A stretch of 64,000 nucleotides of DNA. It comes from a phage. The position numbers were made by a program, and so were the translations under genes. This document shows, in pieces, positions 1 to 64,000 of this stretch. Numbering within the stretch: position 1 is the stretch's first letter; each line of letters begins with the position of its first letter. The stretch is taken from the sequence record PX393110.1. One strand, written 5' to 3'. Below the pieces are notes generated by a model. The model was given only the letters and a program-made list of their open reading frames with translations. It was not told the origin of the DNA and made no database searches.

Positions 1-81
1 ATTATCTGTACGGCATTCATAACCACCATTCTCTACAGCGGTATGCAGGATCTTGGTTCTGTCCATTAATTTAAAAGCCAT
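1..81 (-). CDS. hypothetical protein, 3' end beyond window edge
   Basis: Hand-translated. ATG at 81 (alternative ATG at 66) gives MAFKLMDRTKILHTAVENGGYECRTDN..., open to position 1. Co-oriented with neighbours. Confidence 0.3.
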   Translation of the reverse strand, partial: MAFKLMDRTKILHTAVENGGYECRTDN

Positions 82-232
82 CAGTGAACCTATAGATTCC
101 GATTTCAGATTTATCCTGGTCAGATAAGTGACCCTGACGGTACATAACCAATCCATCACGAGTCCGGATTATGTCATCTGGGCAGATAGGCTTTAGCCTA
201 CTCATGACCATCAATGCTCTTACCCATTCCAT
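71..232 (-). CDS. small hypothetical protein (53 aa)
   Basis: Below the ORF-track cutoff, hand-translated as MEWVRALMVMSRLKPICPDD...YRFTDGF. Its ATG overlaps the upstream stop as TAATG. Confidence 0.35.
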   Translation of the reverse strand: MEWVRALMVMSRLKPICPDDIIRTRDGLVMYRQGHLSDQDKSEIGIYRFTDGF

Positions 233-438
233 TAGCGGACCTTAGTTAAGTTGCCTCCGCTCACGTAAGGATGTTGCGAGCGGTAGACTGTTGAACTGAA
301 TTCCTGGGTAATAGACTTACACCCACTTCTATACCCAGGATCGTCAGGACTGCGAGGAGTATTCATGGCGGAGCCTTCCCGAATCATCTTCAGGAAGCGC
401 TCCTCCTGCTCCTTAGTTTCAAAGAGCTTATATCCCAT
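232..438 (-). CDS. hypothetical protein
   Basis: ORF track 232..504. The internal ATG at 438 (MGYKLFETKEQ...) has a GAGG RBS and follows the upstream stop at 446. Confidence 0.45.
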   Translation of the reverse strand: MGYKLFETKEQEERFLKMIREGSAMNTPRSPDDPGYRSGCKSITQEFSSTVYRSQHPYVSGGNLTKVR

Positions 439-445
439 AATTACC

Positions 446-742
446 TCAGAAGGAAATATGGACGTCGACAGGATGCTTCGTAGCAGGAGTAGACTGCTCC
501 ACATCTGACAGTTTAGAGAACAGATCCTGGAGAGGGATGATCTCGCCTTCGACGAAGAGGTTATCCACGCTCTTGATTACTTTCGCCTTATCTTTATCCA
601 GCACGATAAACGTCGTGGAGATAAAGTAGTCATGGTAGCGAGTATTCGGATGGAGATCGATATTAGTGATCTCCGTCAGATTCTTGGACTGAGCCGCACG
701 CAGCAGGGCTCGGTGCTTAGACTTAATGATTACGGAAGGCAT
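446..742 (-). CDS. hypothetical protein
   Basis: ORF track 446..754. The ATG at 742 is preceded by GGAG. Confidence 0.5.
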   Translation of the reverse strand: MPSVIIKSKHRALLRAAQSKNLTEITNIDLHPNTRYHDYFISTTFIVLDKDKAKVIKSVDNLFVEGEIIPLQDLFSKLSDVEQSTPATKHPVDVHISF

Positions 743-744
743 GG

Positions 745-1125
745 TTAGCTCCACATTAGATTTGTTGTTATCAGTGTATAGGTATGACTGATTGCAGCTA
801 AGGCAGTAAGCATCTTCGATAATTTGACCAGGAACTTAATTTGATCCACAGTCATATTCTCATGTTGCTCATCAAGAAGAGCTGAGGTCCTTAAGGACAG
901 ACCCAGCAGATCTATAGGTTGAGCAACTCGCTCCGCTAAGCTTCCGCATAGACCATCTTCGGTTTCCACCTGAATTAATTGGTCTACAATAGTGTTGTAG
1001 TGAATCGGGAGGAGGTCATCCTTGTTAATAGTGTCCCGTAACCCAACAAGACTCGTCGTTACGATCTTGACGTTATCTTCATCGACTACGTGACCACCAA
1101 CTACGGCTCTGAAGTATACAGACAT
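745..1125 (-). CDS. hypothetical protein
   Basis: ORF track. AAGGTG RBS. Tightly packed with neighbours. Confidence 0.55.
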   Translation of the reverse strand: MSVYFRAVVGGHVVDEDNVKIVTTSLVGLRDTINKDDLLPIHYNTIVDQLIQVETEDGLCGSLAERVAQPIDLLGLSLRTSALLDEQHENMTVDQIKFLVKLSKMLTALAAISHTYTLITTNLMWS

Positions 1126-1134
1126 AGCGGCACC

Positions 1135-1446
1135 TTACTTATTCAGGTCGAGGAAGAAACGAGCACGATGGCTCAGAGAGTATAAATTGCACGGACGACC
1201 ACCCTCTTCCGAGGCAGTGGTCGTTTTGATCAACCAGCCATCCTTCTCCAACTTATTACATACATAATAGATGGACGTACGAGGGATTTGACCCAGTGAT
1301 GCTTTGCTATCAGCAAAGACAGTTAACTCGTTGATCGTGGCTCCCGAAGCGGTTCCGGAGATATACCACAGAATCATCGAGGAAGAATTAGACAGACGAT
1401 ACAGACGAGATATAAGGAACAGTTTAGCGATATCGATGTTTTTCAT
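1135..1446 (-). CDS. winged-helix DNA-binding protein (MarR/ArsR-like)
   Basis: AGGAG RBS. Helix-turn-helix plus wing pattern SLGQIPRTSIYYVCNKLEKDGWLIK...GGRPCNLYSLS. Confidence 0.5.
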   Translation of the reverse strand: MKNIDIAKLFLISRLYRLSNSSSMILWYISGTASGATINELTVFADSKASLGQIPRTSIYYVCNKLEKDGWLIKTTTASEEGGRPCNLYSLSHRARFFLDLNK

Positions 1447-1477
1447 AATAACTCCTAACAGATTAGATTATACTATA

Positions 1478-1891
1478 TTAACGGAAAGATTCGTTCGCAG
1501 CTACGGTGCATAGGGATGGAAGGATCAGATCATTAGCGTCACTGAGATCTTCCTTAGTCGCACCAGTTTTCTCTACGGATAAAGTTGTAACTACTTCTAC
1601 CGGATCCAGATGAATCAGGGAGCGGATCACTGCTGGCTTACCATCAGACCCTATGCCATTAAACTGGACGATTGCTGACTTATGCCCATGATCCATAACA
1701 GGCAGGACCATCGCTTCTTTAGCAGAGTACAACACTTCAGCAAGACTGTACTCTGGGCACTCTTCAACATACGACTTAGCCAACAGTGCAGTAATGACAT
1801 CAGCTTCCATAGCAGAAGCTACACGAGGATCTTTACCAGCATGGGCTGTGACTGATGCCAGAATCAAAGAAGCAGCAATTAATTTCTTCAT
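1478..1891 (-). CDS. secreted/periplasmic hypothetical protein
   Basis: N-terminal signal peptide MKKLIAASLILASVTAHAG. Confidence 0.55.
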   Translation of the reverse strand: MKKLIAASLILASVTAHAGKDPRVASAMEADVITALLAKSYVEECPEYSLAEVLYSAKEAMVLPVMDHGHKSAIVQFNGIGSDGKPAVIRSLIHLDPVEVVTTLSVEKTGATKEDLSDANDLILPSLCTVAANESFR

Positions 1892-1903
1892 TTTATCACC
1901 AAG

Positions 1904-2122
1904 TTATGCAATACGAGTTACGGAAAGTTCGGTTTTAACGTCGCGTGTGTCAGCACGCATCGGTAGATACTCTATCTCCTGATAAGCAAGCTCCGGCTCC
2001 ATAAATTTGTACCACGTCTGGAATTGCTCTATCAGCTTACGAGCACTCGGAGCATTACCCTGGATGGTGAAGGAGTGGACACCATTGACCTGGACAGCAA
2101 GACGGTAGCGGAGCTTGTTCAT
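1904..2122 (-). CDS. hypothetical protein
   Basis: ORF track 1904..2182. The ATG at 2122 (MNKLRYRL...) has an AAGGGG RBS and follows the upstream stop at 2133. Confidence 0.45.
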   Translation of the reverse strand: MNKLRYRLAVQVNGVHSFTIQGNAPSARKLIEQFQTWYKFMEPELAYQEIEYLPMRADTRDVKTELSVTRIA

Positions 2123-2132
2123 GAGGATCCCC

Positions 2133-2507
2133 TTATTTTGCTTCTTTAGTGAAAGTCGGACGACGAACCGTGATTTCGCCACTCATATCAACCACGAACT
2201 GGGCAATACGGTGGCCATTCGAACCACCATCGTGGTGCTCGTAGCGGTAACCAACTTCGAACCATGCACCAGTCTTGTCATCCAGAGGGCCTCCGGAGAT
2301 ATGGATCCACATGGATTTGAACATCGGGATGTTCATCTGGCACATAACGTCCTCGGTAGAACCACTCACGTAAACCTGACCACGTACTTCGCGGACTTCT
2401 GGAGTAGCCACCAAATCGGACATATTGATCATTGATTCTACTTCTGCCAGCATGTTCTCGAAAGCAGTTTTAGCGTCGAACTTTTGAATGAATTCTTGGT
2501 TAGTCAT
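2133..2507 (-). CDS. hypothetical protein
   Basis: ORF track. The ATG at 2507 is preceded by the recurrent TAATTTGGAGCTAATT leader, just downstream of a terminator hairpin. Confidence 0.55.
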   Translation of the reverse strand: MTNQEFIQKFDAKTAFENMLAEVESMINMSDLVATPEVREVRGQVYVSGSTEDVMCQMNIPMFKSMWIHISGGPLDDKTGAWFEVGYRYEHHDGGSNGHRIAQFVVDMSGEITVRRPTFTKEAK

Positions 2508-2532
2508 AATTAGCTCCAAATTATAAAGGGGA

Positions 2533-2557
2533 AGAATTAGGAGGACCGAAGTCCTCC
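2533..2557 (-). terminator. intrinsic terminator (UUCG tetraloop)
   Basis: Minus strand GGAGGAC-UUCG-GUCCUCC followed by UAAUUCUUC, after the stop at 2567. Confidence 0.6.
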
Positions 2558-2566
2558 AGATTGGAA

Positions 2567-2851
2567 TCAGAACTGGACGTCTACTTCTTCGAAGATCGCT
2601 TCGAACAGACCATCCTCACACTTAGCCACCACTGCACCGGTACCTGGGTCCAGCATCTCGACTGTATCAGAACCATCGGAAGCGAAGTGACTTTCTTCAG
2701 GAAACACTTCTGGACCAGTGTAAGCTTTGAAACCGATGATCTTTTCACCAACCGCACTTACCCAGTTGGAATTGTAGTTTACTGAAACACCCATGTAGTC
2801 AGTTACCAGAGTGTCATTTGCCAGAGCAGCGAGCAGTTGAGCGATTTTCAT
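2567..2851 (-). CDS. small acidic hypothetical protein (class-2 cassette gene)
   Basis: ATG at 2851 (MKIAQLLAAL...), directly behind the conserved class-2 leader TAATTTGGGATAAAACT. Confidence 0.55.
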   Translation of the reverse strand: MKIAQLLAALANDTLVTDYMGVSVNYNSNWVSAVGEKIIGFKAYTGPEVFPEESHFASDGSDTVEMLDPGTGAVVAKCEDGLFEAIFEEVDVQF

Positions 2852-2975
2852 AGTTTTATCCCAAATTAGACGATTTGATGAACCGGGAAGCGCCTTGACG
2901 CCCCCGCCCACAAGAACGGGCTTTAGGACGGTTCAAAAATCGTTTATTTGAAAAATAAAACGTTTTATTTTTCGT
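2852..2975 (-). promoter_or_regulatory. class-2 conserved leader/promoter cassette a
   Basis: Minus strand: AT-rich palindrome GAAAAATAAAACGTTTTATTTTTC, then CGATTTTTG, then TAAAGCCCGTTCTTGTGGGCGGGGGCG (core 2899..2929), a small GC hairpin, TAATTTGGGATAAAACT and the ATG. Confidence 0.55.
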
Positions 2976-3315
2976 GTCGAACGATGGTATCAATACAGTC
3001 CATATCCATGATAACGAAGATTACAGACTCCCCATTATCTTCCACTACCTTAAGCACCTGCCATCCTTGCTCCATAAAGACTTCTCTCATAGCGGCAAGA
3101 TCTCGCACATGCTTAAGCTCGGTAACTGTAATCACTCTGGGACGAATGAACTTCTTCAGAGTTATCTCGTAAAGATAGGTCCCATGGCTATTGTAGAGAT
3201 TATCTACATTACAGGTATATAGGCCTAACTCCGGACCCCATCCCTGCGATAAGGTCTGGATGAGCTCATAACTAGGCCAATCCCATTTATGCTTACTACG
3301 ATGATACAGAATCAT
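2965..3315 (-). CDS. hypothetical protein
   Basis: ORF track. GGTGG RBS. Overlaps the upstream ORF end by 20 nt. Confidence 0.5.
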   Translation of the reverse strand: MILYHRSKHKWDWPSYELIQTLSQGWGPELGLYTCNVDNLYNSHGTYLYEITLKKFIRPRVITVTELKHVRDLAAMREVFMEQGWQVLKVVEDNGESVIFVIMDMDCIDTIVRHEK

Positions 3316-3601
3316 TAGCTACCACCTTATGATAAAATCTTCCGGTAGTGTGGATTACAGTAGCTATGTACTTAGCGTCCACTTCAGTGCCTAGCAGATT
3401 AGATACCGCCTTAATTACAGTTGCTGCTGGGTGTTTATGGTTAATTACCACATCCAGCATCTTACGATCAGCAGATGGGAAGAACTTCTTATTCCGACGA
3501 GCAATATTCTTAACCACCATGTTGGGATCATCGGATGTATAACCAGCTATTGCCATGGTGGTCAATAAGTCGAAGAATTCGATGGGCTTAGTAGACTTCA
3601 T
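3296..3601 (-). CDS. hypothetical protein
   Basis: ORF track. AAGGT RBS. About 55 nt downstream of a class-1 motif. Confidence 0.55.
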   Translation of the reverse strand: MKSTKPIEFFDLLTTMAIAGYTSDDPNMVVKNIARRNKKFFPSADRKMLDVVINHKHPAATVIKAVSNLLGTEVDAKYIATVIHTTGRFYHKVVANDSVSS

Positions 3602-3622
3602 ATCGTACCTTAACGAGTAAAT

Positions 3623-3666
3623 AAAAATAGGCTGTTAACCGAGGGCGTTCCCCAAGTTAACAGCCT
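3623..3666 (-). terminator. hairpin + U-run using the class-1 motif 3' block as its 5' arm
   Basis: AGGCTGTTAAC-N16-GTTAACAGCCT (11 bp) followed by ATTTTTATTT. Confidence 0.4.
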
Positions 3667-3687
3667 TTGGACCGTATTAAACGGCGG
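3657..3687 (-). promoter_or_regulatory. class-1 motif copy 0 (variant)
   Basis: Minus strand CCGCCGTTTAATACGGTCCAAAGGCTGTTAA, about 55 nt before ATG 3601. The upstream stop (3677) lies inside the motif. Confidence 0.5.
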
Positions 3688-4021
3688 CAGTCAGAAAGTT
3701 ACTGGAGATCAGGAAATCATCCAGAGCTACTTCTGTATTCTTAGGAGTATTGTCTAACTCCCACTCACCCACTCCCAGACGGATCTTAGCCACACCAGGA
3801 GCTATCTCTTCAATAGACAGCTTAGAGCCACCGATGATCTGGAGGCGAAGAGCATTTACAGCTACTGCATACCCAGAGAACGCAGTCTCTACCTGGTGAC
3901 GGAACTCCTGGTCTGAATTAACCTTAGCAGCGTAAGCAGCAGGTTCCATACCCAGTTGCTTAGCATACATCAGATGAAACATGTCCAGGTTAATCTTGTT
4001 ACCAGTAGTCTTCTTAGTCAT
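3677..4021 (-). CDS. hypothetical protein
   Basis: ORF track. GAGGAA RBS. Confidence 0.55.
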   Translation of the reverse strand: MTKKTTGNKINLDMFHLMYAKQLGMEPAAYAAKVNSDQEFRHQVETAFSGYAVAVNALRLQIIGGSKLSIEEIAPGVAKIRLGVGEWELDNTPKNTEVALDDFLISSNFLTAAV

Positions 4022-4520
4022 TTTCGATTTCCTCGGCAGTTACGCCAGTGATGTTTAAATACAGATCGGTCGGTAATTCTGGCAGGGTAGAGACATCCAG
4101 ATTCTCTACGTCCTTGGCCAGAGTTATGTGAGGAGAGTATTCCGCACTGATCTCAGACGGTACCTCCCCAGATGCACGGAGTCGATAGTTAAACGATTGT
4201 AGCAGATCGCTATCGAACGCCAGCACCAGGTAGTTAGCATTCTCACCGAAGATCTCATAGCGAGGATTCTTCAGATGAAGTTTGCTACCTACCAGATCAG
4301 CAATAGTTCCCTCATCCGGAGCACCAGTCCCCGGAGCATACATAAGGGTGCAGTGGTTATCGTGACCGGTATCGAAGTTAAGCTTATCATAATCAGCTAC
4401 TTCAGAGATAACCTGCTTAAGATTATCTATCCAGGCATCAGAGTCTGGACAGAATTTTACCGAGGAGTAACCCTCGTCCACGGACTGTACAAGTCCTAAC
4501 ACTACTTCAGCTTTATTCAT
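4014..4520 (-). CDS. 2H-phosphoesterase superfamily protein (LigT / cyclic-nucleotide phosphodiesterase-like)
   Basis: Two H-x-T/S-x motifs about 75 aa apart (NHCTLMY and PHITLAK), about 168 aa long. The ATG at 4520 lies 3 nt after the upstream stop. Confidence 0.55.
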   Translation of the reverse strand: MNKAEVVLGLVQSVDEGYSSVKFCPDSDAWIDNLKQVISEVADYDKLNFDTGHDNHCTLMYAPGTGAPDEGTIADLVGSKLHLKNPRYEIFGENANYLVLAFDSDLLQSFNYRLRASGEVPSEISAEYSPHITLAKDVENLDVSTLPELPTDLYLNITGVTAEEIEND

Positions 4521-4525
4521 TTTTA

Positions 4526-4825
4526 TCACCATGGCCATGGTAGTTTATTTTCGGGCTCCTGCCTATAGTAGGAGCATTTGATACCCAACGATTCCACAAT
4601 ACTTACAGGAATCTTATCAGTTACTTCAGAGTCTTGATAGATTGGTCCGAATACTGATACGTTTGGATCTTGCAACAGTTCAGATATTAATCCAGCCTCT
4701 TCATAAGTCTCGAAGAATGCTGCGGTGGTATCTGGATTACAGCCGAGACCGGTCCATGAGGTGTAAAACTCGTTTACTCCACAGAGAGCACCGTGCTCCT
4801 TATGCACCACTAAAAATCCCAGCAT
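4526..4825 (-). CDS. hypothetical protein
   Basis: ORF track. The start overlaps the RNase H gene end, so the exact start is uncertain. Confidence 0.45.
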   Translation of the reverse strand: MLGFLVVHKEHGALCGVNEFYTSWTGLGCNPDTTAAFFETYEEAGLISELLQDPNVSVFGPIYQDSEVTDKIPVSIVESLGIKCSYYRQEPENKLPWPW

Positions 4826-5330
4826 CTGTGTATCCTTTAAGTTTATTTCTATACTTAACCATTTCCTGCTTAGCTATCTCATCACAGAGATTATTTACTT
4901 TGTAGCGAGGATTATTGAACTTCTGATGACCTTTGACATGCTTAACCTTAATGGACTTAGGGTTAAGATCGCGAAGCATTTCCATATGCTTATCTATGAA
5001 TTCCTTTAATGCCCATTCGCAATCGCATTGGACGACTACCCTAACACCATCGAATGCTGTCTTAGTCATGGCAAACCATAGGGTCTTCATGATCCCTTCT
5101 AGCTCTGCCCAGTTATTATCTACAGCAGTAAATCCTCCGCGAGTTATATGAGCTCGCTGCTCACCAGGAAGACGAATCCATCCTCCGAAACCAGCAGCCT
5201 TACTCTTATGACAGTACGATGCATCTGAGAAGATTGTTATATAGCCCGCAGGGTCCAGACCGCGTTCGGGAGTACCCTCGAAGTGGATAACTCTACCAAC
5301 ATCTTTCTCACCGATAGCATGTTTCTTCAT
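4800..5330 (-). CDS. RNase H (type 1)
   Basis: The DEDD pattern aligns with E. coli RNase HI: FSDAS (FTDGS), AELEGI (MELMAA), QCDCEW (STDSQY), VKGH...NNLCDEIAK (VKGH..NERCDELAR). Confidence 0.75.
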   Translation of the reverse strand: MKKHAIGEKDVGRVIHFEGTPERGLDPAGYITIFSDASYCHKSKAAGFGGWIRLPGEQRAHITRGGFTAVDNNWAELEGIMKTLWFAMTKTAFDGVRVVVQCDCEWALKEFIDKHMEMLRDLNPKSIKVKHVKGHQKFNNPRYKVNNLCDEIAKQEMVKYRNKLKGYTDAGIFSGA

Positions 5331-6898
5331 TACATATCCACCGTAGTTGCCTGGAACAGACCTACCACCATTTCGTGGGACGGCTTCACGACCGGACTAT
5401 CGAAGTCAATAGAGCTGTTGATGTTCTGGTTAACCATCATCAGGCTACGTACTTCCCAGCAAGCACGATCAGTCAGTACACGGTGAATTGCTGCGGTATC
5501 ACCATCCACGTCCATGTTCTGACCACCCATCGCCATCGGAGGAACCTGAATCTCCTTACCCATGTGAGGTCTGACCTTAAATCCCCATACTGAGTAACGG
5601 TGTAGGGATGGCGCACGGTTCATGAATACCGTAGCATTTTCACACAGTCTCCAGCATACTTCCAGAGCTACTCTGGACTTATTCTTGTACATACGCTGTA
5701 CTTTATTGCTGATGTCGTACATGTTGTACCCTTCGTTAGTCGGGCCACCATATAAGTTCTCCAGCTCACCCAGGATGTCTGGCTGAAGTAATTCGTACAT
5801 CATCTTGAACGGTACACCAAGAGTATCCAGAGGAAGATGCGGAGCCGAAGTAACTACAGAACGACCAGAGTAATCAACACGCTTACCTAACAGGTTACCA
5901 CGAATGCGACCACCCTTGCCTTTAAGGTTATTGATCATCGGCTTAATCAAATTACCGCGATAGTCCTTAGTACCTTCCAGGATTAGTCCGTTAACCATCT
6001 TCTGCATTACAATAGATTCACGAGGAATCAGAGATAACAATGCTTCGCTGGCTTCAGCAGTATCACGAATACTTCTGATACGGATTGCATGGCGCAGGAT
6101 TCGCAGGTAGAGTAAGTTAGTCGGATGATACGACATTACCCCATTACTGATACCGACATCACGGTAGCTCGGAGGATTCACCAGTACTGTAGTGTTATAG
6201 AAGTCGCTGAACTCCGTATAACCACTATTGACTACTGTAGGATCTTCACACTCTTCGATATAGGCTTTCATATCGGCGTGGTTAGCTACCAATGCCTGGA
6301 TAAGACTCAGGAGACCTAATTCCGATGACTCATGCTCGGACATACGACGGATCTTAATCATTACTACTGCGAGGCGCTTCGTGCTATCCTGAACTGGGAT
6401 AGTATTAGAGTAGAACATCGCATACTTCTCACGATCTTCATATTCCGGAAGAGCTGCATTAGACTCACGAACCCGCTCCCGATCATCACCAACCATCTTA
6501 GCTGCCAAACCAGCTTCCTGAACTACGAAGCGGTATCTACCGATAAGGAACTGACCGAACTCTCTCTCTGGAAACCCGAATAACGCAGCCATACGTTTGA
6601 TAGCTAATGGATTCACATAAGGAACGATCGTCTCGATGTGACCCATACGGCGGCGACGGGATTCACGATGCATCGCTACCATACCGCATACATTACACGG
6701 AGGAGCTCCCATAACCAGCTGGTTACCACACTCACACTTACCAGTTACCAGAGGTCCGAATATTCGCTGGCAGAATAGCCCACCAGTGAATGGCTTAGGA
6801 TCATGGAACTTAAGATTATACATGCCCATGTTGGTTACTTCACCACTGGACTCGGCACGGATTACAGCATCAGTTGCAATAGATAACTTTAATTTCAT
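5330..6898 (-). CDS. multisubunit RNA polymerase beta-prime, N-terminal half
   Basis: GLFCQRIFGPLVTGKCECGN (Zn ribbon), RRRRMGHIE, NRAPSLHRYSVWGF, and the catalytic loop NMDVDGD (NADFDGD with all three Asp kept). All are collinear with the N-terminal half of bacterial RpoC. Confidence 0.85.
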   Translation of the reverse strand: MKLKLSIATDAVIRAESSGEVTNMGMYNLKFHDPKPFTGGLFCQRIFGPLVTGKCECGNQLVMGAPPCNVCGMVAMHRESRRRRMGHIETIVPYVNPLAIKRMAALFGFPEREFGQFLIGRYRFVVQEAGLAAKMVGDDRERVRESNAALPEYEDREKYAMFYSNTIPVQDSTKRLAVVMIKIRRMSEHESSELGLLSLIQALVANHADMKAYIEECEDPTVVNSGYTEFSDFYNTTVLVNPPSYRDVGISNGVMSYHPTNLLYLRILRHAIRIRSIRDTAEASEALLSLIPRESIVMQKMVNGLILEGTKDYRGNLIKPMINNLKGKGGRIRGNLLGKRVDYSGRSVVTSAPHLPLDTLGVPFKMMYELLQPDILGELENLYGGPTNEGYNMYDISNKVQRMYKNKSRVALEVCWRLCENATVFMNRAPSLHRYSVWGFKVRPHMGKEIQVPPMAMGGQNMDVDGDTAAIHRVLTDRACWEVRSLMMVNQNINSSIDFDSPVVKPSHEMVVGLFQATTVDM

Positions 6899-6913
6899 TT
6901 TAATTTCTCCTAA

Positions 6914-7633
6914 TCAAGGCTTAGCGACGACAGTATAGGCTTCACGAACGATTTCACGAGCTACTTTAGCCGCATGCTGAGTACCACAATACTGATGCAT
7001 GTATTTGAACTGCACAGGTTGCTGCTGGCGAAGATGATTGATATAGCGACGAAGAGTAGGATGGGTGACACTCTGGTCAGCACCACTCACTACCATCATA
7101 AACGCAAACATCTTCAAACTAGCTTCGCGTTTAGCAGGATATTTCTGCATGATGTAATCGATTACACCGTTCACCAGGAGCTTCAGATCACGAGAACGCG
7201 CTATGGGTGATTTCTGGTCTGGGCTAATGGAAGCAGGATCGATTAATTCCACACGACTTTCGCCATCATCGTCCGTTACGAGAGTAGACTCGTTAAAGGA
7301 CATTATGTGACGACGATCCATCGTTTCTTTATCTTCGTGACGAGTATCACCAGTTTTAGCCATATAACCAGTTGGGTTAACTACCCGAAGATACTCATGC
7401 GACACGATAGAGTCGGCAACGTATGGATTATTATTAACACGAGCAATGTTACGGTCTAGCGAACGTAAATCTCCTGAATCTAATGCGCTATCATAGAAGG
7501 ATAAGTCGATGTACTCGTCCCCAGTGTTAGCAATGTTGAATGTTTCATGGAACTTATAGTTAGCGGTCATTGGTCTATCCCAATTAGAGAATTCAAAGAG
7601 CGACCGCGAGGCCGCTCGGTTACCTGCTATCAA
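6914..7633 (-). CDS. hypothetical protein between the two beta-prime halves
   Basis: ORF track. A TTG start overlaps the upstream TGA (alternative ATG at 7570). No motif recognised. Confidence 0.45.
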   Translation of the reverse strand: MIAGNRAASRSLFEFSNWDRPMTANYKFHETFNIANTGDEYIDLSFYDSALDSGDLRSLDRNIARVNNNPYVADSIVSHEYLRVVNPTGYMAKTGDTRHEDKETMDRRHIMSFNESTLVTDDDGESRVELIDPASISPDQKSPIARSRDLKLLVNGVIDYIMQKYPAKREASLKMFAFMMVVSGADQSVTHPTLRRYINHLRQQQPVQFKYMHQYCGTQHAAKVAREIVREAYTVVAKP

Positions 7634-7968
7634 AGCGCGAAGTAATACCAGTCACCATAAACGCGAATCAGCACTTCCTGACTTTCTGCATCCACATTAG
7701 TGAAGTAGAAGCTACCAAATCCGAACTCCAGAGACTCACCAGTCTGCATGAGATCTGCCATTTCATCCATGAACTTATCGAAGTCCGGATCACGGTCCTG
7801 AACTACAGCGACTTCCACCTCCTTGGTGTACAATTCAGAACGACCAATATGAGGAGCAACCTGGCGGAACTCCATTACAGCACCACGAGCCAGATTTTCC
7901 TCAGCAGCATCCCGAACAGAGGCAGTATCGATTGTAGCGAAAGACTTAATTGCATTTAAACGTGACAT
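7630..7968 (-). CDS. small acidic hypothetical protein (class-2 cassette gene)
   Basis: ATG directly behind the class-2 leader TAATTTGGAGCTAATACT. Confidence 0.55.
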   Translation of the reverse strand: MSRLNAIKSFATIDTASVRDAAEENLARGAVMEFRQVAPHIGRSELYTKEVEVAVVQDRDPDFDKFMDEMADLMQTGESLEFGFGSFYFTNVDAESQEVLIRVYGDWYYFAL

Positions 7969-8075
7969 AGTATTAGCTCCAAATTAGATTATCCAGTGAA
8001 GCGCTACCGCGCCCCACCCAAAAGAACGGGCTTTATGAGCTCCCAAAAATCGGTTATTTGAAAAATAAATTTCAA
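7969..8075 (-). promoter_or_regulatory. class-2 cassette b
   Basis: Core 8008..8040 TAAAGCCCGTTCTTTTGGGTGGGGCGCG, then hairpin GCGC-GGTA-GCGC, TAATTTGGAGCTAATACT and the ATG. AT-rich inverted repeat upstream. Confidence 0.55.
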
Positions 8076-8768
8076 TTATTTTTGGTTAGGAGGCATCTTG
8101 CGAGAACGACGATAGTTGATCATCGTACATGCACAGTTACGCTTATCCTGAGTCTCATAGATAATTGCGCTGGATAATTCCACATTAGACAATAGCAGAG
8201 TCATTACCCGACCTTGGGAAGACAGATCCTGGATGCGCTGCTTATTGATGCACTCTCTTACGGTTTCCTTAGAGTACAGCTTACGATCTCTACGTCCGCA
8301 AGTAATCACGTCTTCTATGGGGACCACCATATCCCCTAGTTCCTTGATTATGAAACGATCATCTGTTATGATAGTAGGGAACGACTTCAATAGTTCTTCC
8401 ACAATCCGTAGAATACCATTGCCCATTCCGTAATACCGCCGATTACTAATATCGTCAATAAGATTATGTCGATATTTTTCATTAATGTAGGTCTTGTGAG
8501 TAGCCAGCAGATAGTACAGTTGCATACCACCGAACCCTTCACATGCCAGATTTCTCCGGAGTACCGCCTTACTTCCTGCGATAGTGAAGTTTCTGATAGG
8601 ATACCAATCAGTAGTCCAAAAGTCGTCTATGTCGTCTATATGCGACTCTATTCCATTATACCAGACTGGTTGTAGGGCATCTGTACCTATGAATTTACGA
8701 CCCTCGTAGCATATACTGTCCCCTACCGTATGGATCAGCAGGGGATTATAGATCTTGCCCACATCCAT
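8076..8768 (-). CDS. hypothetical protein
   Basis: ORF track. Visibly AT-richer than its neighbours. No catalytic motif recognised. Confidence 0.45.
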   Translation of the reverse strand: MDVGKIYNPLLIHTVGDSICYEGRKFIGTDALQPVWYNGIESHIDDIDDFWTTDWYPIRNFTIAGSKAVLRRNLACEGFGGMQLYYLLATHKTYINEKYRHNLIDDISNRRYYGMGNGILRIVEELLKSFPTIITDDRFIIKELGDMVVPIEDVITCGRRDRKLYSKETVRECINKQRIQDLSSQGRVMTLLLSNVELSSAIIYETQDKRNCACTMINYRRSRKMPPNQK

Positions 8769-8776
8769 CTCCCAAG

Positions 8777-10291
8777 TTATTTGTTATTCAGATTTAACCC
8801 AGCAATGATCATCTCGGAACGGGTTCCGAAGCTAACATCACCATTAAGCACTGCCGAGGTAAGACGCTGCTTAACGTTACCGTGGCCAATAGACTTCAAC
8901 CAGCTAGGGTGCTTCGTAGGGATAGCATCAGCTTTAATCGCCAGTACCTCACCCTTATCACCCATGCTGCGAACACCGATTCGTCCGTTATTCATCTTAA
9001 CCAGATCAGTACAACCACGAGCAATGATCTCATGGTGAATCGATGCGATACCGATACCGATGTCGTCGAAGATGTGCTTAAGCTGGATTGATGCTAGCTC
9101 TGCACCCTTAATAGCCGACCCAGCTTCGTGAGCAAGATCCGTGATGCACTTATACTTAGACTCGGATACCTGAGCTACCGCAGTACCTCTACCACCTACC
9201 GTCTTCAGGATGTCAGCCAAGGTATTACTTACCGAAGTACCGAATTCCTTAAGAGTAGTCGAGCCAGATGTATGCTTACCACGAAGACCAGCCTGGGTAG
9301 ATGGTTCGGAGATATGCTGCGCCGACGCCGTTCCAATACCGAAGTTAATCGGGAAGAAGTTAGCTGGTTTAGCCGGATCCATACCGCAGCAATGCTGACA
9401 TACCCCACCCTTAGTCGATTCACAGGTAATCGGGCTAAGGACTTTAACGTTACCCTCTTCATCAGCTAACTGATCAACATTCTCCTTAGTGATCAGTACT
9501 CGATCATTAGTGAATCGATACAGTGCCGATTTCTTAGGTAGGGTAATCACTTCCTTAGTTCCGCAATCTTCTTCCACAATAGACAGCTCACGAGAGCAGT
9601 TAACCAGCTGACGAGCGAACCAGCCAGTCGCAGGTACCAGGAAGAAGTTACCAGCCAGACCCTTACGAGCAGGTCCGCAGGTGTTGAAGTAGTTGATAGG
9701 AGACAACCCGGAGCTTAAGTTCTCCATAATCGGCATCGGCATGATCTTACCAGTCATACCTACCAGAAGACCCTTAGCTACTACCATCGAGCGAACCTGG
9801 GGAGGAGATACACGAGCGCCAGATACACCCATCGCATACAGAGGATTATGACGGTCTACCTCTTTGAACCAGCGATCAGTACATTCGTTGATCACCTTAT
9901 CAGCAGCCACCAGACGATCCTCGTACTTCATCTTACCGAGTTCCTGGGTCATTGATGGGAAGTCGATACCGAAGTCAAACTTAGTGTCGTCATAGCACAA
10001 GCTAAGTCCAGACATAGTTGCTTTATGGAACCCGAACTGCTGCAACTTATGGAGTCTACGCCCAGCTACTTCCGGAGTGTAGTTATTATTGATGTGAGAG
10101 ACGATCTTCGCAGATTCCTTCTTATCGATTTCTTTTTCTGGAAGATAGCCACTGATTTCCCAAATAAACAGTCGACCGATAGTAGTTTCTTTAGGACCAT
10201 CAGAGAAGTAAAAACGCACCGGAGTGGTGTAGGTTGCTTCTTTCATATCAATAAGACGGTGTAATTCATTCAAGGACTTTGATACGATCAT
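8777..10291 (-). CDS. multisubunit RNA polymerase beta-prime, C-terminal half
   Basis: TTIGRLFIWEI, GLSLCYDD, SGARVSPPQVRSMV, bridge-helix-like CGPARKGLAGNF..TGWFARQLVN, EEDCGT, GVCQHCCG, trigger-loop-like AQHISEPSTQ, and C-terminal EMIIAGLN. All are collinear with the C-terminal half of RpoC. Confidence 0.85.
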   Translation of the reverse strand: MIVSKSLNELHRLIDMKEATYTTPVRFYFSDGPKETTIGRLFIWEISGYLPEKEIDKKESAKIVSHINNNYTPEVAGRRLHKLQQFGFHKATMSGLSLCYDDTKFDFGIDFPSMTQELGKMKYEDRLVAADKVINECTDRWFKEVDRHNPLYAMGVSGARVSPPQVRSMVVAKGLLVGMTGKIMPMPIMENLSSGLSPINYFNTCGPARKGLAGNFFLVPATGWFARQLVNCSRELSIVEEDCGTKEVITLPKKSALYRFTNDRVLITKENVDQLADEEGNVKVLSPITCESTKGGVCQHCCGMDPAKPANFFPINFGIGTASAQHISEPSTQAGLRGKHTSGSTTLKEFGTSVSNTLADILKTVGGRGTAVAQVSESKYKCITDLAHEAGSAIKGAELASIQLKHIFDDIGIGIASIHHEIIARGCTDLVKMNNGRIGVRSMGDKGEVLAIKADAIPTKHPSWLKSIGHGNVKQRLTSAVLNGDVSFGTRSEMIIAGLNLNNK

Positions 10292-10310
10292 TACTTAATT
10301 CTCCAAATTA

Positions 10311-10625
10311 TTATGCAGCTACGGATAAGTTTTCAAGGTAACTAACCACTCGGTCGGAATGGCGGAAGATCTTCGGATCCTGAGGTAAGTCAGTCGCGAA
10401 GTTGTGGAAGATCTTGTAGTAGATCTCCCGACGCTGCTCGTCGTTCTTATGAGGAACTCGAACAGTTATGGAAATAGTCTGATCTCCCTTATCCACCAGG
10501 ATGTACGGGAAACCTGTAGAGGAAGCAAATACCCCACGGTAGTTAACACGGTCGAACAGATTACTGAGCATCTGATACGATTTACGCTGGCGGAAAGTAG
10601 CCTTAGACGGATCAAAGTACTGCAT
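10311..10625 (-). CDS. hypothetical protein
   Basis: ORF track 10311..10751. The ATG at 10625 (MQYFDPSK...) has a GAGGAG RBS. Confidence 0.45.
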   Translation of the reverse strand: MQYFDPSKATFRQRKSYQMLSNLFDRVNYRGVFASSTGFPYILVDKGDQTISITVRVPHKNDEQRREIYYKIFHNFATDLPQDPKIFRHSDRVVSYLENLSVAA

Positions 10626-10956
10626 TGATAATCTCCTCAGCCTGATGATCAACCAGGAATACTCCACACTGACCATCATAACCAATACGTTGTGCATTAA
10701 AGCCATACACAGTAATAACTTCAGATATGCCGTCGATAGGATCAGTTTCACCAGTACGAATCACTGGGTAGCGACCAGACAGGATATACTGCTCAATCAC
10801 CATGGCCCAGTGATCGTTATGAGACGACCCAGCCACAATCTTATCAGGCTCGGTGAGGATCAGGTCAGCGAACTTACGCAGAGCGGCCTCCTCGAAGCCA
10901 TCAACATCTGCCAAGGTCACCAGACCATGTTCCTTCTTGAACTCGTCACTAATCAT
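10612..10956 (-). CDS. hypothetical protein
   Basis: ORF track. GGAGG RBS. ATGA overlap with the upstream stop. Confidence 0.5.
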   Translation of the reverse strand: MISDEFKKEHGLVTLADVDGFEEAALRKFADLILTEPDKIVAGSSHNDHWAMVIEQYILSGRYPVIRTGETDPIDGISEVITVYGFNAQRIGYDGQCGVFLVDHQAEEIINAVL

Positions 10957-11420
10957 AAAGCCTCCAGAACTAAGTGGACGTTATTCCCTACGCTGTCATT
11001 TACAACGATATGGGATTTAAACTTATACATTTCGTTGATCACATCGGTCATGTGAATCACCGGAATATACACTCGGTCAGAACCAACTACTGCAACTTCA
11101 TTAAGCCAGTCGTAGTCGATTTCATGGGTCTTCAGAAGATTTATGAGATCACGGTACATGAAGCTTACAGACTTGATTCCGCCACTCATACGAGCAGCCC
11201 AGTCTGTAGCAGGGACGGATTCGATTTCCTTCCTACCTTTCATCTTACGGCGAAAGATGGCGGACTGAACGTTCCATAACTCTGAGAATTCTTGATCGGG
11301 GATTTCTCGACCATGCTTGGTCCGGGAGACCAGTCGAGCTTGAGGATCGGCATTAGGACGGAACTGCTCAGCAATAGAAGGAGCAGCTTGTTGGAAGGCA
11401 GCGAAAAGGGATGTAGACAT
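10953..11420 (-). CDS. hypothetical protein
   Basis: ORF track 10953..11465. The ATG at 11420 (MSTSLFAAF...) has a GGAG RBS, behind a degenerate class-2 core. Confidence 0.5.
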   Translation of the reverse strand: MSTSLFAAFQQAAPSIAEQFRPNADPQARLVSRTKHGREIPDQEFSELWNVQSAIFRRKMKGRKEIESVPATDWAARMSGGIKSVSFMYRDLINLLKTHEIDYDWLNEVAVVGSDRVYIPVIHMTDVINEMYKFKSHIVVNDSVGNNVHLVLEAL

Positions 11421-11465
11421 GACTTTCTCCAGTCTTTCAAGGTCGCAGGCAACGCGACGGATCAT

Positions 11466-11523
11466 TCGGCGGGGAACGCCCCGCGCCCAAGTTAACGGGC
11501 TGCAGAGCGCTCCAGACTTCGTT
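11466..11523 (-). promoter_or_regulatory. class-2 cassette c (degenerate)
   Basis: Core 11477..11508 AGCCCGTTAACTTGGGCGCGGGGCG, then hairpin GCGGGG-CGTT-CCCCGC. AAAAATAAAACGA upstream. Confidence 0.4.
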
Positions 11524-11817
11524 TTATTTTTGGTTTTGAGCTTGCTGGAACATCTTGGTGATTTCCAGCATCAGGTCACGGTAGTCAGAAGTCTGAACTC
11601 CTTCCAAACCGTAGTCGGCAATGATTGACTTGAAGTAGTTCATACCGTCCTGGAGGTTATTGAACTCCAGAGGATCTTCAGCCATCGCCAGGTAGACTTC
11701 GGACATAACCACTGGACGGCCATCTTTCTCATCAACGAAAGCAACCAGAACAGCCAGCTCATCTTTGTCAGCAACTGTAGGATTGGAAGAGAAACCGAAG
11801 TTTTTAGCAGTAAACAT
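11524..11817 (-). CDS. small acidic hypothetical protein (class-2 cassette gene)
   Basis: ATG at 11817 (MFTAKNFG...), behind the leader TAATTTGGAGCTAATT. Confidence 0.55.
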   Translation of the reverse strand: MFTAKNFGFSSNPTVADKDELAVLVAFVDEKDGRPVVMSEVYLAMAEDPLEFNNLQDGMNYFKSIIADYGLEGVQTSDYRDLMLEITKMFQQAQNQK

Positions 11818-11941
11818 AATTAGCTCCAAATTATAACGAACCGTGAAGCGGCCAACCCGCCCCACCCAAAAGAACGGGCTTTAGGACCTCTCAGAGTTCG
11901 TTTTATTTTTCAAAAACATTTCAATAATGAAAAATATTTTT
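11818..11941 (-). promoter_or_regulatory. class-2 cassette d
   Basis: Core 11857..11887 TAAAGCCCGTTCTTTTGGGTGGGGCGG, then hairpin GCGG-GTTGG-CCGC and TAATTTGGAGCTAATT. 12-bp AT inverted repeat ATTTTTCAAAAA/TTTTTGAAAAAT upstream. Confidence 0.55.
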
Positions 11942-11965
11942 GAAAAATAGGCCATCCTTGGCCTA
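11942..11965 (-). terminator. intrinsic terminator
   Basis: UAGGCCA-AGGA-UGGCCUA followed by UUUUUC, 6 nt after the stop at 11971. Confidence 0.6.
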
Positions 11966-11970
11966 ATGAA

Positions 11971-13422
11971 TCAGCGAGCTTTGCTGATTGCCTGGGTAAT
12001 ACGTTGGGACTGTTTACGCCAGGATTGCTGCAGACGAGGATTAAGCTTCATGATTACAGACATAATCATGGCCAGTACTCCACGCTTAGCCTTAGGACTA
12101 CCAGACTTAGCATCCTTCAGGTATTTACGAGCCACAGTTTTAATATCCTGGGATGGCCAGGTCTTAACGACTGGTGACTTAACCTGCTTAGCCAGCGCTA
12201 CGAAGATGACCAGAGTGCTGATAAGGTCGGAGGTACGTACAGAACCTTTACCGCCCATCAGTACTTCGATAACCTTGTTAACGCGACGGAGCACTTCCGA
12301 CGGAGCCGCTTCGTCTACTCCCTCAGGCATAGCCGTACTCTCAGCAGCAGATAGCTTCCAGGAGTTAGCAGTAGCCATATCGGTAGTGTAGCATGCGGAC
12401 AGATCATCGTCGGATGCTTCGGACAGATTCATGAACTCGTTCTTAGTCGGGTTCCAAACCATGTCCTTGTACTTAATGTACCAGCGACCACCATCGTCTT
12501 TGATCATATCAGGGACTTCTCCCTTAGACAGATCTTCGTTGACAGATCGTCCCATCAACCAGCGGTAAACAGGTTTCAGATCCCAGCGACCGTCAGGAGT
12601 AACCTTCACATCCTGGCCAGTCAGATCCTTAATTACCTGAGTTACGTTATCGCCAGTCTGGTTGATCTTATGGTTAGTCACCAGCTGCGCTACGGACTTC
12701 TTATTACCCTGATCGTCGGTACGTTCTGCACCACGTAAGATCATGGTGGAGTTAATCTGGTCCATAGTGAATCCAGCATCGATAAGACGCTTGATCTGAG
12801 CCATGACCTGATCATACTCCTTCGGTAGATCGTCCACAAACTCGTTGAGCTGCAGACCAGCACCACTCGTCATGCTACCACGACCTGCCGCATCACCAGT
12901 AATCAATCGGGCAATTACCACTAGCTTAGAGCTGGAAGATAGTTTAGGATGGTTGATAAACTTATCTAAAAAATCGTTTATCGTAGTGATCTCTTCAGGG
13001 TTATTATTTCTGTTGCTGGCAGCCAACTCTGTGAACATACCCATAGCAGAACCATCCGGAGTCTCATAAGCATCCATCATGTTCAGCTGGGTAGAGCCAC
13101 CTTCGCCATCTTCCGCAAAGAATGCATCAGCAGAGAACGTACCAGAACGAACTTCTTTCTGTACGAACTCTCGTAGCAAATTCTTAGCCATCTGCTGGGG
13201 CATCATCATAAGATAAGAATAGTAGTCACGCAGGTTAGCATCACTGGTATTCTGCATCTTGCGGAACATAGTATACCATTGACTGCTCTTACCATTCTTC
13301 TCGATGTCAGCGACAGCGTGATCAATCATACGCTGGTCGATGAAACGCTCTACCGAGGCTAGATCCTCGTCCACTATTTGTTCACTCATCAACAGAGTGA
13401 GTAAATTTTGGGCCTTAGTCAT
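11971..13422 (-). CDS. hypothetical protein (483 aa)
   Basis: ORF track. The ATG at 13422 has a GGAG RBS. A terminator hairpin follows the stop. No motif recognised. Confidence 0.6.
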   Translation of the reverse strand: MTKAQNLLTLLMSEQIVDEDLASVERFIDQRMIDHAVADIEKNGKSSQWYTMFRKMQNTSDANLRDYYSYLMMMPQQMAKNLLREFVQKEVRSGTFSADAFFAEDGEGGSTQLNMMDAYETPDGSAMGMFTELAASNRNNNPEEITTINDFLDKFINHPKLSSSSKLVVIARLITGDAAGRGSMTSGAGLQLNEFVDDLPKEYDQVMAQIKRLIDAGFTMDQINSTMILRGAERTDDQGNKKSVAQLVTNHKINQTGDNVTQVIKDLTGQDVKVTPDGRWDLKPVYRWLMGRSVNEDLSKGEVPDMIKDDGGRWYIKYKDMVWNPTKNEFMNLSEASDDDLSACYTTDMATANSWKLSAAESTAMPEGVDEAAPSEVLRRVNKVIEVLMGGKGSVRTSDLISTLVIFVALAKQVKSPVVKTWPSQDIKTVARKYLKDAKSGSPKAKRGVLAMIMSVIMKLNPRLQQSWRKQSQRITQAISKAR

Positions 13423-13458
13423 TATTTTCTCCAATATGTCGACATAAAAGGATGATGA

Positions 13459-14184
13459 TCAGTCATCCTGGGTAGAAGCTCCTTCCTTAAGTTTAGCTTC
13501 TAATTTCTCCCGTATTAACGGAAGGAATTCTATTCTCCTAACTTCTGTATGGCCACTCTGGATAATATGCTTGACTAGGTCGTAGTCGACTCTAGGAGTA
13601 GATACTTTAATATCATACTCTAAGTCAGTGGCATCTAATTTATTCATCTTAAAGAATTCGGGAATAACATTACGTATCCTGGAGTGTGGATCGTTAGTCA
13701 CTCCTATTTTCACGAACGAGTCGTCCACTACCCAAATATAAAAATAGCACTCTTCATTAAGAGAGGCTAGAGCTATCTGCCTATCACAGCTAGCTCGTTT
13801 CTCTGGATCAGAGTAAGTTTTACGTATAGATTCTGCATTCTTTAATCTAAAATTTGGATCCTTCTGATTCTCTACAAATATTTTCCTAACGACATCTCTA
13901 TGTTTAGGATAATTATTACTGCATGTGGTGCTGCAGAAGTTAGAGTGACCTTGAACTAATCCACGGAAAGTAGACTCTCCTCCACAGTTTAGACATACGC
14001 CATACCCAGGATCAGTTATAATATCCTTAGGTATGTCTAGCGCAGTTTTATTGTGGCACTTCCGGAGATGGACACCAAATGATCTCTTATAATTATAAGA
14101 GGTATCTGGATCGTCGCAATACGGACAAATCCATCTTTGCGTGGTAAAGTTGTAATACTTACTCAGAAACTCTTCATGTGTCAT
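13459..14184 (-). CDS. Zn-finger + T5orf172/GIY-YIG-like domain protein (possible homing-endonuclease-type gene)
   Basis: N-terminal Cys/His clusters (CPYC...HLRKCH, CLNCGG...CSTTC). The C-terminal YFYIWVVDDSFVKIGVTNDPHSRIRN resembles the T5orf172 core. Markedly AT-rich. Sits next to the DNA polymerase gene. Confidence 0.45.
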   Translation of the reverse strand: MTHEEFLSKYYNFTTQRWICPYCDDPDTSYNYKRSFGVHLRKCHNKTALDIPKDIITDPGYGVCLNCGGESTFRGLVQGHSNFCSTTCSNNYPKHRDVVRKIFVENQKDPNFRLKNAESIRKTYSDPEKRASCDRQIALASLNEECYFYIWVVDDSFVKIGVTNDPHSRIRNVIPEFFKMNKLDATDLEYDIKVSTPRVDYDLVKHIIQSGHTEVRRIEFLPLIREKLEAKLKEGASTQDD

Positions 14185-14200
14185 AATATTCTCCGCTTAG

Positions 14201-14234
14201 AATAAAATGGGCTAGATGGTGAAGCGGCACCATC
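14201..14234 (-). terminator. promoter-proximal hairpin + U-rich tract
   Basis: GATGGTG-CCGCTT-CACCATC, then TAGCCCATTTTATT. It lies between class-1 copy 1 and ATG 14184. Confidence 0.35.
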
Positions 14235-14263
14235 AGGGGAGCTACCCTTTTCGCCCAAACACT

Positions 14264-14294
14264 TTAACAGCCTTTCGAGTCATCAAAAGAGCGG
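14264..14294 (-). promoter_or_regulatory. class-1 motif copy 1
   Basis: CCGCTCTTTTGATGACTCGAAAGGCTGTTAA, 79 nt before ATG 14184 and 2 nt after the upstream stop. Confidence 0.6.
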
Positions 14295-14296
14295 TT

Positions 14297-14566
14297 TTAT
14301 CGAATTAGCCCATACTTCCATGCCATTACATGCGCAGGTTCGTTATGAGCGAAGAATGCGGTACCCTTCTTGGTAGTAAGCACCAAACACGGCTTATTTC
14401 CCATCATATCAGCCATGCTAGCTACCACAGTCTTCTCAGACCCAGGCTTAGCCGGATCAATGCCCATAGCTATTTTATGAGCAGTTGTCTTACCAGGACG
14501 TCTCGGATTAGATACCAAGACTTTAGGGGAGGTCTTTCGGCCACCCTTACGCTGCTTTCTCGCCAT
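14297..14566 (-). CDS. small basic hypothetical protein
   Basis: ORF track. Lys/Arg-rich N-terminus. Overlaps the polymerase stop by 20 nt. Confidence 0.45.
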   Translation of the reverse strand: MARKQRKGGRKTSPKVLVSNPRRPGKTTAHKIAMGIDPAKPGSEKTVVASMADMMGNKPCLVLTTKKGTAFFAHNEPAHVMAWKYGLIR

Positions 14567-17500
14567 GTTTAGGCTCCAGAGTTATTTTAGCCTTAAGCTC
14601 GATATACTTACATCCCCAGCCTGTACCGTCGGAACGAATACCGGATTTGGAGTTGAAGCTGTTAGCTATAGAGTTTAACTTCTCCTTCTCCTTAAGGATC
14701 TCTACGTATGGAGTCCACTGGCTATACTGATCGAGAGCTTCCAGTAGTTTCTCCAATGCAGACTCACGACCCTCAACGATCAGCCATCCGGAACCATCTT
14801 CGTTAACTCCATAGTCATCCAGACCCATCAAGGAACCGCCCCGAGCACCGAATTCGATATCAGTGCGCATAGGCATATCCCAGAGTTCACGAATAGCCCC
14901 CTCCATATTCTCACGAGTCTTCTGGAACACCTTGAACATCTCGTTGATTCCGGATGTGGTATCCAAGGAGTCGTGGACCATGATGTGAGTCTCGGCCTCC
15001 ATATTGGACTGCTTAAAGTCCTCATCCAGGAAGTACATACCTGCGCCAGCAACCATCGACGAAGTATTCTGGATAGGATAGTTCACCGAAGTAGAGTTAA
15101 CGTTGGTACCTTCCAGGTTGATACGGTTACCGAAGTAACCATAAGCATACCCAGTCTCGAAGCCATTTTTCTTGGTAGCATCAATCCATGCCTTAAGACC
15201 GGTAAACTTACCGAATACCGTGTCCATCAGATTCTGAGCACGCTCCATATCACCACCAGTAGCAACCATCGCTACCGATTCAAGGCTAGACTGGTATACT
15301 AATGCGAAGTTAATCGCCTTACCACCCTTACGCTCAACATCAGTTACTTCAGGTTCAGACTTCTGGTATGCAATCGAGCTAACGAATCGGTGCATGTCGC
15401 CACCAGATAAGAATACGTTCTTCATATCCGAGTCATCGGCGAACACGCTAACCATCACCAGCTCAGCCTGGCTAAAGTCCTGGTGGTACCACAGGCCACC
15501 CTCCGGCTTAGATACCCAGATGTTACGCAGAGTACTGTCGCCAGGAACGTTATGAATACCTGCCTGCCAACGAGATGTAATCGCAGCCAACGAGTTAAAG
15601 TCCGGAGTCATGATGTAGCAATCTTCACCATCCTGCAACTTCGGATTATCCCAGTCGTACTTACGAACTCGCAGCGGAGGTAAACCATCACGTAGTTTAG
15701 CTGCCCATACCGTCTGGCGTCCTACCTTACCATCAATGTATGTAGCAATCTGTTTGTAGTGACGCTTATACATCTTCAGGTCAACCATCATACGGAACGA
15801 TGTATTCCAGGTAGACTCGTCATCCGGATTAACTCCCAACATCAACTGGTGAATAGCCAATTGGGCATCGAGAACATCCGCTTTAAACTTATTCGTGAAT
15901 CGCTCTTCATAAGCTTCCAGACCGTCCTGGACGCACATGGCAATTAACTCCCGAACATGCTTAGACTCAGCAGTATCCCCGAATTGGATGATCCTGGTTA
16001 AGATCTCATCTACCGGAAACTCCCGGAAGAATTCCCTCTCCAGCTTCTCCGAATCCTTAGGCACGAACCCCTTAGAGATCGCCAGCAGGGTTTTATCCCA
16101 GTAGTCATGCACCTTAAGCTGGTCCATTACAGACCATAGCATGGTACACATCTCTACTTCATCAGTAAGATAGGCTTTCCAGAACTTCTCCTTATTAGCC
16201 TTATCGTTACTGTTAGGGTTGAAGAATCCTGACAGATCAGCAATCTTCCCAGCCAGAGTAGTAACCATCTTACGGCGCTCTTGTCCACCAGGAGTGTACC
16301 ATACGTTCTCGTACGGCAACTCTCGATAGATAAAGTCGCGAGCTGTAAGCATCTGGTCAGGAGGTAACTTAAGGTTAGGGATTAGGCTAACCAAGTGCTC
16401 CGACATTTTGCTCATGCAATAGTCGTACTCTTTAGTCGCCTCTTCGTCATCCCAACGAATACCGTTAGCTTCGAAGATAGATGCCAGGTATGGATGTAAC
16501 ATATATACGTTATACCCATCCTTATACTTATCGTAAAACATCTCGTGGATGAACACACCGTACGCGGAGTCATAGCAGCAGTACTCCCCAAGAATCTCAC
16601 GAGGAATCGCACCCCACTCATATGGGTAGAACGATGCCAAGTAAATAATCTCGGATTCTTCGAGCTCCTCCGATAGTTCGGCTATCTTATCCAGCATAAA
16701 CTGGTTGAAGTTAACAGGAATACGATTCTTAGCCGCCTTAGTCGGAGCCGCTTCCACGAGTTTCTCGTACTCAGCTTTAAGAGCTAGGTGATGCTCAATA
16801 TTGAACTCGCCAGACTGAATCTCTGCAATCTGCTCAGGAGTACAACGCTTCTTCATATCCTTGAAGATAGCTGCCCAACGATCCTTCCATTCGTGTACCG
16901 ACCCTTCCCAGAAGTCTGCATGTAAATAACGACGAGCAGCATCTTTCAACGAGCTCCGTTCGCCATGCATAGTCAGAGTTACAATCGCATCGATAAACTT
17001 GCAGAATACGTCTAACCAATGCCACGTAGTCTTAATCTCGTACGGACAGTTAAACGCCACGATCTGCTCCTGGAACTTAACCAGGAAGTCACGCAAGAAT
17101 CCTAGCTGTTCCGGAGTCTCTTTACCGGTAACATTGTACCATACGGACTTGGCATCCTTATCACCAATCTTCTTAGCGATACTGAATCCAGTGATCCGGA
17201 AGTCTACCGAGAATAAATCAGCTGCGTTAGACTCATAGTCGAGGCCGAGATAGCCTTTGTACCCAGACCACATAATGTCGTTAAGGAACTCCTGGAGGCC
17301 GTTCCAGTCGACGAATTCCCACTCTACATTATATTCGGATTCTTTCTGGCCGAATACCAGAAACTTAAAACGATCAATCCACGAATCAAGTATACCAGGA
17401 TCAGAATCCAGATTACGTTCAACCTGGGCATGGTGCATGACTACAGCTAGCTTAAAGTTATACTCCGGTATGTTACCCAGAGGGAACTTCAGTAGCTTAT

Positions 17501-17834
17501 CCAGAGTCTTCTTATGCGTATAGCCTGGGGATATAGTCGCAGCTAATTGGCGACCCAAAGTCATTACATGCTTAACGCCATGCTTTTCACACAGCTCGTA
17601 AAAGTTGAGACCATCCTTATCACGGATTTCGTCTATGTTAGACAGCTCTTCGAAAGTACCATCTCTGTTGATCTCTATCAGACCAACTTTGTTATGTACC
17701 CCAGCTGTAATTAGCGCTACATCAAGAGTTTGGCCAGCATTCGATGCAGCAAACGGAGGAGCATCATTATTCTCGCGCTCGTCCCCGATAATGACATAGT
17801 CTACTTCGCCAACTAAATTGTGATTCAGAAACAT
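14547..17834 (-). CDS. family-A DNA polymerase with N-terminal UDG-like domain
   Basis: Pol motif A DFSQAELVMVS, motif B RKGGKAINFALVYQSS, motif C MVHDSLD. Exo-like GLDYES. The N-terminal IIGDERENNDAPPFAASNAGQTLDVAL resembles family-4 UDG (GEGPG..G.PFVG.AGQLL). ATG at 17834. Confidence 0.85.
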   Translation of the reverse strand: MFLNHNLVGEVDYVIIGDERENNDAPPFAASNAGQTLDVALITAGVHNKVGLIEINRDGTFEELSNIDEIRDKDGLNFYELCEKHGVKHVMTLGRQLAATISPGYTHKKTLDKLLKFPLGNIPEYNFKLAVVMHHAQVERNLDSDPGILDSWIDRFKFLVFGQKESEYNVEWEFVDWNGLQEFLNDIMWSGYKGYLGLDYESNAADLFSVDFRITGFSIAKKIGDKDAKSVWYNVTGKETPEQLGFLRDFLVKFQEQIVAFNCPYEIKTTWHWLDVFCKFIDAIVTLTMHGERSSLKDAARRYLHADFWEGSVHEWKDRWAAIFKDMKKRCTPEQIAEIQSGEFNIEHHLALKAEYEKLVEAAPTKAAKNRIPVNFNQFMLDKIAELSEELEESEIIYLASFYPYEWGAIPREILGEYCCYDSAYGVFIHEMFYDKYKDGYNVYMLHPYLASIFEANGIRWDDEEATKEYDYCMSKMSEHLVSLIPNLKLPPDQMLTARDFIYRELPYENVWYTPGGQERRKMVTTLAGKIADLSGFFNPNSNDKANKEKFWKAYLTDEVEMCTMLWSVMDQLKVHDYWDKTLLAISKGFVPKDSEKLEREFFREFPVDEILTRIIQFGDTAESKHVRELIAMCVQDGLEAYEERFTNKFKADVLDAQLAIHQLMLGVNPDDESTWNTSFRMMVDLKMYKRHYKQIATYIDGKVGRQTVWAAKLRDGLPPLRVRKYDWDNPKLQDGEDCYIMTPDFNSLAAITSRWQAGIHNVPGDSTLRNIWVSKPEGGLWYHQDFSQAELVMVSVFADDSDMKNVFLSGGDMHRFVSSIAYQKSEPEVTDVERKGGKAINFALVYQSSLESVAMVATGGDMERAQNLMDTVFGKFTGLKAWIDATKKNGFETGYAYGYFGNRINLEGTNVNSTSVNYPIQNTSSMVAGAGMYFLDEDFKQSNMEAETHIMVHDSLDTTSGINEMFKVFQKTRENMEGAIRELWDMPMRTDIEFGARGGSLMGLDDYGVNEDGSGWLIVEGRESALEKLLEALDQYSQWTPYVEILKEKEKLNSIANSFNSKSGIRSDGTGWGCKYIELKAKITLEPKHGEKAA

Positions 17835-17844
17835 GTTTAACTCC

Positions 17845-17898
17845 AAAAATAAACCTCCGCCAATTTAACAGCCTTTTAGGCCGCTAAAAAGGCGGAGG
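17845..17898 (-). terminator. hairpin enclosing class-1 copy 2, followed by U-run
   Basis: CCTCCGCC...GGCGGAGG followed by TTTATTTTT, just before the polymerase RBS. Confidence 0.35.
17865..17895 (-). promoter_or_regulatory. class-1 motif copy 2
   Basis: CCGCCTTTTTAGCGGCCTAAAAGGCTGTTAA, 30 nt before the polymerase ATG 17834. Flanked by the 8-bp inverted repeat CCTCCGCC/GGCGGAGG. Confidence 0.6.
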
Positions 17899-17903
17899 TA
17901 TCT

Positions 17904-19541
17904 TTAGATGAGGGTCTGTAGGAACCACTCGGGCACTTGTCCCTTAAGGTTATCCAGCAGTCTCTGGAAGGATGGGTCCATCATGTAGGTTACTGCGAAA
18001 TCGTCATGGCTACGTACAGCACGACCACTACCCTGGATGATGGCTATCATAGGCTGGATATTATACCACTCCGGATCACGCACTTTCTTGCGCTCTACCC
18101 AGAGATCACCCAGGTTAGGATAGGAGATCTTGAAGAATACCTGGAATCTGGCAAGATCGCCATGTAAGTCCACGCCCTCCAGAATAGACGGAGACACGAT
18201 AATGCGACCAGGAGTCATCAGCTTAGTGATGTCTCGCACTTCCCTAGAGGTGGGAATGTACATACGGTCGGCATACTTACTTAACTTCTTGATCTCCTCA
18301 GCATTAGCATACGATGCAGAGTGAACCAGTCCGCAAGCAGTGTCATCTCCCAGTCCCTCCAGGAAGTTATCCAGAGCTTCTACATATTCCGGGAACACAT
18401 CCGCCTTAGTCTTGAAGTTCATGCTAGGAAGAGAACGTTCCACAATAAACGGACGATTCTCCAGAGGCCATGCATAATCAGTAGTGATTACTTCCGTATC
18501 ATCCATGCTCAGTTTCAGATCATAGATAAGATTAAACGGAGTAGCAGTCATCAGCAGACGATACTCTGGATGCATAATCAAGCTAGCTGAAGAGTCCAGT
18601 ACTTCCAGTGGCTTGAACTTAAACATCAGATCTCGCTCACCAGTATCTTCGTACAGTACCCACTGATCTGGATCCGTAGCGATGATTGTATTAATCCCGG
18701 ACACGGTCTCTGAAGCCAGGCTAGCTCGAGATTCCAGAGGTCCCAGTTTACTCGCGATCAGCGACTCTACCTGAGCCTTGTTACCGATAGCATCGAACTT
18801 CTCGATAGCCTTCTCCAGATCACGAATCTGAGCGTATAGAACAGATTTAGCCTGGGTAAGATATGGTAGCAGGTCGAAGATGTAGTTGATCTTGAAGTGC
18901 TTAGTCCTCTGAATCTCAGCAACCGGAATGTAATCCCCCATGTCGAATTCTGGAGTTAGGTCCATAAGACGACTGATGTTGATAGTAACTTCGGAGCGAT
19001 CAATAAGAGATCCTGGCAGAGTATGGGCTTCGTCCGCCACCAGCAGTCCTTCTGCAGTGTACTTACCATCCGCAGTAAAGAAGAATGCATAGTTAAGGTT
19101 CTTAAGTGGTGAATCTTTCCACGCATTACGAGCTGCCGCATACTCACAGCACCCGTCCGTCTTACGATAGCGACAGGTAGGGTGATGTTTCTTCTTCGGA
19201 GGAATGGGCAGAGTCAGGTCTGTGTGGCAGCTATAGTTCGTAGCACCCATCAACTGCTTCATATCCTTAAAGTCGCGAAGATACTGCTGCTGGAGAGCAA
19301 TCGTCTTGGTAATGAATAGAGAATCGGTCTCGAACAGCTGATTAATTACTTCGGCTACGATTCGAGAGATCCACGATTTACCAGCACCGGTAGGAGCATT
19401 CAGCAGCACCGTCTTCTTATTCTTATTAATGAACGCATCCAGAATCTTGATGATAGTTTCGCGCTGATTAGCTCGATAGCTAAAGTCCGGGAACGTCTCC
19501 TCCACTACGCTATCGAGGATTCCTTCGACATCATATTGCAT
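17904..19541 (-). CDS. SF2 helicase, DinG/XPD(Rad3)-like
   Basis: Walker A NAPTGAGKS and DEAH box LVADEAHTL. An intervening Cys cluster (YSCH...PTCRYRKTDGCCEY) is typical of Fe-S helicases. Confidence 0.7.
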   Translation of the reverse strand: MQYDVEGILDSVVEETFPDFSYRANQRETIIKILDAFINKNKKTVLLNAPTGAGKSWISRIVAEVINQLFETDSLFITKTIALQQQYLRDFKDMKQLMGATNYSCHTDLTLPIPPKKKHHPTCRYRKTDGCCEYAAARNAWKDSPLKNLNYAFFFTADGKYTAEGLLVADEAHTLPGSLIDRSEVTINISRLMDLTPEFDMGDYIPVAEIQRTKHFKINYIFDLLPYLTQAKSVLYAQIRDLEKAIEKFDAIGNKAQVESLIASKLGPLESRASLASETVSGINTIIATDPDQWVLYEDTGERDLMFKFKPLEVLDSSASLIMHPEYRLLMTATPFNLIYDLKLSMDDTEVITTDYAWPLENRPFIVERSLPSMNFKTKADVFPEYVEALDNFLEGLGDDTACGLVHSASYANAEEIKKLSKYADRMYIPTSREVRDITKLMTPGRIIVSPSILEGVDLHGDLARFQVFFKISYPNLGDLWVERKKVRDPEWYNIQPMIAIIQGSGRAVRSHDDFAVTYMMDPSFQRLLDNLKGQVPEWFLQTLI

Positions 19542-20497
19542 ATTAAGTTCTCTCTTCTGTCTAATACGGACTGGATGAACTCATCAGTACCATTCTGCAG
19601 TTTCCGTATTAGTAATTCCTCAGGATCCTCACCATCGCTGTAGACTACTCGCAGTTGACGAATACTCTTCACCTTCTGTCTTACGCTATTGCGCAGTTCA
19701 AAAGATAAATCCGTACTGTCAAGAAATATCTGACCTTCTTCCGGGAAGAACTGACTCATCATCCTGGCCTGGGTATCGGTGAGGAAAGATCCCTGGACAG
19801 CTAATGGGTTATCGTAGCCTAACAGCAACATTGCGAAAGCATCAAACATACCCTCGCATAAGCTGAACTTAGTCATACCTCCGTATAGACTAGTCTTCAG
19901 AGCACGATTCGGACTATAGATATACTTATCCCCAGGAGGAATATGGTATTTCCTTTTACCTATCGGCTCGTACAGACGCATCGTATAAGATATGATCTTA
20001 CCCTTAAAATACATCGGAGCTGCCACACCTACTCCCTTAAGTTCGCGGATCTGGAAATAATCTTCCATACCCTGTAGGAGCGGGTTGCGGTTAGCCAAAT
20101 ACTCTTTACAGAAATCAGAAGGAGGATCAAACATCCTCTCATACTGAATCTCTGGCACCGAAGATAAACTCCGGACTACCTGCTTATCAGAATGAGCTAT
20201 CCACCCACGGATAGTTAGCTCTAATTCTAACTCTTCCTTACTCTTATTCGAGAAAGGTATGAACTTACAATGGCAACGATGGCATATTCCAGTCTGCTTA
20301 TTGTAGTTCCAGTAAAATGTCCACTTAGAGTTCGGTTCCCCCATAAGTTCACAGGTGGGACACAGTCGGAGCTCCTCCCCCTTATGTTCGTTAGCTATCT
20401 GGACATTACCAGGATACTTATCTGCTTCGAACATGTAAACTCTGGGAGTAACCCTAACCAAGTATTCATTTATACGAGTTAGAGACTCAATTTCCAT
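19505..20497 (-). CDS. DNA primase (Zn ribbon + TOPRIM)
   Basis: CPTCELMG...CHRCHCKF zinc ribbon. TOPRIM-like SLCEGMFDAF and FLDSTD. Confidence 0.65.
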   Translation of the reverse strand: MEIESLTRINEYLVRVTPRVYMFEADKYPGNVQIANEHKGEELRLCPTCELMGEPNSKWTFYWNYNKQTGICHRCHCKFIPFSNKSKEELELELTIRGWIAHSDKQVVRSLSSVPEIQYERMFDPPSDFCKEYLANRNPLLQGMEDYFQIRELKGVGVAAPMYFKGKIISYTMRLYEPIGKRKYHIPPGDKYIYSPNRALKTSLYGGMTKFSLCEGMFDAFAMLLLGYDNPLAVQGSFLTDTQARMMSQFFPEEGQIFLDSTDLSFELRNSVRQKVKSIRQLRVVYSDGEDPEELLIRKLQNGTDEFIQSVLDRRENLICNMMSKESSIA

Positions 20498-20807
20498 AGA
20501 CTAAACTCTGACCCGCATGGATGCGTACTGCATGGTTCTTGTTAGAGTTAGTCAGACGAATCCACTTACCTTCGTCTGTAGAGAATACCTGAGCAGTTAA
20601 GCCCAGGTAAGATACAGAAAGATTAGAGATAGAGTCGACAGTTACCGTACTATCTACCGGAAACTCTACCGATGAGCCAGCTCCAACAATGTAGCCACTC
20701 TTACGCAGCTTCATTGGAGCAATACGACTACTGTGCTGATCGTCAGCACCAATTGTCCGAGCGAACGAGCTCTCAACGTAAACAGTTTCAGGAATATTAA
20801 TCTGCAT
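20487..20807 (-). CDS. small beta-barrel protein, possibly dUTPase-fold
   Basis: ATG at 20807. FSTDEGKWIRLTNSNKNHAVRIHAGQSLV loosely parallels dUTPase motifs 3-4 (GVIDSDYRGE..l.N.....i..GdRIAQL). Weak call. Confidence 0.3.
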   Translation of the reverse strand: MQINIPETVYVESSFARTIGADDQHSSRIAPMKLRKSGYIVGAGSSVEFPVDSTVTVDSISNLSVSYLGLTAQVFSTDEGKWIRLTNSNKNHAVRIHAGQSLVYGN

Positions 20808-21396
20808 TGCCAATAGTCTCTTTAACCAGGTGCTCTATTGAACTACCATGTGCCATATGGAGAAGAGACTGGAGAGTACCCATCCATACATCATCACTCA
20901 CTTCGTCTTTGTACTTATTGAAGCAGGTACTGAAGATGTTGCGGCAGTTCTCCAGCTCGCTTTCGCCAAAGAAGATGTTACCCATGCTGAACTCAGTCAT
21001 GATCTCACGAGATACCGCAATAGCATCTGCAACTTTACAGATGAACTTAGCTTCGGCAGATGCAGGAGTGCGGAAAGTAGGAAGTACCTCTTCCCAGATT
21101 TCCTGCTCAACTTTATTCAGAGTCTCTTTTAACTCTGGGAAGCGAGCCTTAGCAGTGTAGGGGACATCACCTGTAAAGATCTCTGGAATGTCGTGAACCA
21201 ACGAGTACTGATTTACTTCCAGACCCTGCTCAGCAGTTAAAAATCCATCCATCACCAGTTTCTGAACAATCAGAGTAGAGTAGTAAGTAACTTCGAAGCT
21301 ATGCTCCGAGATAGTAGAGCGATGAGACAGTACTTGCTTACCTGCGAAACGATTCACGTTATTGGTACACACTGGTACCTTAAAAAGATCTTTCAT
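20797..21396 (-). CDS. HD-domain 5'-deoxynucleotidase (YfbR-like)
   Basis: TISEHSFEV ... LVHDIPEIFTGDVP match YfbR (ENVSEHSLQV ... LYHDASEVLTGDLP). Confidence 0.7.
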   Translation of the reverse strand: MKDLFKVPVCTNNVNRFAGKQVLSHRSTISEHSFEVTYYSTLIVQKLVMDGFLTAEQGLEVNQYSLVHDIPEIFTGDVPYTAKARFPELKETLNKVEQEIWEEVLPTFRTPASAEAKFICKVADAIAVSREIMTEFSMGNIFFGESELENCRNIFSTCFNKYKDEVSDDVWMGTLQSLLHMAHGSSIEHLVKETIGNAD

Positions 21397-21415
21397 GTAA
21401 TTTCTCCTAAGTTAC

Positions 21416-21448
21416 AAAAATAAAGGTATGGAAGTTGCCTCCCACACC
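21416..21448 (-). terminator. promoter-proximal hairpin + U-run
   Basis: GGTGTGG...CCATACC followed by TTTATTTTT. The stem is 7 bp with one G-U pair that is valid only in minus-strand RNA. Confidence 0.4.
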
Positions 21449-21479
21449 TTAACAGCCTTTCGAGCCCTAAAAAGAGCGG
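21449..21479 (-). promoter_or_regulatory. class-1 motif copy 3
   Basis: CCGCTCTTTTTAGGGCTCGAAAGGCTGTTAA. It abuts the upstream stop (21480) and lies 52 nt before ATG 21396. Confidence 0.6.
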
Positions 21480-22553
21480 TTATTCCAGAATAAACGGAGA
21501 CTTATCCCCGAGGCGGTTCGCGACCCATTTCACGAATGGTGAATTAACCAGATGCTCGCACTGGATAGACATGTGAGCTCCAGTAGTCTTACATAGATAA
21601 TGAGCGCCTGCTAACCACATCATCACATCCAGAGTTGATCCTGGTTGGAACTCTCGACCAACATCTTCCATTACGTATTCTAGAATACTGTGATCGCTAT
21701 TATAACGAGAAGCAGCATCTTCAAGAGTAGCGATGTAATGCTGGAAGTAGGTACGGATCTTATACCAGGAATTAAGTGATCCGAGATCAATCGTAGTTAC
21801 CGGAGCTTCATTAATGTCGTCAACATAAGCTCGGATATTACTTACCTGCTTCTTGATGTTCGACACTTCCGGATACCAGTGGAGATCATCCGTCATCACC
21901 ACATAGTTGCCCATATCTACTTTGAGCATAGTTGCGATGATTTCCTGGATGATCGTGAACTCCACCAGATTAACGTTAGTCAATCCCCAGATTAGATCAT
22001 TACTACGGTTGAATACCGTGCAGTCCAGACCACCATTACGGTACTTAAACGATAGAGCAATGTTGCAGATCATATCTGCGGTATTGATGCTGCCAATGCT
22101 GTTTACCAGACCTACATCAGAATCACGGCTGGGATCGTGAATAGTAGCCACGCACTTACGGTTACCCAGGTCAGAACGGAGGCGGTCTGTTACAGTCTGG
22201 AGTTGATCGTAGTTATACAGACGCTCACCGTAAGCACCACGCCAGGTAACCATATCATCGCTAAACATCTTAGCGCGAGGAACCATAATCGACATCCAGT
22301 TATCGATTGCATAGCCACCAGACAGTACCCACAATACTTCCCCCATAATTCCGAGGATATTGTCTTTACGTTCTGGATGAGCCATCCAACGATTAATCGG
22401 ATTACTTAACTCAACTACAGCATGACCGATGGATACTACCGCCGAAGAGTTAACAGAAGTTCTGGACTTCTGCAACTCACCAGCCTTATCCATAGTATTG
22501 ATGCTGTTAACCAGGATTTCAGTATTACTGTTACCGCGAATTACCGAGATCAT
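21480..22553 (-). CDS. thymidylate-synthase-family pyrimidine dNMP hydroxymethylase/methylase homologue
   Basis: GEVLWVLSGG (ELLWFLQGD), YGERL, DQLQTVTDRLRSD..NRK (DQI..V...L..DP.SRR), catalytic-Cys segment DMICNIALSF, and NRSNDLIWGL (ThyA QRSCDVFLGL; T4 gp42 MRSNDVVFGF), DDLHWY. Extra C-terminal extension of about 100 aa. Confidence 0.7.
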   Translation of the reverse strand: MISVIRGNSNTEILVNSINTMDKAGELQKSRTSVNSSAVVSIGHAVVELSNPINRWMAHPERKDNILGIMGEVLWVLSGGYAIDNWMSIMVPRAKMFSDDMVTWRGAYGERLYNYDQLQTVTDRLRSDLGNRKCVATIHDPSRDSDVGLVNSIGSINTADMICNIALSFKYRNGGLDCTVFNRSNDLIWGLTNVNLVEFTIIQEIIATMLKVDMGNYVVMTDDLHWYPEVSNIKKQVSNIRAYVDDINEAPVTTIDLGSLNSWYKIRTYFQHYIATLEDAASRYNSDHSILEYVMEDVGREFQPGSTLDVMMWLAGAHYLCKTTGAHMSIQCEHLVNSPFVKWVANRLGDKSPFILE

Positions 22554-23272
22554 TTAGAGTCCTTACGCACTGAATCAATAGACTTAACTGCAGAGGACAG
22601 TAACTCCAGACGGGCCTCCTGAGGGATCATACCAGATGGCTCGTTCAGGATCATAATACCTTTACCAGTATTAGTAAAACGAGCTGTGATTGATCCAGGA
22701 TACACCGGATGATTCAGAGTTACAGAATTACACAACGCAGCACCGAATCGCTCCTCGTAGGCACGCATAGTTACCTTAAGGAGAGTAGAACTGACTGCTA
22801 CAGAGTATTCAGGATCAACAACACGGAAGTTATTGTCCTCAATACTCTTATCCTTCGTATTGAAGAACAGAGTCATGTTATAATAATCAATAGACTCGTT
22901 ACTGAGACGTAATGCCTCATCACGAGCTTCCTGGCTGGCAAACATACTGTTATGCAGCAGGAAGTAAACGTACGAATCGAATACCGCACGATCACTGACG
23001 ATCAACTCGCCACGATTGTAGGCATCCTTGAACATCTGAGTTCGCTGACGAATAAGACGCAGCTGGAACTCTACCGCTTCCATAGGATCTTCTACAGCTA
23101 AGCGCAGAATATCCATATGGGATGTTACTCCCAGAGGAAGATGGTCACGAGTCTGTACTGCACGGAAGGTACATTCGGTTGATTCTTCCCAACCTTTAGC
23201 CAGGGTAGATTTACCGGTACCCTGCGCACCAGACATAATTACACTGTAGCCTGGGATACTATAGTCTCTCAT
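22550..23272 (-). CDS. P-loop nucleotide (dNMP/deoxynucleoside-type) kinase
   Basis: P-loop SGAQGTGKST and DRAVFDSYVY (dNK/TMPK-like). ATG at 23272 with GGAGAG RBS. ATGA overlap with the next gene. Confidence 0.6.
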   Translation of the reverse strand: MRDYSIPGYSVIMSGAQGTGKSTLAKGWEESTECTFRAVQTRDHLPLGVTSHMDILRLAVEDPMEAVEFQLRLIRQRTQMFKDAYNRGELIVSDRAVFDSYVYFLLHNSMFASQEARDEALRLSNESIDYYNMTLFFNTKDKSIEDNNFRVVDPEYSVAVSSTLLKVTMRAYEERFGAALCNSVTLNHPVYPGSITARFTNTGKGIMILNEPSGMIPQEARLELLSSAVKSIDSVRKDSK

Positions 23273-23304
23273 TATTCTCTCCAATTAAGAATCTTTCCCA
23301 CATT

Positions 23305-23335
23305 TTAACAGCCTTTCAAGACCCTAAAAGAGCGG
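23305..23335 (-). promoter_or_regulatory. class-1 motif copy 4
   Basis: CCGCTCTTTTAGGGTCTTGAAAGGCTGTTAA, 32 nt before ATG 23272. Confidence 0.6.
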
Positions 23336-23361
23336 ACTAAAAAGGCTGGTGTAAATGTGAA

Positions 23362-24333
23362 CTAGCTAAACTTATACCAGCGAGGTCTCATACGGATCTC
23401 GTGATTCAGTTTATGTAGTTTCGAGAATTCGCAGAATGAGTTGGTGAACATCTGGCGAGTATAGAATCGCTCATCCTCTGGCATGAAGTGGAACCATTTC
23501 TCCGGTTCCCATGAATACCCGAAATGTGCACATATCTCTTTGATGTTCTGATACCACCATTCCACGAATACCTGATAACCACAGGGAGGATTCTGGTCAT
23601 TAATCATGTACCATACCCCATCCTGAGTCCCAGGTCCACATACGATAGCGTCATTATCTGTATACGCAGTCTCTTTAGAGTAGGACATAGTTGCCCAGCA
23701 TTGATATGCCATGAACGGACCTAATCCAGATACCTGTAACAGATGCTCGATAGCCTCGGTAGCGAACGGAGACTTCCATGCCCATAAGATAGGATCACTG
23801 TAGGTCTTCACCAGATAGGCTCTGGCAGCTACACTGTACTTAATATCCTCTGGACATACTTCATTAGCCATCTTAACTGCTGTGCTAAGGAAGTAGGCAT
23901 TTGATTGCTGTGGAGCGGTGAACGGAGGACCATCCTCATAACGACGTAGCTCTTCGCGACCCATGTTATGTATGTCGTCATAGCTCATCTCATAAAGAGG
24001 AAGGACTCTGCGGAAGCGATCCATATATGAATCACCACGGTTTATCATCTGGAAGAGTACTACATTAAGTGCTTTACTCTCCCAGCTTAAAGAATCGTTC
24101 TCCAGAATGTTCTTAATAGCCCACACTGTTTCACGATCGTGCTTACGGAACACGTTAGTGAATTTGAACTTACTAATCCACTTATGTTCCGTCCACGGAG
24201 GAGGCAGCTTAAGCACCTCCTTCTTATAATAAACCTCTGTACGTTCACGGTTATACTCCACATACTCCCGTAACTCCTCAGGATTTATCATCCCAAGGAG
24301 TCCTTCGTAATGCAGACCTAACGGTGTTGACAT
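23362..24333 (-). CDS. hypothetical protein inside the modification island
   Basis: ORF track. TAATG coupling to the upstream glycosyltransferase. Trp/Tyr-rich. A DNA base-modification enzyme (for example pyrophosphorylase-type) is suspected from context only. Confidence 0.35.
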   Translation of the reverse strand: MSTPLGLHYEGLLGMINPEELREYVEYNRERTEVYYKKEVLKLPPPWTEHKWISKFKFTNVFRKHDRETVWAIKNILENDSLSWESKALNVVLFQMINRGDSYMDRFRRVLPLYEMSYDDIHNMGREELRRYEDGPPFTAPQQSNAYFLSTAVKMANEVCPEDIKYSVAARAYLVKTYSDPILWAWKSPFATEAIEHLLQVSGLGPFMAYQCWATMSYSKETAYTDNDAIVCGPGTQDGVWYMINDQNPPCGYQVFVEWWYQNIKEICAHFGYSWEPEKWFHFMPEDERFYTRQMFTNSFCEFSKLHKLNHEIRMRPRWYKFS

Positions 24334-25412
24334 TAAAGAATACCTTCTTTGGTAAAGTAGTCGATTACTTCATCCTGAAGTTCTTGTGCGTAATCCTTGC
24401 GCAGATACAGATTCTCATACTGATGTTTCAGCAGAGCATCACGATCTTTCAGTTTCTCTGCAATCTCCGCATTACTGGAGACGATCAGAGGAGCCAGCAG
24501 CTCTTCGGGGACGCCGCTCCGGATTATTGTTCCGGCAGCATCTTTATCCACCAACATCAGAGTACCAGAGCTCAGGTATTCATAATAACGGTTAGGTGGG
24601 CTGGTATAGAACGAGTTACTAGAGTTCCAGTCTTCAATAAGCAGTACCGCTGCGTATTTAGCCACTTCATCCAGCATCTCTGACAGCTTAAACTTAGGCA
24701 GCCAGTTAATAGGAGCAGCAGGCCCCAGCCACTTACGTTCTTTAGGATCCAGCTCTTCCCAGTTTTCCTGCTCGTAGCCGTCAAATCCAGCAAGACCACC
24801 AGTATGTTTAGCGATAGACATCTGAGCTTTGTAGCTAGGCACCGACATAAACAGTTCCAGACCATCCTGCTGGGAGAAGTACTGAGTGAACTTATGGAAG
24901 CGACCTTCACGAGCAGCACCGTAATACAGCAGGCTATTGTCTGGTTTATCAGATGAGCCGTAGCGAGGCTTACGACCAGGAACGTAGGTAAGACGGTTCC
25001 AGTTAATGTGGTGATAGTTCTCTTCGCTAGGGGAGTACTGATTACCCCAGGAAGTACGCTCGAATGCTGCTACTACTTTAAATGTCGTAGCTGCTGTGAT
25101 GTGTCGCCACTGCGGACCCTGGATACGCATACGTGATGAATAATCTTGACCAATCCAGTAAAACTTAGCTCCGAGGTCCGCCTGGTCTACCCAGAATTTA
25201 TACATCTCATCGCGGAACTTACAGAAGGTAGGAACACCATTGACGGCGATGATCACGTCATATTTGGTGCCATCTTCCATAGCCTTAACAAACTTAGGAG
25301 TATCATCCAGCAAGTCCGCCTGAAGTCCGTAGGCTAACCAGGATGCCAGAGTGTTACTGGCGATGATGGATTTATCGCTGCATGGCGAAAAGTTAGTTAC
25401 TGCAATTTTCAT
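24333..25412 (-). CDS. GT-B glycosyltransferase resembling T4 DNA beta-glucosyltransferase
   Basis: From memory of T4 BGT: MKIAVTNF (MKIAIINM), YDVIIAVN (YDRLIVVN), LLYYGAAREGRF (VIYGGSFRSGQR), AAVLLIEDWNSSNSFYTSPPNRYYEYLSSGTLMLVDKD (AALIIGDKNYNDNFITLRVWETMASDAVMLIDEE). Same length class (359 vs about 351 aa). Confidence 0.6.
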   Translation of the reverse strand: MKIAVTNFSPCSDKSIIASNTLASWLAYGLQADLLDDTPKFVKAMEDGTKYDVIIAVNGVPTFCKFRDEMYKFWVDQADLGAKFYWIGQDYSSRMRIQGPQWRHITAATTFKVVAAFERTSWGNQYSPSEENYHHINWNRLTYVPGRKPRYGSSDKPDNSLLYYGAAREGRFHKFTQYFSQQDGLELFMSVPSYKAQMSIAKHTGGLAGFDGYEQENWEELDPKERKWLGPAAPINWLPKFKLSEMLDEVAKYAAVLLIEDWNSSNSFYTSPPNRYYEYLSSGTLMLVDKDAAGTIIRSGVPEELLAPLIVSSNAEIAEKLKDRDALLKHQYENLYLRKDYAQELQDEVIDYFTKEGIL

Positions 25413-25440
25413 ATTTAATTTCTCCGTAGGCTGTCACAAT

Positions 25441-25470
25441 GTAACAGCCTTTTAGCTCATCAAAGAAGCG
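25441..25470 (-). promoter_or_regulatory. class-1 motif copy 5 (variant)
   Basis: CGCTTCTTTGATGAGCTAAAAGGCTGTTAC, 28 nt before ATG 25412. The upstream stop lies inside the motif. Its 3' block forms the hairpin AGGCTGT/ACAGCCT. Confidence 0.5.
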
Positions 25471-26494
25471 AATTAGCTGATGCCCAACTCAGCCACTTAT
25501 CATTGAGATCAGTTAAGTAGGAATAGTCTTTGTTTAATCCGAATACCGTACGGTTAGTTCCATCGAACTTCATTACCCCAGCACCAGGAGCTCGGATAAT
25601 TGCATCTTCGGTAGCCGTACAATACTCTTTCAAGTATTCCTGGATGTTGGGACGAATACGACGGAACGAGCTATCTGCAGAGTCATAGTGGAACATATCT
25701 GCACAATGCCACTGTACGTAGGACTTATCTGGACGGCTAAGCAGCTCATTACGAGTTACCATATCTTTCGGAGAGTAGCCTAGCTTAGCTACGGTGACTT
25801 CGTGAATACCACCGCCATTAGAAGAGGTGTCCATTAACCAGTTCTCATCCCAGTAGAACGAGCTACCAGTACCGGTTACCTGGCCCACTTTCCATCCCAT
25901 CGCCATACCTTTAAACAACAGGTAGCAATCCTCACCTACAGTGAGTTGCTGGAAGGTCTTATCGAACAGCCAGAACATCTTCTCGCTAGTCTTGACCATA
26001 ATACCCAGGTCAGTAGCCGGAGCAGTGTTATTATGGGACTGACGATCGCAGAGTTCAACAATCTTGTAGTTACGGTTCTTGAAGCTACGGACGAACGCCA
26101 TCTCAAACTCAGATCCCTCGAAGTCGATAATGGACCGATCCAGATGGAAGATATCGTCGGCGAACCAGACATCATCATCCACGAAGTAGCAGATGTCTGG
26201 GCACCAGTCCTGCTTCTCCATTACAATCCATGCTTTATCCAGAGCATGGGCACGGATTTCTCCGATTACCGGATTTTCGTACTTAGGGCTATGACAGAAA
26301 TTAAATTGCTCATCCCCACCAAACTGCTCTTCCAGAATTGCCTTATCTTCTTCGGAGGCATCCTGAATAAAGTAGAAGAAGCGATACTCAATAGAGTCGT
26401 CAGTCTTTTTAGCATCTTTGAACGACTGAATCTGACGGAGTACCGACTTCAGACGATGATAGGTTGGGATGATAAAAGCTACTTTGGTGGTCAT
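25460..26494 (-). CDS. GT-A (GT2-like) glycosyltransferase
   Basis: N-terminal VAFIIPTYHRLKSV and the DXD-type motif FVDDDVWF. Confidence 0.65.
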   Translation of the reverse strand: MTTKVAFIIPTYHRLKSVLRQIQSFKDAKKTDDSIEYRFFYFIQDASEEDKAILEEQFGGDEQFNFCHSPKYENPVIGEIRAHALDKAWIVMEKQDWCPDICYFVDDDVWFADDIFHLDRSIIDFEGSEFEMAFVRSFKNRNYKIVELCDRQSHNNTAPATDLGIMVKTSEKMFWLFDKTFQQLTVGEDCYLLFKGMAMGWKVGQVTGTGSSFYWDENWLMDTSSNGGGIHEVTVAKLGYSPKDMVTRNELLSRPDKSYVQWHCADMFHYDSADSSFRRIRPNIQEYLKEYCTATEDAIIRAPGAGVMKFDGTNRTVFGLNKDYSYLTDLNDKWLSWASANSLL

Positions 26495-26500
26495 AATTAT

Positions 26501-27112
26501 TTATCCAATTTGACGAACTAAGCGAAACCCTTCGGCGTACGGCCACTGGGCGGAATATCCACGTAAGGTGGCTAGGGCTAAGATACTCTGGGTATCTCGG
26601 TCTGACTTAATCTGGGAGTCGAATCGTCCCATAGCCTGGCACTTACACTCAATATCGTCCTTATTCAGACGCTCGAAGTAATTAGGTTCCATCTGACCGA
26701 ACTGGGTCAGGGACTCGGCATACTCATATTCCAGGATAAGCCAGTTATACGCTCGGAGAGCTACACGAGCAGCATGATTAACTAGTTGATGGTCCTGGTG
26801 TAGGCTACTGAACGGAATATAGACTACATCCGGCCTGATTTTAGCAACATAGTCCGCAATATCCTTAGCCAATTGCGGAATATCCTTCTGAGTCATACCA
26901 TCGCCTGTGGAGGCATCGTTACGCTCCAGGCAATGTACTTCTTTGATATTCGGATAGACACCGAATGCTGCTTCGGCTTCGCCACGACGGGTCTCGTCCG
27001 GAGCAGTTACTTCGAGGATGAAGAATTGGTCATCGCGGAATTTGCTCATAATACCTCCGCAACCCAGAATCTCATCATCGTGATGTGGGCTGATAATCAG
27101 TCGTGACTTCAT
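26501..27112 (-). CDS. PIG-L/LmbE-family N-acetyl-sugar deacetylase
   Basis: IISPHHDDEILGCGG (family motif PHPDDE..G.GG) and the downstream SLHQDHQ metal-binding motif. Confidence 0.75.
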   Translation of the reverse strand: MKSRLIISPHHDDEILGCGGIMSKFRDDQFFILEVTAPDETRRGEAEAAFGVYPNIKEVHCLERNDASTGDGMTQKDIPQLAKDIADYVAKIRPDVVYIPFSSLHQDHQLVNHAARVALRAYNWLILEYEYAESLTQFGQMEPNYFERLNKDDIECKCQAMGRFDSQIKSDRDTQSILALATLRGYSAQWPYAEGFRLVRQIG

Positions 27113-27129
27113 TATTAATCCTCGCTACA

Positions 27130-27163
27130 CAAAAATGGGGTTAGGCCGTAGAGACCTAACCCC
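27130..27163 (-). terminator. promoter-proximal hairpin + U-run
   Basis: GGGGTTAGG-N9-CCTAACCCC followed by ATTTTTG. It lies between class-1 copy 6 and ATG 27112. Confidence 0.45.
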
Positions 27164-27179
27164 GTACGCCTCTGACACC

Positions 27180-27210
27180 TTAACAGCCTTTTAGGTCATC
27201 AAACAGGCGG
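27180..27210 (-). promoter_or_regulatory. class-1 motif copy 6
   Basis: CCGCCTGTTTGATGACCTAAAAGGCTGTTAA, 67 nt before ATG 27112. The BCCT stop lies inside the motif. Confidence 0.55.
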
Positions 27211-28581
27211 AGTTTCCTTAGCCAAGAATACTTTAGGTACAAAGATCTTGAGGAACCCGAATAGAATACACAATACCCCAATCAGTACCGGAACAGCCGA
27301 TACAGCTACCAGAGTCTTCGTTACAGTTACTACGTCGCCACCTGCCCAGTTAAGTGCAGCAGCAACTACACCCATGCTTACAATCCAGAATACACGAGTT
27401 CTAGGAGCGGTCATGGACTCTACCGTAATACCTGCTGAGTCATGACCTGTAATAAAGAACAGGATCACAGACACGAGGGTAATTACCGAGAATATCCATC
27501 CGCCTGGGAAATTAGCCAGAAGCTGGAAGATATCCTGAGCACCATGTTGTAGACCAGCTACACCGAATACGGTAAACCAGACGTTACTGATGATGGTAGG
27601 GAACAGTACACATCCGAGGATCAGTTCGCGAATAGTACGGCCGTAAGAGATACGTGCCACAAACGCTCCGACGAATAATGCCCAACCTACCCAGGCTGCA
27701 TAGTAAGCATAAGGCCAGCTAGCCAGCCATTGCTTCTCTTCAGCAGTACTGCCGATGTTTACTGACATAGGAATAATCTGGAGCAGATAGCTACCAGAAT
27801 AGGTGATGGTCTTCCAGAGGTATTCGAAGAATGTACCACTTACAGCAACGAATGCCATAATAGATAGAGCTACGATTACATTATATCTGGATAACCACTT
27901 AACCCCACGATCGACACCAGTTACGGCACTAAGTACAGTACCCAGAGTCAGGAGCGCGATAATGGTGTAAGGACCAACATCCACTCCCAGGAACTCTTTA
28001 AATCCGGAACTGATCGGGCCTACTGCGTAGACGAACGACAGGGTTAAGCCTATGATGGTAGAGAAGAGTAAGCTTATCGTATTAAGGTTATTCAGAGCTC
28101 GGGACTTGAATAACTGATTAAGCGGACGGTCTTCACCACGTACATGCAGTAAGTACCCGAATGCCACCCCTACGACTGCATAAACTGCCCATGCGTTAAG
28201 TCCCCAGTCAAAGAAGGTAGTTACCATATTCTGACGTTCGGACATACCCTCCTGCTGATGGTACATAGGTTCGAGTACACCATAATAAATCATGGATACA
28301 CCCATACCGGTACTAAACATCATGGAGTAATAGGTAAAGCGATTATATTTCGGAGCACCTTTACCCAGCTTAATGTTACCATGCTTGCTGAATACAAAGA
28401 ATGCCAGGAACGCTAGGAAGATCAGCGAAGACCAGGTAAATATGAATCCATACTGAGATATGAATACAGACTTACTCCAGTCCATTACAGCACCAAACTG
28501 GGTGGGAGCTAACATAATGGCGAGTATGATACCCACCGTTACTAGCACCGTCCCCCAGGTAACTACCTTTGAATCTGACAT
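27199..28581 (-). CDS. BCCT-family (betaine/carnitine/choline-type) transporter
   Basis: Polytopic membrane protein. SWPYAYYAAWVGWALFVGAFVARISYGRTIRELILGCVLFP aligns with the BCCT signature region (BetP [41 protein letters not shown]). Confidence 0.8.
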   Translation of the reverse strand: MSDSKVVTWGTVLVTVGIILAIMLAPTQFGAVMDWSKSVFISQYGFIFTWSSLIFLAFLAFFVFSKHGNIKLGKGAPKYNRFTYYSMMFSTGMGVSMIYYGVLEPMYHQQEGMSERQNMVTTFFDWGLNAWAVYAVVGVAFGYLLHVRGEDRPLNQLFKSRALNNLNTISLLFSTIIGLTLSFVYAVGPISSGFKEFLGVDVGPYTIIALLTLGTVLSAVTGVDRGVKWLSRYNVIVALSIMAFVAVSGTFFEYLWKTITYSGSYLLQIIPMSVNIGSTAEEKQWLASWPYAYYAAWVGWALFVGAFVARISYGRTIRELILGCVLFPTIISNVWFTVFGVAGLQHGAQDIFQLLANFPGGWIFSVITLVSVILFFITGHDSAGITVESMTAPRTRVFWIVSMGVVAAALNWAGGDVVTVTKTLVAVSAVPVLIGVLCILFGFLKIFVPKVFLAKETPPV

Positions 28582-28584
28582 TGA

Positions 28585-29493
28585 TTATTCCTCAATTACG
28601 CCCTTAGCGATTAACTGGCGACGGACGTATGCGTAGCCAGCAGGTGAAGTAGCGAGGACGATGTCCGCACTACGGAAGTTGGTTTCGATATAGAAGCACT
28701 CCTGAAGATCCCGCGTACAGAAGAGCTCAGTGCTCATCATACCCTCGCGTACGTTACATGCGTCTGCAACGAATTGCGCAACATCTTCGAAGTGGTCTAC
28801 CGAATGACTATAGCCGAATCCACGGGCATCAGTAGATATAACGTAGTTATGGCAGTACGGAGTGAAGTCAGTATCTTCGTAGGATTTACCCTGGATAGTG
28901 AAAATATCTGCATAATCCTTGAACCCGCTCGGGCTAACCAGAAGATCCCAGGCAACTACCATACCGTCGATAACATCTGCTTGAAGTACCAGAGAAGTAG
29001 TATATTCGTCCGGCGCCTTATCACAGACCAAAATTGGGGAGTCCCCCAGAAGGTCCGACATAGTGCCTGCACCCTTGCCCCCGTGAACACGATCACGGCG
29101 TACAAACGCCTCCTGAGGCTTCTGGTACAGTCTAAACGACGGTACAATCAGCGAATCAGGCATAGTTCCCAGATTAGCTTCGGAGCGAAGGCAGGATAAT
29201 TGGTCAGCTTTAGACCACGTACTTTCGATAGCGTGCAGATCGTTACCGATTTTGGTATAGATGTAGCTTTCCGGATTGCGGTACTTACCCTGATTCAGCT
29301 CTTCGATAACCGAGTCGAAATAAGGAAGTCGTACTGATCCCTCACGAGGAGCAGTTAACGCTACTGAACCATGCTTGGTATGATCCTGATCAACTACCAT
29401 AACCTGGTCCAGACTTACACCCATCTTAAGAATCTGGGATAGTGTAGCTGCTGTGTGGTTAGTGCAGCCAATCATCAAATCTAACTTCTTCAT
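28585..29493 (-). CDS. ATP-grasp-like ligase
   Basis: Gly-rich loop RVHGGKGAGT and the C-terminal CFYIETNFRSAD (E-x-N-x-R Mg-ATP motif of ATP-grasp enzymes). Moderate support. Confidence 0.45.
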   Translation of the reverse strand: MKKLDLMIGCTNHTAATLSQILKMGVSLDQVMVVDQDHTKHGSVALTAPREGSVRLPYFDSVIEELNQGKYRNPESYIYTKIGNDLHAIESTWSKADQLSCLRSEANLGTMPDSLIVPSFRLYQKPQEAFVRRDRVHGGKGAGTMSDLLGDSPILVCDKAPDEYTTSLVLQADVIDGMVVAWDLLVSPSGFKDYADIFTIQGKSYEDTDFTPYCHNYVISTDARGFGYSHSVDHFEDVAQFVADACNVREGMMSTELFCTRDLQECFYIETNFRSADIVLATSPAGYAYVRRQLIAKGVIEE

Positions 29494-29520
29494 TTTAATT
29501 CCTCAGTTAACTTGTACAAC

Positions 29521-29550
29521 CTAACAGCCTTTCGAACCCTAAAAAGAGCG
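29521..29550 (-). promoter_or_regulatory. class-1 motif copy 7 (variant)
   Basis: CGCTCTTTTTAGGGTTCGAAAGGCTGTTAG, 27 nt before ATG 29493. Confidence 0.5.
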
Positions 29551-29564
29551 AAATAATAGATATC

Positions 29565-29586
29565 TAGCCACCTCGTAAGATGGCTA
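29565..29586 (-). terminator. hairpin after methyltransferase gene
   Basis: TAGCCA-N10-TGGCTA followed by an AU-rich tract, upstream of class-1 copy 7. Confidence 0.3.
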
Positions 29587-29594
29587 TGTATATA

Positions 29595-30335
29595 TTACTT
29601 TAATTCGGAGAGATCTGCTATCTTCACCTTAGCTGTTACATCCCAGATTCCTTCACCAAATCCGGTATCTTCCAGCAGCTTAGGCACTTCACGTTTCTGT
29701 ACCTTAGACTGCTCGTACTTAAGCAGAGGAATATTACCGGTCTTATCCGATTGATCCCACAGATAAGTAGCAGCACCAATGTTATCGAACAGTGCGAGAT
29801 CTGGATTAAACTGGGTAAGGAGTCGGCAGTCCCAGTGAGATTTATGTTCCTCGAAAGGATTAGTCTCCGTACCACGCTGACGATACTCGTAGTTAGGAGT
29901 ACCGATCACGATTTTAGCCTTAGACTGGAATAGCTTAGACAACACCATAAGCCCATCTTCGCTATCCAGATGCTCCAACACATCTAGCCAGATAATAGTG
30001 CCGAATTTATCCAGCTCTTCAATAGGAAGATCTTTCAGCAGTTCAACGATATTGCAGATGTAGATATCGCTATATACATTTACACTGCCTTTGATGTAGT
30101 CTTCGCAGATGTCCAGACCTGTGATCTGACCTTCGAATCCTGCGTTACGGAGAGCTAGACCGATCTCTCCACGACCTAATCCCATATCCAGGATTGGCCC
30201 GGAGATAATTTCGTTACGGAGCATCCATTGGAGAAAGTGCTTCTGGACTAAGTAGGAGGTACCTCCGTTGCCCAGTGAAGCCTTCGTGACCTTAGTACCA
30301 GGAACGAAGTTACACTCGATATGTTTACCAAACAT
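29595..30335 (-). CDS. class I SAM-dependent methyltransferase
   Basis: Motif I ILDMGLGRGEIGLAL, acidic motif II GLDI, and IIWLDVLEHL. Confidence 0.7.
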   Translation of the reverse strand: MFGKHIECNFVPGTKVTKASLGNGGTSYLVQKHFLQWMLRNEIISGPILDMGLGRGEIGLALRNAGFEGQITGLDICEDYIKGSVNVYSDIYICNIVELLKDLPIEELDKFGTIIWLDVLEHLDSEDGLMVLSKLFQSKAKIVIGTPNYEYRQRGTETNPFEEHKSHWDCRLLTQFNPDLALFDNIGAATYLWDQSDKTGNIPLLKYEQSKVQKREVPKLLEDTGFGEGIWDVTAKVKIADLSELK

Positions 30336-30361
30336 GTTCTGTCCTCATTAGTTTCGACACC

Positions 30362-30392
30362 TTAACAGCCTTTGGAGCCGTAAAAGAAGCGG
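30362..30392 (-). promoter_or_regulatory. class-1 motif copy 8
   Basis: CCGCTTCTTTTACGGCTCCAAAGGCTGTTAA, 26 nt before ATG 30335 and 12 nt downstream of a canonical UUCG terminator. Confidence 0.65.
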
Positions 30393-30404
30393 TATTGTAC
30401 ATAT

Positions 30405-30434
30405 CCAAAAATTAGGGTGACCGAAGTCACCCTA
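30405..30434 (-). terminator. intrinsic terminator (UUCG tetraloop)
   Basis: UAGGGUGAC-UUCG-GUCACCCUA followed by AUUUUUGG, 6 nt after the topoisomerase stop. Confidence 0.7.
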
Positions 30435-30439
30435 GTTAG

Positions 30440-31687
30440 TTACAGTTTACCGATCATCTTCTGAATCATCTCATCAGAAGTCTGATTCTCTACCTTAGCA
30501 CGACGCTCTTGCAGATTAGCAATGCGGTCGTCGTGATCTTTCTTACGCAACATGCTAATGCTACGGCTAAGGCAGGAATTCAACACTTCCTGGGTAATAC
30601 CGAGAGCTTTGATGATCTGAGCATCAGACTTATCCTGCATAACCAGCTCGCCCACTTTAGGAAGAATCTGGTAAATCTCGATGTCTCGGTCAATCTTCTT
30701 AAGCGACTCAGTCTTATGGACGGAGAATGCCTGATTGTAGAGAGCCATCGTGACTGCAATCCAGTCGCGAATACCCATCGTCACCAATTGGCCATTATAA
30801 GCTACCTGGATACGATGCGAGCGGTTCATGTAAGCAATATTCATGCATGCTTCGTGAACCTCGTCCATATCGATGGTTCTGATACGTGGAGCCTTCATTA
30901 CTCGGATATAGATCTTATCCTTGGACATGTTCTTGACCAGGATCTTACCTTCGGACAGCCACTTATTCAGGAAGCCGATGCGAGGAGTAATCACCTCACC
31001 AGACCCGATGATGTCGATGGTATCGGTATTGACACGAGTCACCTTAAGGCTAAGACCGAGGCGACCTACACCAGTTTCCCACAGCTGCTTAAGGTCAGAC
31101 TTAGCAGGCACGATATCGTAACCGTACTGAGCCTTAAGCAGATTGTAGTCATCATGCTCATAAGCATCCAGCAGTGACTCATAGGTGAACGCTGGAATAC
31201 GAGACTGAATCCCCGTAGCCCATGAGAAGGTACCGTACATCAGAGCATACGGAATCGGCACCGGAAGGTACGCATATTCCATCTTCTCTTCACCTTCCAC
31301 CTGCGGAACATAGTCCGCTAAGCCGAAGTAGTACTCTGCACGATCTTCGTTCAGGCCAACCTTCGTGTAACGAGGAGCCGCACCAGGTACTTCTTCCAAC
31401 AGTTTCACACCGAAGGAACCCTGACCATCAATAGCTCCGATACGAGCCAGACGAGAGATAGTTCCATCGATAGACTGGTCGCCGAATGGGTGGAGCGACT
31501 GAGTCTCGGAGATAGCACTCAGAGTCCCAACCAGCTTCCCGCGAGCAATGCTATTCAGCGCCATGTAGATACGACGCTGAGCAGGAATCAGGCCATCGAT
31601 ACCAGGAACTACACGATGAAGAGCACAGTACACACTGTAGTCAGTGTAGTTCTTGGTGATGAATTCAGAAATCTTTACCTGTTCCAT
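30440..31687 (-). CDS. type II DNA topoisomerase, GyrA/T4 gp52-like cleavage subunit
   Basis: DGLIPAQRRIYMAL and the catalytic-Tyr segment GAAPRYTKVGL (GyrA AAMRYTE). Confidence 0.8.
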   Translation of the reverse strand: MEQVKISEFITKNYTDYSVYCALHRVVPGIDGLIPAQRRIYMALNSIARGKLVGTLSAISETQSLHPFGDQSIDGTISRLARIGAIDGQGSFGVKLLEEVPGAAPRYTKVGLNEDRAEYYFGLADYVPQVEGEEKMEYAYLPVPIPYALMYGTFSWATGIQSRIPAFTYESLLDAYEHDDYNLLKAQYGYDIVPAKSDLKQLWETGVGRLGLSLKVTRVNTDTIDIIGSGEVITPRIGFLNKWLSEGKILVKNMSKDKIYIRVMKAPRIRTIDMDEVHEACMNIAYMNRSHRIQVAYNGQLVTMGIRDWIAVTMALYNQAFSVHKTESLKKIDRDIEIYQILPKVGELVMQDKSDAQIIKALGITQEVLNSCLSRSISMLRKKDHDDRIANLQERRAKVENQTSDEMIQKMIGKL

Positions 31688-31689
31688 AA

Positions 31690-33675
31690 TTACTCCTTAA
31701 ACAGACCGTAGTCTTCTAACAGTTGGCGACGAGCACGAGATGAGTACAACAATTTACGAGCGGCATCGAGATGCTCTTCGTTATCATCGTAGGTGACCTG
31801 GATAAGACGGCGAGTCTTCGCATTCACGATGAACTGCTCAGTCTCTTCCTCTGTGTAGGAACCGAGACCCTTACGACGTTCGACATAGGACTTATCGAAG
31901 TCGATCTTATCCTTCTCATCGGCGTAGTAGAACTCGGTCTTCTTACCGTTCTTGACCACATAGAACGGAGCTTCGAGTTTATACAGACGACCATCCTTAA
32001 CCAGCTCAGGAGCATGGATGAGGAAGATTGAACTGATGAGATTACTGATGTGCTGACCATCCACATCCAGGTCAGTCATAATGATGACCTTACCGTAGCG
32101 TGCTTTATCCAGGTCGAACATAGAACCCATGCCGCAGCCGATAGTGTTAATGATCGCCAGCAGTTCTGGGTTATTCACGAACTCCATAATATCCATGGAA
32201 GCCGAGTTACGCATCTTACCACGGAGCGGAAGCACCGACTGATACTCGTTACGCAGTTTGATGATGTTACCCGAAGCAGACGGACCCTCTGTGATGAACA
32301 GTTCACGAAGATCCCAGCGGTCAGACGGAGATTCGTAGATCTTCGCCATGTCTCCGTCCATAGCGGCCTTACGATGATCGTCACCCATCACCAGCTTGGA
32401 TTTAATGAAGTCCATGTTGGAGAGTTTATTCAGGCTGGCTTTGTAAGCCAGGATCTTGGCAATCAGAGCATCGAAGAACTGCTTATTCTGCTCATAAACC
32501 AGGCTGAAGTAGAATGTGAGCTGACTAAGGCATTCTTTCTCATAGAAGAAGTACTCGCCATAATAGTCGTAATCATTGATCTGCTCATCATCCAGCATCA
32601 GCTGATTCTTGGCATAGATTTCCCAGTCGCTCCAGGACATACCGAGACCAGTCAGCTTCTCCTTAGTCTGGGAGGAGAATGCAGTACGGTAGCTGGAGAA
32701 GACGTTAGTGAACACGATCAGACCCAGCTTAGCATCACCAACAGTGATGGCCGAGTTGATTTTATTCAGCATGCCGCCGAGCGCTCTCGTGACCAATTTC
32801 TCATGCAGACCACCATGCGGGTTATTGATCAAGTTGATCATGTCCACGTGGGAGTAAGACATATTCTTATCAGAATAGCCCAGCTCTCCGGAGAATGTCA
32901 GACGATCGTTGAACGAGAACTCATACTTAACAGTAGAGTCCAGGAACAGCTTCTCATTTTCGGCAACATCCGCACGGAAGTCCCAGGTAGCCAGAGCTTC
33001 ACCATTTACGGTGATAGTGGCATCTCGACCAATCAGGGAGATCTTCAGAGGAACCGTGTCCACATCAGACCAGATGCTGCGGTACAGAGTAGCATCAGGA
33101 ACCAGGAAGACTGCTGTAGAGAAGTCAGTAGCCTTTAAGGTCTCCAGCACTTCATCCGGAATACCGTCATCGTGAAGATCGTTCAGATCATTGATTACGG
33201 CATCAATCTGCATGATACCACGACGGAAGCCAAGCACGTAGAACTGACCAGGCTCCATAGGGATGTGTGCCTTATCACCCTGCATAACACGGCGAATCAC
33301 GATAAAGCGCTCAGACACTGCGTTAACAGCAGAGCTACCTACACCGTGAGTACCGGAAGTGATTTCGCGGTTATCACCCAGCTTGGAACCTGCGTGAAGA
33401 TCTGTTACAGTAGAGAACAGGATTGACTTAGTCGGATCTTCCGGATCAGCGTAGATAGGAATGCCGCGACCGTTGTCGGTAACCAATTTATAGGATTCAC
33501 GGTTAATGATCTGCACCAGGTTGGCATGACCATTAAGCAGCTCATCCTCCGCGTTATTGATTATTTCCTGGAGAGGATGAGTGTAGTTAATCGGGTCGCC
33601 CAGATACATCGACACGTTCTGACGAACGTTATCAGGGTAACGCAATCTTGTGATTTCAATAGCATGTTCTGACAT
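31690..33675 (-). CDS. type II DNA topoisomerase, GyrB/T4 gp39-like ATPase-TOPRIM subunit
   Basis: EIINNAEDE, DNGRGIP, GTHGVGSSAVNA, TOPRIM ELFITEGPSASG, IMTDLDVDGQHI. ATG at 33675 with GGAG RBS. Confidence 0.85.
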   Translation of the reverse strand: MSEHAIEITRLRYPDNVRQNVSMYLGDPINYTHPLQEIINNAEDELLNGHANLVQIINRESYKLVTDNGRGIPIYADPEDPTKSILFSTVTDLHAGSKLGDNREITSGTHGVGSSAVNAVSERFIVIRRVMQGDKAHIPMEPGQFYVLGFRRGIMQIDAVINDLNDLHDDGIPDEVLETLKATDFSTAVFLVPDATLYRSIWSDVDTVPLKISLIGRDATITVNGEALATWDFRADVAENEKLFLDSTVKYEFSFNDRLTFSGELGYSDKNMSYSHVDMINLINNPHGGLHEKLVTRALGGMLNKINSAITVGDAKLGLIVFTNVFSSYRTAFSSQTKEKLTGLGMSWSDWEIYAKNQLMLDDEQINDYDYYGEYFFYEKECLSQLTFYFSLVYEQNKQFFDALIAKILAYKASLNKLSNMDFIKSKLVMGDDHRKAAMDGDMAKIYESPSDRWDLRELFITEGPSASGNIIKLRNEYQSVLPLRGKMRNSASMDIMEFVNNPELLAIINTIGCGMGSMFDLDKARYGKVIIMTDLDVDGQHISNLISSIFLIHAPELVKDGRLYKLEAPFYVVKNGKKTEFYYADEKDKIDFDKSYVERRKGLGSYTEEETEQFIVNAKTRRLIQVTYDDNEEHLDAARKLLYSSRARRQLLEDYGLFKE

Positions 33676-33711
33676 AGTTTCTCCGGTCAGGTTTAAATAA
33701 GCTCGCACAGT

Positions 33712-33742
33712 TTAACAGCCTTTGGAGGGCTCAAAGGAGCGG
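33712..33742 (-). promoter_or_regulatory. class-1 motif copy 9
   Basis: CCGCTCCTTTGAGCCCTCCAAAGGCTGTTAA, 36 nt before ATG 33675. The upstream stop lies inside the motif. Confidence 0.6.
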
Positions 33743-33994
33743 TTCTGGAAGAGCGTACCAACCAGACAGCTCAAAGAACTCATCCAGAGTTCCATTAAAG
33801 AAGGAGTCCAACTCCTTAGCCATTTCCCTGGCGAAGCGACCAGATTCGGTCGACATAACCACACGAGCTTCCTTCATGGGCTCCTTAACCACTTCGTACT
33901 GATCCTGGTTAGGGTAATATACAATGGCGCATTTCAGGTTTACCGACATAACCACCACCGTATTGAATTTAGTGACTTCGAGAAGCTTAACCAT
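33731..33994 (-). CDS. hypothetical protein
   Basis: ORF track. TAATG overlap with the upstream gene. Its stop lies inside a class-1 motif. Confidence 0.5.
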   Translation of the reverse strand: MVKLLEVTKFNTVVVMSVNLKCAIVYYPNQDQYEVVKEPMKEARVVMSTESGRFAREMAKELDSFFNGTLDEFFELSGWYALPEPLL

Positions 33995-34236
33995 TATGCA
34001 GCTTCCCCTGTGACTTTCAGGAACTCGGCCACTTCTTCTGCATCAAATTTGCAGGAAAACTTAGCGCATTCCATAACCGCTTCGAACAGGGTATTGAAGC
34101 TGGAGTCATAACCACCGATTTGGCTAGAGAAGTGAACATTGAACTTTGTATCGAGGCCTGGGGTGTGCTGAATTTCAGCAGAGTTAGCGATTGCAACCAG
34201 AACAGCACCACCACGTGAACTTTTGATTATAGCCAT
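33994..34236 (-). CDS. small hypothetical protein (class-2 cassette gene)
   Basis: ATG directly behind the class-2 leader TAATTTGGGATAAAATC. Confidence 0.55.
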   Translation of the reverse strand: MAIIKSSRGGAVLVAIANSAEIQHTPGLDTKFNVHFSSQIGGYDSSFNTLFEAVMECAKFSCKFDAEEVAEFLKVTGEAA

Positions 34237-34354
34237 GATTTTATCCCAAATTAGAAGAGCCGCAGCGGGAACGCCCCGCCACCCAAAAGAACGGGCTTAA
34301 AGACGGCTCATAAATCGTTTTATTTTTCATTATTTGAAAAATAAAATAATCTAC
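34237..34354 (-). promoter_or_regulatory. class-2 cassette e
   Basis: Core 34272..34304 TTAAGCCCGTTCTTTTGGGTGGCGGGGCG, then hairpin GCGGG-GCGTT-CCCGC and TAATTTGGGATAAAATC. AT inverted repeat TTTTATTTTTCA/TGAAAAATAAAA upstream. Confidence 0.55.
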
Positions 34355-34380
34355 ACAAAAATGGGGTCCGAAGACCCCAT
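34355..34380 (-). terminator. intrinsic terminator (UUCG tetraloop)
   Basis: AUGGGGUC-UUCG-GACCCCAU followed by UUUUGUG, 5 nt after the SbcCD-like stop. Confidence 0.7.
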
Positions 34381-34384
34381 CTAA

Positions 34385-37150
34385 CTACTCTTCCATAAAC
34401 GTAGTTACGTTATTGGAAAGGTAGGCACCGATTTTAGTATTATATCTCTGGAACGTAGGTACATGAGTAACCAGGATGATGTGATTAACCGGAATGTCCT
34501 GGAGAGCATCGATAGCTATGTCCAGAGTATTCACATCCAGATTCTTCAACGACTCATCCAGAATCAGGCATCCAGCACCTTTACTAAGGCTAATCAGCTT
34601 ACCGATGAACAGTACGTCCACCAGGTTCTGCTGACCACCAGAGAGATCAGAATACGGAATCAGGAACTCACCGACTTTGTATTGAACATCAAAGTCAATC
34701 TTGATATTTCCATTAGCCTGTTCACGAACGGTAGAGATGACCATATCACCACCAGTCATCATCGCAGCCACTTCCTTAAAGATAGAAGCAGTTACGTCAC
34801 CGCTATTAGTGAACAGATTCTGATACTCCACCAGCTTCTGATACTTAGGCTGAAGAGTAGCCAGCTCAGAGTTAGCCTTATCCAGCTTCGTCTGAGCATC
34901 GTCCATACGAGACTTAAGACTACGAAGAGTAGCCATAGCTCCGATAGTGGAGTTAATCTCGATAAGCTCTTGTTCCAGCTTAGCGACTTCCTCTTCCAGA
35001 ACTTGCACGGAGGAATAGGACTTAGTCTTATTCTTAAGCACTTCCACATCGCTATTGACGGTATGAATCTTCTGGCGAAGAGTGGCCACATCGTTTAGCA
35101 GACCGGACTTACGACGGAGTTCGACTAATTCGTTATTCTTAAGAGCCAGCTTCTGTCGGATTTCATCAGACTTAGGAGCCTTACTTATCTCAGCTTCCAC
35201 AGCATCCAACTTAGACACAGATACAGATCCCTGTGTCTCGAGCTCATCCATCTTACTTCTGATAGAGCTCTGTACCTGCTTAATGTCCTCTTCCTTAAGA
35301 GACTGTTTACAGGTAGGACAGGTAGTGGGAATATTCCGCATTTCTGTCTCTAACTTAGTCAACTCCTGTTCCAGACGAGTCAACTCCTTAGTTAGAGATT
35401 CGCTCTGGTTATGGAGCGAACGAATATTCCCTTCTACTTCCGACACTTCGGCATCTAGCAGAGTAATTTCGCCACGGACATTAGCGAGTGCGGAGTTAAC
35501 CTCTTCTTCGCTAAAGTCTATATTGAACGCAGCCAGCGAGTCTTCCAACATCTGAAGACTCTGTAGCTTACTATCCAAATTACCCAGCTCCCGGATCTTC
35601 TGACGAATATCATCAATCTGAGGAAGGATTCGGGATTTAGCCTCTTCCAGATCACTTACGTCCTTGAGTCTGGAGAAATCGTGATCCTCCATCGTCTTAA
35701 GGACTTCTTCCTGAGCAGTAACCTGAGTCTGGAGATTACCGATCTCTACCTTACAGTTCTTAGCCGAGGCCTTTGCGACAGCTTCGTACTGGTTAATTAC
35801 GGTAAGACCAAGCATCTTCGTTATCAGGTTGATACGCTCGTTGAATCCGAACTGGCTAAGGAACGGAGGACTGTTCTGGGAGCGGTACAGAAGATCGAAG
35901 TGTTCGAGGAATGGCAGCATCTCCCAGAGCTTAGCTTCACGCTCACGAATACTTCCGCCATCCATCTCATCGCCATCAATCCAGACTCGGAACGTCTGAC
36001 CACCAGCCCAATGGCGACTGATCAGGAATTCACGACCACCATACTCCAGCATCACTTCTACCAGAAGATGGTCCTGACCGAGTCTCACCACGTTACGAGG
36101 ACTGTCGCTACCAGTTAAGCAGTAGTTCAGAGCTCGTAACAGCGAGGATTTACCATTACCGGTTTCGCCGTAGAGATAAGTCAGACCTTTCTTAAAGTCC
36201 AGCTCCAACTTATCGATGCTACGGAAGTTCTCTACCTTAATGCTATTTAAGGTAAAGTTGAGGTCGAATACCGACTCGGAACGATCAACGTGGGTAGACA
36301 TCTCATCATGGATATCTTTAAGACCTTTAGCCCGAACGACTTTATCGATAACTTCTTCGACATCAATAGACTTAACCGAGATGCGTGAAGCATCCATCAT
36401 CTGAGCTCGTTCACGAACTACCAGATGTGGGTAATTGTCCAATCCGACAGGAACCTCATCTTCCCAGTACATCTTTAAGTACTTAAAGGAATCAGACTCT
36501 ACCGGAACCCGCTGCCAGGAAAGATCTTTGAGATCCAGCAGTACCAGACTGCCTTCCTGACTATCACCCATCCCATGAGGAATAGGCACGTTCACCGAGT
36601 GAGTATGACCGATGCTGATAGGACGGTGGATGTCACCCGCAAATCCCAGATCGTACTTAGTATCGTCGAACTCCTGACCGAACATCGAGGACAGGGTAAT
36701 ATGGCCGATTAGGACATCTACTTTATCCTGGATGAAGCTAAAGTCCTGAGTCGGACGCCAGTCGCTGAAGGCGACCTTACGGCCACCTAAGTTCAGGATC
36801 TTACCATCGACATACTCCGCCTTACCAGCCAGGATCGGCACCAGCGAGTTCTGATAGTGATCAGCATCTACCGATTTGGAGTTAATGTCGTGGTTACCCA
36901 GAATGTAGTAAATCTCGGAGAACTGCTCACCGAGGATGTCCATAAACTGGGAAGTAGCATGTGCAATCTTAGGCTCGTGCTGAGCCTTATGCACCAAGTC
37001 GCCAGCGATAGATAGGCAAGTAACTTTATGTTCCTTACCCATCTCCACCATACGATGAGCCAATCTGATAAACTGCTTTAGCCGAAACCCTTCCGAGTTA
37101 TGTTGCTGAAACTCATGAATATGAATATCAGCAGCAATTAACATTTTCAT
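34385..37150 (-). CDS. fused Mre11/SbcD-like nuclease + Rad50/SbcC-like ATPase
   Basis: N-terminal phosphoesterase motifs AADIHIHE, AGDLVH, GNHD, IGHITL, GDIH, GHTHS. Then Walker A GETGNGKSSLL, long coiled coil with a CPTC zinc hook, signature LSGGQQ, and Walker B LILDES. Confidence 0.85.
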   Translation of the reverse strand: MKMLIAADIHIHEFQQHNSEGFRLKQFIRLAHRMVEMGKEHKVTCLSIAGDLVHKAQHEPKIAHATSQFMDILGEQFSEIYYILGNHDINSKSVDADHYQNSLVPILAGKAEYVDGKILNLGGRKVAFSDWRPTQDFSFIQDKVDVLIGHITLSSMFGQEFDDTKYDLGFAGDIHRPISIGHTHSVNVPIPHGMGDSQEGSLVLLDLKDLSWQRVPVESDSFKYLKMYWEDEVPVGLDNYPHLVVRERAQMMDASRISVKSIDVEEVIDKVVRAKGLKDIHDEMSTHVDRSESVFDLNFTLNSIKVENFRSIDKLELDFKKGLTYLYGETGNGKSSLLRALNYCLTGSDSPRNVVRLGQDHLLVEVMLEYGGREFLISRHWAGGQTFRVWIDGDEMDGGSIREREAKLWEMLPFLEHFDLLYRSQNSPPFLSQFGFNERINLITKMLGLTVINQYEAVAKASAKNCKVEIGNLQTQVTAQEEVLKTMEDHDFSRLKDVSDLEEAKSRILPQIDDIRQKIRELGNLDSKLQSLQMLEDSLAAFNIDFSEEEVNSALANVRGEITLLDAEVSEVEGNIRSLHNQSESLTKELTRLEQELTKLETEMRNIPTTCPTCKQSLKEEDIKQVQSSIRSKMDELETQGSVSVSKLDAVEAEISKAPKSDEIRQKLALKNNELVELRRKSGLLNDVATLRQKIHTVNSDVEVLKNKTKSYSSVQVLEEEVAKLEQELIEINSTIGAMATLRSLKSRMDDAQTKLDKANSELATLQPKYQKLVEYQNLFTNSGDVTASIFKEVAAMMTGGDMVISTVREQANGNIKIDFDVQYKVGEFLIPYSDLSGGQQNLVDVLFIGKLISLSKGAGCLILDESLKNLDVNTLDIAIDALQDIPVNHIILVTHVPTFQRYNTKIGAYLSNNVTTFMEE

Positions 37151-38004
37151 GCCGACTCCAGTATCTTAGCCGTAACGCATCTGTTGTACTTACCCAGTAC
37201 ACCATGGAAATACGGAGGAAATCTGTGACCTGGACAGAACTCTTCCAGAGTCGGTAAGATACGCTGTTGCATCTGTACCTTAGACTCCTGCTCCTTAATG
37301 ATGTTGTGGACTTCGGTATCAGTCAGAATCCTGTCGAGTCGCATTAGCTCCATATTGGAACGAACACGGAACTCTACCGATTGGCTTAGCGAACCATCTT
37401 TGTAAGCGTTAATCGCTTCCTTAACAGTCTTCAAGCCAGTAGCCACTCCTGGAATGTTGTCGGAGCCGTCCCCGACGATGGCTTTGTAGATGAGGTAATC
37501 CTTATGATCATCCAGATCGTAGGTCTTCATCAACCAGGGAAGATCTACTAAACCATCATCCGGATTCAGGACACAAGTATTCTCATTAATGGATAAGTAC
37601 CAGTCTCGGTCTCGTGAGTGTAACATGACCGGACGACCAGAATGAGCATAGTAGTAGCCTAAATCATCGGCTTCCACACCAGACACCTGGATACATTTAA
37701 TACCCAGCGACGGGAAGATCTGCTCGTGAAGAACATTCATAGCAGCCCACAATGCTTCGAAACTCTCGTCGTACTCACGATTGGCCTTATACTCTGGATT
37801 CTTATCCTTAGGTCTGTATCGCCACTTACCCCGATCGTACAGCATGATTAGTTCGGAGCTATATCCGTCTTCCTTAATCAACTTCGCTACACTACCGATA
37901 GTAGAGGCGACTGTAGGACCTAAATCCTGAGACTTACCGGCTGCGAACCAGTTACGAAGCGTCAACCACTGACAATCGACTGGTATTAACGGTATATCAT
38001 TCAT
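37147..38004 (-). CDS. 5'-3' exonuclease / flap endonuclease (T4 RNase H / FEN family)
   Basis: GVEADDLGYYYA and the H3TH motif VGDGSDNIPGV. Confidence 0.8.
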   Translation of the reverse strand: MNDIPLIPVDCQWLTLRNWFAAGKSQDLGPTVASTIGSVAKLIKEDGYSSELIMLYDRGKWRYRPKDKNPEYKANREYDESFEALWAAMNVLHEQIFPSLGIKCIQVSGVEADDLGYYYAHSGRPVMLHSRDRDWYLSINENTCVLNPDDGLVDLPWLMKTYDLDDHKDYLIYKAIVGDGSDNIPGVATGLKTVKEAINAYKDGSLSQSVEFRVRSNMELMRLDRILTDTEVHNIIKEQESKVQMQQRILPTLEEFCPGHRFPPYFHGVLGKYNRCVTAKILESA

Positions 38005-38020
38005 AGTCTACCTAGAGCGT

Positions 38021-38049
38021 CAAAAATAAAGGGACCGAAGTCCCTTTAT
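38021..38049 (-). terminator. intrinsic terminator (UUCG tetraloop)
   Basis: AUAAAGGGAC-UUCG-GUCCCUUUAU followed by UUUUUG, after the SSB-like gene. Confidence 0.7.
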
Positions 38050-38060
38050 TAGTTAATTAA

Positions 38061-39095
38061 TTATTTACGGAATTTGGCGAAGCGAGAGGCAGCACCACCT
38101 TCTTCTTTGTCTTCGTCAGACTTATCGTCGCCGGCATCTTCAGTTTTATCTTCAGATTTGGCGTCAGATTTGTCGTCAGCAGCGTCTTCTTTAGACTCGC
38201 CTTTATCTTCAGACTTATCTTCGGCAGAGCTCGCGTCGGACTTAACATCAGACTTAGCGTCAGATTTGTCGTCGGCTTTCTGATCACCGGACTCTTCCTT
38301 AGATTCTTCGGCCTTAGCCTCTTCTTCAGCTTTAAGCTCTTCGAAGCCATCTTCGCCAACCAGCGGCAGACCTTTAGCCTTACGCTGGGAACGAATTTCG
38401 TCCAGATCTTTACGGACACGCTTGACCAGACCTACGTATTTGTCTTTGTCGAAGCCTTCACGGATGTACGCCTGAGCCAGCGGCTGGTAGGTCTGATCTG
38501 CAACTACCGGATCAGCTTTGCTGAACAGCGGAGTGAAGGTTACAGAACCCTGATTACCACGTACTACGGTAATCTTAACCGGAGAGCCTTTGATGTCTTT
38601 ATCCAGCATACCTTCCAGAACTTCCGGAGAGTCTTCCGCCAGCGCCGTAATGAAGTCGGTCAGTGCGTTAGCCACCTTACCGTTACCGATCACCGCATAC
38701 AGAGTATTCGGCTTCCAGTTATCAGACGGAGTGTCGGTTTTCTGCAGGAAGAAGTAGAACAGGATGTTGTACTTCAGACCGTATTTCCAGTGATTGTATT
38801 CGTTCAGCTCGTCGAGCATGTCATCCAGCTCGGCATAGTTGAAGTTTTCCGGCAGATCTTCACAGTCGGACGGAGTCTGAATACCATAGCTGAAGTAACC
38901 GTGAGTACGGACTTCACGATACAGGTTACCGACGGGGTCAGTTATGATACGACCCTGATGGCTACCTTCCGGAAGGAAAGTCGCGTTAGGGAAGTTACCG
39001 GTACCACCGGATTTCTCTTTACGCTCTTTCATTTTACCTGCGAGGGCTTTGATACCAGCTACGTCTAACTTCTTAACTTGAACTTGTTCAGTCAT
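38061..39095 (-). CDS. probable single-stranded DNA-binding protein with acidic low-complexity tail
   Basis: Strongly optimised codons. Sits in the replication/recombination block. The C-terminal ~90 aa is D/E/K/S-rich (KSDAKSDVKSD...), like the acidic tails of phage SSBs. No sequence identity established. Confidence 0.5.
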   Translation of the reverse strand: MTEQVQVKKLDVAGIKALAGKMKERKEKSGGTGNFPNATFLPEGSHQGRIITDPVGNLYREVRTHGYFSYGIQTPSDCEDLPENFNYAELDDMLDELNEYNHWKYGLKYNILFYFFLQKTDTPSDNWKPNTLYAVIGNGKVANALTDFITALAEDSPEVLEGMLDKDIKGSPVKITVVRGNQGSVTFTPLFSKADPVVADQTYQPLAQAYIREGFDKDKYVGLVKRVRKDLDEIRSQRKAKGLPLVGEDGFEELKAEEEAKAEESKEESGDQKADDKSDAKSDVKSDASSAEDKSEDKGESKEDAADDKSDAKSEDKTEDAGDDKSDEDKEEGGAASRFAKFRK

Positions 39096-39156
39096 CTTTG
39101 TGATCTCTATTTAAACAATGTTTTAACAATCTTAATCAGAGTTGCCCTCTGACACC

Positions 39157-39187
39157 TTAACAGCCTTTCGACCCTCCAAAAGAGCGG
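39157..39187 (-). promoter_or_regulatory. class-1 motif copy 10
   Basis: CCGCTCTTTTGGAGGGTCGAAAGGCTGTTAA, 61 nt before the SSB-like ATG 39095. Confidence 0.6.
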
Positions 39188-39191
39188 CGGA

Positions 39192-40232
39192 CTACACCTT
39201 ACGCAGTCGGTCTATCATTTTAGCCCGATGCTGCTCTTCTGTATTGATGATCGAGTACATACGAACCAATACTGACGGATCATTATCTACTCGGTTGGCT
39301 AACTTATCCAGAGCACCTAAGTAGATACTGGTCTCTTCCTTGATTACCTTACGAACTGAGTCAGCAAAGGTAAATCCAATACTGTCTGGGTTGAACGTAA
39401 TACCGTCCAGCATCACAGCCAGCATCACATTGTCCTGGAAGATGTCCGATTTAATAGAATCCAGTACACTATTCTTGCGGACTGTTTCCAATATCGAGAC
39501 GACCTTAGACACCTTCGGGAACCCTTTCCGGCCATTCAGTAGTTCCAGGAAGGTAAAGAATTTGCCTATGTCTTTGATAGATGTAAGCAGCAGGAATAGT
39601 TCAGGATGGTGCTCTGCCAGAATCGACAGGAACATCATCTTCTCTGTATTCGTCTTAGGAATCAGATCCTGTATCGCTTTAATATCTACGTCGGTCACGA
39701 TTGCTCCCATATGTTCGAGTATACGAGTCACGATGATCCTGTCTGTCAGATCAAGATGCTCGACCATAACCACTCCCCAGTCTAAATATAGCTGGATGAT
39801 AGGTTTGAATCGGTTAGGGAGGAACTGATTCCAAAGATTAACATAGCGATGGACAGCCACTTCCTGTCTAACGCTGTAACTATTGCCTAACTCCAGAGCC
39901 TTGTAAAAATCTGAGTTCTCGGCTAATTCGGGTTCTAGCATGTCGATCGATACTTGCTTTACTTCTTTCTTAATTATCGACTCGAGATGATCCCGTGTAA
40001 CTTCTTCTGTGGTAGTGAGCAGCATGTAGGTTAAGCTGGTCACTGCAGAAGATAATGCCTCTTCGGTCTGTCCTCTGAATTTATAATAGGTACACACCCG
40101 TCGGACTATGGCTAGTGATAAGGTGAATAGGGTACGAGAATCCCTCTTCACAGAATTGATCTCCCTATTCACCAATTCAACTAGCTTTTCGACGGTAGCG
40201 TTCTCGAGGATCTCTACCATCTCTTTTATCAT
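39192..40232 (-). CDS. hypothetical protein (346 aa)
   Basis: ORF track. ATGA overlap upstream. AT-rich. No motif recognised. Confidence 0.55.
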   Translation of the reverse strand: MIKEMVEILENATVEKLVELVNREINSVKRDSRTLFTLSLAIVRRVCTYYKFRGQTEEALSSAVTSLTYMLLTTTEEVTRDHLESIIKKEVKQVSIDMLEPELAENSDFYKALELGNSYSVRQEVAVHRYVNLWNQFLPNRFKPIIQLYLDWGVVMVEHLDLTDRIIVTRILEHMGAIVTDVDIKAIQDLIPKTNTEKMMFLSILAEHHPELFLLLTSIKDIGKFFTFLELLNGRKGFPKVSKVVSILETVRKNSVLDSIKSDIFQDNVMLAVMLDGITFNPDSIGFTFADSVRKVIKEETSIYLGALDKLANRVDNDPSVLVRMYSIINTEEQHRAKMIDRLRKV

Positions 40233-40456
40233 TTAAATATCTTCCTCAGACCAGCATCCGGATCACCCTCATCCACGAAATCCTGCTTAATGCTAACTGC
40301 ATCGTTGATAGATATTTTGAACTCCTCGTCGGAAACACGAGTAATAGTTCCGTATTTACTCTCTATGGAGTTGCCTGGACTTATGGAACTCAGCACCATA
40401 AATACCATGGCTTCGTTGGGTAGGGTACCTACGATATCGGACAGCTTTACACTCAT
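40229..40456 (-). CDS. hypothetical protein
   Basis: ORF track. GGGGT RBS. Confidence 0.5.
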   Translation of the reverse strand: MSVKLSDIVGTLPNEAMVFMVLSSISPGNSIESKYGTITRVSDEEFKISINDAVSIKQDFVDEGDPDAGLRKIFK

Positions 40457-40459
40457 ACA

Positions 40460-40909
40460 TTACCCCATACTTGATAAAGAGATAGACTTTTCGTCTAGTT
40501 CGCATACCTCCGTGATTAAAATCAGGTATTCGTAATTATCTTTATCATTGATTAGTTTATCCATATTCAAGGTGATCGTGAATCGATCATCTATGCTAAT
40601 AGCTTCCTTGACCGCATCTTCCACTGCTTTAATCAGGTTAGATACATCGCGAGTCCAGAATGATTGGCTGAACGAGAATATCATGCGGATATTCAACATC
40701 ACGGACTTACCTTTATATGGCAGAAATGCTTCTCTAGCTCCCTGCATATCTAAGGAGGATTTCACCCACTCCTTAAAGTCCTTGATGCTAGGGTCGAGAT
40801 AGACCCACGATCTTCCTCCACGAGCCCTCCCGACTTTATACATTTCGTTCACGGAGGGGAAATTCCCTCCGTATTGCAGAATGTAGTTATGAGTTCCTAA
40901 TACTTCCAT
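40460..40909 (-). CDS. RusA-like Holliday-junction resolvase
   Basis: RDVSNLIKAVEDAVKEAISIDDRF matches the RusA D-x-D-N-x-x-K...D...DD pattern. Size fits (149 aa). Confidence 0.5.
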   Translation of the reverse strand: MEVLGTHNYILQYGGNFPSVNEMYKVGRARGGRSWVYLDPSIKDFKEWVKSSLDMQGAREAFLPYKGKSVMLNIRMIFSFSQSFWTRDVSNLIKAVEDAVKEAISIDDRFTITLNMDKLINDKDNYEYLILITEVCELDEKSISLSSMG

Positions 40910-42168
40910 TAGTTCCTCCGACCACCTCTGCCACCATAAGTCTGTAGGCGAGAATACACATCACGAGTAATCTGTTCGATTTCACCATGAGCTCTCATGA
41001 TCCAAGGTGAGCTAATTCCGTCCTTACCACGACGGCACTTAGCCACTTTAAGAATACCGCAGTGCTTCTCACTACGAGGACTCAGACCGACCGTAACCAT
41101 CATATCTACGTTCTGCTGCTTACGAGCAGATTCACCAGCAGAATCGATATTCAGTTCTTCCTCTCCCCAGTATTGAATCTTAGGCTGAGAGGCAACGAAC
41201 ACCAGGCGAGCAGGTTCGTAGATAGGTTTAGCTATGGAAGTCAGGATGTCATAGATATGACCACCATCGTCATACATACTTCCTGTTTCCGGACGCTTAA
41301 GGTTGGAGTCATAGTCCACTACCAGACAGTCGTAGCGCTTCTTACCTCGACAACTATCCAGGTATTCTTCCAGATCTTCAGCACCGAGACTACGAGAAGG
41401 CACTGTAATCAGGTCGATATAGTTCAGGATCTCACGAACGTCGTCGGTAAGGTGTTTATTCAGTTCGGCGACAACCTTAGCATAAGGAGTACCGGTGATC
41501 ACCGCCGTAGCACGAGATAAGAAGTCGTAGCGAGTTAAGTCGCCAAGAGCTACCCATAAAGTGCGACGACCCTGTGTAGCGAATCCGAGGACTTCCTGTA
41601 GCATGATAGCAGATTTACCACCACCAGGACGACCTACGAACTGAATTACCTGACCAGGAATATAGCCATTAAATACCGAGGCTTCAGTAACCACATCCAG
41701 AGTAGACTGGAATACGCCATCTAAGCCACCGATGTCATGTTCCATTACAGTATCTACATCCAGACCACCCAGAGTATGTACCGGAATAGTCGAAGTCAGA
41801 CTACGTGGAATATCACGAATCAGATCAATCAACATACCGGTATCTTCGGAGTTAGCTTTCATGATCTCTGTCAGTTTACGCTCCTGATAGAATCGGAAGA
41901 AGTTATTCACAATCTTCTCAATTTCTTTAGGATCGTTAACCAGACGGAAATTCTCGGCCAACTCAACAAAGTTAGATATGTCCTCTGCAGGACATACCTC
42001 ACCAAGTATCGAGTGAATTACAGCTGGGGTGGCATCCTGTAACTTAATACCGGACTCCACGAGGGTTCTTGCAATCTCAGTAGACCAGGGAAGATCATTA
42101 ATCGTGAGTCCCATAGACTCTTTGATCTTAGGGTTAAACAAACTTGCTACGTGTGTGATCTCTGACAT
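40909..42168 (-). CDS. DnaB-family (RecA-fold) replicative helicase
   Basis: Walker A FVGRPGGGKSAIMLQ and Walker B CLVVDYDS. TAATG coupling to the next gene. Confidence 0.65.
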   Translation of the reverse strand: MSEITHVASLFNPKIKESMGLTINDLPWSTEIARTLVESGIKLQDATPAVIHSILGEVCPAEDISNFVELAENFRLVNDPKEIEKIVNNFFRFYQERKLTEIMKANSEDTGMLIDLIRDIPRSLTSTIPVHTLGGLDVDTVMEHDIGGLDGVFQSTLDVVTEASVFNGYIPGQVIQFVGRPGGGKSAIMLQEVLGFATQGRRTLWVALGDLTRYDFLSRATAVITGTPYAKVVAELNKHLTDDVREILNYIDLITVPSRSLGAEDLEEYLDSCRGKKRYDCLVVDYDSNLKRPETGSMYDDGGHIYDILTSIAKPIYEPARLVFVASQPKIQYWGEEELNIDSAGESARKQQNVDMMVTVGLSPRSEKHCGILKVAKCRRGKDGISSPWIMRAHGEIEQITRDVYSRLQTYGGRGGRRN

Positions 42169-42177
42169 TTCTATGTC

Positions 42178-43818
42178 CTATTTGCGAAATGATACCTTAG
42201 TGTGACTGATTACTTTCAGTCTACTTTTAATAGTTTCCATCTTGGACTTCATCTGCTTATTCAGCATATAATTATGCTTATCGAAGAAGAGTCCTACCTT
42301 AACCGCATCACCACGAGCCGAACGACCGATAGTCTGGATTACGCTCTTGTATGACTTGCCAGTTAAGGGTATAATAGAATCTAAGTTAGGGATGTCGATC
42401 CCTTCGGTACCAACGGAAGTAGTGATCAGCACTTTGAATGCTAAATCCTCAGCCAGTTCCTTGAGCTCGTCAAGTCCTAACCCTTCCGCTTCGCCTACAG
42501 GTGTCCAAACTACCGAACTCGAGAAGAATACAGTATCGATACCGATAGCATTCAGATTTCTAGCCATCTGAACACCATCTTCGACCTGAACCATCGGGAT
42601 ATAGGTTATACCTTTACCACCGAATACTTCATTATAAGTTCGTTTAATAGCCTCAGCAGTCATCATGCTACCCATATGCAGGTACAAACTACCTAACATA
42701 TACTCGGGTCGCTCTTTCTGATACTTGGCAATAACAGATCTGTCTTCTGACATCTCAACTAATATTTCGGTTAACTCTACCGGAACAGGTAGGTCATGCT
42801 CGATAATAGATGGTCCACAGTATGCTAATACCGCCATCCCCTTACTCGAAGCACCAAACTTAAATCCCTCGACGAGTAAACTGACGCCCTCCAGAGAATC
42901 CCCAGTGGCCGTAGTTCCCCAGATATACTCGGGATCGATAAGTTCTGTAAGTCTCTGCCAACCAGATGCAGAGAAGTGGTGAGCCTCGTCGGCTATAATA
43001 CAGTTAACCTGATTAAAGAACTCGGAGTACTCACCTTTCTTGTACTTATTGGTTCTCTGGAGTCCCGCCGGATTAATAACGTTAATCGGACTATTTACAT
43101 CCAGATCCCACGGAATAGTTACCCCGTACTTAGCAGCACGTAGAATAATCTCTTCCTTAACTCGGTTAGCGAAAGTATAGATCAACACTTTCTCTGTCAG
43201 ACCCGCTTCCAGTACAGACTCAGCAGTACCGATCAGCAGTTCTGTTTTACCAGCACCCGTATATAACCCGATGATCCCGAACTTAGAGTGACAGATAGCA
43301 TCTGCCGCACTCATCTGAATCTTACCCTTTTCAGGCTTAGGGTGATTTTCGAATACATCCAGCCATTTACGACTGAACTCGAATGCTGGCTCTTCCAGAC
43401 TATTATCGAACTGGGTAGGATCATCAGACGTAGCTATCGCAGTAGCACCAGGAATTACCTGAGCTCCTGAGTTGATCAGCTGATATAACATCTGACCTAC
43501 ACCGAGCTGGCAATTAACTTCACCAGCAAATAGACTCGTATATTTAATCTCTTTACGAGTCGGGAACATCCGTTTCATTCTCCAGTTATATTCCATCACA
43601 TCTTCGATGGCTGTGGAGAACATATGAATCTGTTTCAGTGCTTCCTGATCGTCAGCTGTGATCTTGCACAACATCCGAGACTCACGAGTAAAGTGTATAG
43701 TATACTCTTTACCAGCCGACTCGTTCTGAATCTTGGCTAATTCCATACGAATGGCTTTAGACACATCCGGATTTACCTTAGCCTTCTTCCCTACAAGATC
43801 CTCTAGCTTTACAGACAT
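42178..43818 (-). CDS. SF2 DNA helicase (UvsW/RecG-like)
   Basis: Motif I GLYTGAGKTEL, motif II IIADEAHHF, motif VI QTIGRSARG. Confidence 0.7.
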   Translation of the reverse strand: MSVKLEDLVGKKAKVNPDVSKAIRMELAKIQNESAGKEYTIHFTRESRMLCKITADDQEALKQIHMFSTAIEDVMEYNWRMKRMFPTRKEIKYTSLFAGEVNCQLGVGQMLYQLINSGAQVIPGATAIATSDDPTQFDNSLEEPAFEFSRKWLDVFENHPKPEKGKIQMSAADAICHSKFGIIGLYTGAGKTELLIGTAESVLEAGLTEKVLIYTFANRVKEEIILRAAKYGVTIPWDLDVNSPINVINPAGLQRTNKYKKGEYSEFFNQVNCIIADEAHHFSASGWQRLTELIDPEYIWGTTATGDSLEGVSLLVEGFKFGASSKGMAVLAYCGPSIIEHDLPVPVELTEILVEMSEDRSVIAKYQKERPEYMLGSLYLHMGSMMTAEAIKRTYNEVFGGKGITYIPMVQVEDGVQMARNLNAIGIDTVFFSSSVVWTPVGEAEGLGLDELKELAEDLAFKVLITTSVGTEGIDIPNLDSIIPLTGKSYKSVIQTIGRSARGDAVKVGLFFDKHNYMLNKQMKSKMETIKSRLKVISHTKVSFRK

Positions 43819-43820
43819 AA

Positions 43821-44339
43821 TTACTCCTCTTTACTCTGGTAAAGTAACTGGACATCTGCCGCATTCTCGACATATTCCTGAGCTATACGAATAGCCCTAA
43901 CGACCATAGCCTTCTCTCCCCAGCTTAAGAACTCAGGAGTAGCGGCCATCTTAACGATCAACTCACGAGACAGATCTTCGATACACTTAATCTTGTTCGA
44001 GACCTTAGGAAACGCGAGTCTGTTATTGATGGTGATACGATCAGCAGGAATCTGGGTGAAGGTCTCGCCGAACAGTCTATCGAAATCTCCGATGTCGAGT
44101 TCAGTGAAGTAACCCTTACCTTCTTCCGTATCAAATATCCCATGAACTACTACGTTCTGTCGGATAGACACATTTAGTAAGTACTTAGAGTTCAGTAAGA
44201 TAACGTAGATACTCGAATAGCTTCGGAGATCACGTTTCCATGCTGATAACGACTCAGTAGGTGAGCCTTTGTATTCTACTCCCGAATTAAGAAGCATCTT
44301 AGCAAATGGGTCTAGGCTGTTAATTACTACAGTACTCAT
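43821..44339 (-). CDS. hypothetical protein
   Basis: ORF track 43821..44360. The ATG at 44339 has an AAGGAG RBS, 24 nt after a class-1 motif. Confidence 0.5.
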   Translation of the reverse strand: MSTVVINSLDPFAKMLLNSGVEYKGSPTESLSAWKRDLRSYSSIYVILLNSKYLLNVSIRQNVVVHGIFDTEEGKGYFTELDIGDFDRLFGETFTQIPADRITINNRLAFPKVSNKIKCIEDLSRELIVKMAATPEFLSWGEKAMVVRAIRIAQEYVENAADVQLLYQSKEE

Positions 44340-44363
44340 TGTATTCTCCTTGGGTGCCACAGT

Positions 44364-44394
44364 TTAACAGCCTTTCGACGCTAATTAAAGGTGG
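44364..44394 (-). promoter_or_regulatory. class-1 motif copy 11 (variant)
   Basis: CCACCTTTAATTAGCGTCGAAAGGCTGTTAA, 24 nt before ATG 44339. The upstream stop lies inside the motif. Confidence 0.5.
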
Positions 44395-44696
44395 TCTTTA
44401 ACAGTTCCCAGAATATTATCTCTGGTATGGATTACGCCACTACGATTGGCTTCAATACGTGTGGTAGCTACTATTTCAAATACTTCTAATTGGATAGTAG
44501 GATGAATCATGCAAGTACGGATCAACATAGACAGAGCATCTTCGTAGCTCTGATAACCAGTCGCGTTCTTGTGATTATCCTGCCAAAGTCTATCTGTCGC
44601 CTGAGCTCGCTCCGAGATGTAAGAGATCTTACCATCTTTCATCTGACCAACACAATACTTAGCTTCAGAACTATCTGAAATATGTAACGTTTCCAT
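44385..44696 (-). CDS. hypothetical protein
   Basis: ORF track. AGGAG RBS. Its stop lies inside a class-1 motif. Confidence 0.5.
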   Translation of the reverse strand: METLHISDSSEAKYCVGQMKDGKISYISERAQATDRLWQDNHKNATGYQSYEDALSMLIRTCMIHPTIQLEVFEIVATTRIEANRSGVIHTRDNILGTVKDHL

Positions 44697-44739
44697 AATT
44701 TCTCCTAATGGGGAGTTTTACCTCCCCTGAGTAAACATA

Positions 44740-44988
44740 TTAGAATGGGCGGTGACGAGATTCCGTTACCTGAAGACCTTCGAAGATCTTACCAACGAAG
44801 TCAAAGCTTACACCATCTTCTACCGATGTAATCTTGACACTATTGGTATCATCGATCTTCTGACCAGTCGCCAGGAGGCCGTTGGGGAGGACTACGCCTA
44901 CGAATTCACGAGTATCAGGTGGTCTACGGAAGTGTTTCTTCCCAGCAGGTTTCTTGTGTCTCGAGAACGGATTATTATTATAAGGCAT
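44740..44988 (-). CDS. hypothetical protein
   Basis: ORF track. GAGGAG RBS. Confidence 0.5.
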   Translation of the reverse strand: MPYNNNPFSRHKKPAGKKHFRRPPDTREFVGVVLPNGLLATGQKIDDTNSVKITSVEDGVSFDFVGKIFEGLQVTESRHRPF

Positions 44989-45349
44989 TGTCTAGCTCCT
45001 CTTTTATAGTATGATCTTTGTACATTCTTAAACTATACGGGTTCTCTATCTCTTCGAATTGAAGACCATCGAATCCATGTATCATGTTAGCGAATCGCAT
45101 ATTATACATGGTAATCCTGATCTGCCAAATCATAGAATTAGAGGCTTTACGGAATACTTTACACGGCTCACTAACTACAGCACCCTGGATCTTCTTTAGC
45201 TCGTTAACGATGTTCGACACATCTTCAAGTTCGCAATATGACTGAAAGATCCGTGATGGACATCGTCTTATTTGACTAACGTCTGAACCATACATAATTT
45301 TTACACAACGAGTAGATTGAACACAGAAGGACGTTGGATACGCCTCCAC
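44978..45349 (-). CDS. hypothetical protein (start uncertain)
   Basis: ORF track. A GTG start lies 4 nt after a class-1 motif. The alternative ATG at 45295 lacks a clear RBS. Confidence 0.35.
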   Translation of the reverse strand: MEAYPTSFCVQSTRCVKIMYGSDVSQIRRCPSRIFQSYCELEDVSNIVNELKKIQGAVVSEPCKVFRKASNSMIWQIRITMYNMRFANMIHGFDGLQFEEIENPYSLRMYKDHTIKEELDNAL

Positions 45350-45353
45350 CGCT

Positions 45354-45384
45354 TTAACAGCCTTTTAGGTCATTAAAACGGCGG
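45354..45384 (-). promoter_or_regulatory. class-1 motif copy 12
   Basis: CCGCCGTTTTAATGACCTAAAAGGCTGTTAA, 8 nt after the GT32 stop. Confidence 0.55.
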
Positions 45385-45392
45385 AGTTCAGA

Positions 45393-46184
45393 TCAATACC
45401 GTGGGTCGGTATCCTGATAATCGCGAATCAAGTCATAGACGAGCACATCCAGACGAGTAGCATCTTCACGCTTCATGCGGGTAGGTCTGTACATATGAAT
45501 ACATACACAGTGCTTAGACCATACCTTAGCAGTCTGACGTTCCGTAAGTTCTTTACGGTCGACGATGTACTTCTCGAATGCGTGATAAGAGATAGGCTTT
45601 GATACTTCGATATATTGGCACATATCGAGGAATTGCGGGTAGTCGTCAGTCAGGTAACGACTGAATACATCCTGGTAATAGGAGTAGTTAGGGAACTTAC
45701 CACCATTTTCCAGAGATAAAGCATGAGTCTCTATCTCCTTCAGCATCAGAGACATGAATGCCTGATTATTGCTGGGGGAGGTCCACATGTTGATTTCGCA
45801 GTAGTCTAACCGAGGGGAATAAACGCGTACCTGAGTCTCGTGAGGAGTGTAGGTTTCGTGAGGGCTTCGGATAAAGAGTGTATCAGCATCAACATAGGAG
45901 TAACCACGAAGATCCATCATTACCTGAATCTTGAGTCGCAGGTAATCACATACAGAGGCCATCTTAGCCTTAGTCTTCAGGATATTATACGCTTTCTCCA
46001 TGATAGGATCTCTGGCGAATAAATCCTGGATCATAATGCATCGGCACCCTTCGATAATGTTTTCAGTATTATCGATCACCAGCACATGGTCCTTAGGTCC
46101 ATATTTCTGTAAGGATTTAATGCATTCCCGAACATGGATAGGCATCTTTGGTCCTACCCAAAGCTGGAAATAATTCTGACTCAT
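45393..46184 (-). CDS. GT32-like (DXD, Gly_transf_sug-type) glycosyltransferase
   Basis: QLWVGPKMP..., MASVCDYLRLKIQVMMDLRGYSYVDADTLF (family pattern SD..R...L...GG.Y.D.D). GAGGT RBS. Confidence 0.55.
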   Translation of the reverse strand: MSQNYFQLWVGPKMPIHVRECIKSLQKYGPKDHVLVIDNTENIIEGCRCIMIQDLFARDPIMEKAYNILKTKAKMASVCDYLRLKIQVMMDLRGYSYVDADTLFIRSPHETYTPHETQVRVYSPRLDYCEINMWTSPSNNQAFMSLMLKEIETHALSLENGGKFPNYSYYQDVFSRYLTDDYPQFLDMCQYIEVSKPISYHAFEKYIVDRKELTERQTAKVWSKHCVCIHMYRPTRMKREDATRLDVLVYDLIRDYQDTDPRY

Positions 46185-46818
46185 AGTTACCTCTATGTTA
46201 TTTATTTTAAACTGGATAGGGACCTAATAGAGTAAATTAGTAAATAAATACTTATTAGTTACCTCTTACCTATGCTAAGGGAAGCGTACTCGAGGAGTAC
46301 AGAGGCTTAGCGAAAGAGCGGAGTAACACCTTTATCCCAATTAGTCAAAGTAGAGAGCGAAGGAGTCGCGCCCGCTTGAGGCGGCGCGACCTCCGCTTCA
46401 CCAATCCTACCGGATGAGCGCCTGCGACCACCCGAGCCTACCCCTGCATCACTCTCTAAAGCCACTTCGGGCTTTACCTCGTTCTGCTACGCGATACGCA
46501 GGCGATAGCTACACTAAGTCCCCTGGAGATGGCTAGTAAGCATCCGCTACCAGTCATATCCAACCTAACATTGGCGAAGCCAGGGACTAGGCACTCCGCG
46601 CCAATAAGCTACATTAGGATTTATGTCCGTATTCGAAGATAGGCCGATCGGTGAGACTATGCATTCATCTCTGCTCAACCAGGAAGCGCCGATTAGGGTA
46701 AATACCCAAACTACCTTCTTAATGTCACTCCTCCCAGACCGCTTCGGGACTTAGCTTAAGTCATATCCGAATAATCTGGCATCTACGACGGACCGTAGTG
46801 TATGGAGCGTACTGCAAT
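46185..46818 (-). other. 634-nt ORF-free, highly structured leader / candidate large ncRNA
   Basis: No ORF of 60 aa or more on either strand. A class-1 motif sits at its 5' end. Contains many GC-rich helices (details in findings). Confidence 0.35.
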
Positions 46819-46848
46819 TTAACAGCCTTTCGATTCATCAAAAGAGCG
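46819..46848 (-). promoter_or_regulatory. class-1 motif copy 13
   Basis: CGCTCTTTTGATGAATCGAAAGGCTGTTAA. It points into about 630 nt of ORF-free sequence before ATG 46184. Confidence 0.55.
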
Positions 46849-46982
46849 TAATTAGGGACCCGATTATTCCACTTAGCTGCCATCCGTTCGGGTCAACACA
46901 GATCGTTCCAGGTCTTAGGCATCATACCAGACCGTTTCAGTACACTCGGATTATTAGTTCCCGGTGACCATTTAAAGATGGT

Positions 46983-47055
46983 GGCCCATACTGGTTTCGA
47001 ACCAGTGACCAATCGATTATGAGTCGACTGCTCTCACCACTGAGCTAATGGGCCG
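46983..47055 (-). tRNA. tRNA with CAU anticodon (Met elongator or Ile2/lysidine type)
   Basis: Hand-folded cloverleaf: acceptor GGCCCAT/ATGGGCC, D arm GCTC..GAGC, anticodon arm GTCGA-CTCATAA-TCGAT, T arm ACTGG-TTCGAAA-CCAGT, discriminator A. CCA is not encoded. Confidence 0.85.
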
Positions 47056-47199
47056 AACTGGTCGGGACCGTGGCCCACACTAGAGGATTTGCCAAACTCC
47101 CCATTATCATGGCCTAAGCCATCCAGACAGCCGTGACTACCCTGCTCCGGTACATGTGATAATGGGGACGTATCCAAAAATGTGGAGATCCCGTTAAGG
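47056..47199 (-). other. 144-nt structured inter-tRNA spacer
   Basis: 11-bp stem CCCCATTATCA (47100-10) / TGATAATGGGG (47158-68) enclosing the hairpin ATGGC-CTAA-GCCAT. No T-loop, so it is not a tRNA. Confidence 0.4.
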
Positions 47200-47276
47200 T
47201 GGTACTCCCTACAGGATTCGAACCTGTGACCAATAGCTTAGAAGGCTACTGCTCTATCCAGCTGAGCTAAGGGAGC
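47200..47276 (-). tRNA. tRNA-Arg (UCU)
   Basis: Hand-folded cloverleaf: acceptor GCTCCCT/AGGGAGT, D arm GCTC..GAGC, anticodon arm GTAGC-CTTCTAA-GCTAT, T arm ACAGG-TTCGAAT-CCTGT, encoded CCA. Confidence 0.85.
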
Positions 47277-47457
47277 TTATTAATTCTTCTACCTGCTTAA
47301 CAGATTTATTCATGCCTGTTCCGTGACACTCCCCGCAGACCCAAGTCCGACAGAAGATATCACCAGGCTCAGCATCGTCACACTCTCCTAAACCTCCACA
47401 TTCTGGACATTTAGCTTCATTAACAATACTTCTTAGCTTATGAAAAGTAGTTTCCAT
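47254..47457 (-). CDS. DnaJ-type zinc-finger mini-protein
   Basis: Two CxxCxGxG repeats (CPECGGLG, CGECHGTG) plus CRTWVC. GGAGG RBS. The last 23 nt overlap the 5' part of tRNA-Arg. Confidence 0.55.
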   Translation of the reverse strand: METTFHKLRSIVNEAKCPECGGLGECDDAEPGDIFCRTWVCGECHGTGMNKSVKQVEELISSLSSAG

Positions 47458-47473
47458 AAATCCTCCATTTTAG

Positions 47474-47541
47474 GATGACCTCTTAGCTTACCATCGCGAA
47501 AAGCTACATGGAGTGTAGTTAACGTGAACTAAGAGGTCATC
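47474..47541 (-). repeat. 13-bp perfect inverted repeat between two small genes
   Basis: GATGACCTCTTAG (47474-86) / CTAAGAGGTCATC (47529-41), with the inner hairpin CTACA-TGGAG-TGTAG. It ends 5 nt before the GGAGG RBS of ORF 47254..47457. Confidence 0.5.
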
Positions 47542-47547
47542 ATAAAA

Positions 47548-47649
47548 TCAGCTATTGAAAGCTAATATAATACTGTCCCAACCATCTACATAAATTGCGT
47601 TGGCTACATATAATACGAAGAATATAGCAACGACTATTGGATTAATCAT
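47548..47649 (-). CDS. 33-aa single-pass membrane peptide
   Basis: Internal ATG of ORF 47548..47757 with an AGGAG RBS: MINPIVVAIFFVLYVANAIYVDGWDSIILAFNS (hydrophobic helix). Confidence 0.4.
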   Translation of the reverse strand: MINPIVVAIFFVLYVANAIYVDGWDSIILAFNS

Positions 47650-47989
47650 CGTACTCTCCTGAGAAATATTATCCTGCTTACTGTTACAGGGACGCCGTTC
47701 GTCGCGCCAGATTACCAATCGGCGATTAAGCCGATCTCGCCAACCGCGTAACGCCATTGGCTGGTATCACATAGGCTTGTAGCCCTCAGTCAACCTGTCC
47801 TGAGGAGGTAGGAAGAGCCATACGCCAAATCCGGGATTGATAGTCCCATATAGCTTCCTACTTTGCCATTCTCGTATGGCCTCGGATACGACTGTCTCTG
47901 GGTAAGGAGTCCCGACAGCTGATACGGTTTAGTTTATTTTTAATTTGAGTCCCACTCATACCTTACAGACTCAAGCACTGCAGACCACC
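47650..47989 (-). other. ORF-free structured region upstream of the membrane-peptide gene
   Basis: Long-range 8-bp stem GCCATACG/CGTATGGC (47817-24 / 47873-80). Hairpins ATCGGC/GCCGAT, CCTCAG/CTGAGG and CTGTC/GACAG. Confidence 0.3.
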
Positions 47990-48019
47990 GAAAAACCGAC
48001 TGGTACGCTAGCAGTCGGT
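47990..48019 (-). terminator. intrinsic terminator about 30 nt downstream of class-1 copy 14
   Basis: ACCGACUG-CUAGCGUAC-CAGUCGGU followed by UUUUCGG. Confidence 0.55.
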
Positions 48020-48046
48020 CCCACGGATCCCATGAACAACTTATGA
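47990..48046 (-). ncRNA. candidate ~55-nt small RNA (class-1 motif to terminator)
   Basis: Bounded by class-1 copy 14 and the terminator at 47990..48019. The only ORF inside is 20 codons with no RBS. Confidence 0.25.
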
Positions 48047-48050
48047 CAAT

Positions 48051-48080
48051 TTAACAGCCTTTCGAGTCATCAAAAGAGTG
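48051..48080 (-). promoter_or_regulatory. class-1 motif copy 14
   Basis: CACTCTTTTGATGACTCGAAAGGCTGTTAA, followed about 30 nt later by a hairpin plus U-run. Confidence 0.55.
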
Positions 48081-48232
48081 TTAAGTTGCCCGCTCCCTAT
48101 CACCGAGCACTGTGATGATGGGAAATAGGGAGCGAAACGATTCCTAAGTTTTATCTTCTTCTCTAAGTGATTAACCGTTACATACGATATACCTTCTTAG
48201 TTAGATAAGCCGGAATTGGCACTTCGAACACT

Positions 48233-48263
48233 TTAACAGCCTTTCGACCGTACAAAAGAGCGG
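48233..48263 (-). promoter_or_regulatory. class-1 motif copy 15
   Basis: CCGCTCTTTTGTACGGTCGAAAGGCTGTTAA. In tandem with copy 16, 58 nt apart. Confidence 0.55.
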
Positions 48264-48268
48264 CGTAA

Positions 48269-48811
48269 TTAGACGCTCGCCTCAGACACTTTAACAGCCT
48301 TTGGAACTGTAAAAAGAGCGGGTTTATACCATTCGGGAGTGCGGTAGAAAGTAATGGTACGACCCTCTTTCTCCCAGATATAGTATTTATCGTTCAGGTA
48401 GTTACGATACTTCTCGTAAACTGTTTCGCCAGGAGCACCTGCCACACACGCATAAGGTGTCATGTCAGTCTCCGGACCGACCTTCAAGTTCTTAGGCAGT
48501 TTGCTGAGTCGCGACAGAATAATATCTGTGGCATGCATACGACCGGTACGTTCATAGAACAGGATACACAGATAGTTAGCCAGCTCTTTAACGAAGTTGT
48601 AGTTACCGGAAGATTCACGGACCCAGCGTGCTGATGGGTGATTTACGTGAGTCTGTTTGTAAATACCCTCGATAGCTTGATCGCCATCCAGAACATGATG
48701 AGCTGTGGACAACAGCTGAGCACATTCGATAATCATTTTATTCTGGTGCATTGGCATACAATGGTCCATAGCACATTCTAACGCATCTTCGTGAGTACGG
48801 AAAATATTCAC
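48269..48811 (-). CDS. hypothetical protein, possibly pyrimidine-dimer DNA glycosylase (DenV/Pyr_excise)-like
   Basis: GTG start with AGGAG RBS. The pattern K..IEC.QLL...H.......YK.TH.NHPS.RW and C-terminal PEWYK loosely recall the DenV-related family. The last 12 codons are a class-1 motif. Confidence 0.35.
   Translation of the reverse strand: MNIFRTHEDALECAMDHCMPMHQNKMIIECAQLLSTAHHVLDGDQAIEGIYKQTHVNHPSARWVRESSGNYNFVKELANYLCILFYERTGRMHATDIILSRLSKLPKNLKVGPETDMTPYACVAGAPGETVYEKYRNYLNDKYYIWEKEGRTITFYRTPEWYKPALFTVPKAVKVSEASV
48291..48321 (-). promoter_or_regulatory. class-1 motif copy 16
   Basis: CCGCTCTTTTTACAGTTCCAAAGGCTGTTAA. It lies inside the last codons of ORF 48269..48811. Confidence 0.5.
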
Positions 48812-48897
48812 TATAATTACTCCTAACGTGGTTTGCTTACTTTAAGTCTCTCGTAAAAGATTTAGAGTAAGCATCGGAGGTAACCACCTCCGACACT

Positions 48898-48928
48898 TTA
48901 ACAGCCTTTCGACGGTACAAAAGAGCGG
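48898..48928 (-). promoter_or_regulatory. class-1 motif copy 17
   Basis: CCGCTCTTTTGTACCGTCGAAAGGCTGTTAA, 86 nt before GTG 48811. Immediately followed by the hairpin TCGGAGG/CCTCCGA. Confidence 0.6.
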
Positions 48929-48930
48929 TT

Positions 48931-49086
48931 TTAAATCTTACATGCGTCCCCGCAGTCGTCGTCACCAGGCTGGCTGATAACTTCGTCTACGTTAACCATG
49001 CGATCTTCGACACGCTTAGATGCTTCGTCGAGTTCTTCCTGAGAAGGAATATTATTGAAGTCCAACTCTTCAGCAGATTTGCTCAT
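48931..49086 (-). CDS. small acidic hypothetical protein (51 aa)
   Basis: Internal ATG of ORF 48931..49299 with GAGGAA RBS (MSKSAEELDF...). It follows the upstream stop at 49094. Confidence 0.4.
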   Translation of the reverse strand: MSKSAEELDFNNIPSQEELDEASKRVEDRMVNVDEVISQPGDDDCGDACKI

Positions 49087-49093
49087 AGTTTCC

Positions 49094-49414
49094 TCATAAG
49101 AACATTTTGACAAGATGTTTAGTACCGTTGATAGCAGCTTTCTTAGCAGCCGACTTAACATGAGCTTTAACTTTCTTATGTAAAGTCTTGGACTTAGCCT
49201 TATTTTTAAGGAGTCGTCCGGCAGCTTTAGCCCTACGCTTGATTCTGTTAGCTGATTCGGAAATAGCAATACCTTCCTCATCAGTAACATCATCAACATT
49301 AGACGAAGCTATCATCAGTAACTGATCATCGGTTAAACCAGCTGCTATGGTTTTGACGAATATTCCTTCATCGACATCACCAACAGCATTAAGGAGATCC
49401 TGTGATTTTGACAT
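49094..49414 (-). CDS. hypothetical protein with Lys-rich C-terminus
   Basis: ORF track 49094..49429, ATG at 49414. Confidence 0.45.
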   Translation of the reverse strand: MSKSQDLLNAVGDVDEGIFVKTIAAGLTDDQLLMIASSNVDDVTDEEGIAISESANRIKRRAKAAGRLLKNKAKSKTLHKKVKAHVKSAAKKAAINGTKHLVKMFL

Positions 49415-49883
49415 AATCTTCCCATACATTAATTACTTCCTTACCCAGAGATTTAGCATGGGTTACACAGTTACCTGTACCACCCTTGCTGCCATCCCAT
49501 AAGGCTAATCCCTTCTGACTACGGTTAACCATGTAACGGTTACGCACCATCATCTTGAAAGAATCATACCCAGGCTCGGAAACTATAATTGTGCGACGAC
49601 TTCTCCTGCAGAGCTCAGTCCATTTTTCTACATCTGCAGATCGCCACATCTTGGGCTGGTCAATCATAGGGACTGCTGCGAAATATGGTATTCCGAGGTT
49701 AGCACATGCTTGAGCACATGCCATGTCCCATCCTAAAGCCATACCCACGAACCAGCAGTCGACCTTATTTTCTTCGGTCAACCTCTGGATATGATGTTCG
49801 GCAAACTGGGTAAGCTGATCATGGCTAAAGATATCCCAGCCACCCAGTTTATCTGGCCTATGACCAGTGACGAACATAAACAT
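49389..49883 (-). CDS. SLOG-superfamily protein (YpsA/DUF1273-like)
   Basis: FVTGHRPDKLGG..., VDCWFVGMALGWDMACAQA..., GLALWDGSKGGTGN parallel B. subtilis YpsA (VTGYKPFELG, WILISGQLGVELWAAEA, LLLLYDPEKEGSP). Confidence 0.5.
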   Translation of the reverse strand: MFMFVTGHRPDKLGGWDIFSHDQLTQFAEHHIQRLTEENKVDCWFVGMALGWDMACAQACANLGIPYFAAVPMIDQPKMWRSADVEKWTELCRRSRRTIIVSEPGYDSFKMMVRNRYMVNRSQKGLALWDGSKGGTGNCVTHAKSLGKEVINVWEDYVKITGSP

Positions 49884-50224
49884 TACTTCTTCTCTATCTT
49901 GGCCTGCTTAGCCTTAACTAAAGCCAATGCGTTAGCCAGTTTAGCAGAAGTATCCTGCGGACCATCTTCTTCGAGCTGTTTCTTCAGGGACTCCATACGA
50001 TCGGTAGTCCCTTTAGTATCCATCTCGATTAATTCGTTGATGGTCGACCCGCCGACGTTAGGTAACTTGCCGAGTTGCGACAAATCCTTAACTTCGGGGA
50101 TCTTAACGTGAAGTTGAATAGACTGGGATGCTCTCGCGAATGACCCAGCACGACGATTGTCTCCTACCTTATTATATAGGGAAGATAGGTTACCCAGGAA
50201 CGTAATGATATCAGCAGTTTTCAT
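49883..50224 (-). CDS. helix-hairpin-helix protein resembling the Pol X 8-kDa (dRP-lyase) domain
   Basis: ATG at 50224 with GGAGG RBS. IITFLGNLSSLY...RRAGSFARASQSI...LGKLPNVGGSTINELIE..TKGT parallels the Pol beta N-terminus (ITDMLTELANFE...NAYRKAASVI...[20 protein letters not shown]). Confidence 0.45.
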   Translation of the reverse strand: MKTADIITFLGNLSSLYNKVGDNRRAGSFARASQSIQLHVKIPEVKDLSQLGKLPNVGGSTINELIEMDTKGTTDRMESLKKQLEEDGPQDTSAKLANALALVKAKQAKIEKK

Positions 50225-50243
50225 ATTTGATTCCTCCAACGGT

Positions 50244-50274
50244 TTAACAGCCTTTGGACCTTACAAAAGAGCGG
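50244..50274 (-). promoter_or_regulatory. class-1 motif copy 18 (first leftward unit at the divergent junction)
   Basis: CCGCTCTTTTGTAAGGTCCAAAGGCTGTTAA, only 19 nt before ATG 50224. No co-oriented gene lies upstream of it, so a promoter is required here. Confidence 0.7.
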
Positions 50275-50329
50275 TTTTTATTCAAAAAGAGTGTTAAAAT
50301 TAGGTTTTTGAGCTTTACAGGACGCCCCT

Positions 50330-50366
50330 GCGCTCTAAAGATAGGCCTCAAAAGGGTGTTTTTGTG
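50330..50366 (+). promoter_or_regulatory. possible rightward, diverged class-1-like element
   Basis: Plus strand GCGCTCT-N14-AAAGGGTGTTTTTGTG, about 55 nt before ATG 50421. Spacing is 2 nt longer than class 1. Confidence 0.2.
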
Positions 50367-50420
50367 AAGGTTGTCCGAGCCCCGTCCGGGACGTCTTCAA
50401 CTATAAACAGGAGAAATACA

Positions 50421-50894
50421 ATGGGCGAGTTAGCTAAGCAAAACTTAAGTACTATTCAAAAGGGTCTTTCCTTAGTTAATTCGGAGGGTTCTGAATCCGT
50501 TAACGTCAAAGCCCTACAAGGTAAAGAGATAGGCTTACAGATTCTCCAGCTAGGTCTGGCTGAGTCTGAGGCTAACCGAGTAGCCAAGCTTAACGGGATT
50601 ATCGAGATCCTCGAAAAGAAAATCTTTGATCCTGAGCGTCTGGACAGACTCACCGAGAAGGAGCAGATCGAGAGATATCAACTGGCATTAGCTAGTGCAT
50701 CTCAGTCGGCAGCATTCGTTAAATCGACCATTGGTTCGATTAACTGGACAGCTATCGAAGTATCTCTGCTGAGTCTGGCTTCCGCCATAGAGACTGCCAA
50801 TGAAGGTCAGTCTCCTAAGGATCGTAAAGATATGTCTACTATCGCCAATAACTTGATTAAGCAATTGGCGGAAGGCATTGGTCCTAAGGGGTAA
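50421..50894 (+). CDS. hypothetical protein (positional candidate for small terminase subunit)
   Basis: ATG at 50421 with AGGAG RBS. It is the first gene of the rightward module, immediately upstream of the large terminase. Confidence 0.35.
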   Translation: MGELAKQNLSTIQKGLSLVNSEGSESVNVKALQGKEIGLQILQLGLAESEANRVAKLNGIIEILEKKIFDPERLDRLTEKEQIERYQLALASASQSAAFVKSTIGSINWTAIEVSLLSLASAIETANEGQSPKDRKDMSTIANNLIKQLAEGIGPKG

Positions 50895-50897
50895 ACC

Positions 50898-52724
50898 ATG
50901 ACTGATGCATTAGATGAGTTTATTGAAGCATGTGGCTCTAGACTCGAAGCTATGCATCAGTTAGCGTTGATGAGTGGCTACGAGGAGCGGGTTCCGACGA
51001 TCCAGGATTTCATAATGGATCCGTACTACCTGGGTAAGTCTCTGGTAGATGCTGACGGTGTCTGCTCGGTCTATCCTATATGGATGGATGCTCTAGCTAA
51101 GATTTACCCTACTCCTTACACTTCACCAGCTGTAGAGATTTATCTAACTGGTGGTATCGGTCTGGGTAAGTCAACTGCTGCTAAGATTATCACTCTCTAC
51201 GACCTGTGCAAATTGCTATGTCTTAGAGATCCTCGCGCTCATTTTAAACTTCTGCCATCCACAGTAATTCGTTGGATGTTGATGAACGCCACTAAAGGTC
51301 TATCCTACGATGTACTCTACGCAGAGATCATCGAGTGGATAGAGAACAGTCCATTCTTCAAAGGTAAGATGACTGGTGGTAAGAATCCTCGTACTTTGTT
51401 CATTAAGAATGTGGACTTAGGATTCGGTTCTCGTGGTCAGGATGCTCTGGGGCAGGCTACCGTAGGTGCTATCTTCTCAGAGATAAACGACATGACCGTA
51501 GTTCATGGTCAGGCAGAAGATAACTTCGACACCATCTATACTCGTATGAACTCTCGTTTCGGGGGTAAAGGGGTAGAGATGATTGGCCACTTGATTCTAG
51601 ACTCTTCGAATAAGGGAAACCGTTCCTTTATCGATGTTCGTCTAGAGGATAAAGCCAAGAAAGGAATTAACGACTATCTGTTATTCAGATATGCCCACTG
51701 GGAAGCTAAATGGCACCTCGGAGGGTATTCTGGGGAAATGTTCTACGTCTATGCTGGTGACCAGTATCGAGATCCGTTTATCTTTGATGAGAATACTCTC
51801 AAGATTAAAGACGGTCTGGAGCCATCTCGTATTATCTCTGTACCTGTTGAACATAGACAGGAATTCGAGACTAACATTGTTAAGTCTCTCAGGGATCTTG
51901 CTGGTGTGTCTACATTCGGTACATGGTCGTTCATCTCGTCCTACGAGGTGCTTAACCGAGCAGCTGACCACATTAACCCTACTGAATCTAACGTGGTAGT
52001 TCTGGACTTCTTCGATAAGGAGCAGACTCTTCACCAGACTATAGATGTCCCCAGACTTGCCTTCCTTAATAAGAAGGATCGGTTCATCCATATTGACTTG
52101 GGTCTTAAGAACGACTCAACTGGTATAGCCTGTTCTTATCTCGATGGTTATGTAGACCAAGAGACCTATGATCCTCTGACCAGTACTCGCATGGTTACTC
52201 GTGAACCTAAGATTGTTACTGAGTGGGCATTAGAAATTACCTGCCAGCCTGGTCAGGAAGTCCCTATCTACAAGATTAAGAACTTCTTAATAGAAGCATC
52301 TCAGCAAGGTTACCCAATTAAAATGGTAACCACAGATGGATACCAATCCACGAACTTACGTCAGGATTTAACTCTGGCTGGGTTCGAGACTGCTCTGCTA
52401 TCTGTAGACCGGACTAAAGACCCGTATAACTACTTAAGAAACTCGATTCTCGAAGGTCGCAGCACTATTCCTGCTGTACCTAAACTGATCAAGGAGCTTA
52501 AAGAGTTGGAGGAAGGAGAAGGTAAGTTCGACCACCCTCCGTCGGGGAGTAAAGATATCGCGGATGCTGTCTGCGGATCTCAGTGGTCAGTTAAAGAGAA
52601 TATCCATAAGATAGGGTCTACTGCCACGGTTGAAGATCTTCAAGTTGCACTCCACGAACTTAATAAGTCTAGGGATGCGAAGGAGATGTTTCGGAACATT
52701 ATTAAGCAACGAGTGGGTGGCTAA
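50898..52724 (+). CDS. terminase large subunit
   Basis: Walker A LTGGIGLGKSTAAK, Walker B-like HLILDSS, and RNase-H-fold nuclease Asp motifs IHIDLGLKNDSTGIA, VTTDGYQS, SKDIADAV. Position is just before the portal. Confidence 0.8.
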   Translation: MTDALDEFIEACGSRLEAMHQLALMSGYEERVPTIQDFIMDPYYLGKSLVDADGVCSVYPIWMDALAKIYPTPYTSPAVEIYLTGGIGLGKSTAAKIITLYDLCKLLCLRDPRAHFKLLPSTVIRWMLMNATKGLSYDVLYAEIIEWIENSPFFKGKMTGGKNPRTLFIKNVDLGFGSRGQDALGQATVGAIFSEINDMTVVHGQAEDNFDTIYTRMNSRFGGKGVEMIGHLILDSSNKGNRSFIDVRLEDKAKKGINDYLLFRYAHWEAKWHLGGYSGEMFYVYAGDQYRDPFIFDENTLKIKDGLEPSRIISVPVEHRQEFETNIVKSLRDLAGVSTFGTWSFISSYEVLNRAADHINPTESNVVVLDFFDKEQTLHQTIDVPRLAFLNKKDRFIHIDLGLKNDSTGIACSYLDGYVDQETYDPLTSTRMVTREPKIVTEWALEITCQPGQEVPIYKIKNFLIEASQQGYPIKMVTTDGYQSTNLRQDLTLAGFETALLSVDRTKDPYNYLRNSILEGRSTIPAVPKLIKELKELEEGEGKFDHPPSGSKDIADAVCGSQWSVKENIHKIGSTATVEDLQVALHELNKSRDAKEMFRNIIKQRVGG

Positions 52725-54302
52725 ATGGCAGAAAACGAAGTGGTCTCTAAGCAAGACTTAGATGACAAACCTGGTTCTCGCCAGGAGGTCTTAGCAAAGT
52801 TGCTAGACGATACCATCACTATGAAGCATAGCGATGGATTGTTGGGCACGGTACAGGCTTACCTTACCGATCGCCTTACCAATATGGTAACCACTCGTGA
52901 AAAGTATTTCAACGAGCTGGCGAGATTTCGCTATAACTATATCACAGCTGGTATCTATGATATCATCTGTAATGACGTGCTCACCAATACGGATGATGGT
53001 GGATTCGTCATAGAAATTGAAGGTGATGAAGAACTGACTCGGGAGGCAAATGAGCTAATTAAAGCTCTAGCTATCCCAGACTTCCTCACTTCCATTTTGC
53101 CGGAGTTACTGCATTATGGATCATACCCCTTAAGACCGTCACTGGAAGATGGCGAGGGATTGATTGGGTTGGTGGATGATTTTGATCCTCGTGATGTTAT
53201 CGCAGTAACTGATTCATCCGGCCTTCCTATTTTCTTCTTCGTAAACTATACGACGAAGGATGCTGGGTATATAGACTATGAGTCTCGTCAGAAAATGGAG
53301 TATCTAGGCCCTCAAGAGGTATCTTACCTCTCTCTGGATCAGAACTTCATTAAGCTGCCGATTCCCGATAAAGTCACTGCCCAGATGAAGCGTAAAATCA
53401 CGGAAGAGCTGGGTGAAGATGAACCCATGGTTAAGCTCATGGGTAAGTCGATTAAAATTCGTTCGTCCTTATCATTCTTATGGGGATCTCTGGATAAGCT
53501 CAAGAATATCTTGATGCTGGATAAGGTTAACGTCTATAAGACGCTGGCTAACCTCCTAAGTCCGTCTGTAATCGGTGTTCCTCTTCCGAACAATAACGAC
53601 ATTAAGCAGATGAAGTCTATAGTCAACGACTATGACCAAATCATTAACAGTACTAACCTGTTTGCTGCTGATATGAGTAACCTCCAGTTTAATCTGCAGG
53701 ATATCGTATCAGTTAAAGTCGTTCCTATCTCTGGAGATCGGTCTGTACCTCAGATCCTGGATACTGGTAAGTCGGATAACACTATCGATCCGGAGAAGAT
53801 CAGATCCGAGTTAGAGGTTCTGTTACAGTCCTATGGTATTCCTCTGGAATTATTCCTTGGAAGCCTTTCCTCTAAGGATAACCTAAGGACGAATATTCGT
53901 TACGCTAAGAAGATCAAGCGCATCGGTAAGAGTCTGTGTAAATGGCTGCAGTATCTGCTGCTGTTACACTTCGGCTTTAAATACGAAAATCTGGATCTAG
54001 AGTTATCTGAAATTAAGGTAACCCTGAAGTCCTCGATTAACGTAGATGCTCTTGAGAATATGGAGACTCAAGATCTTCTTATCACAAGTATTAATGGTAT
54101 GACTGGAATGCTGGATTCTCTGAAGAACGAGATCGAGAACTCCAATTATACTATTGATAACGATGCTCTGCTTAAGGTAGTCGCGGATACTCTCGCAGAT
54201 ATAGGCTCTCCGTTCCATGGAGTAATTAAGCTTAAGTCTGAGGTACCAGTAACCCAGCAGACTCCTCCTGCTCCCCCAGAAGATGGTGAAGAGAATGAAT
54301 AA
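52725..54302 (+). CDS. portal protein
   Basis: 525 aa, immediately after the terminase with abutting start/stop. Acidic C-terminus. Call based on synteny and size. Confidence 0.6.
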   Translation: MAENEVVSKQDLDDKPGSRQEVLAKLLDDTITMKHSDGLLGTVQAYLTDRLTNMVTTREKYFNELARFRYNYITAGIYDIICNDVLTNTDDGGFVIEIEGDEELTREANELIKALAIPDFLTSILPELLHYGSYPLRPSLEDGEGLIGLVDDFDPRDVIAVTDSSGLPIFFFVNYTTKDAGYIDYESRQKMEYLGPQEVSYLSLDQNFIKLPIPDKVTAQMKRKITEELGEDEPMVKLMGKSIKIRSSLSFLWGSLDKLKNILMLDKVNVYKTLANLLSPSVIGVPLPNNNDIKQMKSIVNDYDQIINSTNLFAADMSNLQFNLQDIVSVKVVPISGDRSVPQILDTGKSDNTIDPEKIRSELEVLLQSYGIPLELFLGSLSSKDNLRTNIRYAKKIKRIGKSLCKWLQYLLLLHFGFKYENLDLELSEIKVTLKSSINVDALENMETQDLLITSINGMTGMLDSLKNEIENSNYTIDNDALLKVVADTLADIGSPFHGVIKLKSEVPVTQQTPPAPPEDGEENE

Positions 54303-54549
54303 ATCTGAGCTGCTTATGCAAGCTGTTGATGAGTCTGCTGCTACTACGTACACGCTGACTCGCCTTGCAAAAGATAACAGCGATACCGTAAATGGTGTGC
54401 TGGATAACTTCCTCCGTGACGTGCAGATCCACGATGCTGGCGCTACTGCATCTATCGATGACAATGGCGATCTCATAGTAACTACTCGCCTCGGCGATGG
54501 TCTGACTTATATCATGGAAAAGTACGGCTTCGGCTACACTAAGTCGTAA
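54295..54549 (+). CDS. hypothetical head-module protein
   Basis: The ATG at 54295 overlaps the portal stop. Confidence 0.45.
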   Translation: MNKSELLMQAVDESAATTYTLTRLAKDNSDTVNGVLDNFLRDVQIHDAGATASIDDNGDLIVTTRLGDGLTYIMEKYGFGYTKS

Positions 54550-54561
54550 TAAGGAACCGCT

Positions 54562-55998
54562 ATGGAAGTAGTAGACTCGGTCAATGCTGTTGACTTAGTT
54601 GAGGTATCCGAGGCAGTCCAATTCGACGTAGTTGAAAATGCATCCGAAGTTGATGGAAAATACGTCCTAGCTAAAGCCGTAGGTCCTGCGTTCTTTCCTG
54701 GTCAAACCTCTGGTAATAAAGTTTATTACCCAGAGGCGCTCTGGGAAAAAGTGCTGGCTGATGGGGACGTTAATTCCCGGCTGCAAAACCGTACCATGTT
54801 TGGTACGATTGGTCACGACATTGAAGATATCAATGACGAGGTCATCCGTCGAGGCGAACTGTCTCATATCGTAACTAAACTTTTTGTAGATGATGCTGGT
54901 GTAGGTCGAGCTGAGTATCTGGTAGTCAATACCCCGACTGGTCAGATTCTCAACACGCTACTCCGAGCAGGCTCTAAGCTGCGGGTGTCTACAAAGGCTA
55001 AGGGAGCGCTATCCCATCCAGATGAGAATGGGGTCAAAACTCTCAGAAGCTACTATCTTAAAAGGATAGACTTCGTACTTACCCCCGGATTCGAGCAGGC
55101 ACTGCCCGAAGTAGCAGAGTCTCTGAACAAAATCCGTAACCAACTACCAGATCCCGTCGAGGAGAGTAAAATGGAACAGAACGAATTCATTGAGCACCTT
55201 AAGACTGAGAATGCTCAGCTGAAGGCTCAGGTTGATGAATCTAAACAGGCCAATACGGTCCTGAAAACTCAGCTGGAAGAAGCGAAGACCCAACTGGCTA
55301 CCGCTACCACCCAGCTGGCCGAAGTTAGCGAGTCCCTGGCTAAATACCAGACTCTGGGCACCTTCGAGCAGGTAGATGAGGCATTGACTAAAGGTGCTGA
55401 AACTATCACTTCTCTGAAAGAATCTCTGAACGAGACTATTGAAGAGTCTGCTCACGACATCCACGATCTGGAAGTCGTAGAAGAAGCTCTGGAGAAATAT
55501 AAAGAGCTGGGTACTCCAGAAGAGATCTCTGAAGCTATCGCCACCCTGAATGGACTGATCGAAGAGAAAGAGACCCAGGTCTGCGAATCTCTGGCCAAGA
55601 AATTCAAACGTAGCCCTAACATGATTAAAACCATGCAGACTGCGTTGGGTGGTCTGGATAAAGTCGAAGAAGCTCTGTTAGCCGAAGCTGCTGAACTGGG
55701 CATCAAAATCGACGAATCCGACGATGGCGAAGATAAAGGCGACGGTAAAGACGATAAGGGTGATGACAAATCCGACAAGAAAGATGGTGGGGATGACAAA
55801 GGCGACGACGCTGATGAATCCAAGAAAACTCCATCTAAAGTCGAAGAGTCTCTGAATCGCGTAAATCGCCTGGGTTCTCTGATGTCTACCAGACAGATCC
55901 GTACCAATCTGATTAATACTCAGAAAGTAGACGAGTCTGCCGGTAAAACTGCCGACGCACCTCAATCTCGTGCCGGTAAACTGATGTCTCGTCGATAA
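54562..55998 (+). CDS. prohead protease / scaffold-like fusion protein
   Basis: The N-terminal domain has His/Ser candidates (GTIGHDIED, LRVSTKAKG). This is followed by a long coiled coil (QLKAQVDESKQ...) and a D/K/G-rich acidic segment. It lies between portal and capsid. Confidence 0.45.
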   Translation: MEVVDSVNAVDLVEVSEAVQFDVVENASEVDGKYVLAKAVGPAFFPGQTSGNKVYYPEALWEKVLADGDVNSRLQNRTMFGTIGHDIEDINDEVIRRGELSHIVTKLFVDDAGVGRAEYLVVNTPTGQILNTLLRAGSKLRVSTKAKGALSHPDENGVKTLRSYYLKRIDFVLTPGFEQALPEVAESLNKIRNQLPDPVEESKMEQNEFIEHLKTENAQLKAQVDESKQANTVLKTQLEEAKTQLATATTQLAEVSESLAKYQTLGTFEQVDEALTKGAETITSLKESLNETIEESAHDIHDLEVVEEALEKYKELGTPEEISEAIATLNGLIEEKETQVCESLAKKFKRSPNMIKTMQTALGGLDKVEEALLAEAAELGIKIDESDDGEDKGDGKDDKGDDKSDKKDGGDDKGDDADESKKTPSKVEESLNRVNRLGSLMSTRQIRTNLINTQKVDESAGKTADAPQSRAGKLMSRR

Positions 55999-56053
55999 CA
56001 GACTCAGTATCCGTAAGTGTAATTTGACTTTCCATGATTAAGGACTAATTTTC

Positions 56054-57481
56054 ATGACTAAGCAGAATATCGTGCTGTCTAACGTCGACGAGGCTTCCGC
56101 AGATGTAATGGCTAACGCCTACTTCGACAAATACAGCGAACAAATGGATGCATACGCATCTAACTCCATCCTGGCTCGCGTTAACGAAAGCCTGTCTCCG
56201 TTCGAAATGATCGCTGTAGGTCAGACTCTGGACCAGTACCAAGGTTACCAGAAGTATGTCAACGAATCCATGAGCGGCCTGGCATCTATGGGTGCTATTC
56301 CGGCAATCGCTCTGGATGTTATCACCGCATCTGTCGGTAACTCTATCCTGCCTCTGGTCTGCTCTATCCAGCCGATCCCTGAAGAGCATGGTATTGTTTA
56401 CTATCGCCAGATTAAAGCATCCCAGACCTCCGGCGGTTACACTGCAGGCGACGTGATCCGTGATCCGCTGTCTCGTGATAATCCTGGTGAAGGTACCCTG
56501 GGTGCCCAGCGTCGTCAGCAGGTAATTGGTACCGGTAACGGCAGCGAAACTAACTTCGCCGCTACTCTGGAACTGTATCCGGTTCGTCCGAACATGGTCT
56601 TCGTCAACATCCCTGGTGTTGGTAACGGTCAGGACGACGGTAACGGTAAGATCCTGGGCTTCGGCTTCGATGGTACCATCAACTACAAAACTGGCGCGAT
56701 CACTATCGCAGCTAAAGCAGCTGTTCCTAACACTGCTCAGGTTGCTGTTCGCTTCGACGTTGATGTTGATCTGCTGGATAACCTGGATAAAATCCAGGCT
56801 GGCCTGATCTCCAAAGATATCCGTGCGGAAATCTGGACCCTGGCTGCTGATATCGGTACCTTCGCTAACTTCGCCTTCCAGAACCGCTTCGGTCGTTCTG
56901 CAGAAGATGAAGTCGCATCCGATCTGTCCAACGAAATCACTAACGTTCTGAACGTTCGTGCTATCAAACAGATCGCTGCGATGGCTATCGGCGAAACTAT
57001 CTGGGATCAGACTCCTCCTGCTGGTGTTTCCTATGCGGAACACAAACTGACTCTGGTTGATACCTTCGCTCGTGCTGAATCCGTGTTGCACAACAACGCT
57101 GGTGTAGGCTCGGTGAACCGTATCATCTGCGGTCGCTCTGCTGCTGCGGTATTCCGTGGTATGCCTGAGTTCACCCCAGCAGGTCAGTCTGTCGGTACTT
57201 CCGTATCTCTGTATGGCTTCTACGACGGCGTGCCGGTAATTCGTGCAACTGGTGTTATCGAAGATAACGCTGCTTATCTGATCTGCAACCCGGACGGTTA
57301 TTTCAACTGCCCGCTGGCATACTCTCCGTTCATGCCGCTGATCGTTACCGATACCATCCAGAACCCGAACAACCCGTTCCGCGGTACTAAAGCTGCTGGC
57401 GTTTGGGCTGGTATGACCCAGCTGAACCCGAACCTGGTAACCAAACTGACCTTCAAACTGGCTAACTTCTCTGGTAGCTAA
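56054..57481 (+). CDS. major capsid protein
   Basis: 475 aa with the most optimised codon usage in the window. It follows the scaffold/protease and is followed by a strong intrinsic terminator. Confidence 0.7.
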   Translation: MTKQNIVLSNVDEASADVMANAYFDKYSEQMDAYASNSILARVNESLSPFEMIAVGQTLDQYQGYQKYVNESMSGLASMGAIPAIALDVITASVGNSILPLVCSIQPIPEEHGIVYYRQIKASQTSGGYTAGDVIRDPLSRDNPGEGTLGAQRRQQVIGTGNGSETNFAATLELYPVRPNMVFVNIPGVGNGQDDGNGKILGFGFDGTINYKTGAITIAAKAAVPNTAQVAVRFDVDVDLLDNLDKIQAGLISKDIRAEIWTLAADIGTFANFAFQNRFGRSAEDEVASDLSNEITNVLNVRAIKQIAAMAIGETIWDQTPPAGVSYAEHKLTLVDTFARAESVLHNNAGVGSVNRIICGRSAAAVFRGMPEFTPAGQSVGTSVSLYGFYDGVPVIRATGVIEDNAAYLICNPDGYFNCPLAYSPFMPLIVTDTIQNPNNPFRGTKAAGVWAGMTQLNPNLVTKLTFKLANFSGS

Positions 57482-57507
57482 GATTTGATGCGTTAAGTTG
57501 GCATTAG

Positions 57508-57537
57508 CTACGGCCTCTTATTGAGGCCGTAGTTTTT
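57508..57537 (+). terminator. intrinsic terminator after the major capsid gene
   Basis: CUACGGCCUC-UUAUU-GAGGCCGUAG followed by UUUUU. Confidence 0.75.
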
Positions 57538-57553
57538 CTTGTTTTAATTTACT

Positions 57554-57583
57554 TTGACATATCTCGATTAGTCAAACTAAATT
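57554..57583 (+). promoter_or_regulatory. sigma70-like promoter candidate
   Basis: TTGACA-N18-TAAATT, located between the capsid terminator and ATG 57631. The TTTGAC/GTCAAA inverted repeat overlaps it. Confidence 0.3.
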
Positions 57584-57630
57584 TAGTCAGGACGACACAC
57601 TAGCACTAACCACCAACCAAAGAGGTAGAT

Positions 57631-58341
57631 ATGTATAAGGTAACTAATAAGTCCGAGTACACTGTTCAAGCTAACCTGTCCGCAGACGGTCCGGTAAGCA
57701 TCGCTCCTAAAGAGAGTCTGACCATTCGTAACCCGTCTCGCGATTTCGTTAAAGAGATCGGTCGCGTATCTAACCTGCTTTCCTATACGGAAGTAAGTGG
57801 TGATGCGTCTGGCGATCAGACCGATAAAGACGAAGTGGTCGCAGCTGAGCCTGAACATCCGAACTCTCTGGACAAAGAGCCAGGTACTGTTATCCAGGGT
57901 ACTGCTCTGACCAAAGAAGAAATTAACACTGCTGCTGAGCGCTCTGATCATAAGATCAATGACAAAGTGCCCGATACTGCGGTAGTTGGCGCTAACCAGG
58001 ATGCTGCTGCACCTAAAACTGGTGGCGAGTCTAACGTCGCTCCTAAAGAAGTGACCGACGCAGAATTAAATAACGCTGGCGCTGCTGCTGGTGGTGAAGA
58101 TCAGGGTGCTGGTAATGCGGAAGATGCTTCTGCAGATAAATCCGACTCTGGCATCCGTCAGTTTACCGGTGAAGAACCCACCAAATCTGAAGAAGATGGC
58201 GAAGGTGAGCAGTACACTCGCGAAGAGCTGGAATCTACTCACTGGGCCACCGTTAAGAGCATCGCGGAATCTAACGGTATTGATTACACCAACAAAGGTG
58301 AAGCGATCACCGCTATTCTGGATGCTAAAGTAACCAAGTAA
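57631..58341 (+). CDS. head-module protein with low-complexity linker and C-terminal SAP/Rho-N-like motif
   Basis: AGAGGT RBS. Ala/Gly/Asp/Glu-rich middle. C-terminal WATVKSIAESNGIDYTNKGEAITAIL. Confidence 0.4.
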   Translation: MYKVTNKSEYTVQANLSADGPVSIAPKESLTIRNPSRDFVKEIGRVSNLLSYTEVSGDASGDQTDKDEVVAAEPEHPNSLDKEPGTVIQGTALTKEEINTAAERSDHKINDKVPDTAVVGANQDAAAPKTGGESNVAPKEVTDAELNNAGAAAGGEDQGAGNAEDASADKSDSGIRQFTGEEPTKSEEDGEGEQYTREELESTHWATVKSIAESNGIDYTNKGEAITAILDAKVTK

Positions 58342-58374
58342 TAGCTAAAATTCAACGAGCCTACGGAGCATAGT

Positions 58375-58911
58375 ATGGATATTCGCAGTTTAGTTCTCCA
58401 GGGAACAGATACTCTCAGGAAGAATCAATATCCTACTGGTAAAGTAGGCTCGTTCGATTTTAACTATGTTATGAGAAATAAACAGCTCATCGTTAAATCT
58501 CAGGCACGCCCTTCCAGTGGTGAATCGTATTCGGCATATCAGTCCCAGATTGTATTCTCTGGAGTAGGTTATTCTGATGTTCCGTCTCCTGATTTCCCTC
58601 TGACGTACAATTCTCCTAACGGGAAGATTTATCTTCAGAAGCCTACCACTCGGAATACTGTCCAGATCAGATGTTCTTGTAAGGACGATTATTTCATGTG
58701 GCAGTACCCTAATAAGTCTAAGGGTGCTCTCCTGGGTAGATTTAAGCCGTATGTACGTAAAACAACGGATCGTCCTCCTAGAAACCCAGGCAACGTACCA
58801 GGAATGTGTAAACATGCTCTGGCTCTCGTGAAGAATCTGTTTTCTATGGGAGTTCTCCAGCCTGATTCTCAGGTACAAGAGTACTTATCAAGACCAACTA
58901 GGAGTATATAA
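58375..58911 (+). CDS. SWIM zinc-finger protein
   Basis: CxC...CxH pattern: IRCSCKDDYF ... GMCKHALALV. Confidence 0.5.
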   Translation: MDIRSLVLQGTDTLRKNQYPTGKVGSFDFNYVMRNKQLIVKSQARPSSGESYSAYQSQIVFSGVGYSDVPSPDFPLTYNSPNGKIYLQKPTTRNTVQIRCSCKDDYFMWQYPNKSKGALLGRFKPYVRKTTDRPPRNPGNVPGMCKHALALVKNLFSMGVLQPDSQVQEYLSRPTRSI

Positions 58912-59198
58912 TGGTAACTGCAGCAGAAGTTCTTTCGTCTGTTGACGAAGCCACTTATACGATCAAGCGCATCAAACAGATTCGTGACGGTCGTCTGGTG
59001 ATTCGTCAGAAGCGTCAGTACGCTGGTCCGGCACCTAAGCCAGGATTTAAGCGTAATCCTCAGACTGGCAACATCGAGAAGATGACAGCTACTGAGCACC
59101 GTAAGCGTTCTAAAGCTGTCCGTAAGGTACAGCGTAAGGCCACGGTTAAGCTGAAACGCGCTAAATCAATTCGTCGCAGAGAGGCTATGGGGTTATGA
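58911..59198 (+). CDS. small basic hypothetical protein
   Basis: TAATG overlap upstream. Arg/Lys-rich. Confidence 0.45.
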   Translation: MVTAAEVLSSVDEATYTIKRIKQIRDGRLVIRQKRQYAGPAPKPGFKRNPQTGNIEKMTATEHRKRSKAVRKVQRKATVKLKRAKSIRRREAMGL

Positions 59199-59824
59199 GT
59201 CTGAGCTATGATGAACTCGTTGAATCGTTCCTGTTAGAATCAGGGCAATTTATTCTGGATAGTCTGGATGATACTGCTCTTACGCAGGACCGAGTGGAGC
59301 TTATCATAGCTAAAGAGCTGGCCACCTACTCCAGATATAAACCTAATCTGGTTACTGGAGCTTTGAATCTCTGGAATAACCGAAGATTTACTGGTAAGGA
59401 TGAGCACGGTAATCCTGAGCCCATCCCTATCGTAATTCACCGACTATTCGTTAATGGTGGTTTTACTCGCTTGATCACCAACAATAGATTCGGTACCATC
59501 TCCCAGAACTACTGGCGCTTCGATAACGGGGTGTTCAATATGTATATGGAAGATGGGCAGTACTTGTGTGAGTATGCAGTAGCGCACGCCTATAATAAAG
59601 AAACTAAGTTAATCGACTCCTTAGACTTAACAGCAACTACGTTCATGAGCATGGTTCATGGTAAGATGATGCAAGTCTTAGGCAGGTCCCGACGAGCCTT
59701 CCAGATTAGTGATAGTCCTATACTGATGGATGGTGATGCACTAATAGCGGACGGCCAACAGATGTATGATCAGGCTATGGAAGATCTTAAAACCCAGAGC
59801 GATTACATGTTGGCTTCTATGTAA
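59195..59824 (+). CDS. head-tail joining region protein (function inferred from position only)
   Basis: ATGA overlap upstream. Lies between the head and tail modules. Confidence 0.4.
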   Translation: MSLSYDELVESFLLESGQFILDSLDDTALTQDRVELIIAKELATYSRYKPNLVTGALNLWNNRRFTGKDEHGNPEPIPIVIHRLFVNGGFTRLITNNRFGTISQNYWRFDNGVFNMYMEDGQYLCEYAVAHAYNKETKLIDSLDLTATTFMSMVHGKMMQVLGRSRRAFQISDSPILMDGDALIADGQQMYDQAMEDLKTQSDYMLASM

Positions 59825-59833
59825 GAGGCTTTT

Positions 59834-60397
59834 ATGGAGAAGAGAACTCACCAGGATAGACTGGAGGAGGCTTCCCGCAAGTTCGCATTAGTTCAAATAC
59901 CGTTAGCAGTGAAAACTGCTGGTATATATTGTCGGTTGTACCGTAAAGTCAACGACCTACGTGATGAGGTCTACGGCAATTACGGCGGAGTCGACGAACT
60001 AATCCCCATTACAGCGAACTCGGTGTATTCTGGCATGGATAATGCCGTTGCATCGGCATCAGGTTCGTCGCTGGACTTATCCAGCTTGGGTACTTTAGAG
60101 GACGGTGCGCTAGCTCAGAACGAAATAGACGTCTCTTCTGGCTACGAAGTAGAAGACGAGTTCCGAGTACTGCTTACCGCATCTCAATGGCGAATAGTAG
60201 CGGGCTATGAGGGAGGCTTCCTCGAGGATAGCGGATATGCTTTTGCTCTTACCTCAAAGGACTTAAAGACAGGTGATGTCGTAGAGTTCGATAGGAAAGA
60301 CGGAGCTCTCGCGAGATTCCGAGTAATTAAGCCGGTATCTCTTGGTCGTAAGGTGGATATCGTAACCAGATTTCAATTATCGAACATAGGGGATTGA
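59834..60397 (+). CDS. head-tail joining region protein (position only)
   Basis: ORF track, co-oriented, tightly packed. Confidence 0.4.
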   Translation: MEKRTHQDRLEEASRKFALVQIPLAVKTAGIYCRLYRKVNDLRDEVYGNYGGVDELIPITANSVYSGMDNAVASASGSSLDLSSLGTLEDGALAQNEIDVSSGYEVEDEFRVLLTASQWRIVAGYEGGFLEDSGYAFALTSKDLKTGDVVEFDRKDGALARFRVIKPVSLGRKVDIVTRFQLSNIGD

Positions 60398-60398
60398 T

Positions 60399-61064
60399 AT
60401 GTCTAGCTTGTCAATTACCCCAGCTGATGTAGTGGCTGCTCTTAATAAGTGGATAGCTTTAAACTATAAAACTGTTAGGAGTATTGTGTTCGATCCTATG
60501 GCTGGTTACGAGACTTCCATAGAGAATGTAAGGTCCACGAGTGTCCAGCTGAATAAATATCGTGAACCTAAATCCACGATGCCTATTCTGTCGTGGAACC
60601 GGACGCCCTTCCGCAGAGGAGATATGGGTAAGACCATAACTCAGAAGATGAAAGGTGCCGATGGCAAATGGTACAACGTAACTGTAGCCATGATGAAGAT
60701 GGACTACAGATTCGTATTCTTCGCCACGAATATGAAAGATGTTGAGCAGTTTGAGGTTGACTGGTTAACGCAGCGTGGGTTAAACGGGATTACGAATGCT
60801 ACAGTGAACATGGGGCAGTCGCTAGGTGAATTTACCTTCGCCTTAAACTGGGGCATGTCTCTGGAAGATATAACCTTTAATCTGGAGACTAATTACTACA
60901 AAGCCTTAACTGGCTCTGCGGAGATTAGTGGACCGGTTATATCAGCCACGGAACTGGGTGAGGATGACCTCAATAACCTTATCGAGGTGGTTGAGTTCCA
61001 ACTCCAGTCCTGTAATGGCGGAGTACTTCCGGATAAGTTTACAATTACAGATCTCGGAGATTAA
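60399..61064 (+). CDS. head-tail joining / tail-terminator region protein (position only)
   Basis: ORF track, co-oriented, tightly packed. Confidence 0.4.
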   Translation: MSSLSITPADVVAALNKWIALNYKTVRSIVFDPMAGYETSIENVRSTSVQLNKYREPKSTMPILSWNRTPFRRGDMGKTITQKMKGADGKWYNVTVAMMKMDYRFVFFATNMKDVEQFEVDWLTQRGLNGITNATVNMGQSLGEFTFALNWGMSLEDITFNLETNYYKALTGSAEISGPVISATELGEDDLNNLIEVVEFQLQSCNGGVLPDKFTITDLGD

Positions 61065-61065
61065 G

Positions 61066-61257
61066 ATGTCTGAACAAAATAAAACCGACGCCCCAGTTAG
61101 CGAAAAGGTTCGCCTGTTCTCTATTGTGGATCATGACGTCGAGATCACCATTAAAGGTGGTCAAACTATCCTCGTTCCTCCGAAGGGCATCCTGAAAGAT
61201 GTTCCTAAAGAGTGGCTGGAAGATGTCAAACTTCCCGCTGGCGTTAAGATGAAATAA
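61066..61257 (+). CDS. small hypothetical protein (63 aa)
   Basis: Internal ATG of ORF 60928..61257 (MSEQNKTDAP...), one nt after the upstream stop. Confidence 0.4.
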   Translation: MSEQNKTDAPVSEKVRLFSIVDHDVEITIKGGQTILVPPKGILKDVPKEWLEDVKLPAGVKMK

Positions 61258-61267
61258 GGAGATTTAA

Positions 61268-63067
61268 ATGTCTGCACCACGCGTAAGCTATGCGGAGCGC
61301 GATCTGAGTGCGTACGTTCCTGCTACTGAGACTATTTATGCGGCTATCGTAGTTGATGCTGTTAAAGGTCCGGTAGAGAAACCGATCGTGCCTGGCAATG
61401 CTCCCAACTTCCTGAAAATCTTTACGCCAAATGAGCAAATCGACATCGGTATGTCTACTGCGCACTTCTCTGCGCTGACCGTGTTGGAGAAATACTCCAG
61501 CGTGGTAGTAGTCCGTGCTGCCTCTGCTGATGCTCGCTATTCCGGCGCTCTGGTAAATAACGACGGTACCGTCGTTACCGCCAGTGATATTAAAGATCCG
61601 TCTGCAGTGGATATGGACGATGAGTCCTTCCTGATTGCCGCAGCTAACCAGGGTCTTTGGGGTGATGAACTCCGCTTCCAGGTACTCGGCTATAAAGCTA
61701 CTGAGACTGTCTCTGTAACTGGCGGTATTCTTAAGTCTACCCAGAAATGGGGTGCTGGTTATCCGGTTAAGTTGGCTGGGTCTAACCTGCCTGCTGAAGT
61801 AAATGATTATACCACTTACTTCGCAGTTCCGGCTACCGGTGGTATTAAACTGGCTACCAGCCGAGCTAATGCTACTGCATCTACTCCGGTCACACTGACC
61901 GTGTCCGATGCCACTGGCGTTATCGTATCTCCGGCTGTGGAGTACACCAAGACTCCTAATACCTTCAATCTGCGGGTATTTAAAGCAGACGATCTGGTTA
62001 ATCCGGTGCTGGATGTAATCGGTTCTAAGATCAATGGTCTTAAGGATCCGGACAATAAGTCTCTGTACATCGAAGATGTTACTGCCGACAATATCTATGC
62101 TCAGGTGTTTAACAACCCTCTGAATACTGATCCGGTAGCCGACATCGTTATCCCAGCAGCATTGGGTGGTGGTTCTAACGGATCTCCGGTTACCGATGGC
62201 GACTGTATTCGTGCTCTGAACAAGCTCAACAACCCTCGTGAATTCGCCATTAAAGTGATCATGAACGGTGGCCGTACTTCTCAGGCTTACGGTTCGGCAA
62301 TCATCGCTCTGGCAGAGTCCCGTGCTGACTGCGTCGGTATTACCTCGGTTCCTCTGACTGCACAGGGTGGCGTATCTCCTGCTCAGTCTATGGTTAACTA
62401 TCGTAAGCACGACACTAACTGGGATACCAGTTATGCTGCCATGTATGCGCCTCACGTTAAGATCTACGATCGTTACAACGACCGTAATCTGTGGGTATCT
62501 CCGGACGGTGTTGCGACGAAGGCTATCTTCGATACTGCGTCTAACTTCGAGATCTGGTACCCAGTTGGTGGTAACAAGCGCGGTGTGGTTAACGTGCTGG
62601 ATACGTACGTACACCTGCTCGATTCTGACCAGGATCTTCTGTATGATGCGGGTATTAACCCTATCGTATTCGAAGAAGGCGAAGGTATCAAGATCTGGGG
62701 TCAGAAGACTCTTCAGTATGCCAGCTCCATGCTGGATCGTCTGAACGTCCGACTCCTGCTGGTTACCATCGGTCCGGCTATCCGTAAACTGTTGGCGAAC
62801 TTCCTGTTCGAATTCAACGATGCGGATACTCGTGCACTGGCTAAAGGTATGGTCGATACCTATATGGATTCGATCATGGCTCGTCGTGGTGTTACTAAGT
62901 ACGTCACTATCTGTGATGATACCAACAACACTGCAAGCGATGTGGATAACCATATCCTGAGAGTAAGCCTGCTGGTTTGCCCGAATAATTCGACCGAATA
63001 CATCCCTCTGACTATTGGTATTACCAATAACAGTGTGGACTTCGATCTGGCCGCGGAAGCACTGTAA
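61268..63067 (+). CDS. tail sheath protein
   Basis: 599 aa. The C-terminal region fits the sheath family pattern (YAAMYAPHVKIYD..., VSPDG, GINPIVFEEGEGIKIWGQKTL, LNVRLL, FEFNDADTR, ICDDTNNT). Followed by a tube-sized gene. Confidence 0.85.
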   Translation: MSAPRVSYAERDLSAYVPATETIYAAIVVDAVKGPVEKPIVPGNAPNFLKIFTPNEQIDIGMSTAHFSALTVLEKYSSVVVVRAASADARYSGALVNNDGTVVTASDIKDPSAVDMDDESFLIAAANQGLWGDELRFQVLGYKATETVSVTGGILKSTQKWGAGYPVKLAGSNLPAEVNDYTTYFAVPATGGIKLATSRANATASTPVTLTVSDATGVIVSPAVEYTKTPNTFNLRVFKADDLVNPVLDVIGSKINGLKDPDNKSLYIEDVTADNIYAQVFNNPLNTDPVADIVIPAALGGGSNGSPVTDGDCIRALNKLNNPREFAIKVIMNGGRTSQAYGSAIIALAESRADCVGITSVPLTAQGGVSPAQSMVNYRKHDTNWDTSYAAMYAPHVKIYDRYNDRNLWVSPDGVATKAIFDTASNFEIWYPVGGNKRGVVNVLDTYVHLLDSDQDLLYDAGINPIVFEEGEGIKIWGQKTLQYASSMLDRLNVRLLLVTIGPAIRKLLANFLFEFNDADTRALAKGMVDTYMDSIMARRGVTKYVTICDDTNNTASDVDNHILRVSLLVCPNNSTEYIPLTIGITNNSVDFDLAAEAL

Positions 63068-63077
63068 GGAGATCAGG

Positions 63078-63602
63078 ATGCCGCCTATTACTTTGGATCA
63101 AGTCCGCAATCTGGGAGACTTCGCCACGATCGTCGACTGGGAATTACAGTTCATCACTGTACCTTCCGGCCTGAATAATCTGTCGGATGCAGTCTTCCTG
63201 CGTTGCGAATCTTCGGATATTCCGAAAAAGACTGGTACTTCCACATCTATCCAGATTCGTGGTCTGGTACCGGTTAAACAGCCTGGGATTTACGCTCCTC
63301 CGCAGACTCTTACACTCACCTGTAACGAAACTGTGGATAACGCAATCGCTCAGCAGATTGCTAACTGGCGTGAAATGTGCTATCAGACTGGTACTGGCGT
63401 TGCTGGTCGTACTCAGGATGTTAAGGCGAAACTGCGTCTTAAACGTCTGAATCGTCAGAAAGTCGGTATCTGGTATTATGATCTCGAAGGTGTATTCCTG
63501 GAAGATTATGATGCTGGTGGCCAGCTGGGCTCTACTTCGGCTGACGTACTGAAACCAGTCCTGACGTTGTCCTACGACGACTTCAAGGAAGGAGCTCTTT
63601 AA
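63078..63602 (+). CDS. tail tube protein
   Basis: ATG at 63078 with AAGGAG RBS. 174 aa, directly after the sheath. Confidence 0.65.
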   Translation: MPPITLDQVRNLGDFATIVDWELQFITVPSGLNNLSDAVFLRCESSDIPKKTGTSTSIQIRGLVPVKQPGIYAPPQTLTLTCNETVDNAIAQQIANWREMCYQTGTGVAGRTQDVKAKLRLKRLNRQKVGIWYYDLEGVFLEDYDAGGQLGSTSADVLKPVLTLSYDDFKEGAL

Positions 63603-63616
63603 TAGAGAGGTAGACC

Positions 63617-64000
63617 GTGTTTTTGAATAATGTTCAACAAGTACGGTCTATCGAATGGGGACAAATGCACTTATGGGATGTAAGATTCCCTGATGCTCCG
63701 TCCCCATTCTCCGACTGGTTTCCTGCTACGGATTATCAGTTGAACTCAGTAACTGGGCTAGCTATGTCTCAGCAGTTTTACATGCGAGATTTTAAGTTCC
63801 CCCAGAGTAAAGGATCTCCGGATTTAACTTTCCAGGTATTGGACGATGAGAAGATGACACTCCACGAGTGGTATCATCATTGGTTCGACGAAATATACCA
63901 GGAGTCTTCCGGAGTACTTACTTTAGCTGAGTGCGTTAGACCAGTTATAGTAGCTACCCTAAATCGTCAGAGACAGAGAGTGTTGTTAGAGACATTCTAT
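63617..64000 (+). CDS. tail-module protein, 3' end beyond window edge
   Basis: Hand-translated. GTG at 63617 sits 6 nt after AGAGAGG and gives MFLNNVQQVRSIEWGQMHLWDVRFPDAPSPFSDWFP..., open to 64000. Not in the ORF track because no stop falls within the window. Confidence 0.5.
   Translation, partial: MFLNNVQQVRSIEWGQMHLWDVRFPDAPSPFSDWFPATDYQLNSVTGLAMSQQFYMRDFKFPQSKGSPDLTFQVLDDEKMTLHEWYHHWFDEIYQESSGVLTLAECVRPVIVATLNRQRQRVLLETFY

Follow-up and report, generated by a model that had tools for sequence, protein, structure and literature searches.

Four short hairpins capped by a C(UUCG)G loop lie on the minus strand of a lytic E. coli phage, within the 64 kb stretch of PX393110.1 analysed here (the window), and they raise the question of whether they form one uniform family of very efficient terminators, or of 3'-end protectors, placed behind highly expressed or operon-final genes, as the original prediction had it, or whether a common cap has been reached and used in some other way. 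The hairpins themselves are real, since all four were found on the minus strand where they had been predicted, each with CTTCGG at its apex (4/4) when read from the sequence, with 4-nt loops and with stems of 7-11 bp (7, 9, 10 and 11 bp for T1-T4) that contain 4-5 G-C pairs. All begin 3-11 nt downstream of a stop codon and in the sense orientation, i.e. on the coding strand.

T1 (GGAGGAC-UUCG-GUCCUCC, 2557..2540, minus strand, 7 bp) starts 10 nt past the stop of the ORF at 2567..2911 (orf114) and ends a one-gene unit, upstream of which lies the core of a promoter-like motif, motif A (core at 2912..2924 within motif A at 2912-2964, minus strand). Its tail at 2539..2530, UAAUUCUUCC, holds a weak, interrupted U-run (UAAUUCUU) and passes the 5-of-8 U rule only. 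T2 (UAGGGUGAC-UUCG-GUCACCCUA, 30434..30413, minus strand, 9 bp) starts 6 nt past the stop of the gene for subunit A of topoisomerase II (30440..31687), has a canonical U-run as its tail (AUUUUUGG, 30412..30405) and ends the topoB-topoA unit, which has a second promoter-like motif, motif B, upstream of it (33712..33723, minus strand). A further motif B core (AAAGGCUGUUAA, 30362..30373, minus strand) is found 40 nt downstream of T2, and we infer that it is the promoter of the methyltransferase gene at 29595..30335. T3 ((AG)AUGGGGUC-UUCG-GACCCCAU(UU), 34382..34359, minus strand) has a GC core of 8 bp, or 10 bp with its outer pairs, and starts 3 nt past the stop of the gene that encodes the Mre11-Rad50 fusion (34385..37150); its tail UUUUUGUG is again a canonical U-run (hairpin and tail together span 34353..34382), and downstream an AT-rich block precedes a motif A core ((U)AAGCCCGUUCUU, 34287..34299, minus strand), so that the order of the unit is FEN and Mre11/Rad50, then T3, then motif A. 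Lastly, T4 (AAUAAAGGGAC-UUCG-GUCCCUUUAUU, 38050..38025, minus strand), an 11-bp stem with A-tract and U-tract arms, starts 11 nt past the stop of the ORF at 38061..39095, a one-gene unit with motif B upstream (39157..39168, minus strand). The tail UUUG follows its stem directly, with a canonical U-run (UUUAUUUUUG; hairpin and tail span 38021..38050). After another 20 nt, in which no promoter motif is found, comes the start of the 5'-3' exonuclease gene (37147..38004). Two features first ascribed to every site thus hold at three: the GAC-UUCG-GUC core is present at T1, T2 and T4, with GUC/GAC as the loop-adjacent pairs of T3, and the U-run is canonical at all sites except T1.

The suggestion that these hairpins are unit-final is supported, as judged by the units that the conserved motifs A and B delimit, the role of these motifs as promoters being presumed. 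In the window motif B occurs in 17 exact copies, all on the coding strand, and at up to two mismatches gives 25 matches compared with 4.6 expected. Neither motif was found after T1 or T4, and a scan with the sigma-70 consensus gave fewer promoter-like matches than shuffles did, none of them convincing after these two sites, so that the next genes apparently need read-through and full termination would silence them. Together with the weak U-run of T1, the want of a recognisable promoter before these genes argues for partial and not maximal termination at T1 and T4, which are probably only partial terminators, whereas T2 and T3, each with its own promoter-like motif downstream, probably terminate strongly. 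Very efficient termination, as first proposed for all four sites, is therefore difficult to reconcile with T1 and T4.

Comparison with related phages indicates which parts of the hairpins have been under selection. The two close relatives are vB_EcoM_IME392 and EP_H11 (about 90-97% identity to the window), whose group is characterised by a split beta' RNA polymerase, also encoded by the window phage, and probably by hypermodified thymidine. With topoA and the Mre11-Rad50 protein as queries, IMG/VR gave no more relatives, a metagenome scan with topoA gave no match, and an IMG/VR scan for the motif B 17-mer gave 7 single matches that we attribute to chance and not to kinship, since each is one copy with no further motif copies. 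Both relatives keep all four hairpins while the flanking sequence varies: T1, T4 and the T3 hairpin are identical, and the T2 orthologue of IME392 has GGC/GCC next to the loop and shows a compensatory A-U to G-C change, a single event, with the stems of T1, T3 and T4 invariant in only two close relatives. Across the whole genomes of IME392 and EP_H11 the intergenic UUCG hairpins are sense-oriented in 7/7 cases and carry a U-run in 5/7; the other two (UAUAGG...CCUAUG type) lack a U-run entirely, and UUCG hairpins in this phage are thus not always terminators. More distant relatives were obtained through a protein database and the contigs that encode the matching proteins. In three of them (topoA 56-75% identical) a hairpin and U-run follow directly past the topoA stop with stems and loops unrelated to T2 (loops of UAAG or 8-9 nt), and further relatives have weaker-tailed hairpins, or no intergenic gap, at the topoA end. 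Because the distant relatives keep hairpin and U-run with other loops, we conclude that selection has acted on the hairpin and that the UUCG loop is particular to this lineage. An alignment of the four sites leaves only a ~10-nt core (G.CTTCGG.C) and scattered T's invariant, which confirms that the outer stems differ and, with the core alone in common, speaks for convergent design. The term 'family' thus claims too much: hairpins that arose independently have been optimised in this lineage by convergence on the UUCG cap, and they do not make up a repeat family. A dispersed repeat or mobile family (REP/MITE-like) was rejected because similarity does not extend through stems and flanks, and RNase III sites were rejected on the 7-11 bp stem length; Rfam at gathering thresholds returned two tRNAs only for the window and no family at the four hairpin sites.

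Compared with 500 dinucleotide shuffles, which served as the chance model, the window holds 5 UUCG hairpins with stems of at least 7 bp versus 0.42 in the shuffles (0/500 reach 5), and 4 with stems of at least 9 bp versus 0.056 (0/500), an excess that excludes a chance origin. Segments of 46-51 nt fold at -13.4 to -16.8 kcal/mol (T1 being the -13.4), with folding z of -2.0, -4.0, -3.6 and -4.9 for T1 to T4, and the hairpins alone have energies of -12.0 to -15.5 kcal/mol. The fifth UUCG hairpin (15143..15122, 9 bp) encodes part of DNA polymerase A, is without a U-run and has lost one pair in IME392, and we set it aside as a coding coincidence. A census of UUCG versus other loops came out both ways: TTCG outnumbers every other of the 256 tetraloops, in the window as well as in each of the two related genomes, and CTTCGG occurs 63 times in the window against 27 expected, but UUCG caps a minority of terminator-like intergenic hairpins, only 4 of ~10 in the window and 5 of ~13 in EP_H11. 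The remaining ones in the window have loops of GCAA, AGGA, UCUAC, UACG and UUAUU, and to describe the design as uniform was an overstatement. Nor do the upstream genes (a topoisomerase subunit, the Mre11-Rad50 fusion and two unknown ORFs) fit the proposed association with high expression; the strongest terminator of the window (57506..57534, -21.6 kcal/mol) lies behind the capsid gene, and its loop is UUAUU.

What was observed of their sequence and position, their orientation and stability, their non-random occurrence, their conservation and the single compensatory change makes it likely, in our view, that T1-T4 are intrinsic terminators and 3'-end hairpins that close four early/middle units of this phage. 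Their terminator-like appearance, as originally described, stands: they combine a GC-rich stem and short loop with a U-run (weak at T1) and a sense position after a gene end, and the one compensatory stem change agrees with this. In the mechanism that we propose, RNA emerging from a multisubunit RNA polymerase would fold into the 7-11 bp GC-rich hairpin, with the cUUCGg tetraloop, which is exceptionally stable, as the nucleus of folding. This hairpin and the U-run behind it, where the rU:dA hybrid is weak, would jointly bring about release of the transcript. The hairpin remaining at the 3' end would then shield the mRNA against 3'->5' exonucleases, and such 3'-end protection would be a viable co-function. 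From the sequence we infer termination itself, its efficiency and the polymerase, host or phage split-beta', that would respond.

The canonical U-runs right after the stems of T2, T3 and T4 are harder to explain if the main role of the hairpins lies in mRNA stability or processing, as 3'->5' exonuclease barriers that transcription largely reads through, an alternative that we regard as unlikely but deserving of some weight. It would accommodate the weak U-run of T1, the lack of a promoter motif downstream of T1 and T4 and the two U-run-less UUCG hairpins of IME392/EP_H11, as well as the many CUUCGG hairpins of phage T4 that are likewise without a U-run and for which the same role has been proposed; varied roles including mRNA stabilisation are named in a passage of PMC8948821. 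However, the promoter-like motifs after T2 and T3 give the usual terminator-then-promoter layout, and the distant relatives keep the U-run along with the hairpin after topoA. Moreover, a stability role and termination are compatible and not exclusive.

That post-stop UUCG hairpins and the non-UUCG hairpins which follow or overlap motif B are two classes of signal, read differently by host and phage polymerases, strikes us as improbable; were it so, only one of the two enzymes would be made to respect early/middle unit boundaries by the UUCG set, and a phage whose DNA is probably hypermodified would have a terminator code specific to one polymerase. Its basis is that in EP_H11 motif B is overlapped or directly followed by 0/7 UUCG hairpins vs 6/13 of the remaining stable intergenic hairpins (hypergeometric p about 0.04, which is marginal and post hoc), and that at 21450..21423 and 27163..27137 of the window motif B is followed by a hairpin and U-run. 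We find it very improbable that the UUCG gene-end hairpins stop a single polymerase (e.g. host RNAP in early units) and so exert temporal control, and equally hard to credit that phage-polymerase transcripts from motif B ignore them or obey different promoter-proximal hairpins. The phage does encode its own split beta' RNAP, but motifs A and B are presumed promoters, and the multisubunit polymerases of phiKZ terminate at hairpin and U-rich signals (PMC10914365). A role at the DNA level, as palindromes bound by a protein or as copies of a small repeat, dispersed or mobile, has a negligible probability, as has an origin as chance palindromes, for although each stem is a palindrome and three sites have the 10-nt core GAC-TTCG-GTC in common, the shuffles rule out chance, no likeness extends past the core and T-run, the loop reads TTCG on the coding strand and never CGAA (4/4 in the window, 7/7 genome-wide), T2 shows a compensatory change and the sites always lie just past a stop codon.

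As probable terminators, T1-T4 are a further example of a UUCG-capped design already known in phage T4/E. coli since 1988, and the cap matches the terminator style of both the E. coli host and that phage. Hairpins of the form (X)nCUUCGG(Y)n are described as common in phage intergenic regions, especially those of phage T4, in the passage of PMC8948821 that cites Tuerk et al. 1988 (PNAS 85:1364), a study of the phage T4 CUUCGG hairpins also cited in passages of PMC3972237 and PMC4371310. We counted 9 CUUCGG hairpins of at least 6 bp on the coding strand in the first 50 kb of phage T4, many without a U-run, a density similar to or above that found here (4 in 64 kb; 7 in 111 kb). Both phages have short GC-rich C(UUCG)G stems that are intergenic, on the coding strand and often right after genes, yet they have no sequence relationship, and phage T4 uses host RNAP only while the window phage has its own split beta' polymerase. 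UUCG and GAAA tetraloops serve rho-independent terminators according to the part of PMC3972237 that cites d'Aubenton Carafa et al. 1990, and the sites resemble the E. coli UUCG/GNRA terminators of that work (d'Aubenton Carafa, Brody and Thermes 1990, J Mol Biol 216:835) as outlined there, with a GC stem, tetraloop, adjoining U-run and post-stop position. This canonical description fits T2-T4, with T1 set apart by its U-run; in contrast to the E. coli terminators, function here is predicted and the transcribing polymerase may differ from the host enzyme. The phage phiKZ, which uses its own multisubunit polymerases only, similarly has a recurring hairpin/U-rich terminator design, mapped by ONT-cappable-seq, with 61 intrinsic terminators sharing a motif (PMC10914365). 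There, however, the whole stem is conserved (CCYCCCC...GGGRRGG, then TTAT), whereas here the likeness is limited to the loop and 1-2 adjacent pairs on unrelated stems, and the design is found in under half of the terminators, short of a uniform family of the phiKZ type.

As one more case of convergent reuse of the cUUCGg cap in E. coli phages the sites matter little alone. They bring predicted, hitherto unannotated terminators to a phage group with poor annotation and, with motifs A and B, provide a first transcription-unit map of the replication/DNA-modification arm in a phage of the IME392/EP_H11 type. The sites are also ready test substrates for whether a non-canonical multisubunit phage RNAP obeys bacterial intrinsic terminators. 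T1 and T4 contain the exact 12-nt GGAC-UUCG-GUCC of the model hairpin 5'-GGAC(UUCG)GUCC-3' (Cheong, Varani and Tinoco 1990, as cited in a passage of PMC3972237; NMR structure of a 14-mer UUCG hairpin in PMC2811024), so their structure and unusual stability are already known, although this is a biophysical model and not a genetic element, and the identity is silent on function. Next to the loop, the pairs are mostly GGC/GCC in phage T4 and mostly GAC/GUC here; a special role for GAC/GUC was considered, the second pair being A-U in 4/5 of the predicted UUCG terminators with a U-run genome-wide. It was rejected as unestablished, since the idea is post hoc, the pairs of T3 are inverted and both the IME392 T2 orthologue and phage T4 have GGC/GCC.

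Four perfect hairpins with a C(UUCG)G cap, T1-T4, were read on the minus strand: T1 at 2557..2540 (GGAGGAC-UUCG-GUCCUCC, tail UAAUUCUUCC), T2 at 30434..30413 (UAGGGUGAC-UUCG-GUCACCCUA, tail AUUUUUGG), T3 at 34382..34359 ((AG)AUGGGGUC-UUCG-GACCCCAU(UU), tail UUUUUGUG) and T4 at 38050..38025 (AAUAAAGGGAC-UUCG-GUCCCUUUAUU, tail UUUG). The original prediction had their positions and description right, except that the triplets beside the T3 loop are GUC/GAC rather than GAC/GUC, and that the U-run it placed after each hairpin is weak and interrupted at T1. All four start 3-11 nt past a stop codon. The coding-strand ORFs that end there are, from T1 to T4, an unknown 114-aa ORF (orf114), topoisomerase II subunit A (topoA), an Mre11-Rad50 fusion (34385-37150, minus strand) and an unknown 344-aa ORF (orf344). 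Segments of 46-51 nt around them fold with energies of -13.4 to -16.8 kcal/mol (z-scores -2.0, -4.0, -3.6 and -4.9 for T1 to T4).

The window comes from a lytic E. coli myophage with 90-97% identity to vB_EcoM_IME392 (IME392; MH719082, 116 kb) and EP_H11 (OP688485, 111 kb), and its excess of UUCG hairpins is non-random: compared with 500 dinucleotide-preserving shuffles, we found 5 whose stem is 7 bp or longer versus 0.42 (0/500 shuffles reach 5), and 4 versus 0.056 for stems of 9 bp or longer. Moreover, in the window, IME392 and EP_H11 alike, TTCG caps stems of this minimum length (7 bp) more often than any other of the 256 tetraloops, and the CTTCGG hexamer is over-represented in the window (63 versus 27 expected). 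The fifth hairpin (15143..15122, minus strand; 9 bp, cUUCGg) is part of the family-A DNA polymerase gene (codons ..YGYFGNR..) and, since it has no U-run and one base pair is broken in IME392, was set aside as probably a coding coincidence.

Judged by hairpin, U-run and unit-final position, T1-T4 are best read as intrinsic terminators and 3'-end hairpins, which supports the terminator or 3'-protection role first proposed for them. With bacterial multisubunit polymerases, the nascent hairpin that folds behind an enzyme paused on a U-run makes the weak rU:dA hybrid less stable, and a cUUCGg cap brings faster hairpin nucleation and added stability. At T1-T4 the nascent UUCG hairpin and the weak hybrid at the U-run would together release the transcript, and the hairpin left on it would shield the 3' end against exonucleases. 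The loop reads UUCG on the coding strand at 4/4 window sites and in 7/7 intergenic cases across the whole IME392 and EP_H11 genomes, which points to an RNA-level function; no Rfam family was found at T1-T4.

Printing intergenic regions in sense orientation yielded two conserved motifs. Motif B, (C)CGCTCTTTT-N8-10-AAAGGCTGTTAA(NN)TG, is highly conserved, with 17 exact cores in the window, each of them on the coding strand (minus; 3657-3668, 14264-14275, 17865-17876, 21449-21460, 23305-23316, 27180-27191, 30362-30373, 33712-33723, 39157-39168, 44364-44375, 45354-45365, 46819-46830, 48051-48062, 48233-48244, 48291-48302, 48898-48909 and 50244-50255), and 25 matches at up to 2 mismatches versus 4.6 expected; IME392 holds 24 exact cores and EP_H11 21 (24 with one mismatch allowed). 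Motif A combines an AT-rich block (TTTATTTTTCAAATAA..CGATTTTTG) with AAAGCCCGTTCTT after it; in its four minus-strand copies (2912-2964, 7969-8075, 11866-11970 and 34237-34384), CTAAAGCCCGTTCTTTTGGGTGG and a GC-rich hairpin come after the block. It shares AAAG.C.GTT with motif B. We infer that both are phage-specific promoters, with motif A possibly of a different temporal class. The TGT-TAnnnT part of motif B resembles an extended -10 element, and host sigma-70 with a phage activator might conceivably read it instead; the phage itself has the beta' subunit of a multisubunit RNA polymerase, split over two minus-strand ORFs (5330..6898 and 8777..10291), and no beta-like subunit is recognisable with Pfam. 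Rpb1 domains 1-2 lie on one of these ORFs and domains 3-5 on the other, with further ORFs between, including an extra one (7630..7968) absent from EP_H11.

Relative to these putative phage promoters, the predicted unit-final placement of T1-T4 is borne out: the orders are motif A, orf114, T1; motif B, orf344, T4; FEN and Mre11/Rad50, T3, motif A; and motif B, topoB-topoA (the topoisomerase II subunit genes), T2, motif B. However, neither motif lies downstream of T1 or T4, where the next genes start after 20-33 nt and would need read-through, which argues against maximally efficient termination at these two sites and hence against the very efficient termination originally suggested.

Nor is the design as uniform as supposed. 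The window has about 10 terminator-like intergenic coding-strand hairpins, of which 4 are UUCG, and across the whole of EP_H11 UUCG caps 5 of about 13 sites with hairpin and U-run. The others in the window have loops AGGA (11965..11948), GCAA (21450..21423), UCUAC (27163..27137), UACG with a poor tail (29586..29565) and UCGC (7617..7598) on the minus strand, and UUAUU on the plus strand (57506..57534). This last hairpin, the most stable (-21.6 kcal/mol), follows the major capsid gene, so the most highly expressed gene does not use UUCG, contrary to the proposed link with high expression. In EP_H11, 0/7 UUCG hairpins lie downstream of motif B, versus 6/13 other stable intergenic hairpins that follow or overlap it; this contrast is marginal and was drawn post hoc (hypergeometric p ~0.04). 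Motif B is in places directly followed by a stable hairpin or forms a hairpin arm, sometimes with a U-run (21423-21460, 27137-27191, 3627-3668, 25428-25452 and 17855-17895, minus strand), as at 21450..21423, at 27163..27137 and at 3668..3627, where TATTTTTATTT comes after a motif-B palindrome. Such sites may be terminators and promoters that overlap in pairs, or else attenuators or hairpins in 5'-UTRs, similar to the reported 5'-UTR terminators of phiKZ. Terminator 11965..11948 is directly followed by an AT-rich inverted repeat of 19 bp (UAUUUUUCAAAAAUAUUUU / GAAAUGUUUUUGAAAAAUA; 11904-11949, minus strand), with a motif A core downstream of the repeat. Two further UUCG hairpins without a U-run (UAUAGG...CCUAUG type) occur in EP_H11 and IME392, within a trio outside the window with outer stem UAUAG(G/A)...C(C/U)CUAUG-U (two UUCG loops, one UGAU, none with a U-run; IME392 6766-6791, 113293-113318 and 115902-115925; EP_H11 40313-40338, 47654-47677 and 50248-50273); the trio is a separate small family in the early region.

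All of T1-T4 are present in IME392 and EP_H11, with substitutions in the flanking coding sequence. T2 is GUGGC-UUCG-GCCAC in IME392 versus GUGAC-UUCG-GUCAC in the window, a compensatory change from A-U to G-C that keeps pairing and loses the 'GAC/GUC' core. A protein database gave eight more distant contigs (topoA 43-75% identical, topoB-topoA synteny kept). Past the topoA stop, the three closest (L016, L017, L020) have a GC-rich hairpin and UAUUUUUGU, with UAAG, 8-nt and 9-nt loops and motif B next in 2/3; L018, L019 and L023, more distant, have other hairpins in the gap, and L021 and L022 have no gap. The selected feature thus appears to be a hairpin with U-run at that position, and sequence comparison marks the UUCG cap as a lineage-specific variant: in ~100 kb of these contigs the only terminator-like UUCG hairpin follows the Mre11-Rad50 gene of L021. 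When T1-T4 are aligned with their flanks, they have only G.CUUCGG.C and scattered U's in common, and nothing indicates a mobile element or dispersed repeat. The Mre11-Rad50 fusion of the window is a single 921-aa ORF, with an Mre11-like phosphoesterase (Metallophos, residues 1-184) and a Rad50/SbcC-like ATPase with zinc hook, annotated merely as hypothetical in IME392.

T1-T4 are real, non-random and functional-looking features of a long-known kind. Hairpins of the (X)nCUUCGG(Y)n type are described as common between the genes of phages, T4 above all (PMC8948821, citing Tuerk et al. 1988). PMC3972237, whose reference list includes the NMR model 12-mer GGAC(UUCG)GUCC contained exactly in T1 and T4, names UUCG and GAAA tetraloops among the features of rho-independent terminators (citing d'Aubenton Carafa et al. 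1990), and the extraordinary stability of the UUCG loop was, according to PMC4371310, first reported from T4 mRNA. We counted 9 coding-strand CUUCGG hairpins with 6 bp or more in the first 50 kb of phage T4, mostly GGC-UUCG-GCC. In phiKZ, which depends exclusively on multisubunit polymerases of its own, 133 termination regions were mapped, and the predicted intrinsic terminators are mostly a hairpin with U-rich tail, 61 sharing one motif (PMC10914365).

Minus-strand genes of the window, up to ~50.2 kb, cover replication, nucleotide metabolism and DNA modification, and plus-strand genes from 50.36 kb encode terminase, capsid and tail. IME392 and EP_H11 have been grouped with phages of probable hypermodified thymidine (PMC12686479; bioRxiv 10.1101/2025.03.26.645540); at a U-run such modified T's would sit in the non-template strand and leave the rU:dA hybrid itself unaffected. 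The hypermodification cluster (19505-29493, minus strand) includes a YfbR-like 5'-deoxynucleotidase (20797..21396), a thymidylate-synthase-like gene (21480..22553), an AAA_28 protein (22550..23284), a 5-hmdU DNA kinase (23362..24333) and a PIG-L deacetylase (26501..27112). Whereas a preprint's passage on phage RP13 describes the 5-hmdU DNA kinase as not detectable, Pfam does find one here (HMUDK_hel, E = 5e-35). Within the cluster sits a full-length BCCT-family (betaine/carnitine/choline) transporter gene (27199-28581, minus strand; Pfam E = 4e-92), unusual for a lytic phage, which might import a substrate for DNA modification. Two minus-strand tRNA genes, Met-CAU (46979-47054) and Arg-UCU (47200-47276), lie in a gene-poor stretch (46.2-48.3 kb) with several motif B copies.

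Follow-up and report, generated by a model that had tools for sequence, protein, structure and literature searches.

A repeated promoter-like cassette with a GC hairpin precedes small acidic genes and the split beta-prime operons of an E. coli phage

Results and discussion

Copies and layout of the cassette

The window, i.e. the whole 64,000-nucleotide stretch of record PX393110.1 analysed here, comes from an E. coli phage related to coliphage vB_EcoM_IME392. It contains a repeated cassette of about 120 bases (class 2) composed, in this order, of an AT-rich inverted repeat, a CGAWYTNTG block (block A'), a core (TAAAGCCCGTTCTTTTGGG), a GC hairpin, the ribosome site TAATTTGGRG and an ATG at which a small acidic ORF starts. 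A sequence-only reading had claimed five copies with these parts, and both the order and its list of hairpin cores were borne out. A profile built from the copies gave four strong matches (8093-7961, 2984-2842, 11944-11811 and 34355-34230; E 3e-36 to 1e-29), all on the minus strand, and a weak fifth (11529-11467, minus strand; E 1e-4), i.e. four strong copies and one degenerate. A covariance model of core and hairpins recovered these five in the window (E <= 1e-24) and none besides, and six per genome in the close relatives IME392 and EP_H11, again with none besides. All copies point the same way as the genes and keep a fixed orientation and spacing relative to the start codons.

Cassette A (2849-2985, minus strand, as are the other cassettes, class-1 motifs and beta-prime genes below) displays an AT palindrome at 2973-2950 (GAAAAATAAAAC / GTTTTATTTTTC), block A' CGATTTTTG at 2942-2934, the core TAAAGCCCGTTCTTGTGGGC at 2925-2906, a hairpin at about 2909-2880 and TAATTTGGGA at 2868-2859; its ATG at 2851 opens a gene of 94 aa (2851-2567, pI 4.05). 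Cassette B (7966-8095) has its AT inverted repeat at 8083-8061, block A' at 8052-8044, core at 8035-8016, hairpin GGTGGGGCGC-GGTA-GCGCTTCACT at 8018-7995 (z -4.5), TAATTTGGAG at 7986-7977 and ATG at 7968. It heads an operon encoding proteins of 112 aa (pI 4.31) and 218 aa, the N half of beta-prime (6898-5330), RNase H and onward.

Cassette C (11815-11965) begins with a canonical terminator (11965-11943) that overlaps an AT inverted repeat (11949-11904), followed by block A' CGAACTCTG (11900-11892), the core (11883-11864), a hairpin (11865-11843; z -3.2), TAATTTGGAG (11833-11824) and the ATG at 11817 of a 97-aa gene (11817-11524, pI 4.24); this operon reaches the C half of beta-prime (10291-8777). 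The degenerate cassette F (11418-11532) shows CAAAAATAAAACGAAGTCTG at 11532-11513, the core TGCAGCCCGTTAACTTGGGC at 11504-11485, a GCGGGG-CGTT-CCCCGC hairpin at about 11486-11467 and the ATG at 11420 of a 155-aa ORF (pI 6.51). In this copy (11500) there is no palindrome, no TAAAG, no CTTTTG word and no TAATTTGG. Cassette D (34234-34379) combines a canonical terminator (34379-34357), an AT inverted repeat (34346-34318), block A' CGATTTATG (34317-34309), the core TTAAGCCCGTTCTTTTGGGT (34300-34281), a hairpin (34282-34262), TAATTTGGGA (34253-34244) and the ATG at 34236 of an 80-aa ORF (pI 4.92). The five first-gene ORFs (80-155 aa, pI 4.05-6.51) show no BLASTP matches among themselves, in agreement with their earlier description as small, unrelated and mostly acidic, and none of the five has a PHROG match.

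Block A' keeps a constant offset and is exactly CGATTTTTG in two copies, the other forms being CGAACTCTG, CGATTTATG and CGAAGTCTG. A 26-mer core is exact in two copies and present with at most three mismatches in a third, while the copy at 2921 reads ...CTTGTGGGCGGGGG; the ribosome site, as TAATTTGGAG or TAATTTGGGA, was found in four. TAATTTGGRG also precedes the genes at 2514 and 10301 and is not specific to the cassette.

Relation to the class-1 motif

Two sigma-70 scans of the cassettes detected nothing positionally conserved, the best matches lying in differing registers at background scores, the same outcome as in the sequence-only reading. A different relationship was found with the 17 class-1 motifs (CCGCTCTTTTG-N5-TCGAAAGGCTGTTAAAGTGT) that range over 3630-50290, with GGCTGTTAA anchors at 50252, 48906, 48299, 48241, 48059, 46827, 45362, 44372, 39165, 33720, 30370, 27188, 23313, 21457, 17873, 14272 and 3665. 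Class 1 must be a promoter, because the leftward gene cluster has no other recognisable motif at its head (divergent region 50240-50420). Every class-2 copy has matches to the two class-1 blocks, at fixed offsets: CGAWYTNTG occupies the position of block A (-22 versus -23), and in 6/6 copies the core TAAAGCCCGTTCTTTTGG aligns, with identical offset, with the start-proximal block TCGAAAGGCTGTTAAAGTGT. Copy F (GCCCGTTAACTTGGG) and class-1 copy 3665 (GGCTGTTAACTTGGG) have almost the same sequence. Since it is colinear with the class-1 motif, the cassette is, judged by its sequence, a diverged paralogue of that motif, a relation that goes beyond the sharing of a half-site. The comparisons thus support the cassette as a genuine promoter-like element that is akin to class 1 and not of the sigma-70 type.

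The relatedness of the two classes had been proposed from a single upstream half-site, CCGYTCTTTTG, and is better described by this full colinearity. The same reading supposed that the two classes may be early and middle promoters. In the half-site version, a single factor would recognise the word as a shared -35-like site of the two classes; the start would lie downstream of a GC hairpin that acts in the DNA and stands in for the -10 element, much as at the early promoters of phage N4. The word is indeed enriched (15 occurrences at <= 1 mismatch, every one of them on the minus strand, versus 1.56 expected), the score of CCGTTCTTTTG (p 1.6e-4) is on a par with those of genuine class-1 block A sites, TCTTTTG and TAAAGT are spaced by 17 nt in class 1, and TTTTG lies at a roughly constant 23-26 nt from the hairpin end. 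However, the degenerate copy and its orthologues retain the block-B match but not the word (TTAACT, TTCACT), CTCTTG stands there in an ENA relative, G:T pairs make a template-strand hairpin much weaker, the loops are of 3-6 nt rather than the 3 nt of the N4 type, and the ORFs examined revealed no giant virion RNAP gene of the N4 type. We regard this register as distinctly unlikely.

In the colinear register favoured here, the start sites can be placed by alignment. At class-1 copy 50252 the Shine-Dalgarno sequence GGAGG begins 1 nt 3' of the motif, so near that the class-1 start would lie at the motif's 3' edge, as in T7-type promoters; by the same alignment the class-2 start would fall on the G run at the beginning of the hairpin.

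The GC hairpin

A GC hairpin begins 0-3 nt past the core in 14/16 copies from four phage lineages. Of 14 folds, 12 have a z below -1.6, and the combined stem statistic gives p = 1.4e-8. G+C-rich segments also fold by chance, and neither copy D (z -0.85) nor copy F (z +0.34) reaches significance individually. Stems differ at orthologous sites, from GGGGCGC/GCGCTTC to GCGGG/CCCGC for cassette B and from GGGGCGG/CCGCTTC to GGCGGGG/CCCCGCC for cassette C, and where close orthologues differ by point substitutions in the stem, all six of these preserve pairing (wobble or Watson-Crick). The hairpin evidence consists of this per-copy folding and of stems whose register shifts between copies; counted in a single consensus register, helix 2 is 59.8% paired and 54/500 shuffles reach the observed covariation score. 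The earlier claim of covariation therefore stands in that pairing is kept despite sequence change, also at distant orthologous sites, but not as a significant fixed-register count. Across 19 distinct hairpins there are 33 G:U versus 8 A:U pairs, and folding is 4-10 kcal/mol more favourable for the sense than for the antisense strand; good pairing on the sense strand only fits the RNA-level leader suggested by the sequence-only reading. Two hairpins abut on this strand, HP1 (GCCCG/TGGGY, 5 bp) and HP2 (6-10 bp). HP1 shows no covariation, neither has an Rfam match, and a hairpin in the corresponding register is not general in class 1 (p 0.15).

Upstream, the AT-rich inverted repeats of all four strong cassettes beat shuffled sequences (p <= 0.017), with arms that change in sequence (e.g. 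AAATCTTTTTGA / TCAAAAAGATTT at L011) and lie 0, 5, 7 or 10 nt apart. The terminators directly 5' of cassettes C and D are strong and have UUCG loops, so that a new transcription start is needed there; a class-1 motif was likewise found after a terminator. No strong terminator lies 5' of cassettes A and B, which leaves room for a fairly unlikely alternative, an RNA processing or stability element without initiation of its own: class-1 read-through transcripts would be cut in the AU-rich segment, e.g. by RNase E or a phage nuclease, and the hairpin would cap the end, somewhat like the RNase III sites between T7 early genes. Sense-strand specificity of the hairpins, an AU-rich single-stranded stretch directly 5' of them and the lack of a recognisable host promoter are all in keeping with processing. 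The terminators of C and D argue against it, as do the conservation of block A', spacer length and core, colinear with a class 1 that is itself necessarily a promoter, and stems that are too short for RNase III.

We moderately favour, from the sequence comparisons, a phage-specific promoter whose transcript would open with a stabilising 5' hairpin, making each copy a self-contained expression cassette. The upstream terminator and/or AT-rich inverted repeat, where present, would close off the preceding unit. A promoter of about 45 nt would follow (block A' CGAWYTNTG, a spacer of 8-9 nt and the start-proximal core TAAAGCCCGTTCTTTTGG), with transcription probably starting at or next to the G run after the core; the variable GC hairpin would therefore form the extreme 5' end of the mRNA, where it could protect against 5'-end-dependent decay and insulate the leader. 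The unstructured leader with TAATTTGGRG may then ensure strong translation of the first gene, whose small acidic product might serve in host take-over or anti-defence.

The beta-prime operons and the polymerase

Two of the cassettes would drive the operons for the two halves of the phage beta-prime: the N-terminal half (5330-6898, Rpb1 domains 1-2) lies downstream of cassette B and the C-terminal part (8777-10291, Rpb1 domains 3-5) downstream of cassettes C and F. The split protein is about 30% identical to E. coli beta-prime, and no beta or sigma homologue was detectable in the genome.

The position of two abutting sense-strand hairpins at the head of long operons, in a phage that tampers with beta-prime, recalls the HK022 put RNA, which contacts the beta-prime subunit. 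A cis-acting RNA of the put or nut type, in which HP1 and HP2 modify RNAP for terminator read-through along the beta-prime operons, is nevertheless highly improbable, given that HP1 lacks covariation and is absent from Ralstonia phage RP13, that Rfam gave no match and that no strong terminators were seen within the operons downstream of cassettes B and C.

For the favoured promoter, we infer its activity, its start site, the RNA-level role of its hairpin and the polymerase or factor that reads it. A phage-modified or hybrid RNAP is one candidate for that role, perhaps with priming by proteins delivered in the virion. Were class 2 read only through the phage beta-prime, the operons of beta-prime itself would pose a chicken-and-egg problem. 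In YerA41, RNAP subunits are early gene products and are associated with the particle together with a sigma factor (PMC7354516), which would offer a way round the question of which polymerase comes first.

Comparison with known systems

The promoter-early stem-loop (PeSL) elements of T4-type phages (Arbiol et al. 2010, PMC2839356; PMC4122927) are likewise repeated, mobile and composite intergenic cassettes. They combine an AT-rich stretch and a promoter with a G-run stem-loop, stand in front of small orphan genes and occupy the junctions at which close relatives differ by insertion, deletion or replacement. PeSL promoters, however, match the sigma-70 consensus, and their stem-loop terminates upstream transcription, whereas the conserved hairpin here comes after the core and lacks a U tract; the phage lineages are also unrelated. 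With T7-group promoters (the phi10 promoter and gene 10 leader) the cassette shares conserved sequence up to the start site, a transcript opening with a G run and 5' hairpin before a strong ribosome site, and many copies per genome as unit promoters, but the sequences are dissimilar, its own start site is a predicted one, and the single-subunit RNAP that reads T7 promoters was not seen. Phage N4 early promoters similarly place a short GC hairpin of variable sequence beside a conserved sequence 5' of early genes; in N4, however, the loop is of 3 nt, the template strand is the one that folds and the giant virion RNAP is required, whereas pairing here favours the sense strand. Jumbo phages of the phiKZ and AR9 type, with non-canonical multisubunit RNAPs, also combine beta-prime-like genes with non-sigma-70 motifs, but possess highly divergent beta and beta-prime sets where only a split beta-prime is detectable here. 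The AR9 and phiKZ promoter consensus sequences differ from that of the present cassette. Stabilisers of the ompA 5' UTR type resemble it in having a hairpin within a few nucleotides of the presumed 5' end, with an unstructured leader and a Shine-Dalgarno sequence after it; they represent a generic principle rather than a family, and stabilisation here is presumed.

Relatives and gene exchange

Core-plus-hairpin elements resembling the cassette were found in distant relatives infecting Acinetobacter, Vibrio and Ralstonia, whose beta-prime N halves are 31-38% identical, and in each of the three one such element precedes the beta-prime gene(s). Vibrio phage 1.031.O has AACCCCTTTCTTTTGTGGTGGGG, a hairpin and AATCTATTGGAG; Ralstonia phage RP13 an AT palindrome and a CAGTTAGTTTGGGTGCGGG hairpin; and Acinetobacter phage Ab1-TPeters a palindrome, AARCCTGTT-N4-TGTCGGGG and a hairpin. 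These likenesses were judged by eye on short sequences, except for one weak match of the covariance model to the RP13 copy (E 0.015).

In comparisons with close relatives, the edges of 4/4 strong cassettes are homology breakpoints, and gene replacements and deletions coincide with them. Together with the significant inverted repeats, these breakpoints would also suit sites acting chiefly in the DNA, as phage-regulator operators or recombinase targets, with a secondary link to expression. We consider this extremely improbable: the arms and spacing vary, unlike those of a dimer operator, orientation and start-codon distance are fixed, and ordinary homologous recombination between repeats explains the breakpoints. 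The repeated expression cassette would itself provide short recombination homology, and first genes may be gained, lost and swapped at its edges because of it. One replaceable gene, that of 97 aa, is flanked by cassettes C and F.

A conserved cassette ahead of small genes

The class 2 cassette, a module of about 120 bases in which an AT-rich inverted repeat, a block A', a core, a GC hairpin and a ribosome site lead to the ATG of a small ORF, was recovered by profile search as four strong copies (E 3e-36 to 1e-29), namely A (2849..2985), B (7966..8095), C (11815..11965) and D (34234..34379), together with a weak fifth match (11529-11467) in the degenerate copy F (11418..11532), all on the minus strand. 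A covariance model of the core and hairpins, of the kind that the sequence-only reading had proposed, recovered the same five and no others in the window; IME392 and EP_H11 gave six apiece, the sixth (IME392 10549) lying outside the window, and no further cassettes turned up in the three genomes. The five-copy cassette and the order of its parts were both borne out on the window copies, as were the small, mostly acidic genes (80-155 aa) said to follow it: the first ORFs after the strong copies encode 94, 112, 97 and 80 aa (pI 4.05-4.92) and that after F encodes 155 aa (pI 6.5), with no mutual similarity and no PHROG match for any of them. The finding is real and goes beyond the sequence-only reading; the cassette is a composite of promoter-like element, leader and ribosome site, and a paralogue of this phage's main motif.

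The first 20 kb of the window are 97.3% identical over 94% to Escherichia phage vB_EcoM_IME392 (116 kb; 94.0% for phage EP_H11). Genes lie on the minus strand from 1 to ~50,240, and structural genes on the plus strand from ~50,420. The word CCGYTCTTTTG, with at most one mismatch, occurs 15 times (1.56 expected), on the minus strand every time. The leader TAATTTGGAG also precedes genes that carry no cassette, and is thus a preferred ribosome-site context rather than a mark of the cassette.

The inverted repeat reaches significance in cassettes A-D (p <= 0.017); the sixth copy does not, and in Ralstonia phage RP13 and Acinetobacter phage Ab1-TPeters (Ab1) the signal is weak or absent. Its arms, orientation and spacing vary among copies, and cassette A of the Logan relative SRR31170557 carries a different perfect palindrome (AAATCTTTTTGA/TCAAAAAGATTT), which argues against a fixed dimer operator. 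The repeat may serve as an insulator or weak terminator, a UP-like element or easily melted DNA.

Relationship to the class 1 motif

Class 1, the abundant two-block motif of the same phage, consists of block A (CCGCTCTTTTG), N5 and block B (TCGAAAGGCTGTTAAAGTGT); membership was taken to require block A (CCGCTCTTTTG) and block B (AAAGGCTGTTAAAGTGT), set apart by a spacer, at a constant register. There are 17 copies in the window and ~26 per genome, always co-oriented with the genes and usually right after a stop codon. When position weight matrices (PWMs) of both blocks were scanned across the class 2 copies, block A matched at +2, on the half-site CCGTTCTTTTG from which the sequence-only reading had linked the two classes, and block B matched every copy, including the degenerate F, at a constant offset of -6 (xxTAAAGCCCGTTCTTTTGG; p 3e-4 to 3e-3), with CGATTTTTG of class 2 standing at -22 and block A of class 1 at -23. 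The core of F (GCCCGTTAACTTGGG) differs at two positions from that of class 1 copy 3665 (GGCTGTTAACTTGGG), and the CTTTTG word, lost in F and its orthologues, is CTCTTG in an ENA relative. On these grounds we take class 2 to be a diverged paralogue that corresponds to class 1 over its full length, a relative rather than a member; a class 1 profile run with nhmmer did not match the class 2 copies. As we read it, class 2 has an AT-rich block A' and, near the start, a T-rich TTCTTTT for the A-rich TTAAAGT of class 1, plus the AT inverted repeat and the hairpin. The half-site likeness is itself real but probably not the functional link between the classes.

A promoter is needed in the divergent region from which the leftward cluster sets out (50240-50420), and since class 1 is the only recognisable motif there, we read it as a promoter at this site. 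In class 1 copy 50252 the Shine-Dalgarno (SD) sequence GGAGG starts 1 nt past the motif (GGCTGTTAAACCGT-T-GGAGG-N9-ATG), which argues for a transcription start at the motif's 3' edge and not ~7 nt beyond, as for a sigma-70 -10 box. The arrangement of copy 3665 agrees with a start downstream of GTTAA: its hairpin and T tract would halt read-through RNA and spare RNA begun at the motif. By colinear alignment with class 1, the class 2 start would coincide with the run of G at the beginning of the hairpin. An extended -10 (TGnTAnnnT, in 15 of the 17 copies) was considered as a conserved determinant of class 1 and rejected, because the N4 positions vary in Ab1-TPeters and because a start ~7 nt downstream in copy 50252 would remove the SD.

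In class 1 copies 3665 (3630-3665) and 44372 (44315-44372), both on the minus strand, the motif's own GGCTGTTAAC supplies the 5' arm, and GTTAACAGCC, 16-40 nt downstream, the 3' arm of a hairpin. This hairpin is followed by a T tract in copy 3665, where it looks like a terminator acting only on read-through transcripts, and covers the SD and start codon in copy 44372; as a general rule, a hairpin after class 1 motifs was unsupported (p 0.15). Within 27188-27130 (minus strand) a class 1 motif is followed ~25 nt on by an 11-bp GC terminator (GGGGTTAGGTC...GGCCTAACCCC and a T tract) before gene 27112-26501; this arrangement could yield a short RNA or work as an attenuator. Two tRNA genes (46982-47054 and 47203-47276) lie within a minus-strand stretch (46221-48300) that holds class 1 motifs 48299, 48241, 48059 and 46827, along with long segments lacking any obvious ORF (46221-46827 and 47760-48060). 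The sequence CTATAAACAGGAG (~50395-50420, plus strand), immediately ahead of the first structural gene read rightward, is similar to the T4 late promoter box TATAAATA and may represent a third promoter class.

The GC hairpin

On the sense strand each copy folds into GCCCG-TTCTTT-TGGGY (HP1, a stem-loop), followed directly by a GC hairpin of 6-10 bp (HP2). Of 16 copies drawn from four phage lineages, 14 have the onset of HP2 at 0-3 nt past the core. Against dinucleotide shuffles, z was below -1.6 in 12 of 14 copies, the exceptions being D (-0.85) and F (+0.34), and an uninterrupted stem starting within the first six bases gave a combined p of 1.4e-8. The HP2 stems differ among paralogues and at orthologous sites. 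In the 73%-identical Logan relative (SRR31170557; L011, L132) the stem of cassette B is GCGGG/CCCGC instead of GGGGCGC/GCGCTTC, and that of cassette C is GGCGGGG/CCCCGCC instead of GGGGCGG/CCGCTTC; in cassette A of EP_H11, GCG has become CGC, which moves the register while a 7-bp helix is retained. All six point substitutions in stems of close orthologues retain pairing (G:U, A:U or U:G). The sequence-only reading had described a covarying hairpin, and what stands of this is that stems vary while pairing is kept; as covariation in one fixed register the signal is no better than in shuffles, 54 of 500 of which reached the observed score in the covariance model (helix 2 59.8% paired), register and length varying between copies.

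Over 19 distinct hairpins we counted 130 G:C, 8 A:U and 33 G:U pairs, and folding was 4-10 kcal/mol better on the sense strand than on its complement, both of which point to a hairpin acting as RNA, or at least on the sense strand. A hairpin promoter of the N4 type, with a 5-7 bp stem and a 3-nt loop on the template strand and a virion single-subunit RNA polymerase as its reader, does not fit: loops here are of 3-6 nt, the 33 pairs that would be G:T make for a weaker template-strand hairpin, and no giant virion RNA polymerase ORF was present in the ORF lists or annotations. An intrinsic terminator was likewise not indicated, there being no U tract directly after the stem (tails CTTCACTGG, CTTCCCGG and CTGCGGC), and only copy C was flagged as terminator-like. 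Rfam 15 gave only two tRNAs at gathering score in the window, and with a permissive threshold cassettes B, C and F yielded no more than chance-level matches. HP1 is unproven as a conserved helix, its stem being invariant in the E. coli phage group and missing in RP13; an apparent compensatory change in Ab1-TPeters belonged to a different motif copy.

Promoter type and reader

By consensus scan, sigma-70-like sites in 1-15,000 were fewer than expected by chance (15 vs 25.7 in shuffles), and no site (-35 TTGACA, -10 TATAAT, 16-18 nt apart) was common to the cassettes. A PWM scan placed the best candidates in differing registers in each copy (scores 6-10.8, not above the background of 6.1 +/- 1.9), so that both scans agree with the earlier failure to fit a sigma-70 promoter, nothing being positionally conserved. 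Sigma-54, sigma-32, sigma-28 and sigma-E promoters, an IHF site and the T4 late box showed no fit to the cassette by eye. The cassette thus appears not to be a host promoter. We infer, with confidence slightly better than even, that it is a promoter with a 5'-terminal stabilising hairpin, the function best supported by these data. The motif does not resemble a sigma-70 promoter although the hosts in the clade have the sigma-70 consensus in common, so we infer that its simplest reader would be a phage-encoded determinant. The module of promoter, 5' hairpin and ribosome site is compact and could serve as an expression part.

Cassettes C and D are each immediately preceded by a canonical terminator with a UUCG loop (11965-11943 and 34379-34357, respectively), and class 1 copy 30370 is also preceded by a terminator (30434). 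The CTTCGG hairpin top (UUCG tetraloop) is common to several intrinsic terminators on the minus strand (38047, 34379, 30434 and 2557), and a terminator of this type also follows the DNA polymerase gene of Ab1-TPeters (L008 ~11155-11180).

Beta-prime genes and distant relatives

Pfam and PDB sequence searches identified the N-terminal half of an RNA polymerase beta-prime subunit at 5330-6898 (Rpb1 domains 1-2; match to E. coli beta-prime at E 4e-50) and Rpb1 domains 3-5 at 8777-10291, both on the minus strand, the two parts covering E. coli beta-prime (RpoC) residues 20-514 (31% identity) and 570-990 (27%), respectively, by tblastn. Cassette B heads the N-half operon, and cassettes C and F head the C-part operon. 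No RpoB or RpoD homologue was detectable in the whole IME392 genome (tblastn and phmmer with the E. coli proteins), no sigma factor was found by Pfam among the late-region ORFs, and no beta was annotated near the beta-prime genes in the stretches fetched from RP13, where beta-prime is also split, and Vibrio phage 1.031.O, where it is unsplit (1263 aa). A split beta-prime with no detectable beta or sigma suggests a hybrid polymerase using the host beta. The N half is labelled 'beta subunit' in the IME392 record.

With the N half as tblastn query, relatives were found at 30-38% identity, including Ralstonia phage RP13, Acinetobacter phage Ab1-TPeters, Vibrio phages 1.031.O, Va2 and 150E35-1 and the Rhizobium RHph_TM30 group, YerA41 and Carin-5 being more distant. 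De novo repeat searches around the beta-prime genes gave two motif classes each in Ab1-TPeters and RP13 and one in the Vibrio phage. Vibrio phage 1.031.O carries CCCCT-N4-GAGTYT-N4-AACCCCTTTCTTTTGTGGTGGGG in five copies, and after most of them comes a hairpin; those at 17534, 18506 and 20752 have a CTATTGGAGAT-type leader and then ATG, and one copy adjoins the unsplit beta-prime gene upstream. In RP13 an AT palindrome (GAAAAAATTTTTTATC) precedes CAGTTAGTTTGGGTGCGGG and a hairpin. The N-half and C-half operons of RP13 both have such copies upstream, one of which the covariance model matched (E 0.015). The order in Ab1-TPeters is palindrome GGAAAACAGCTGTTTTCC, TGTYTCTTAAA, N8, AARCCTGTT-N4-TGTCGGGG and hairpin, with one copy upstream of the N-half operon. 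The start-proximal word common to both classes (AAGAC in RP13, AARCCTGTT or AAAGCTGTT in Ab1) seemingly parallels AAAGSCYGTT of the window phage. Similar elements are thus present upstream of beta-prime genes across a little-studied clade. IMG/VR scans with the beta-prime protein and both motifs found nothing, and profile filtering of 120 loci retrieved from JGI metagenomes with AGCCCGTTCTTNTGGG left no real cassette.

A broader reading, which we put forward tentatively and think rather less likely to hold than to fail, is that a hybrid RNA polymerase, with the split phage beta-prime in place of that of the host, has classes 1 and 2 as its promoter code, that the class 2 cassettes are an autocatalytic switch driving the beta-prime operons, and that the code is common to a phage clade of Escherichia, Acinetobacter, Vibrio and Ralstonia. 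Beta-prime operons behind a phage-specific promoter pose a chicken-and-egg problem. In YerA41 the RNA polymerase subunits are early genes and are found associated with the particle, as is a sigma factor, and injection has been suggested by the authors (PMC7354516); by analogy, such delivery would solve the problem.

Directly upstream of the N half lies the gene of a 218-aa protein (6914-7570, minus strand), with a homologue at the same position in Ab1-TPeters (22% identity, E 1.5e-7), no match in Pfam or PHROG, a poor AlphaFold model (pLDDT 47.7) and no Foldseek matches at E <= 0.001. This protein is a candidate polymerase partner or specificity factor.

Phages with a bacterial-type beta-prime (IME392, EP_H11, RP13, Ab1-TPeters, Vibrio 1.031.O and others) represent an unstudied transcription system: in the literature on RP13, YerA41 and phage-encoded beta-prime we found no paper on transcription in this group or on these promoters, and this family of motifs was not described in the literature searched. 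Both motif classes, related to each other, as candidate promoters with predicted starts, are substrates for asking which polymerase reads them and how a phage with beta-prime only redirects transcription.

Gene exchange at cassette edges

In comparisons of the window with close relatives, homology breaks at the cassette edges in all four strong copies (11820/11521, 34225-34253/34023, 7957/7666 and 2976). From the ATG of cassette C to the start of cassette F, a 97-aa gene (11817-11524) is replaced, and in an ENA contig (L133) cassette C is followed by two additional small genes, the junction falling within the TATAATTTGGAGCTA leader. Locus D holds a diverged allele in IME392 (35% identity) and an unrelated 48-aa ORF in EP_H11. 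EP_H11 also lacks the DNA upstream of cassette A (2977-3400) and has a deletion of the 112-aa gene after cassette B, which fuses the cassette SD and ATG to the next gene. The cassette therefore appears to act as a junction for accessory-gene exchange. The EP_H11 fusion (L004, 28905-29660) is in frame (MSRL...) and gives a product of 251 aa, that is, the 218-aa protein with a 33-residue N-terminal extension.

Such junction behaviour has been described for the PeSL cassettes of T4-type phages (PMC2839356). The window cassettes likewise flank small orphan genes at indel or replacement junctions of close relatives and likewise have an AT-rich upstream region. PeSL, however, carries a consensus sigma-70 promoter, which the window cassettes do not, and its stem-loop is a terminator, whereas the window hairpin lies downstream of the core and has no U tract, canonical upstream terminators being present only at C and D. 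The PeSL idea of regulatory cassettes as shuffling junctions for small accessory genes would thereby extend to an unrelated lineage with a non-sigma-70 promoter.

The 921-aa ORF at 34385-37150 (minus strand) combines in one polypeptide an N-terminal calcineurin-like phosphoesterase of the Mre11/SbcD type with Rad50/SbcC-like AAA, SMC_N and zinc-hook domains.

Follow-up and report, generated by a model that had tools for sequence, protein, structure and literature searches.

The 64,000-nt window, the whole stretch of phage DNA analyzed here, contains a recurrent signal, CCGCTCTTTT-N9-AAAGGCTGTTAA, which we designate class I. There are exactly 19 copies, all on the minus strand, all oriented like the minus-strand genes and all with a spacer of 9 nt. 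A pattern search tolerating up to 3 mismatches recovered 17 of them, against 0.00 expected from 100 shuffles, and a search with a 12-nt core (at most 1 mismatch) added the copies at 25441-25471, which reads TTAC, and 44364-44394. A weight matrix of 45 columns, derived from the 19 copies, gives each of them 42-63 bits; no other match exceeds 12 bits on either strand, shuffled sequence scores -5 at best, and degenerate further copies are absent from the window. Both searches thus bear out the initial annotation, which had reported nineteen fixed-spacing minus-strand copies between 3657 and 50274. A plus-strand near-match at 3627-3638 was not counted as a twentieth copy; it forms the inverted counterpart of copy 3657.

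The same annotation described a 31-nt motif; its two blocks and 9-nt spacer stand, but the conserved footprint is longer, about 45 nt, and consists of AA, block 1, N9, block 2, RnTGT and nGGAGG. Columns -3 and -2 are each A in 13 of the 19 copies, T17 and C18 within the nominal "spacer" are also conserved, and conservation continues beyond block 2 at R32 (18/19), T34 (17/19), G35 (19/19), T36 (15/19), A40 (18/19), and G41 and G42 (12/19 each). Outside positions -3 to +42 the information content falls to background level. Block 1 is variable and block 2 is invariant. GATGA opens the spacer in five copies, and in five the stop codon of the upstream ORF ends at motif position 10-12. Most copies abut or overlap an upstream stop codon without a terminator, and 15 of 19 have a start codon 19-86 nt to their 3' side; the remaining four (48291, 48233, 48051 and 46819) lie ahead of tRNA genes or of stretches poor in ORFs.

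The copy at 50244..50274 (57.6 bits) lies at the divergent junction, 19 nt upstream of the ATG (50224) of the first non-structural gene. Neither a co-oriented gene nor a sigma70-like site lies upstream of it, in agreement with the earlier placement of this copy at a divergent junction, and it heads the arm. At 48898..48928 (63.4 bits), an upstream stop lies 2 nt before the motif, and motif position 32 is the first base of a strong hairpin, the stem of which is kept, with a different loop, in the relatives IME392 and EP_H11. The copy at 48291..48321 is the first of three in 270 nt upstream of the tRNA region; 48233..48263 follows it in tandem after 58 nt, and 48051..48081 is upstream of tRNA-Arg (47200-47276) and tRNA-Met (46979-47054). 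Next comes 46819..46849, followed by an ORF-poor, GC-rich stretch of 634 nt (46185-46818). The copies at 45354..45384 and 39157..39187 were found by the pattern search; that at 44364..44394 has a degenerate block 1 (CCACCTTTAA), an upstream stop within the motif and an ATG 25 nt downstream. The copy before the topoisomerase II genes (33712..33742) has an upstream TGA ending at motif position 12. Those at 30362..30392 and 29521..29551 (a TTAG variant) are preceded, respectively, by a terminator-like hairpin plus T-run (30407-30432) and by a hairpin (29559-29588).

Further along the arm, the copy at 27180..27210, from the pattern search, overlaps the stop of a BCCT transporter gene, and a canonical intrinsic terminator (27131-27163) lies between it and the next gene. 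Such a terminator is odd for a productive promoter and is a point against the explanation that we favor below. After the TTAC variant (25441..25471), copies lie downstream of a 5-hmdU DNA kinase gene (23305..23335), against the stop of a thymidylate-synthase-like gene (21449..21479), before a family A DNA polymerase gene (17865..17895; gene at 14547-17846), and before a homing-endonuclease-like ORF and the orphan gene o487 (14264..14294). In the last copy, 3657..3687, block 2 supplies the 5' arm of a terminator hairpin of 12 bp, with its partner arm at 3627-3638 followed by a T-run (whole element, 3619-3668). This is the only copy that takes part in an intrinsic terminator, and one follows copy 27180; the motif itself has no such hairpin, and we rejected a terminator function. 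A REP/MITE-like repeat was likewise rejected, the copies having one orientation only, no palindromy and positions conserved between genomes.

A second class of element, AAAGCCCGTTCTTTTGG, present in 4 minus-strand copies, had been missed in the initial annotation. It has block 1 in common with class I, as well as a spacer of 9 nt and 11 of the 17 positions of block 2; the common core is AAAG-C-GTT-N4-TG, and the remaining block-2 positions differ. The pattern CGNTNTTT-N10-AAAG, common to both classes, has 12 matches against 0.08 expected. The class II copy at 34283..34318 (block 1, N9, TAAGCCCGTTCTTTTGG) stands behind a terminator (34357-34381), as does that at 11866..11901 (terminator at 11943-11966), which heads the operon for the C-terminal half of an RNA polymerase beta-prime. 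The copy at 8018..8053 heads an operon with o239 and the N-terminal half of beta-prime, and that at 2908..2943, a TTGTGG variant, heads a cluster of small ORFs. Each of the four, including the copy at 34283..34318, is followed directly by a GC hairpin whose sequence varies and whose 5' end is the first G past TTTTGG, in register with class I positions 37-38; the start of this hairpin likely marks the 5' end of the RNA.

The beta-prime of this phage is split into an N-terminal half of 522 aa (5330..6898, minus strand), which is bacterial-like (E 4e-50 to E. coli beta-prime) and retains the catalytic NMDVDGD, and a C-terminal half of 504 aa (8777..10291, minus strand; E 3e-25 to E. coli RpoC). 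Judged by these residues, beta-prime is catalytically intact. Directly upstream of the N-terminal half is the small protein o239 (6914..7633, minus strand), a placement that recurs in Ab1-TPeters and L086. The orphan protein o487 (11971..13434, minus strand) recurs close to beta-prime in the phages of E. coli and Acinetobacter and, with weak conservation, in that of Vibrio; it is a candidate, as yet unproven, accessory or specificity factor. No Pfam, PDB or fold relative of it was found, and we counted the absence of a recognizable fold against the explanation favored below. The complete relatives encode only the split bacterial-like beta-prime, with neither beta nor sigma. Searches of the complete IME392, EP_H11 and Ab1 genomes with E. 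coli RpoB and YerA41 beta as queries (phmmer --max, E<=10) found no beta homologue, and tblastn with YerA41 beta matched AR9 and phiKZ-like phages but not the beta-prime clade. A sigma-like or other DNA-binding specificity factor was not found, which also counts against that explanation.

An E. coli myophage with thymidine-modification genes, vB_EcoM_IME392, is about 97% identical to the window. The complete genomes of IME392 and EP_H11 contain 25 and 24 motif copies, all on the non-structural arm of about 73 kb and none on the structural arm, and class I copies keep their positions between genomes. Comparison of orthologous copies in three genomes gave a divergence of 0.3% for block 2, 1.7% for block 1, 5.9% for the spacer and about 12% for the flanks, the last figure being inflated by the ungapped comparison; by this measure the motif is under purifying selection.

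Both motif classes are present in the metagenomic relative L086. More distant phages with a homologous beta-prime, infecting Acinetobacter and Ralstonia, have the same architecture with a lineage-specific sequence: the Ab1-TPeters motif is CTGTYTCTTAA-N9-AAAACCTGTT-N4-TGT-nGGG, with 13 of 14 matches on the non-structural strand, and that of RP13 is ACGACGCTAT-N9-AGACCTTGT. The Vibrio phage Va2 has a shorter form with other spacing, GAACCY-N5-ACCTTGCT. The clade with a bacterial-like, intact beta-prime and no beta comprises phages of 110-207 kb, among them IME392/EP_H11, Ab1-TPeters, RP13, Va2, Vibrio 1.031.O and the RHph_TM rhizobiophages; beta-prime is split in IME392/EP_H11, Ab1 and RP13 and a single gene in Va2, and several members, including IME392/EP_H11 and RP13, carry thymidine-modification genes. 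Because the motif sequence varies with phage lineage across four host genera, it appears to be read by a phage-encoded component rather than by sigma70.

The 19 class I signals are most likely the phage's own promoters. Their uniform orientation and intergenic placement, the copy that heads the arm at the divergent junction, their absence from the structural arm, their conservation far above the flanks and their lineage-specific homologues support the original proposal of a phage-specific promoter unlike that of sigma70. Four copies also stand in terminator-then-promoter order (class I 30362..30392 and 29521..29551; class II 34283..34318 and 11866..11901), and three class I copies precede tRNA genes, for which a promoter is required and a ribosome-binding context is lacking. 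The lack of compensatory pairing between the blocks, together with a variable block 1 and an invariant block 2, fits a signal recognized by protein in DNA rather than an RNA structure. Classes I and II would then form a phage-specific bipartite promoter family for the whole non-structural arm, serving replication, nucleotide and thymidine-modification genes, tRNAs and small early ORFs, with class II driving the beta-prime operons and small-ORF clusters. From sequence alone, we infer this promoter function of class I, the identity of its polymerase and its timing, "middle" in the initial annotation.

We further infer a start site about 6-9 nt after TTAA, from the class II 5' hairpins, the G-rich starts and the geometry of the blocks, and not at or inside the motif end as previously suggested. 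Position 37-38 is where the G-rich segment starts, and the class II 5' hairpins do so too. With transcription starting near position 38, block 1 (CCGCTCTTTT) would lie at about -37 to -28, in the role of a -35 element, and block 2 (AAAGGCTGTTAA) at about -18 to -7, in that of a -10 element; RnTGT would be the discriminator, and transcription would begin in the purine-rich nGGAGG. The same start would place the centre of block 1 at -32.5 and that of GCTGTTAA at -10.5, which would be the geometry of sigma-dependent bacterial promoters; the block centres (positions 5.5 and 27.5) are 22 bp apart, versus about 23 bp in generic bacterial holoenzyme promoters, in which transcription begins about 7-10 nt past the second block.

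As to the reader, we lean, with slightly better than even confidence, toward a bacterial-type polymerase containing the phage beta-prime together with a putative phage specificity factor. Because the phage has no beta gene, its split beta-prime would replace that of the host in a multisubunit enzyme, and a candidate phage-encoded factor would supply sequence specificity. The more specific version, in which the phages of the beta-prime clade would build a hybrid of phage beta-prime with host beta, alpha and omega that, with a putative non-sigma factor, reads the family on modified DNA, is plausible but tentative, at less than an even chance. The earlier phrase "promoter of the phage RNA polymerase" should be amended, as there is no complete phage polymerase, beta and sigma being absent from the complete relatives. 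Moreover, as the beta-prime genes themselves lie behind class II members of the family, the first round of transcription cannot come from an enzyme containing new beta-prime, and a simple scheme of middle promoters for a phage enzyme leaves that round unexplained.

This bootstrapping problem would disappear if the host sigma70 holoenzyme, present at infection, used TGTTAARnT (positions 26-34) as an extended -10 and started near A40, with a phage activator or sigma-appropriating pair, on the model of T4 MotA/AsiA, binding AAAGGC and block 1, and the phage beta-prime dispensable for recognition. The pattern TGnTAnnnT does fit 17 of 19 class I copies, A40 (conserved in 18 of 19) lies where sigma70 would initiate, extended -10 promoters (TGnTATAAT) having their start 5-9 nt downstream, and an upstream box plus a -10-like element without a -35 resembles the middle promoters of T4, which are built in this way. 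We nonetheless consider this arrangement unlikely. A hexamer TAARnT matches TATAAT at only 3-4 of 6 positions; class II, from which TGnTAnnnT is absent, has CCGTTC there, and the pattern is not conserved in Ab1, RP13 and Va2, which lack a conserved A at hexamer position 2. Base-specific sigma70 contacts would leave the invariant AAAGGC unexplained, canonical sigma70 sites are not enriched in the window (27 found, 33.2 expected) and none coincides with a class I copy, and no MotA-like, AsiA-like or HTH family was among the Pfam matches listed. Moreover, each phage lineage has a motif sequence of its own, whereas the specificity of sigma70 is equal in the four hosts.

Since most copies abut an upstream stop without a terminator, they would be internal promoters in read-through units, and a signal acting in RNA could look alike. 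Such copies are certainly transcribed by read-through, stable hairpins after some of them would protect a processed 5' end, and a terminator follows copy 27180, so that the motif might be a site for processing, stability, antitermination or loading of a phage protein in long polycistronic transcripts. This seems quite improbable, given that no co-oriented transcript reaches the junction copy from upstream for processing, several copies are placed behind terminators, covariation and conserved pairing between the blocks are lacking, and folding energy 3' of class I copies is at background (mean -8.2 versus -8.0 kcal/mol, p = 0.74); two blocks held at a fixed spacing of about two helical turns are what one expects of a site recognized in duplex DNA. 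An operator bound by a phage repressor or activator, beside separate and weakly conserved promoters, could likewise account for invariance and a two-block layout, both typical of dimeric regulator sites, and for the position at gene starts. We regard it as very improbable, because the two blocks do not repeat each other in either direct or inverted form, conservation of a separate promoter-like element in the vicinity is lacking, and the element is strictly oriented with transcription, with the G-rich segment and 5' hairpins at a fixed distance downstream.

Several described promoter types were compared with the bipartite family that we favor. An ordinary sigma70 promoter (TTGACA/TATAAT, 16-18 nt apart) was rejected: no predicted site coincides with a copy and, for a start at position 38, the -12 to -7 hexamer of class I is TGTTAA and that of class II CCGTTC. 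The N4 virion-RNAP hairpin promoter (5-7 bp stem, 3-nt loop) was rejected for want of a conserved inverted repeat in positions 1-36, the T4 MotA-dependent middle promoter because its box is absent and no related family was among the Pfam matches listed, and the phiKZ/AR9 type because the phage has no beta and the motif is, by inspection, unlike AACA-N6-TW or TATG. A T7-like single-subunit polymerase promoter was set aside because no T7-type polymerase was found among the Pfam families listed, either in two 10-protein scans or among the best 25 families listed for 88 further EP_H11 ORFs.

T4 middle promoters combine a MotA box at -30 with a sigma70 -10 element through sigma appropriation by AsiA/MotA. 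The family resembles them in having a phage-specific upstream box instead of a -35, with a -10-region element at a fixed distance, in serving replication and nucleotide-metabolism genes of a modified-DNA phage, and in its many internal promoters in packed units. It differs in that its sequence is unrelated to the MotA box (a/t)(a/t)TGCTTtA, block 2, invariant over 12 or more nucleotides, does not read TAnnnT in class II or the relatives, and the phage brings its own beta-prime, with no MotA/AsiA homologues found. The middle and late promoters of SPO1, read by the phage sigma factors gp28 and gp33/34 on hmU-containing DNA, are similar in their bipartite -35/-10-type, phage-specific sequence, their thymine-substituted DNA and a bacterial core re-targeted by phage proteins; SPO1, however, uses sigma-family proteins on an unaltered host core, whereas here beta-prime is supplied and no sigma homologue is detectable. 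With phiKZ and AR9 the phage shares an encoded large-subunit homologue and promoters unlike those of sigma70, and in AR9 modified (uracil) DNA matters for promoter recognition. Those phages have both beta and beta-prime, highly diverged and as a rule present as two sets, along with a fifth subunit for specificity, and short, single-block promoters (AR9 late AACA-N6-TW; phiKZ TATG-type). The present phage, by contrast, has a beta-prime that closely resembles the bacterial one (E 1e-50), no beta, and promoters that are long and bipartite. Finally, T7-group promoters span 23 bp, from -17 to +6, with a GGGAGA start. Unlike them, this family has two blocks, a 9-nt spacer of variable sequence, a span of about 45 nt and no single-subunit polymerase gene among the Pfam families listed; like them, it is a long, near-invariant and strictly oriented signal that recurs 15-25 times per genome, with a purine- and G-rich initial transcribed sequence.

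Searching the window with the bipartite pattern CCGCTCTTTT-N9-AAAGGCTGTTAA (class I) returned 17 matches at three or fewer mismatches, all on the minus strand, and none in 100 shuffles; the 12-nt core alone added two copies, at 25441-25471 and 44364-44394. The resulting 19 copies score 42-63 bits with a 45-column weight matrix and the rest of both strands scores at most 12 bits, so we consider the set closed at 19, the number claimed in the initial annotation. The 9-nt spacer described there is present in 19/19 copies; the reported length is too short, as the information profile extends from an A-rich -3 and -2 through block 1 (positions 1-10), T17 and C18 within the spacer and an invariant block 2 (positions 20-31) to R32, T34, G35 (19/19), T36, A40 (18/19) and G41/G42, with information content at background beyond -3 to +42. 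The sole plus-strand near-match, at 3627-3638, is the inverted partner of the copy at 3657. This putative promoter family is remarkably clean and long and comprises two related classes.

The only close relatives of the window among the phage collection are the 116-kb Escherichia myophage vB_EcoM_IME392 (~97% identity over 1-25000 and 89% over 44000-52000) and EP_H11 (111 kb; about 94% and 88% over the same intervals). Minus-strand genes run downwards from 50239 and encode helicases, an SbcCD-like nuclease, topoisomerase II, a BCCT transporter, 5-hmdU DNA kinase, a thymidylate-synthase-like enzyme, a family A DNA polymerase and a split RNA polymerase beta-prime subunit; plus-strand genes for the terminase, capsid and tail proteins start at 50364. 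The complete genomes of IME392 and EP_H11 contain 25 and 24 class I copies, respectively; all of these lie on the strand that encodes the ~73-kb non-structural arm, and the structural arm has none. Within the window, a start codon lies 19-86 nt downstream of 15 copies, three copies are clustered in 270 nt 5' of two tRNA genes, and one is followed by a 634-nt stretch poor in ORFs. In five copies the stop codon of the upstream gene ends at motif position 10-12, and in eight more it ends no more than 8 nt upstream; the genome is thus very tightly packed, as had been claimed.

The full-length BCCT (betaine/carnitine/choline) transporter gene at 27199-28581 (Pfam E 4e-92) lies amid replication genes, an unusual cargo kept in both IME392 and EP_H11. 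Between 46185 and 48321, three class I copies come first, then tRNA-Arg(TCT) and tRNA-Met(CAT), then another copy and the 634-nt stretch, which is GC-rich, lacks any ORF longer than 52 aa and has a fold z-score of -0.9. Rfam matched only the two tRNAs in 44000-50400, with no match in the 634-nt stretch, which may be a non-coding RNA region. The 241-aa ORF at 13459-14184 matches an endonuclease family (PHROG 681) and is probably a mobile homing endonuclease; IME392 lacks it at that position, its sequence diverging directly after the motif.

A second promoter-like class, related to class I and missed by the initial annotation, was recognized through the metagenomic relative L086. This genome is moderately diverged (its version of the orphan protein o487 is 59% identical) and carries the class I core as well as a second element, AAAGCGAGTTCTTTTGG. 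The window counterpart, AAAGCCCGTTCTTTTGG (class II), occurs four times against 0.2 expected, always on the minus strand (2908-2924, 8018-8034, 11866-11882 and 34283-34299), and five times per complete genome. The full element, tTTTTCAAATAAaCGAtTTtTG-N9-AAAGCCCGTTCTTTTGG-GTGGGGCG, spans 2908-2943, 8018-8053, 11866-11901 and 34283-34318, likewise on the minus strand. Block 1 reads CCGATTTTTG in class II versus CCGCTCTTTT in class I; the 9-nt spacer is common to both, as are 11 of the 17 block 2 positions (AAAG, C25, G27-T29, T34 and G35), and the shared pattern CGNTNTTT-N10-AAAG has 12 matches against 0.08 expected. Two class II copies lie directly 3' of intrinsic terminators. All four are directly followed by a GC-rich hairpin that starts at the first G after TTTTGG and varies in sequence between copies with pairing kept. 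The copy at 11866 heads the operon with the C-terminal half of beta-prime, and that at 8018 the operon with the orphan gene o239 and the N-terminal half; class II also heads small-ORF clusters, and it is placed likewise in L086. Every non-structural gene, those for beta-prime included, lies downstream of a class I or a class II element.

Comparison of orthologous class I copies across three genomes provides evidence for a DNA signal under selection: divergence is 0.3% in block 2, 1.7% in block 1, 5.9% in the spacer and ~12% in the flanks, the last value being inflated by the ungapped comparison. Variants of block 1, such as CCGCCGTTTA and CCACCTTTAA, are not accompanied by a compensating change in block 2, so the partial complementarity of CTTTT and AAAGG is not a conserved RNA helix. 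Neither are 5' hairpins a general trait of class I, given that the mean MFE over positions 32-76 equals background; strong downstream hairpins follow only ~5 class I copies versus 4/4 class II copies. Replication or priming sites and selfish repeats are ruled out by the strictly intergenic, gene-oriented placement and by the absence of the motif from the late arm.

The start of the class II hairpin corresponds to class I position 37, and this register is G-rich in class I (GGAGG), in class II (GTGGGG) and in class A, a motif class of the Acinetobacter phage Ab1-TPeters (nGGG). In the copy at 3657, block 2 forms the 5' arm of a 12-bp terminator hairpin (3619-3668; partner 3627-3638, then a T-run); if transcription starts downstream of TTAA, read-through transcripts would terminate here and the copy's own transcripts would escape. 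With the start taken at position 38, block 1 is centered at -32.5 and GCTGTTAA at -10.5, a geometry like that of sigma-dependent bacterial promoters. From these hairpins, the G-rich register, copy 3657 and the block geometry, we infer a start 6-9 nt past TTAA, around position 38. One arrangement is difficult for the promoter reading: the copy at 27180 is followed, before the next gene, by a canonical intrinsic terminator (27131-27163; GGGGTTAGG...CCTAACCCC and a T-run), just 3' of the BCCT transporter gene. Even so, a promoter of some kind is the best explanation of the class I/II element, and one we hold with good confidence. The motif, compared by eye, does not match the consensus sequences of host sigma54, sigma32, sigma28 or sigmaE. 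The search for a late-arm promoter motif yielded no more than a weak TTTA(n)CAGGACG common to the two gaps that are largest among those between late-arm genes (50314-50328 and 57582-57598), and TAGTCAG was not specific; the second gap also contains a sigma70-like TTGACA-N18-TAAATT (57554-57583), and neither could be confirmed as a late promoter.

A tblastn search with the N-terminal half of beta-prime identified full-length homologs in Ab1-TPeters (38% identity), Ralstonia phage RP13 (35%), Vibrio phages 1.031.O, Va2 and 150E35-1 and the RHph_TM rhizobiophages, with weaker matches in YerA41 and Carin-5. Ab1-TPeters has a two-arm genome like that of the window phage, and the class A motif on its non-structural strand reads CTGTYTCTTAA-N9-AAAACCTGTT-N4-TGT-nGGG; a second class has the same downstream half and a different upstream block, AAACTCAAAATTGAG. 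The RP13 motif is ACGACGCTAT-N9-AGACCTTGT, and Va2 carries a shorter form, GAACCY-N5-ACCTTGCT, 30-45 nt 5' of start codons. Across four host genera, the architecture and a CC(T)TG(T)T-type core are conserved and the exact sequence shifts with phage lineage, as would be expected of a phage-encoded, co-evolving reader. Host sigma70 would be an unexpected reader, because its specificity does not differ among these hosts. A MotA-like arrangement, in which the host holoenzyme reads class I with the help of an activator, is a less likely alternative: TGnTAnnnT is matched by 17 of the 19 class I copies, with A40 where a sigma70 start would fall, but this pattern is absent from class II and from the relatives. 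In YerA41 (30.9% GC), simple k-mer counts over a 41-kb stretch revealed no comparable repeated motif, and the BPROM predictions published for YerA41 were of sigma70-type promoters only. An IMG/VR scan for AAAGGCTGTTAANNTGT gave 70 single chance matches and no multi-copy contig.

The polymerase genes themselves are the more surprising result. The halves of beta-prime, encoded at 5330-6898 (N-terminal) and 8777-10291 (C-terminal), are close to the bacterial subunit (E = 4e-50 to E. coli chains in the PDB; E = 1e-52 and 3e-25 with E. coli RpoC as query) and retain the catalytic aspartates (NMDVDGD). E. coli RpoB and RpoD matched no ORF of at least 50 aa in the complete IME392, EP_H11 and Ab1-TPeters genomes (phmmer, E<=10, filters off), nor did the beta subunit encoded by YerA41, which matches E. 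coli RpoB at 7e-46, have a match in these three genomes. By tblastn against 50,697 phage records, YerA41 beta finds YerA41, Carin-5, Arash, some vibriophages and AR9-/phiKZ-like phages, and no match in IME392, EP_H11, Ab1-TPeters, RP13, Va2, 1.031.O or RHph_TM. Among 88 further EP_H11 ORFs, no Rpb2 or sigma family appeared in the best 25 of 55 Pfam families, and phmmer detected no second beta-prime paralog of the kind that forms separate virion and non-virion sets in phiKZ. With beta searches negative and beta-prime matches strong, we conclude that this clade has beta-prime and no beta; the beta-prime-only pattern extends to RP13, Va2, 1.031.O and the RHph_TM phages, and YerA41 and Carin-5 have beta. 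In Ab1-TPeters, the gene for the N-terminal half (62831-64678; 12831-14678 in L009) ends at NAD, immediately short of the catalytic DFDGD, and beta-prime resumes ~350 nt on in a small ORF matching RpoC (E 8e-6), pointing to either an intervening element or an additional split.

Since a catalytically intact beta-prime requires a beta partner, the simplest reading of this gene content would be a hybrid polymerase of phage beta-prime with host beta, alpha and omega. The E. coli residues R275, E295 and A302, which we take to matter when sigma70 binds the coiled-coil of beta-prime, all differ in the phage protein in an approximate MAFFT alignment, a hint that its partner may not be sigma70. Aligning the o487 and o239 families with RpoD by hhalign revealed no sigma factor, nor did Pfam and PHROGs searches of early ORFs and those of the late arm; the 2021 record of YerA41 does not annotate as such the "sigma factor" that the 2020 paper described. 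Next to the beta-prime genes, the orphan genes o487 (11971-13434) and o239 (6914-7633) are conserved in the phages of E. coli and Acinetobacter as well as in L086; o487 also has a weak match in Vibrio phage Va2, and its family has only 28 representatives among 1.8 billion proteins. A beta- or sigma-like identity for o487 was rejected, as no match came from PDB profile searches or from scanning 25 family members with Pfam. Its first AlphaFold model was poor (pLDDT 54.6; 69.8 for the second), and no sequence or fold relatives of o487 or o239 were detected; sequence, profile and fold searches identified no specificity factor for class I/II promoters. The proposal of a middle promoter of the phage RNA polymerase is correct only in part: promoter function is likely, and of the two large polymerase subunits beta-prime is present and no beta was found. 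We give the full reading, a promoter family read by an enzyme containing beta-prime, slightly better than even chances. First-round transcription could be carried out by host polymerase with an injected factor or by injected phage subunits; in YerA41, the virion is known to include subunits of the polymerase (PMC7354516).

The template may also be unusual. A preprint names EP_H11 and IME392 as phages with predicted hypermodified thymidine (10.1101/2025.03.26.645540), and IME392 has been grouped with YerA41 by its DNA polymerase (PMC12686479). The window encodes a thymidine hypermodification set at 21480-24333 and in neighboring genes, including the thymidylate-synthase-like gene and 5-hmdU DNA kinase; the dCTP deaminase and dUTPase of the set lie outside the window. 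Because this gene set is present, virion DNA probably carries modified bases at the many T positions conserved in the promoter.

The motif allows the transcription units of such poorly annotated phages to be drawn at once, and the family offers a direct experimental handle on what beta-prime does in a phage without beta. If a hybrid polymerase does read these sites, it would be a new mode of viral takeover of host transcription, and would provide an orthogonal promoter/polymerase pair and a system in which to study transcription of hypermodified DNA. Promoters specific to a phage are familiar elements; of the class I/II family we found no prior description in the searchable literature.
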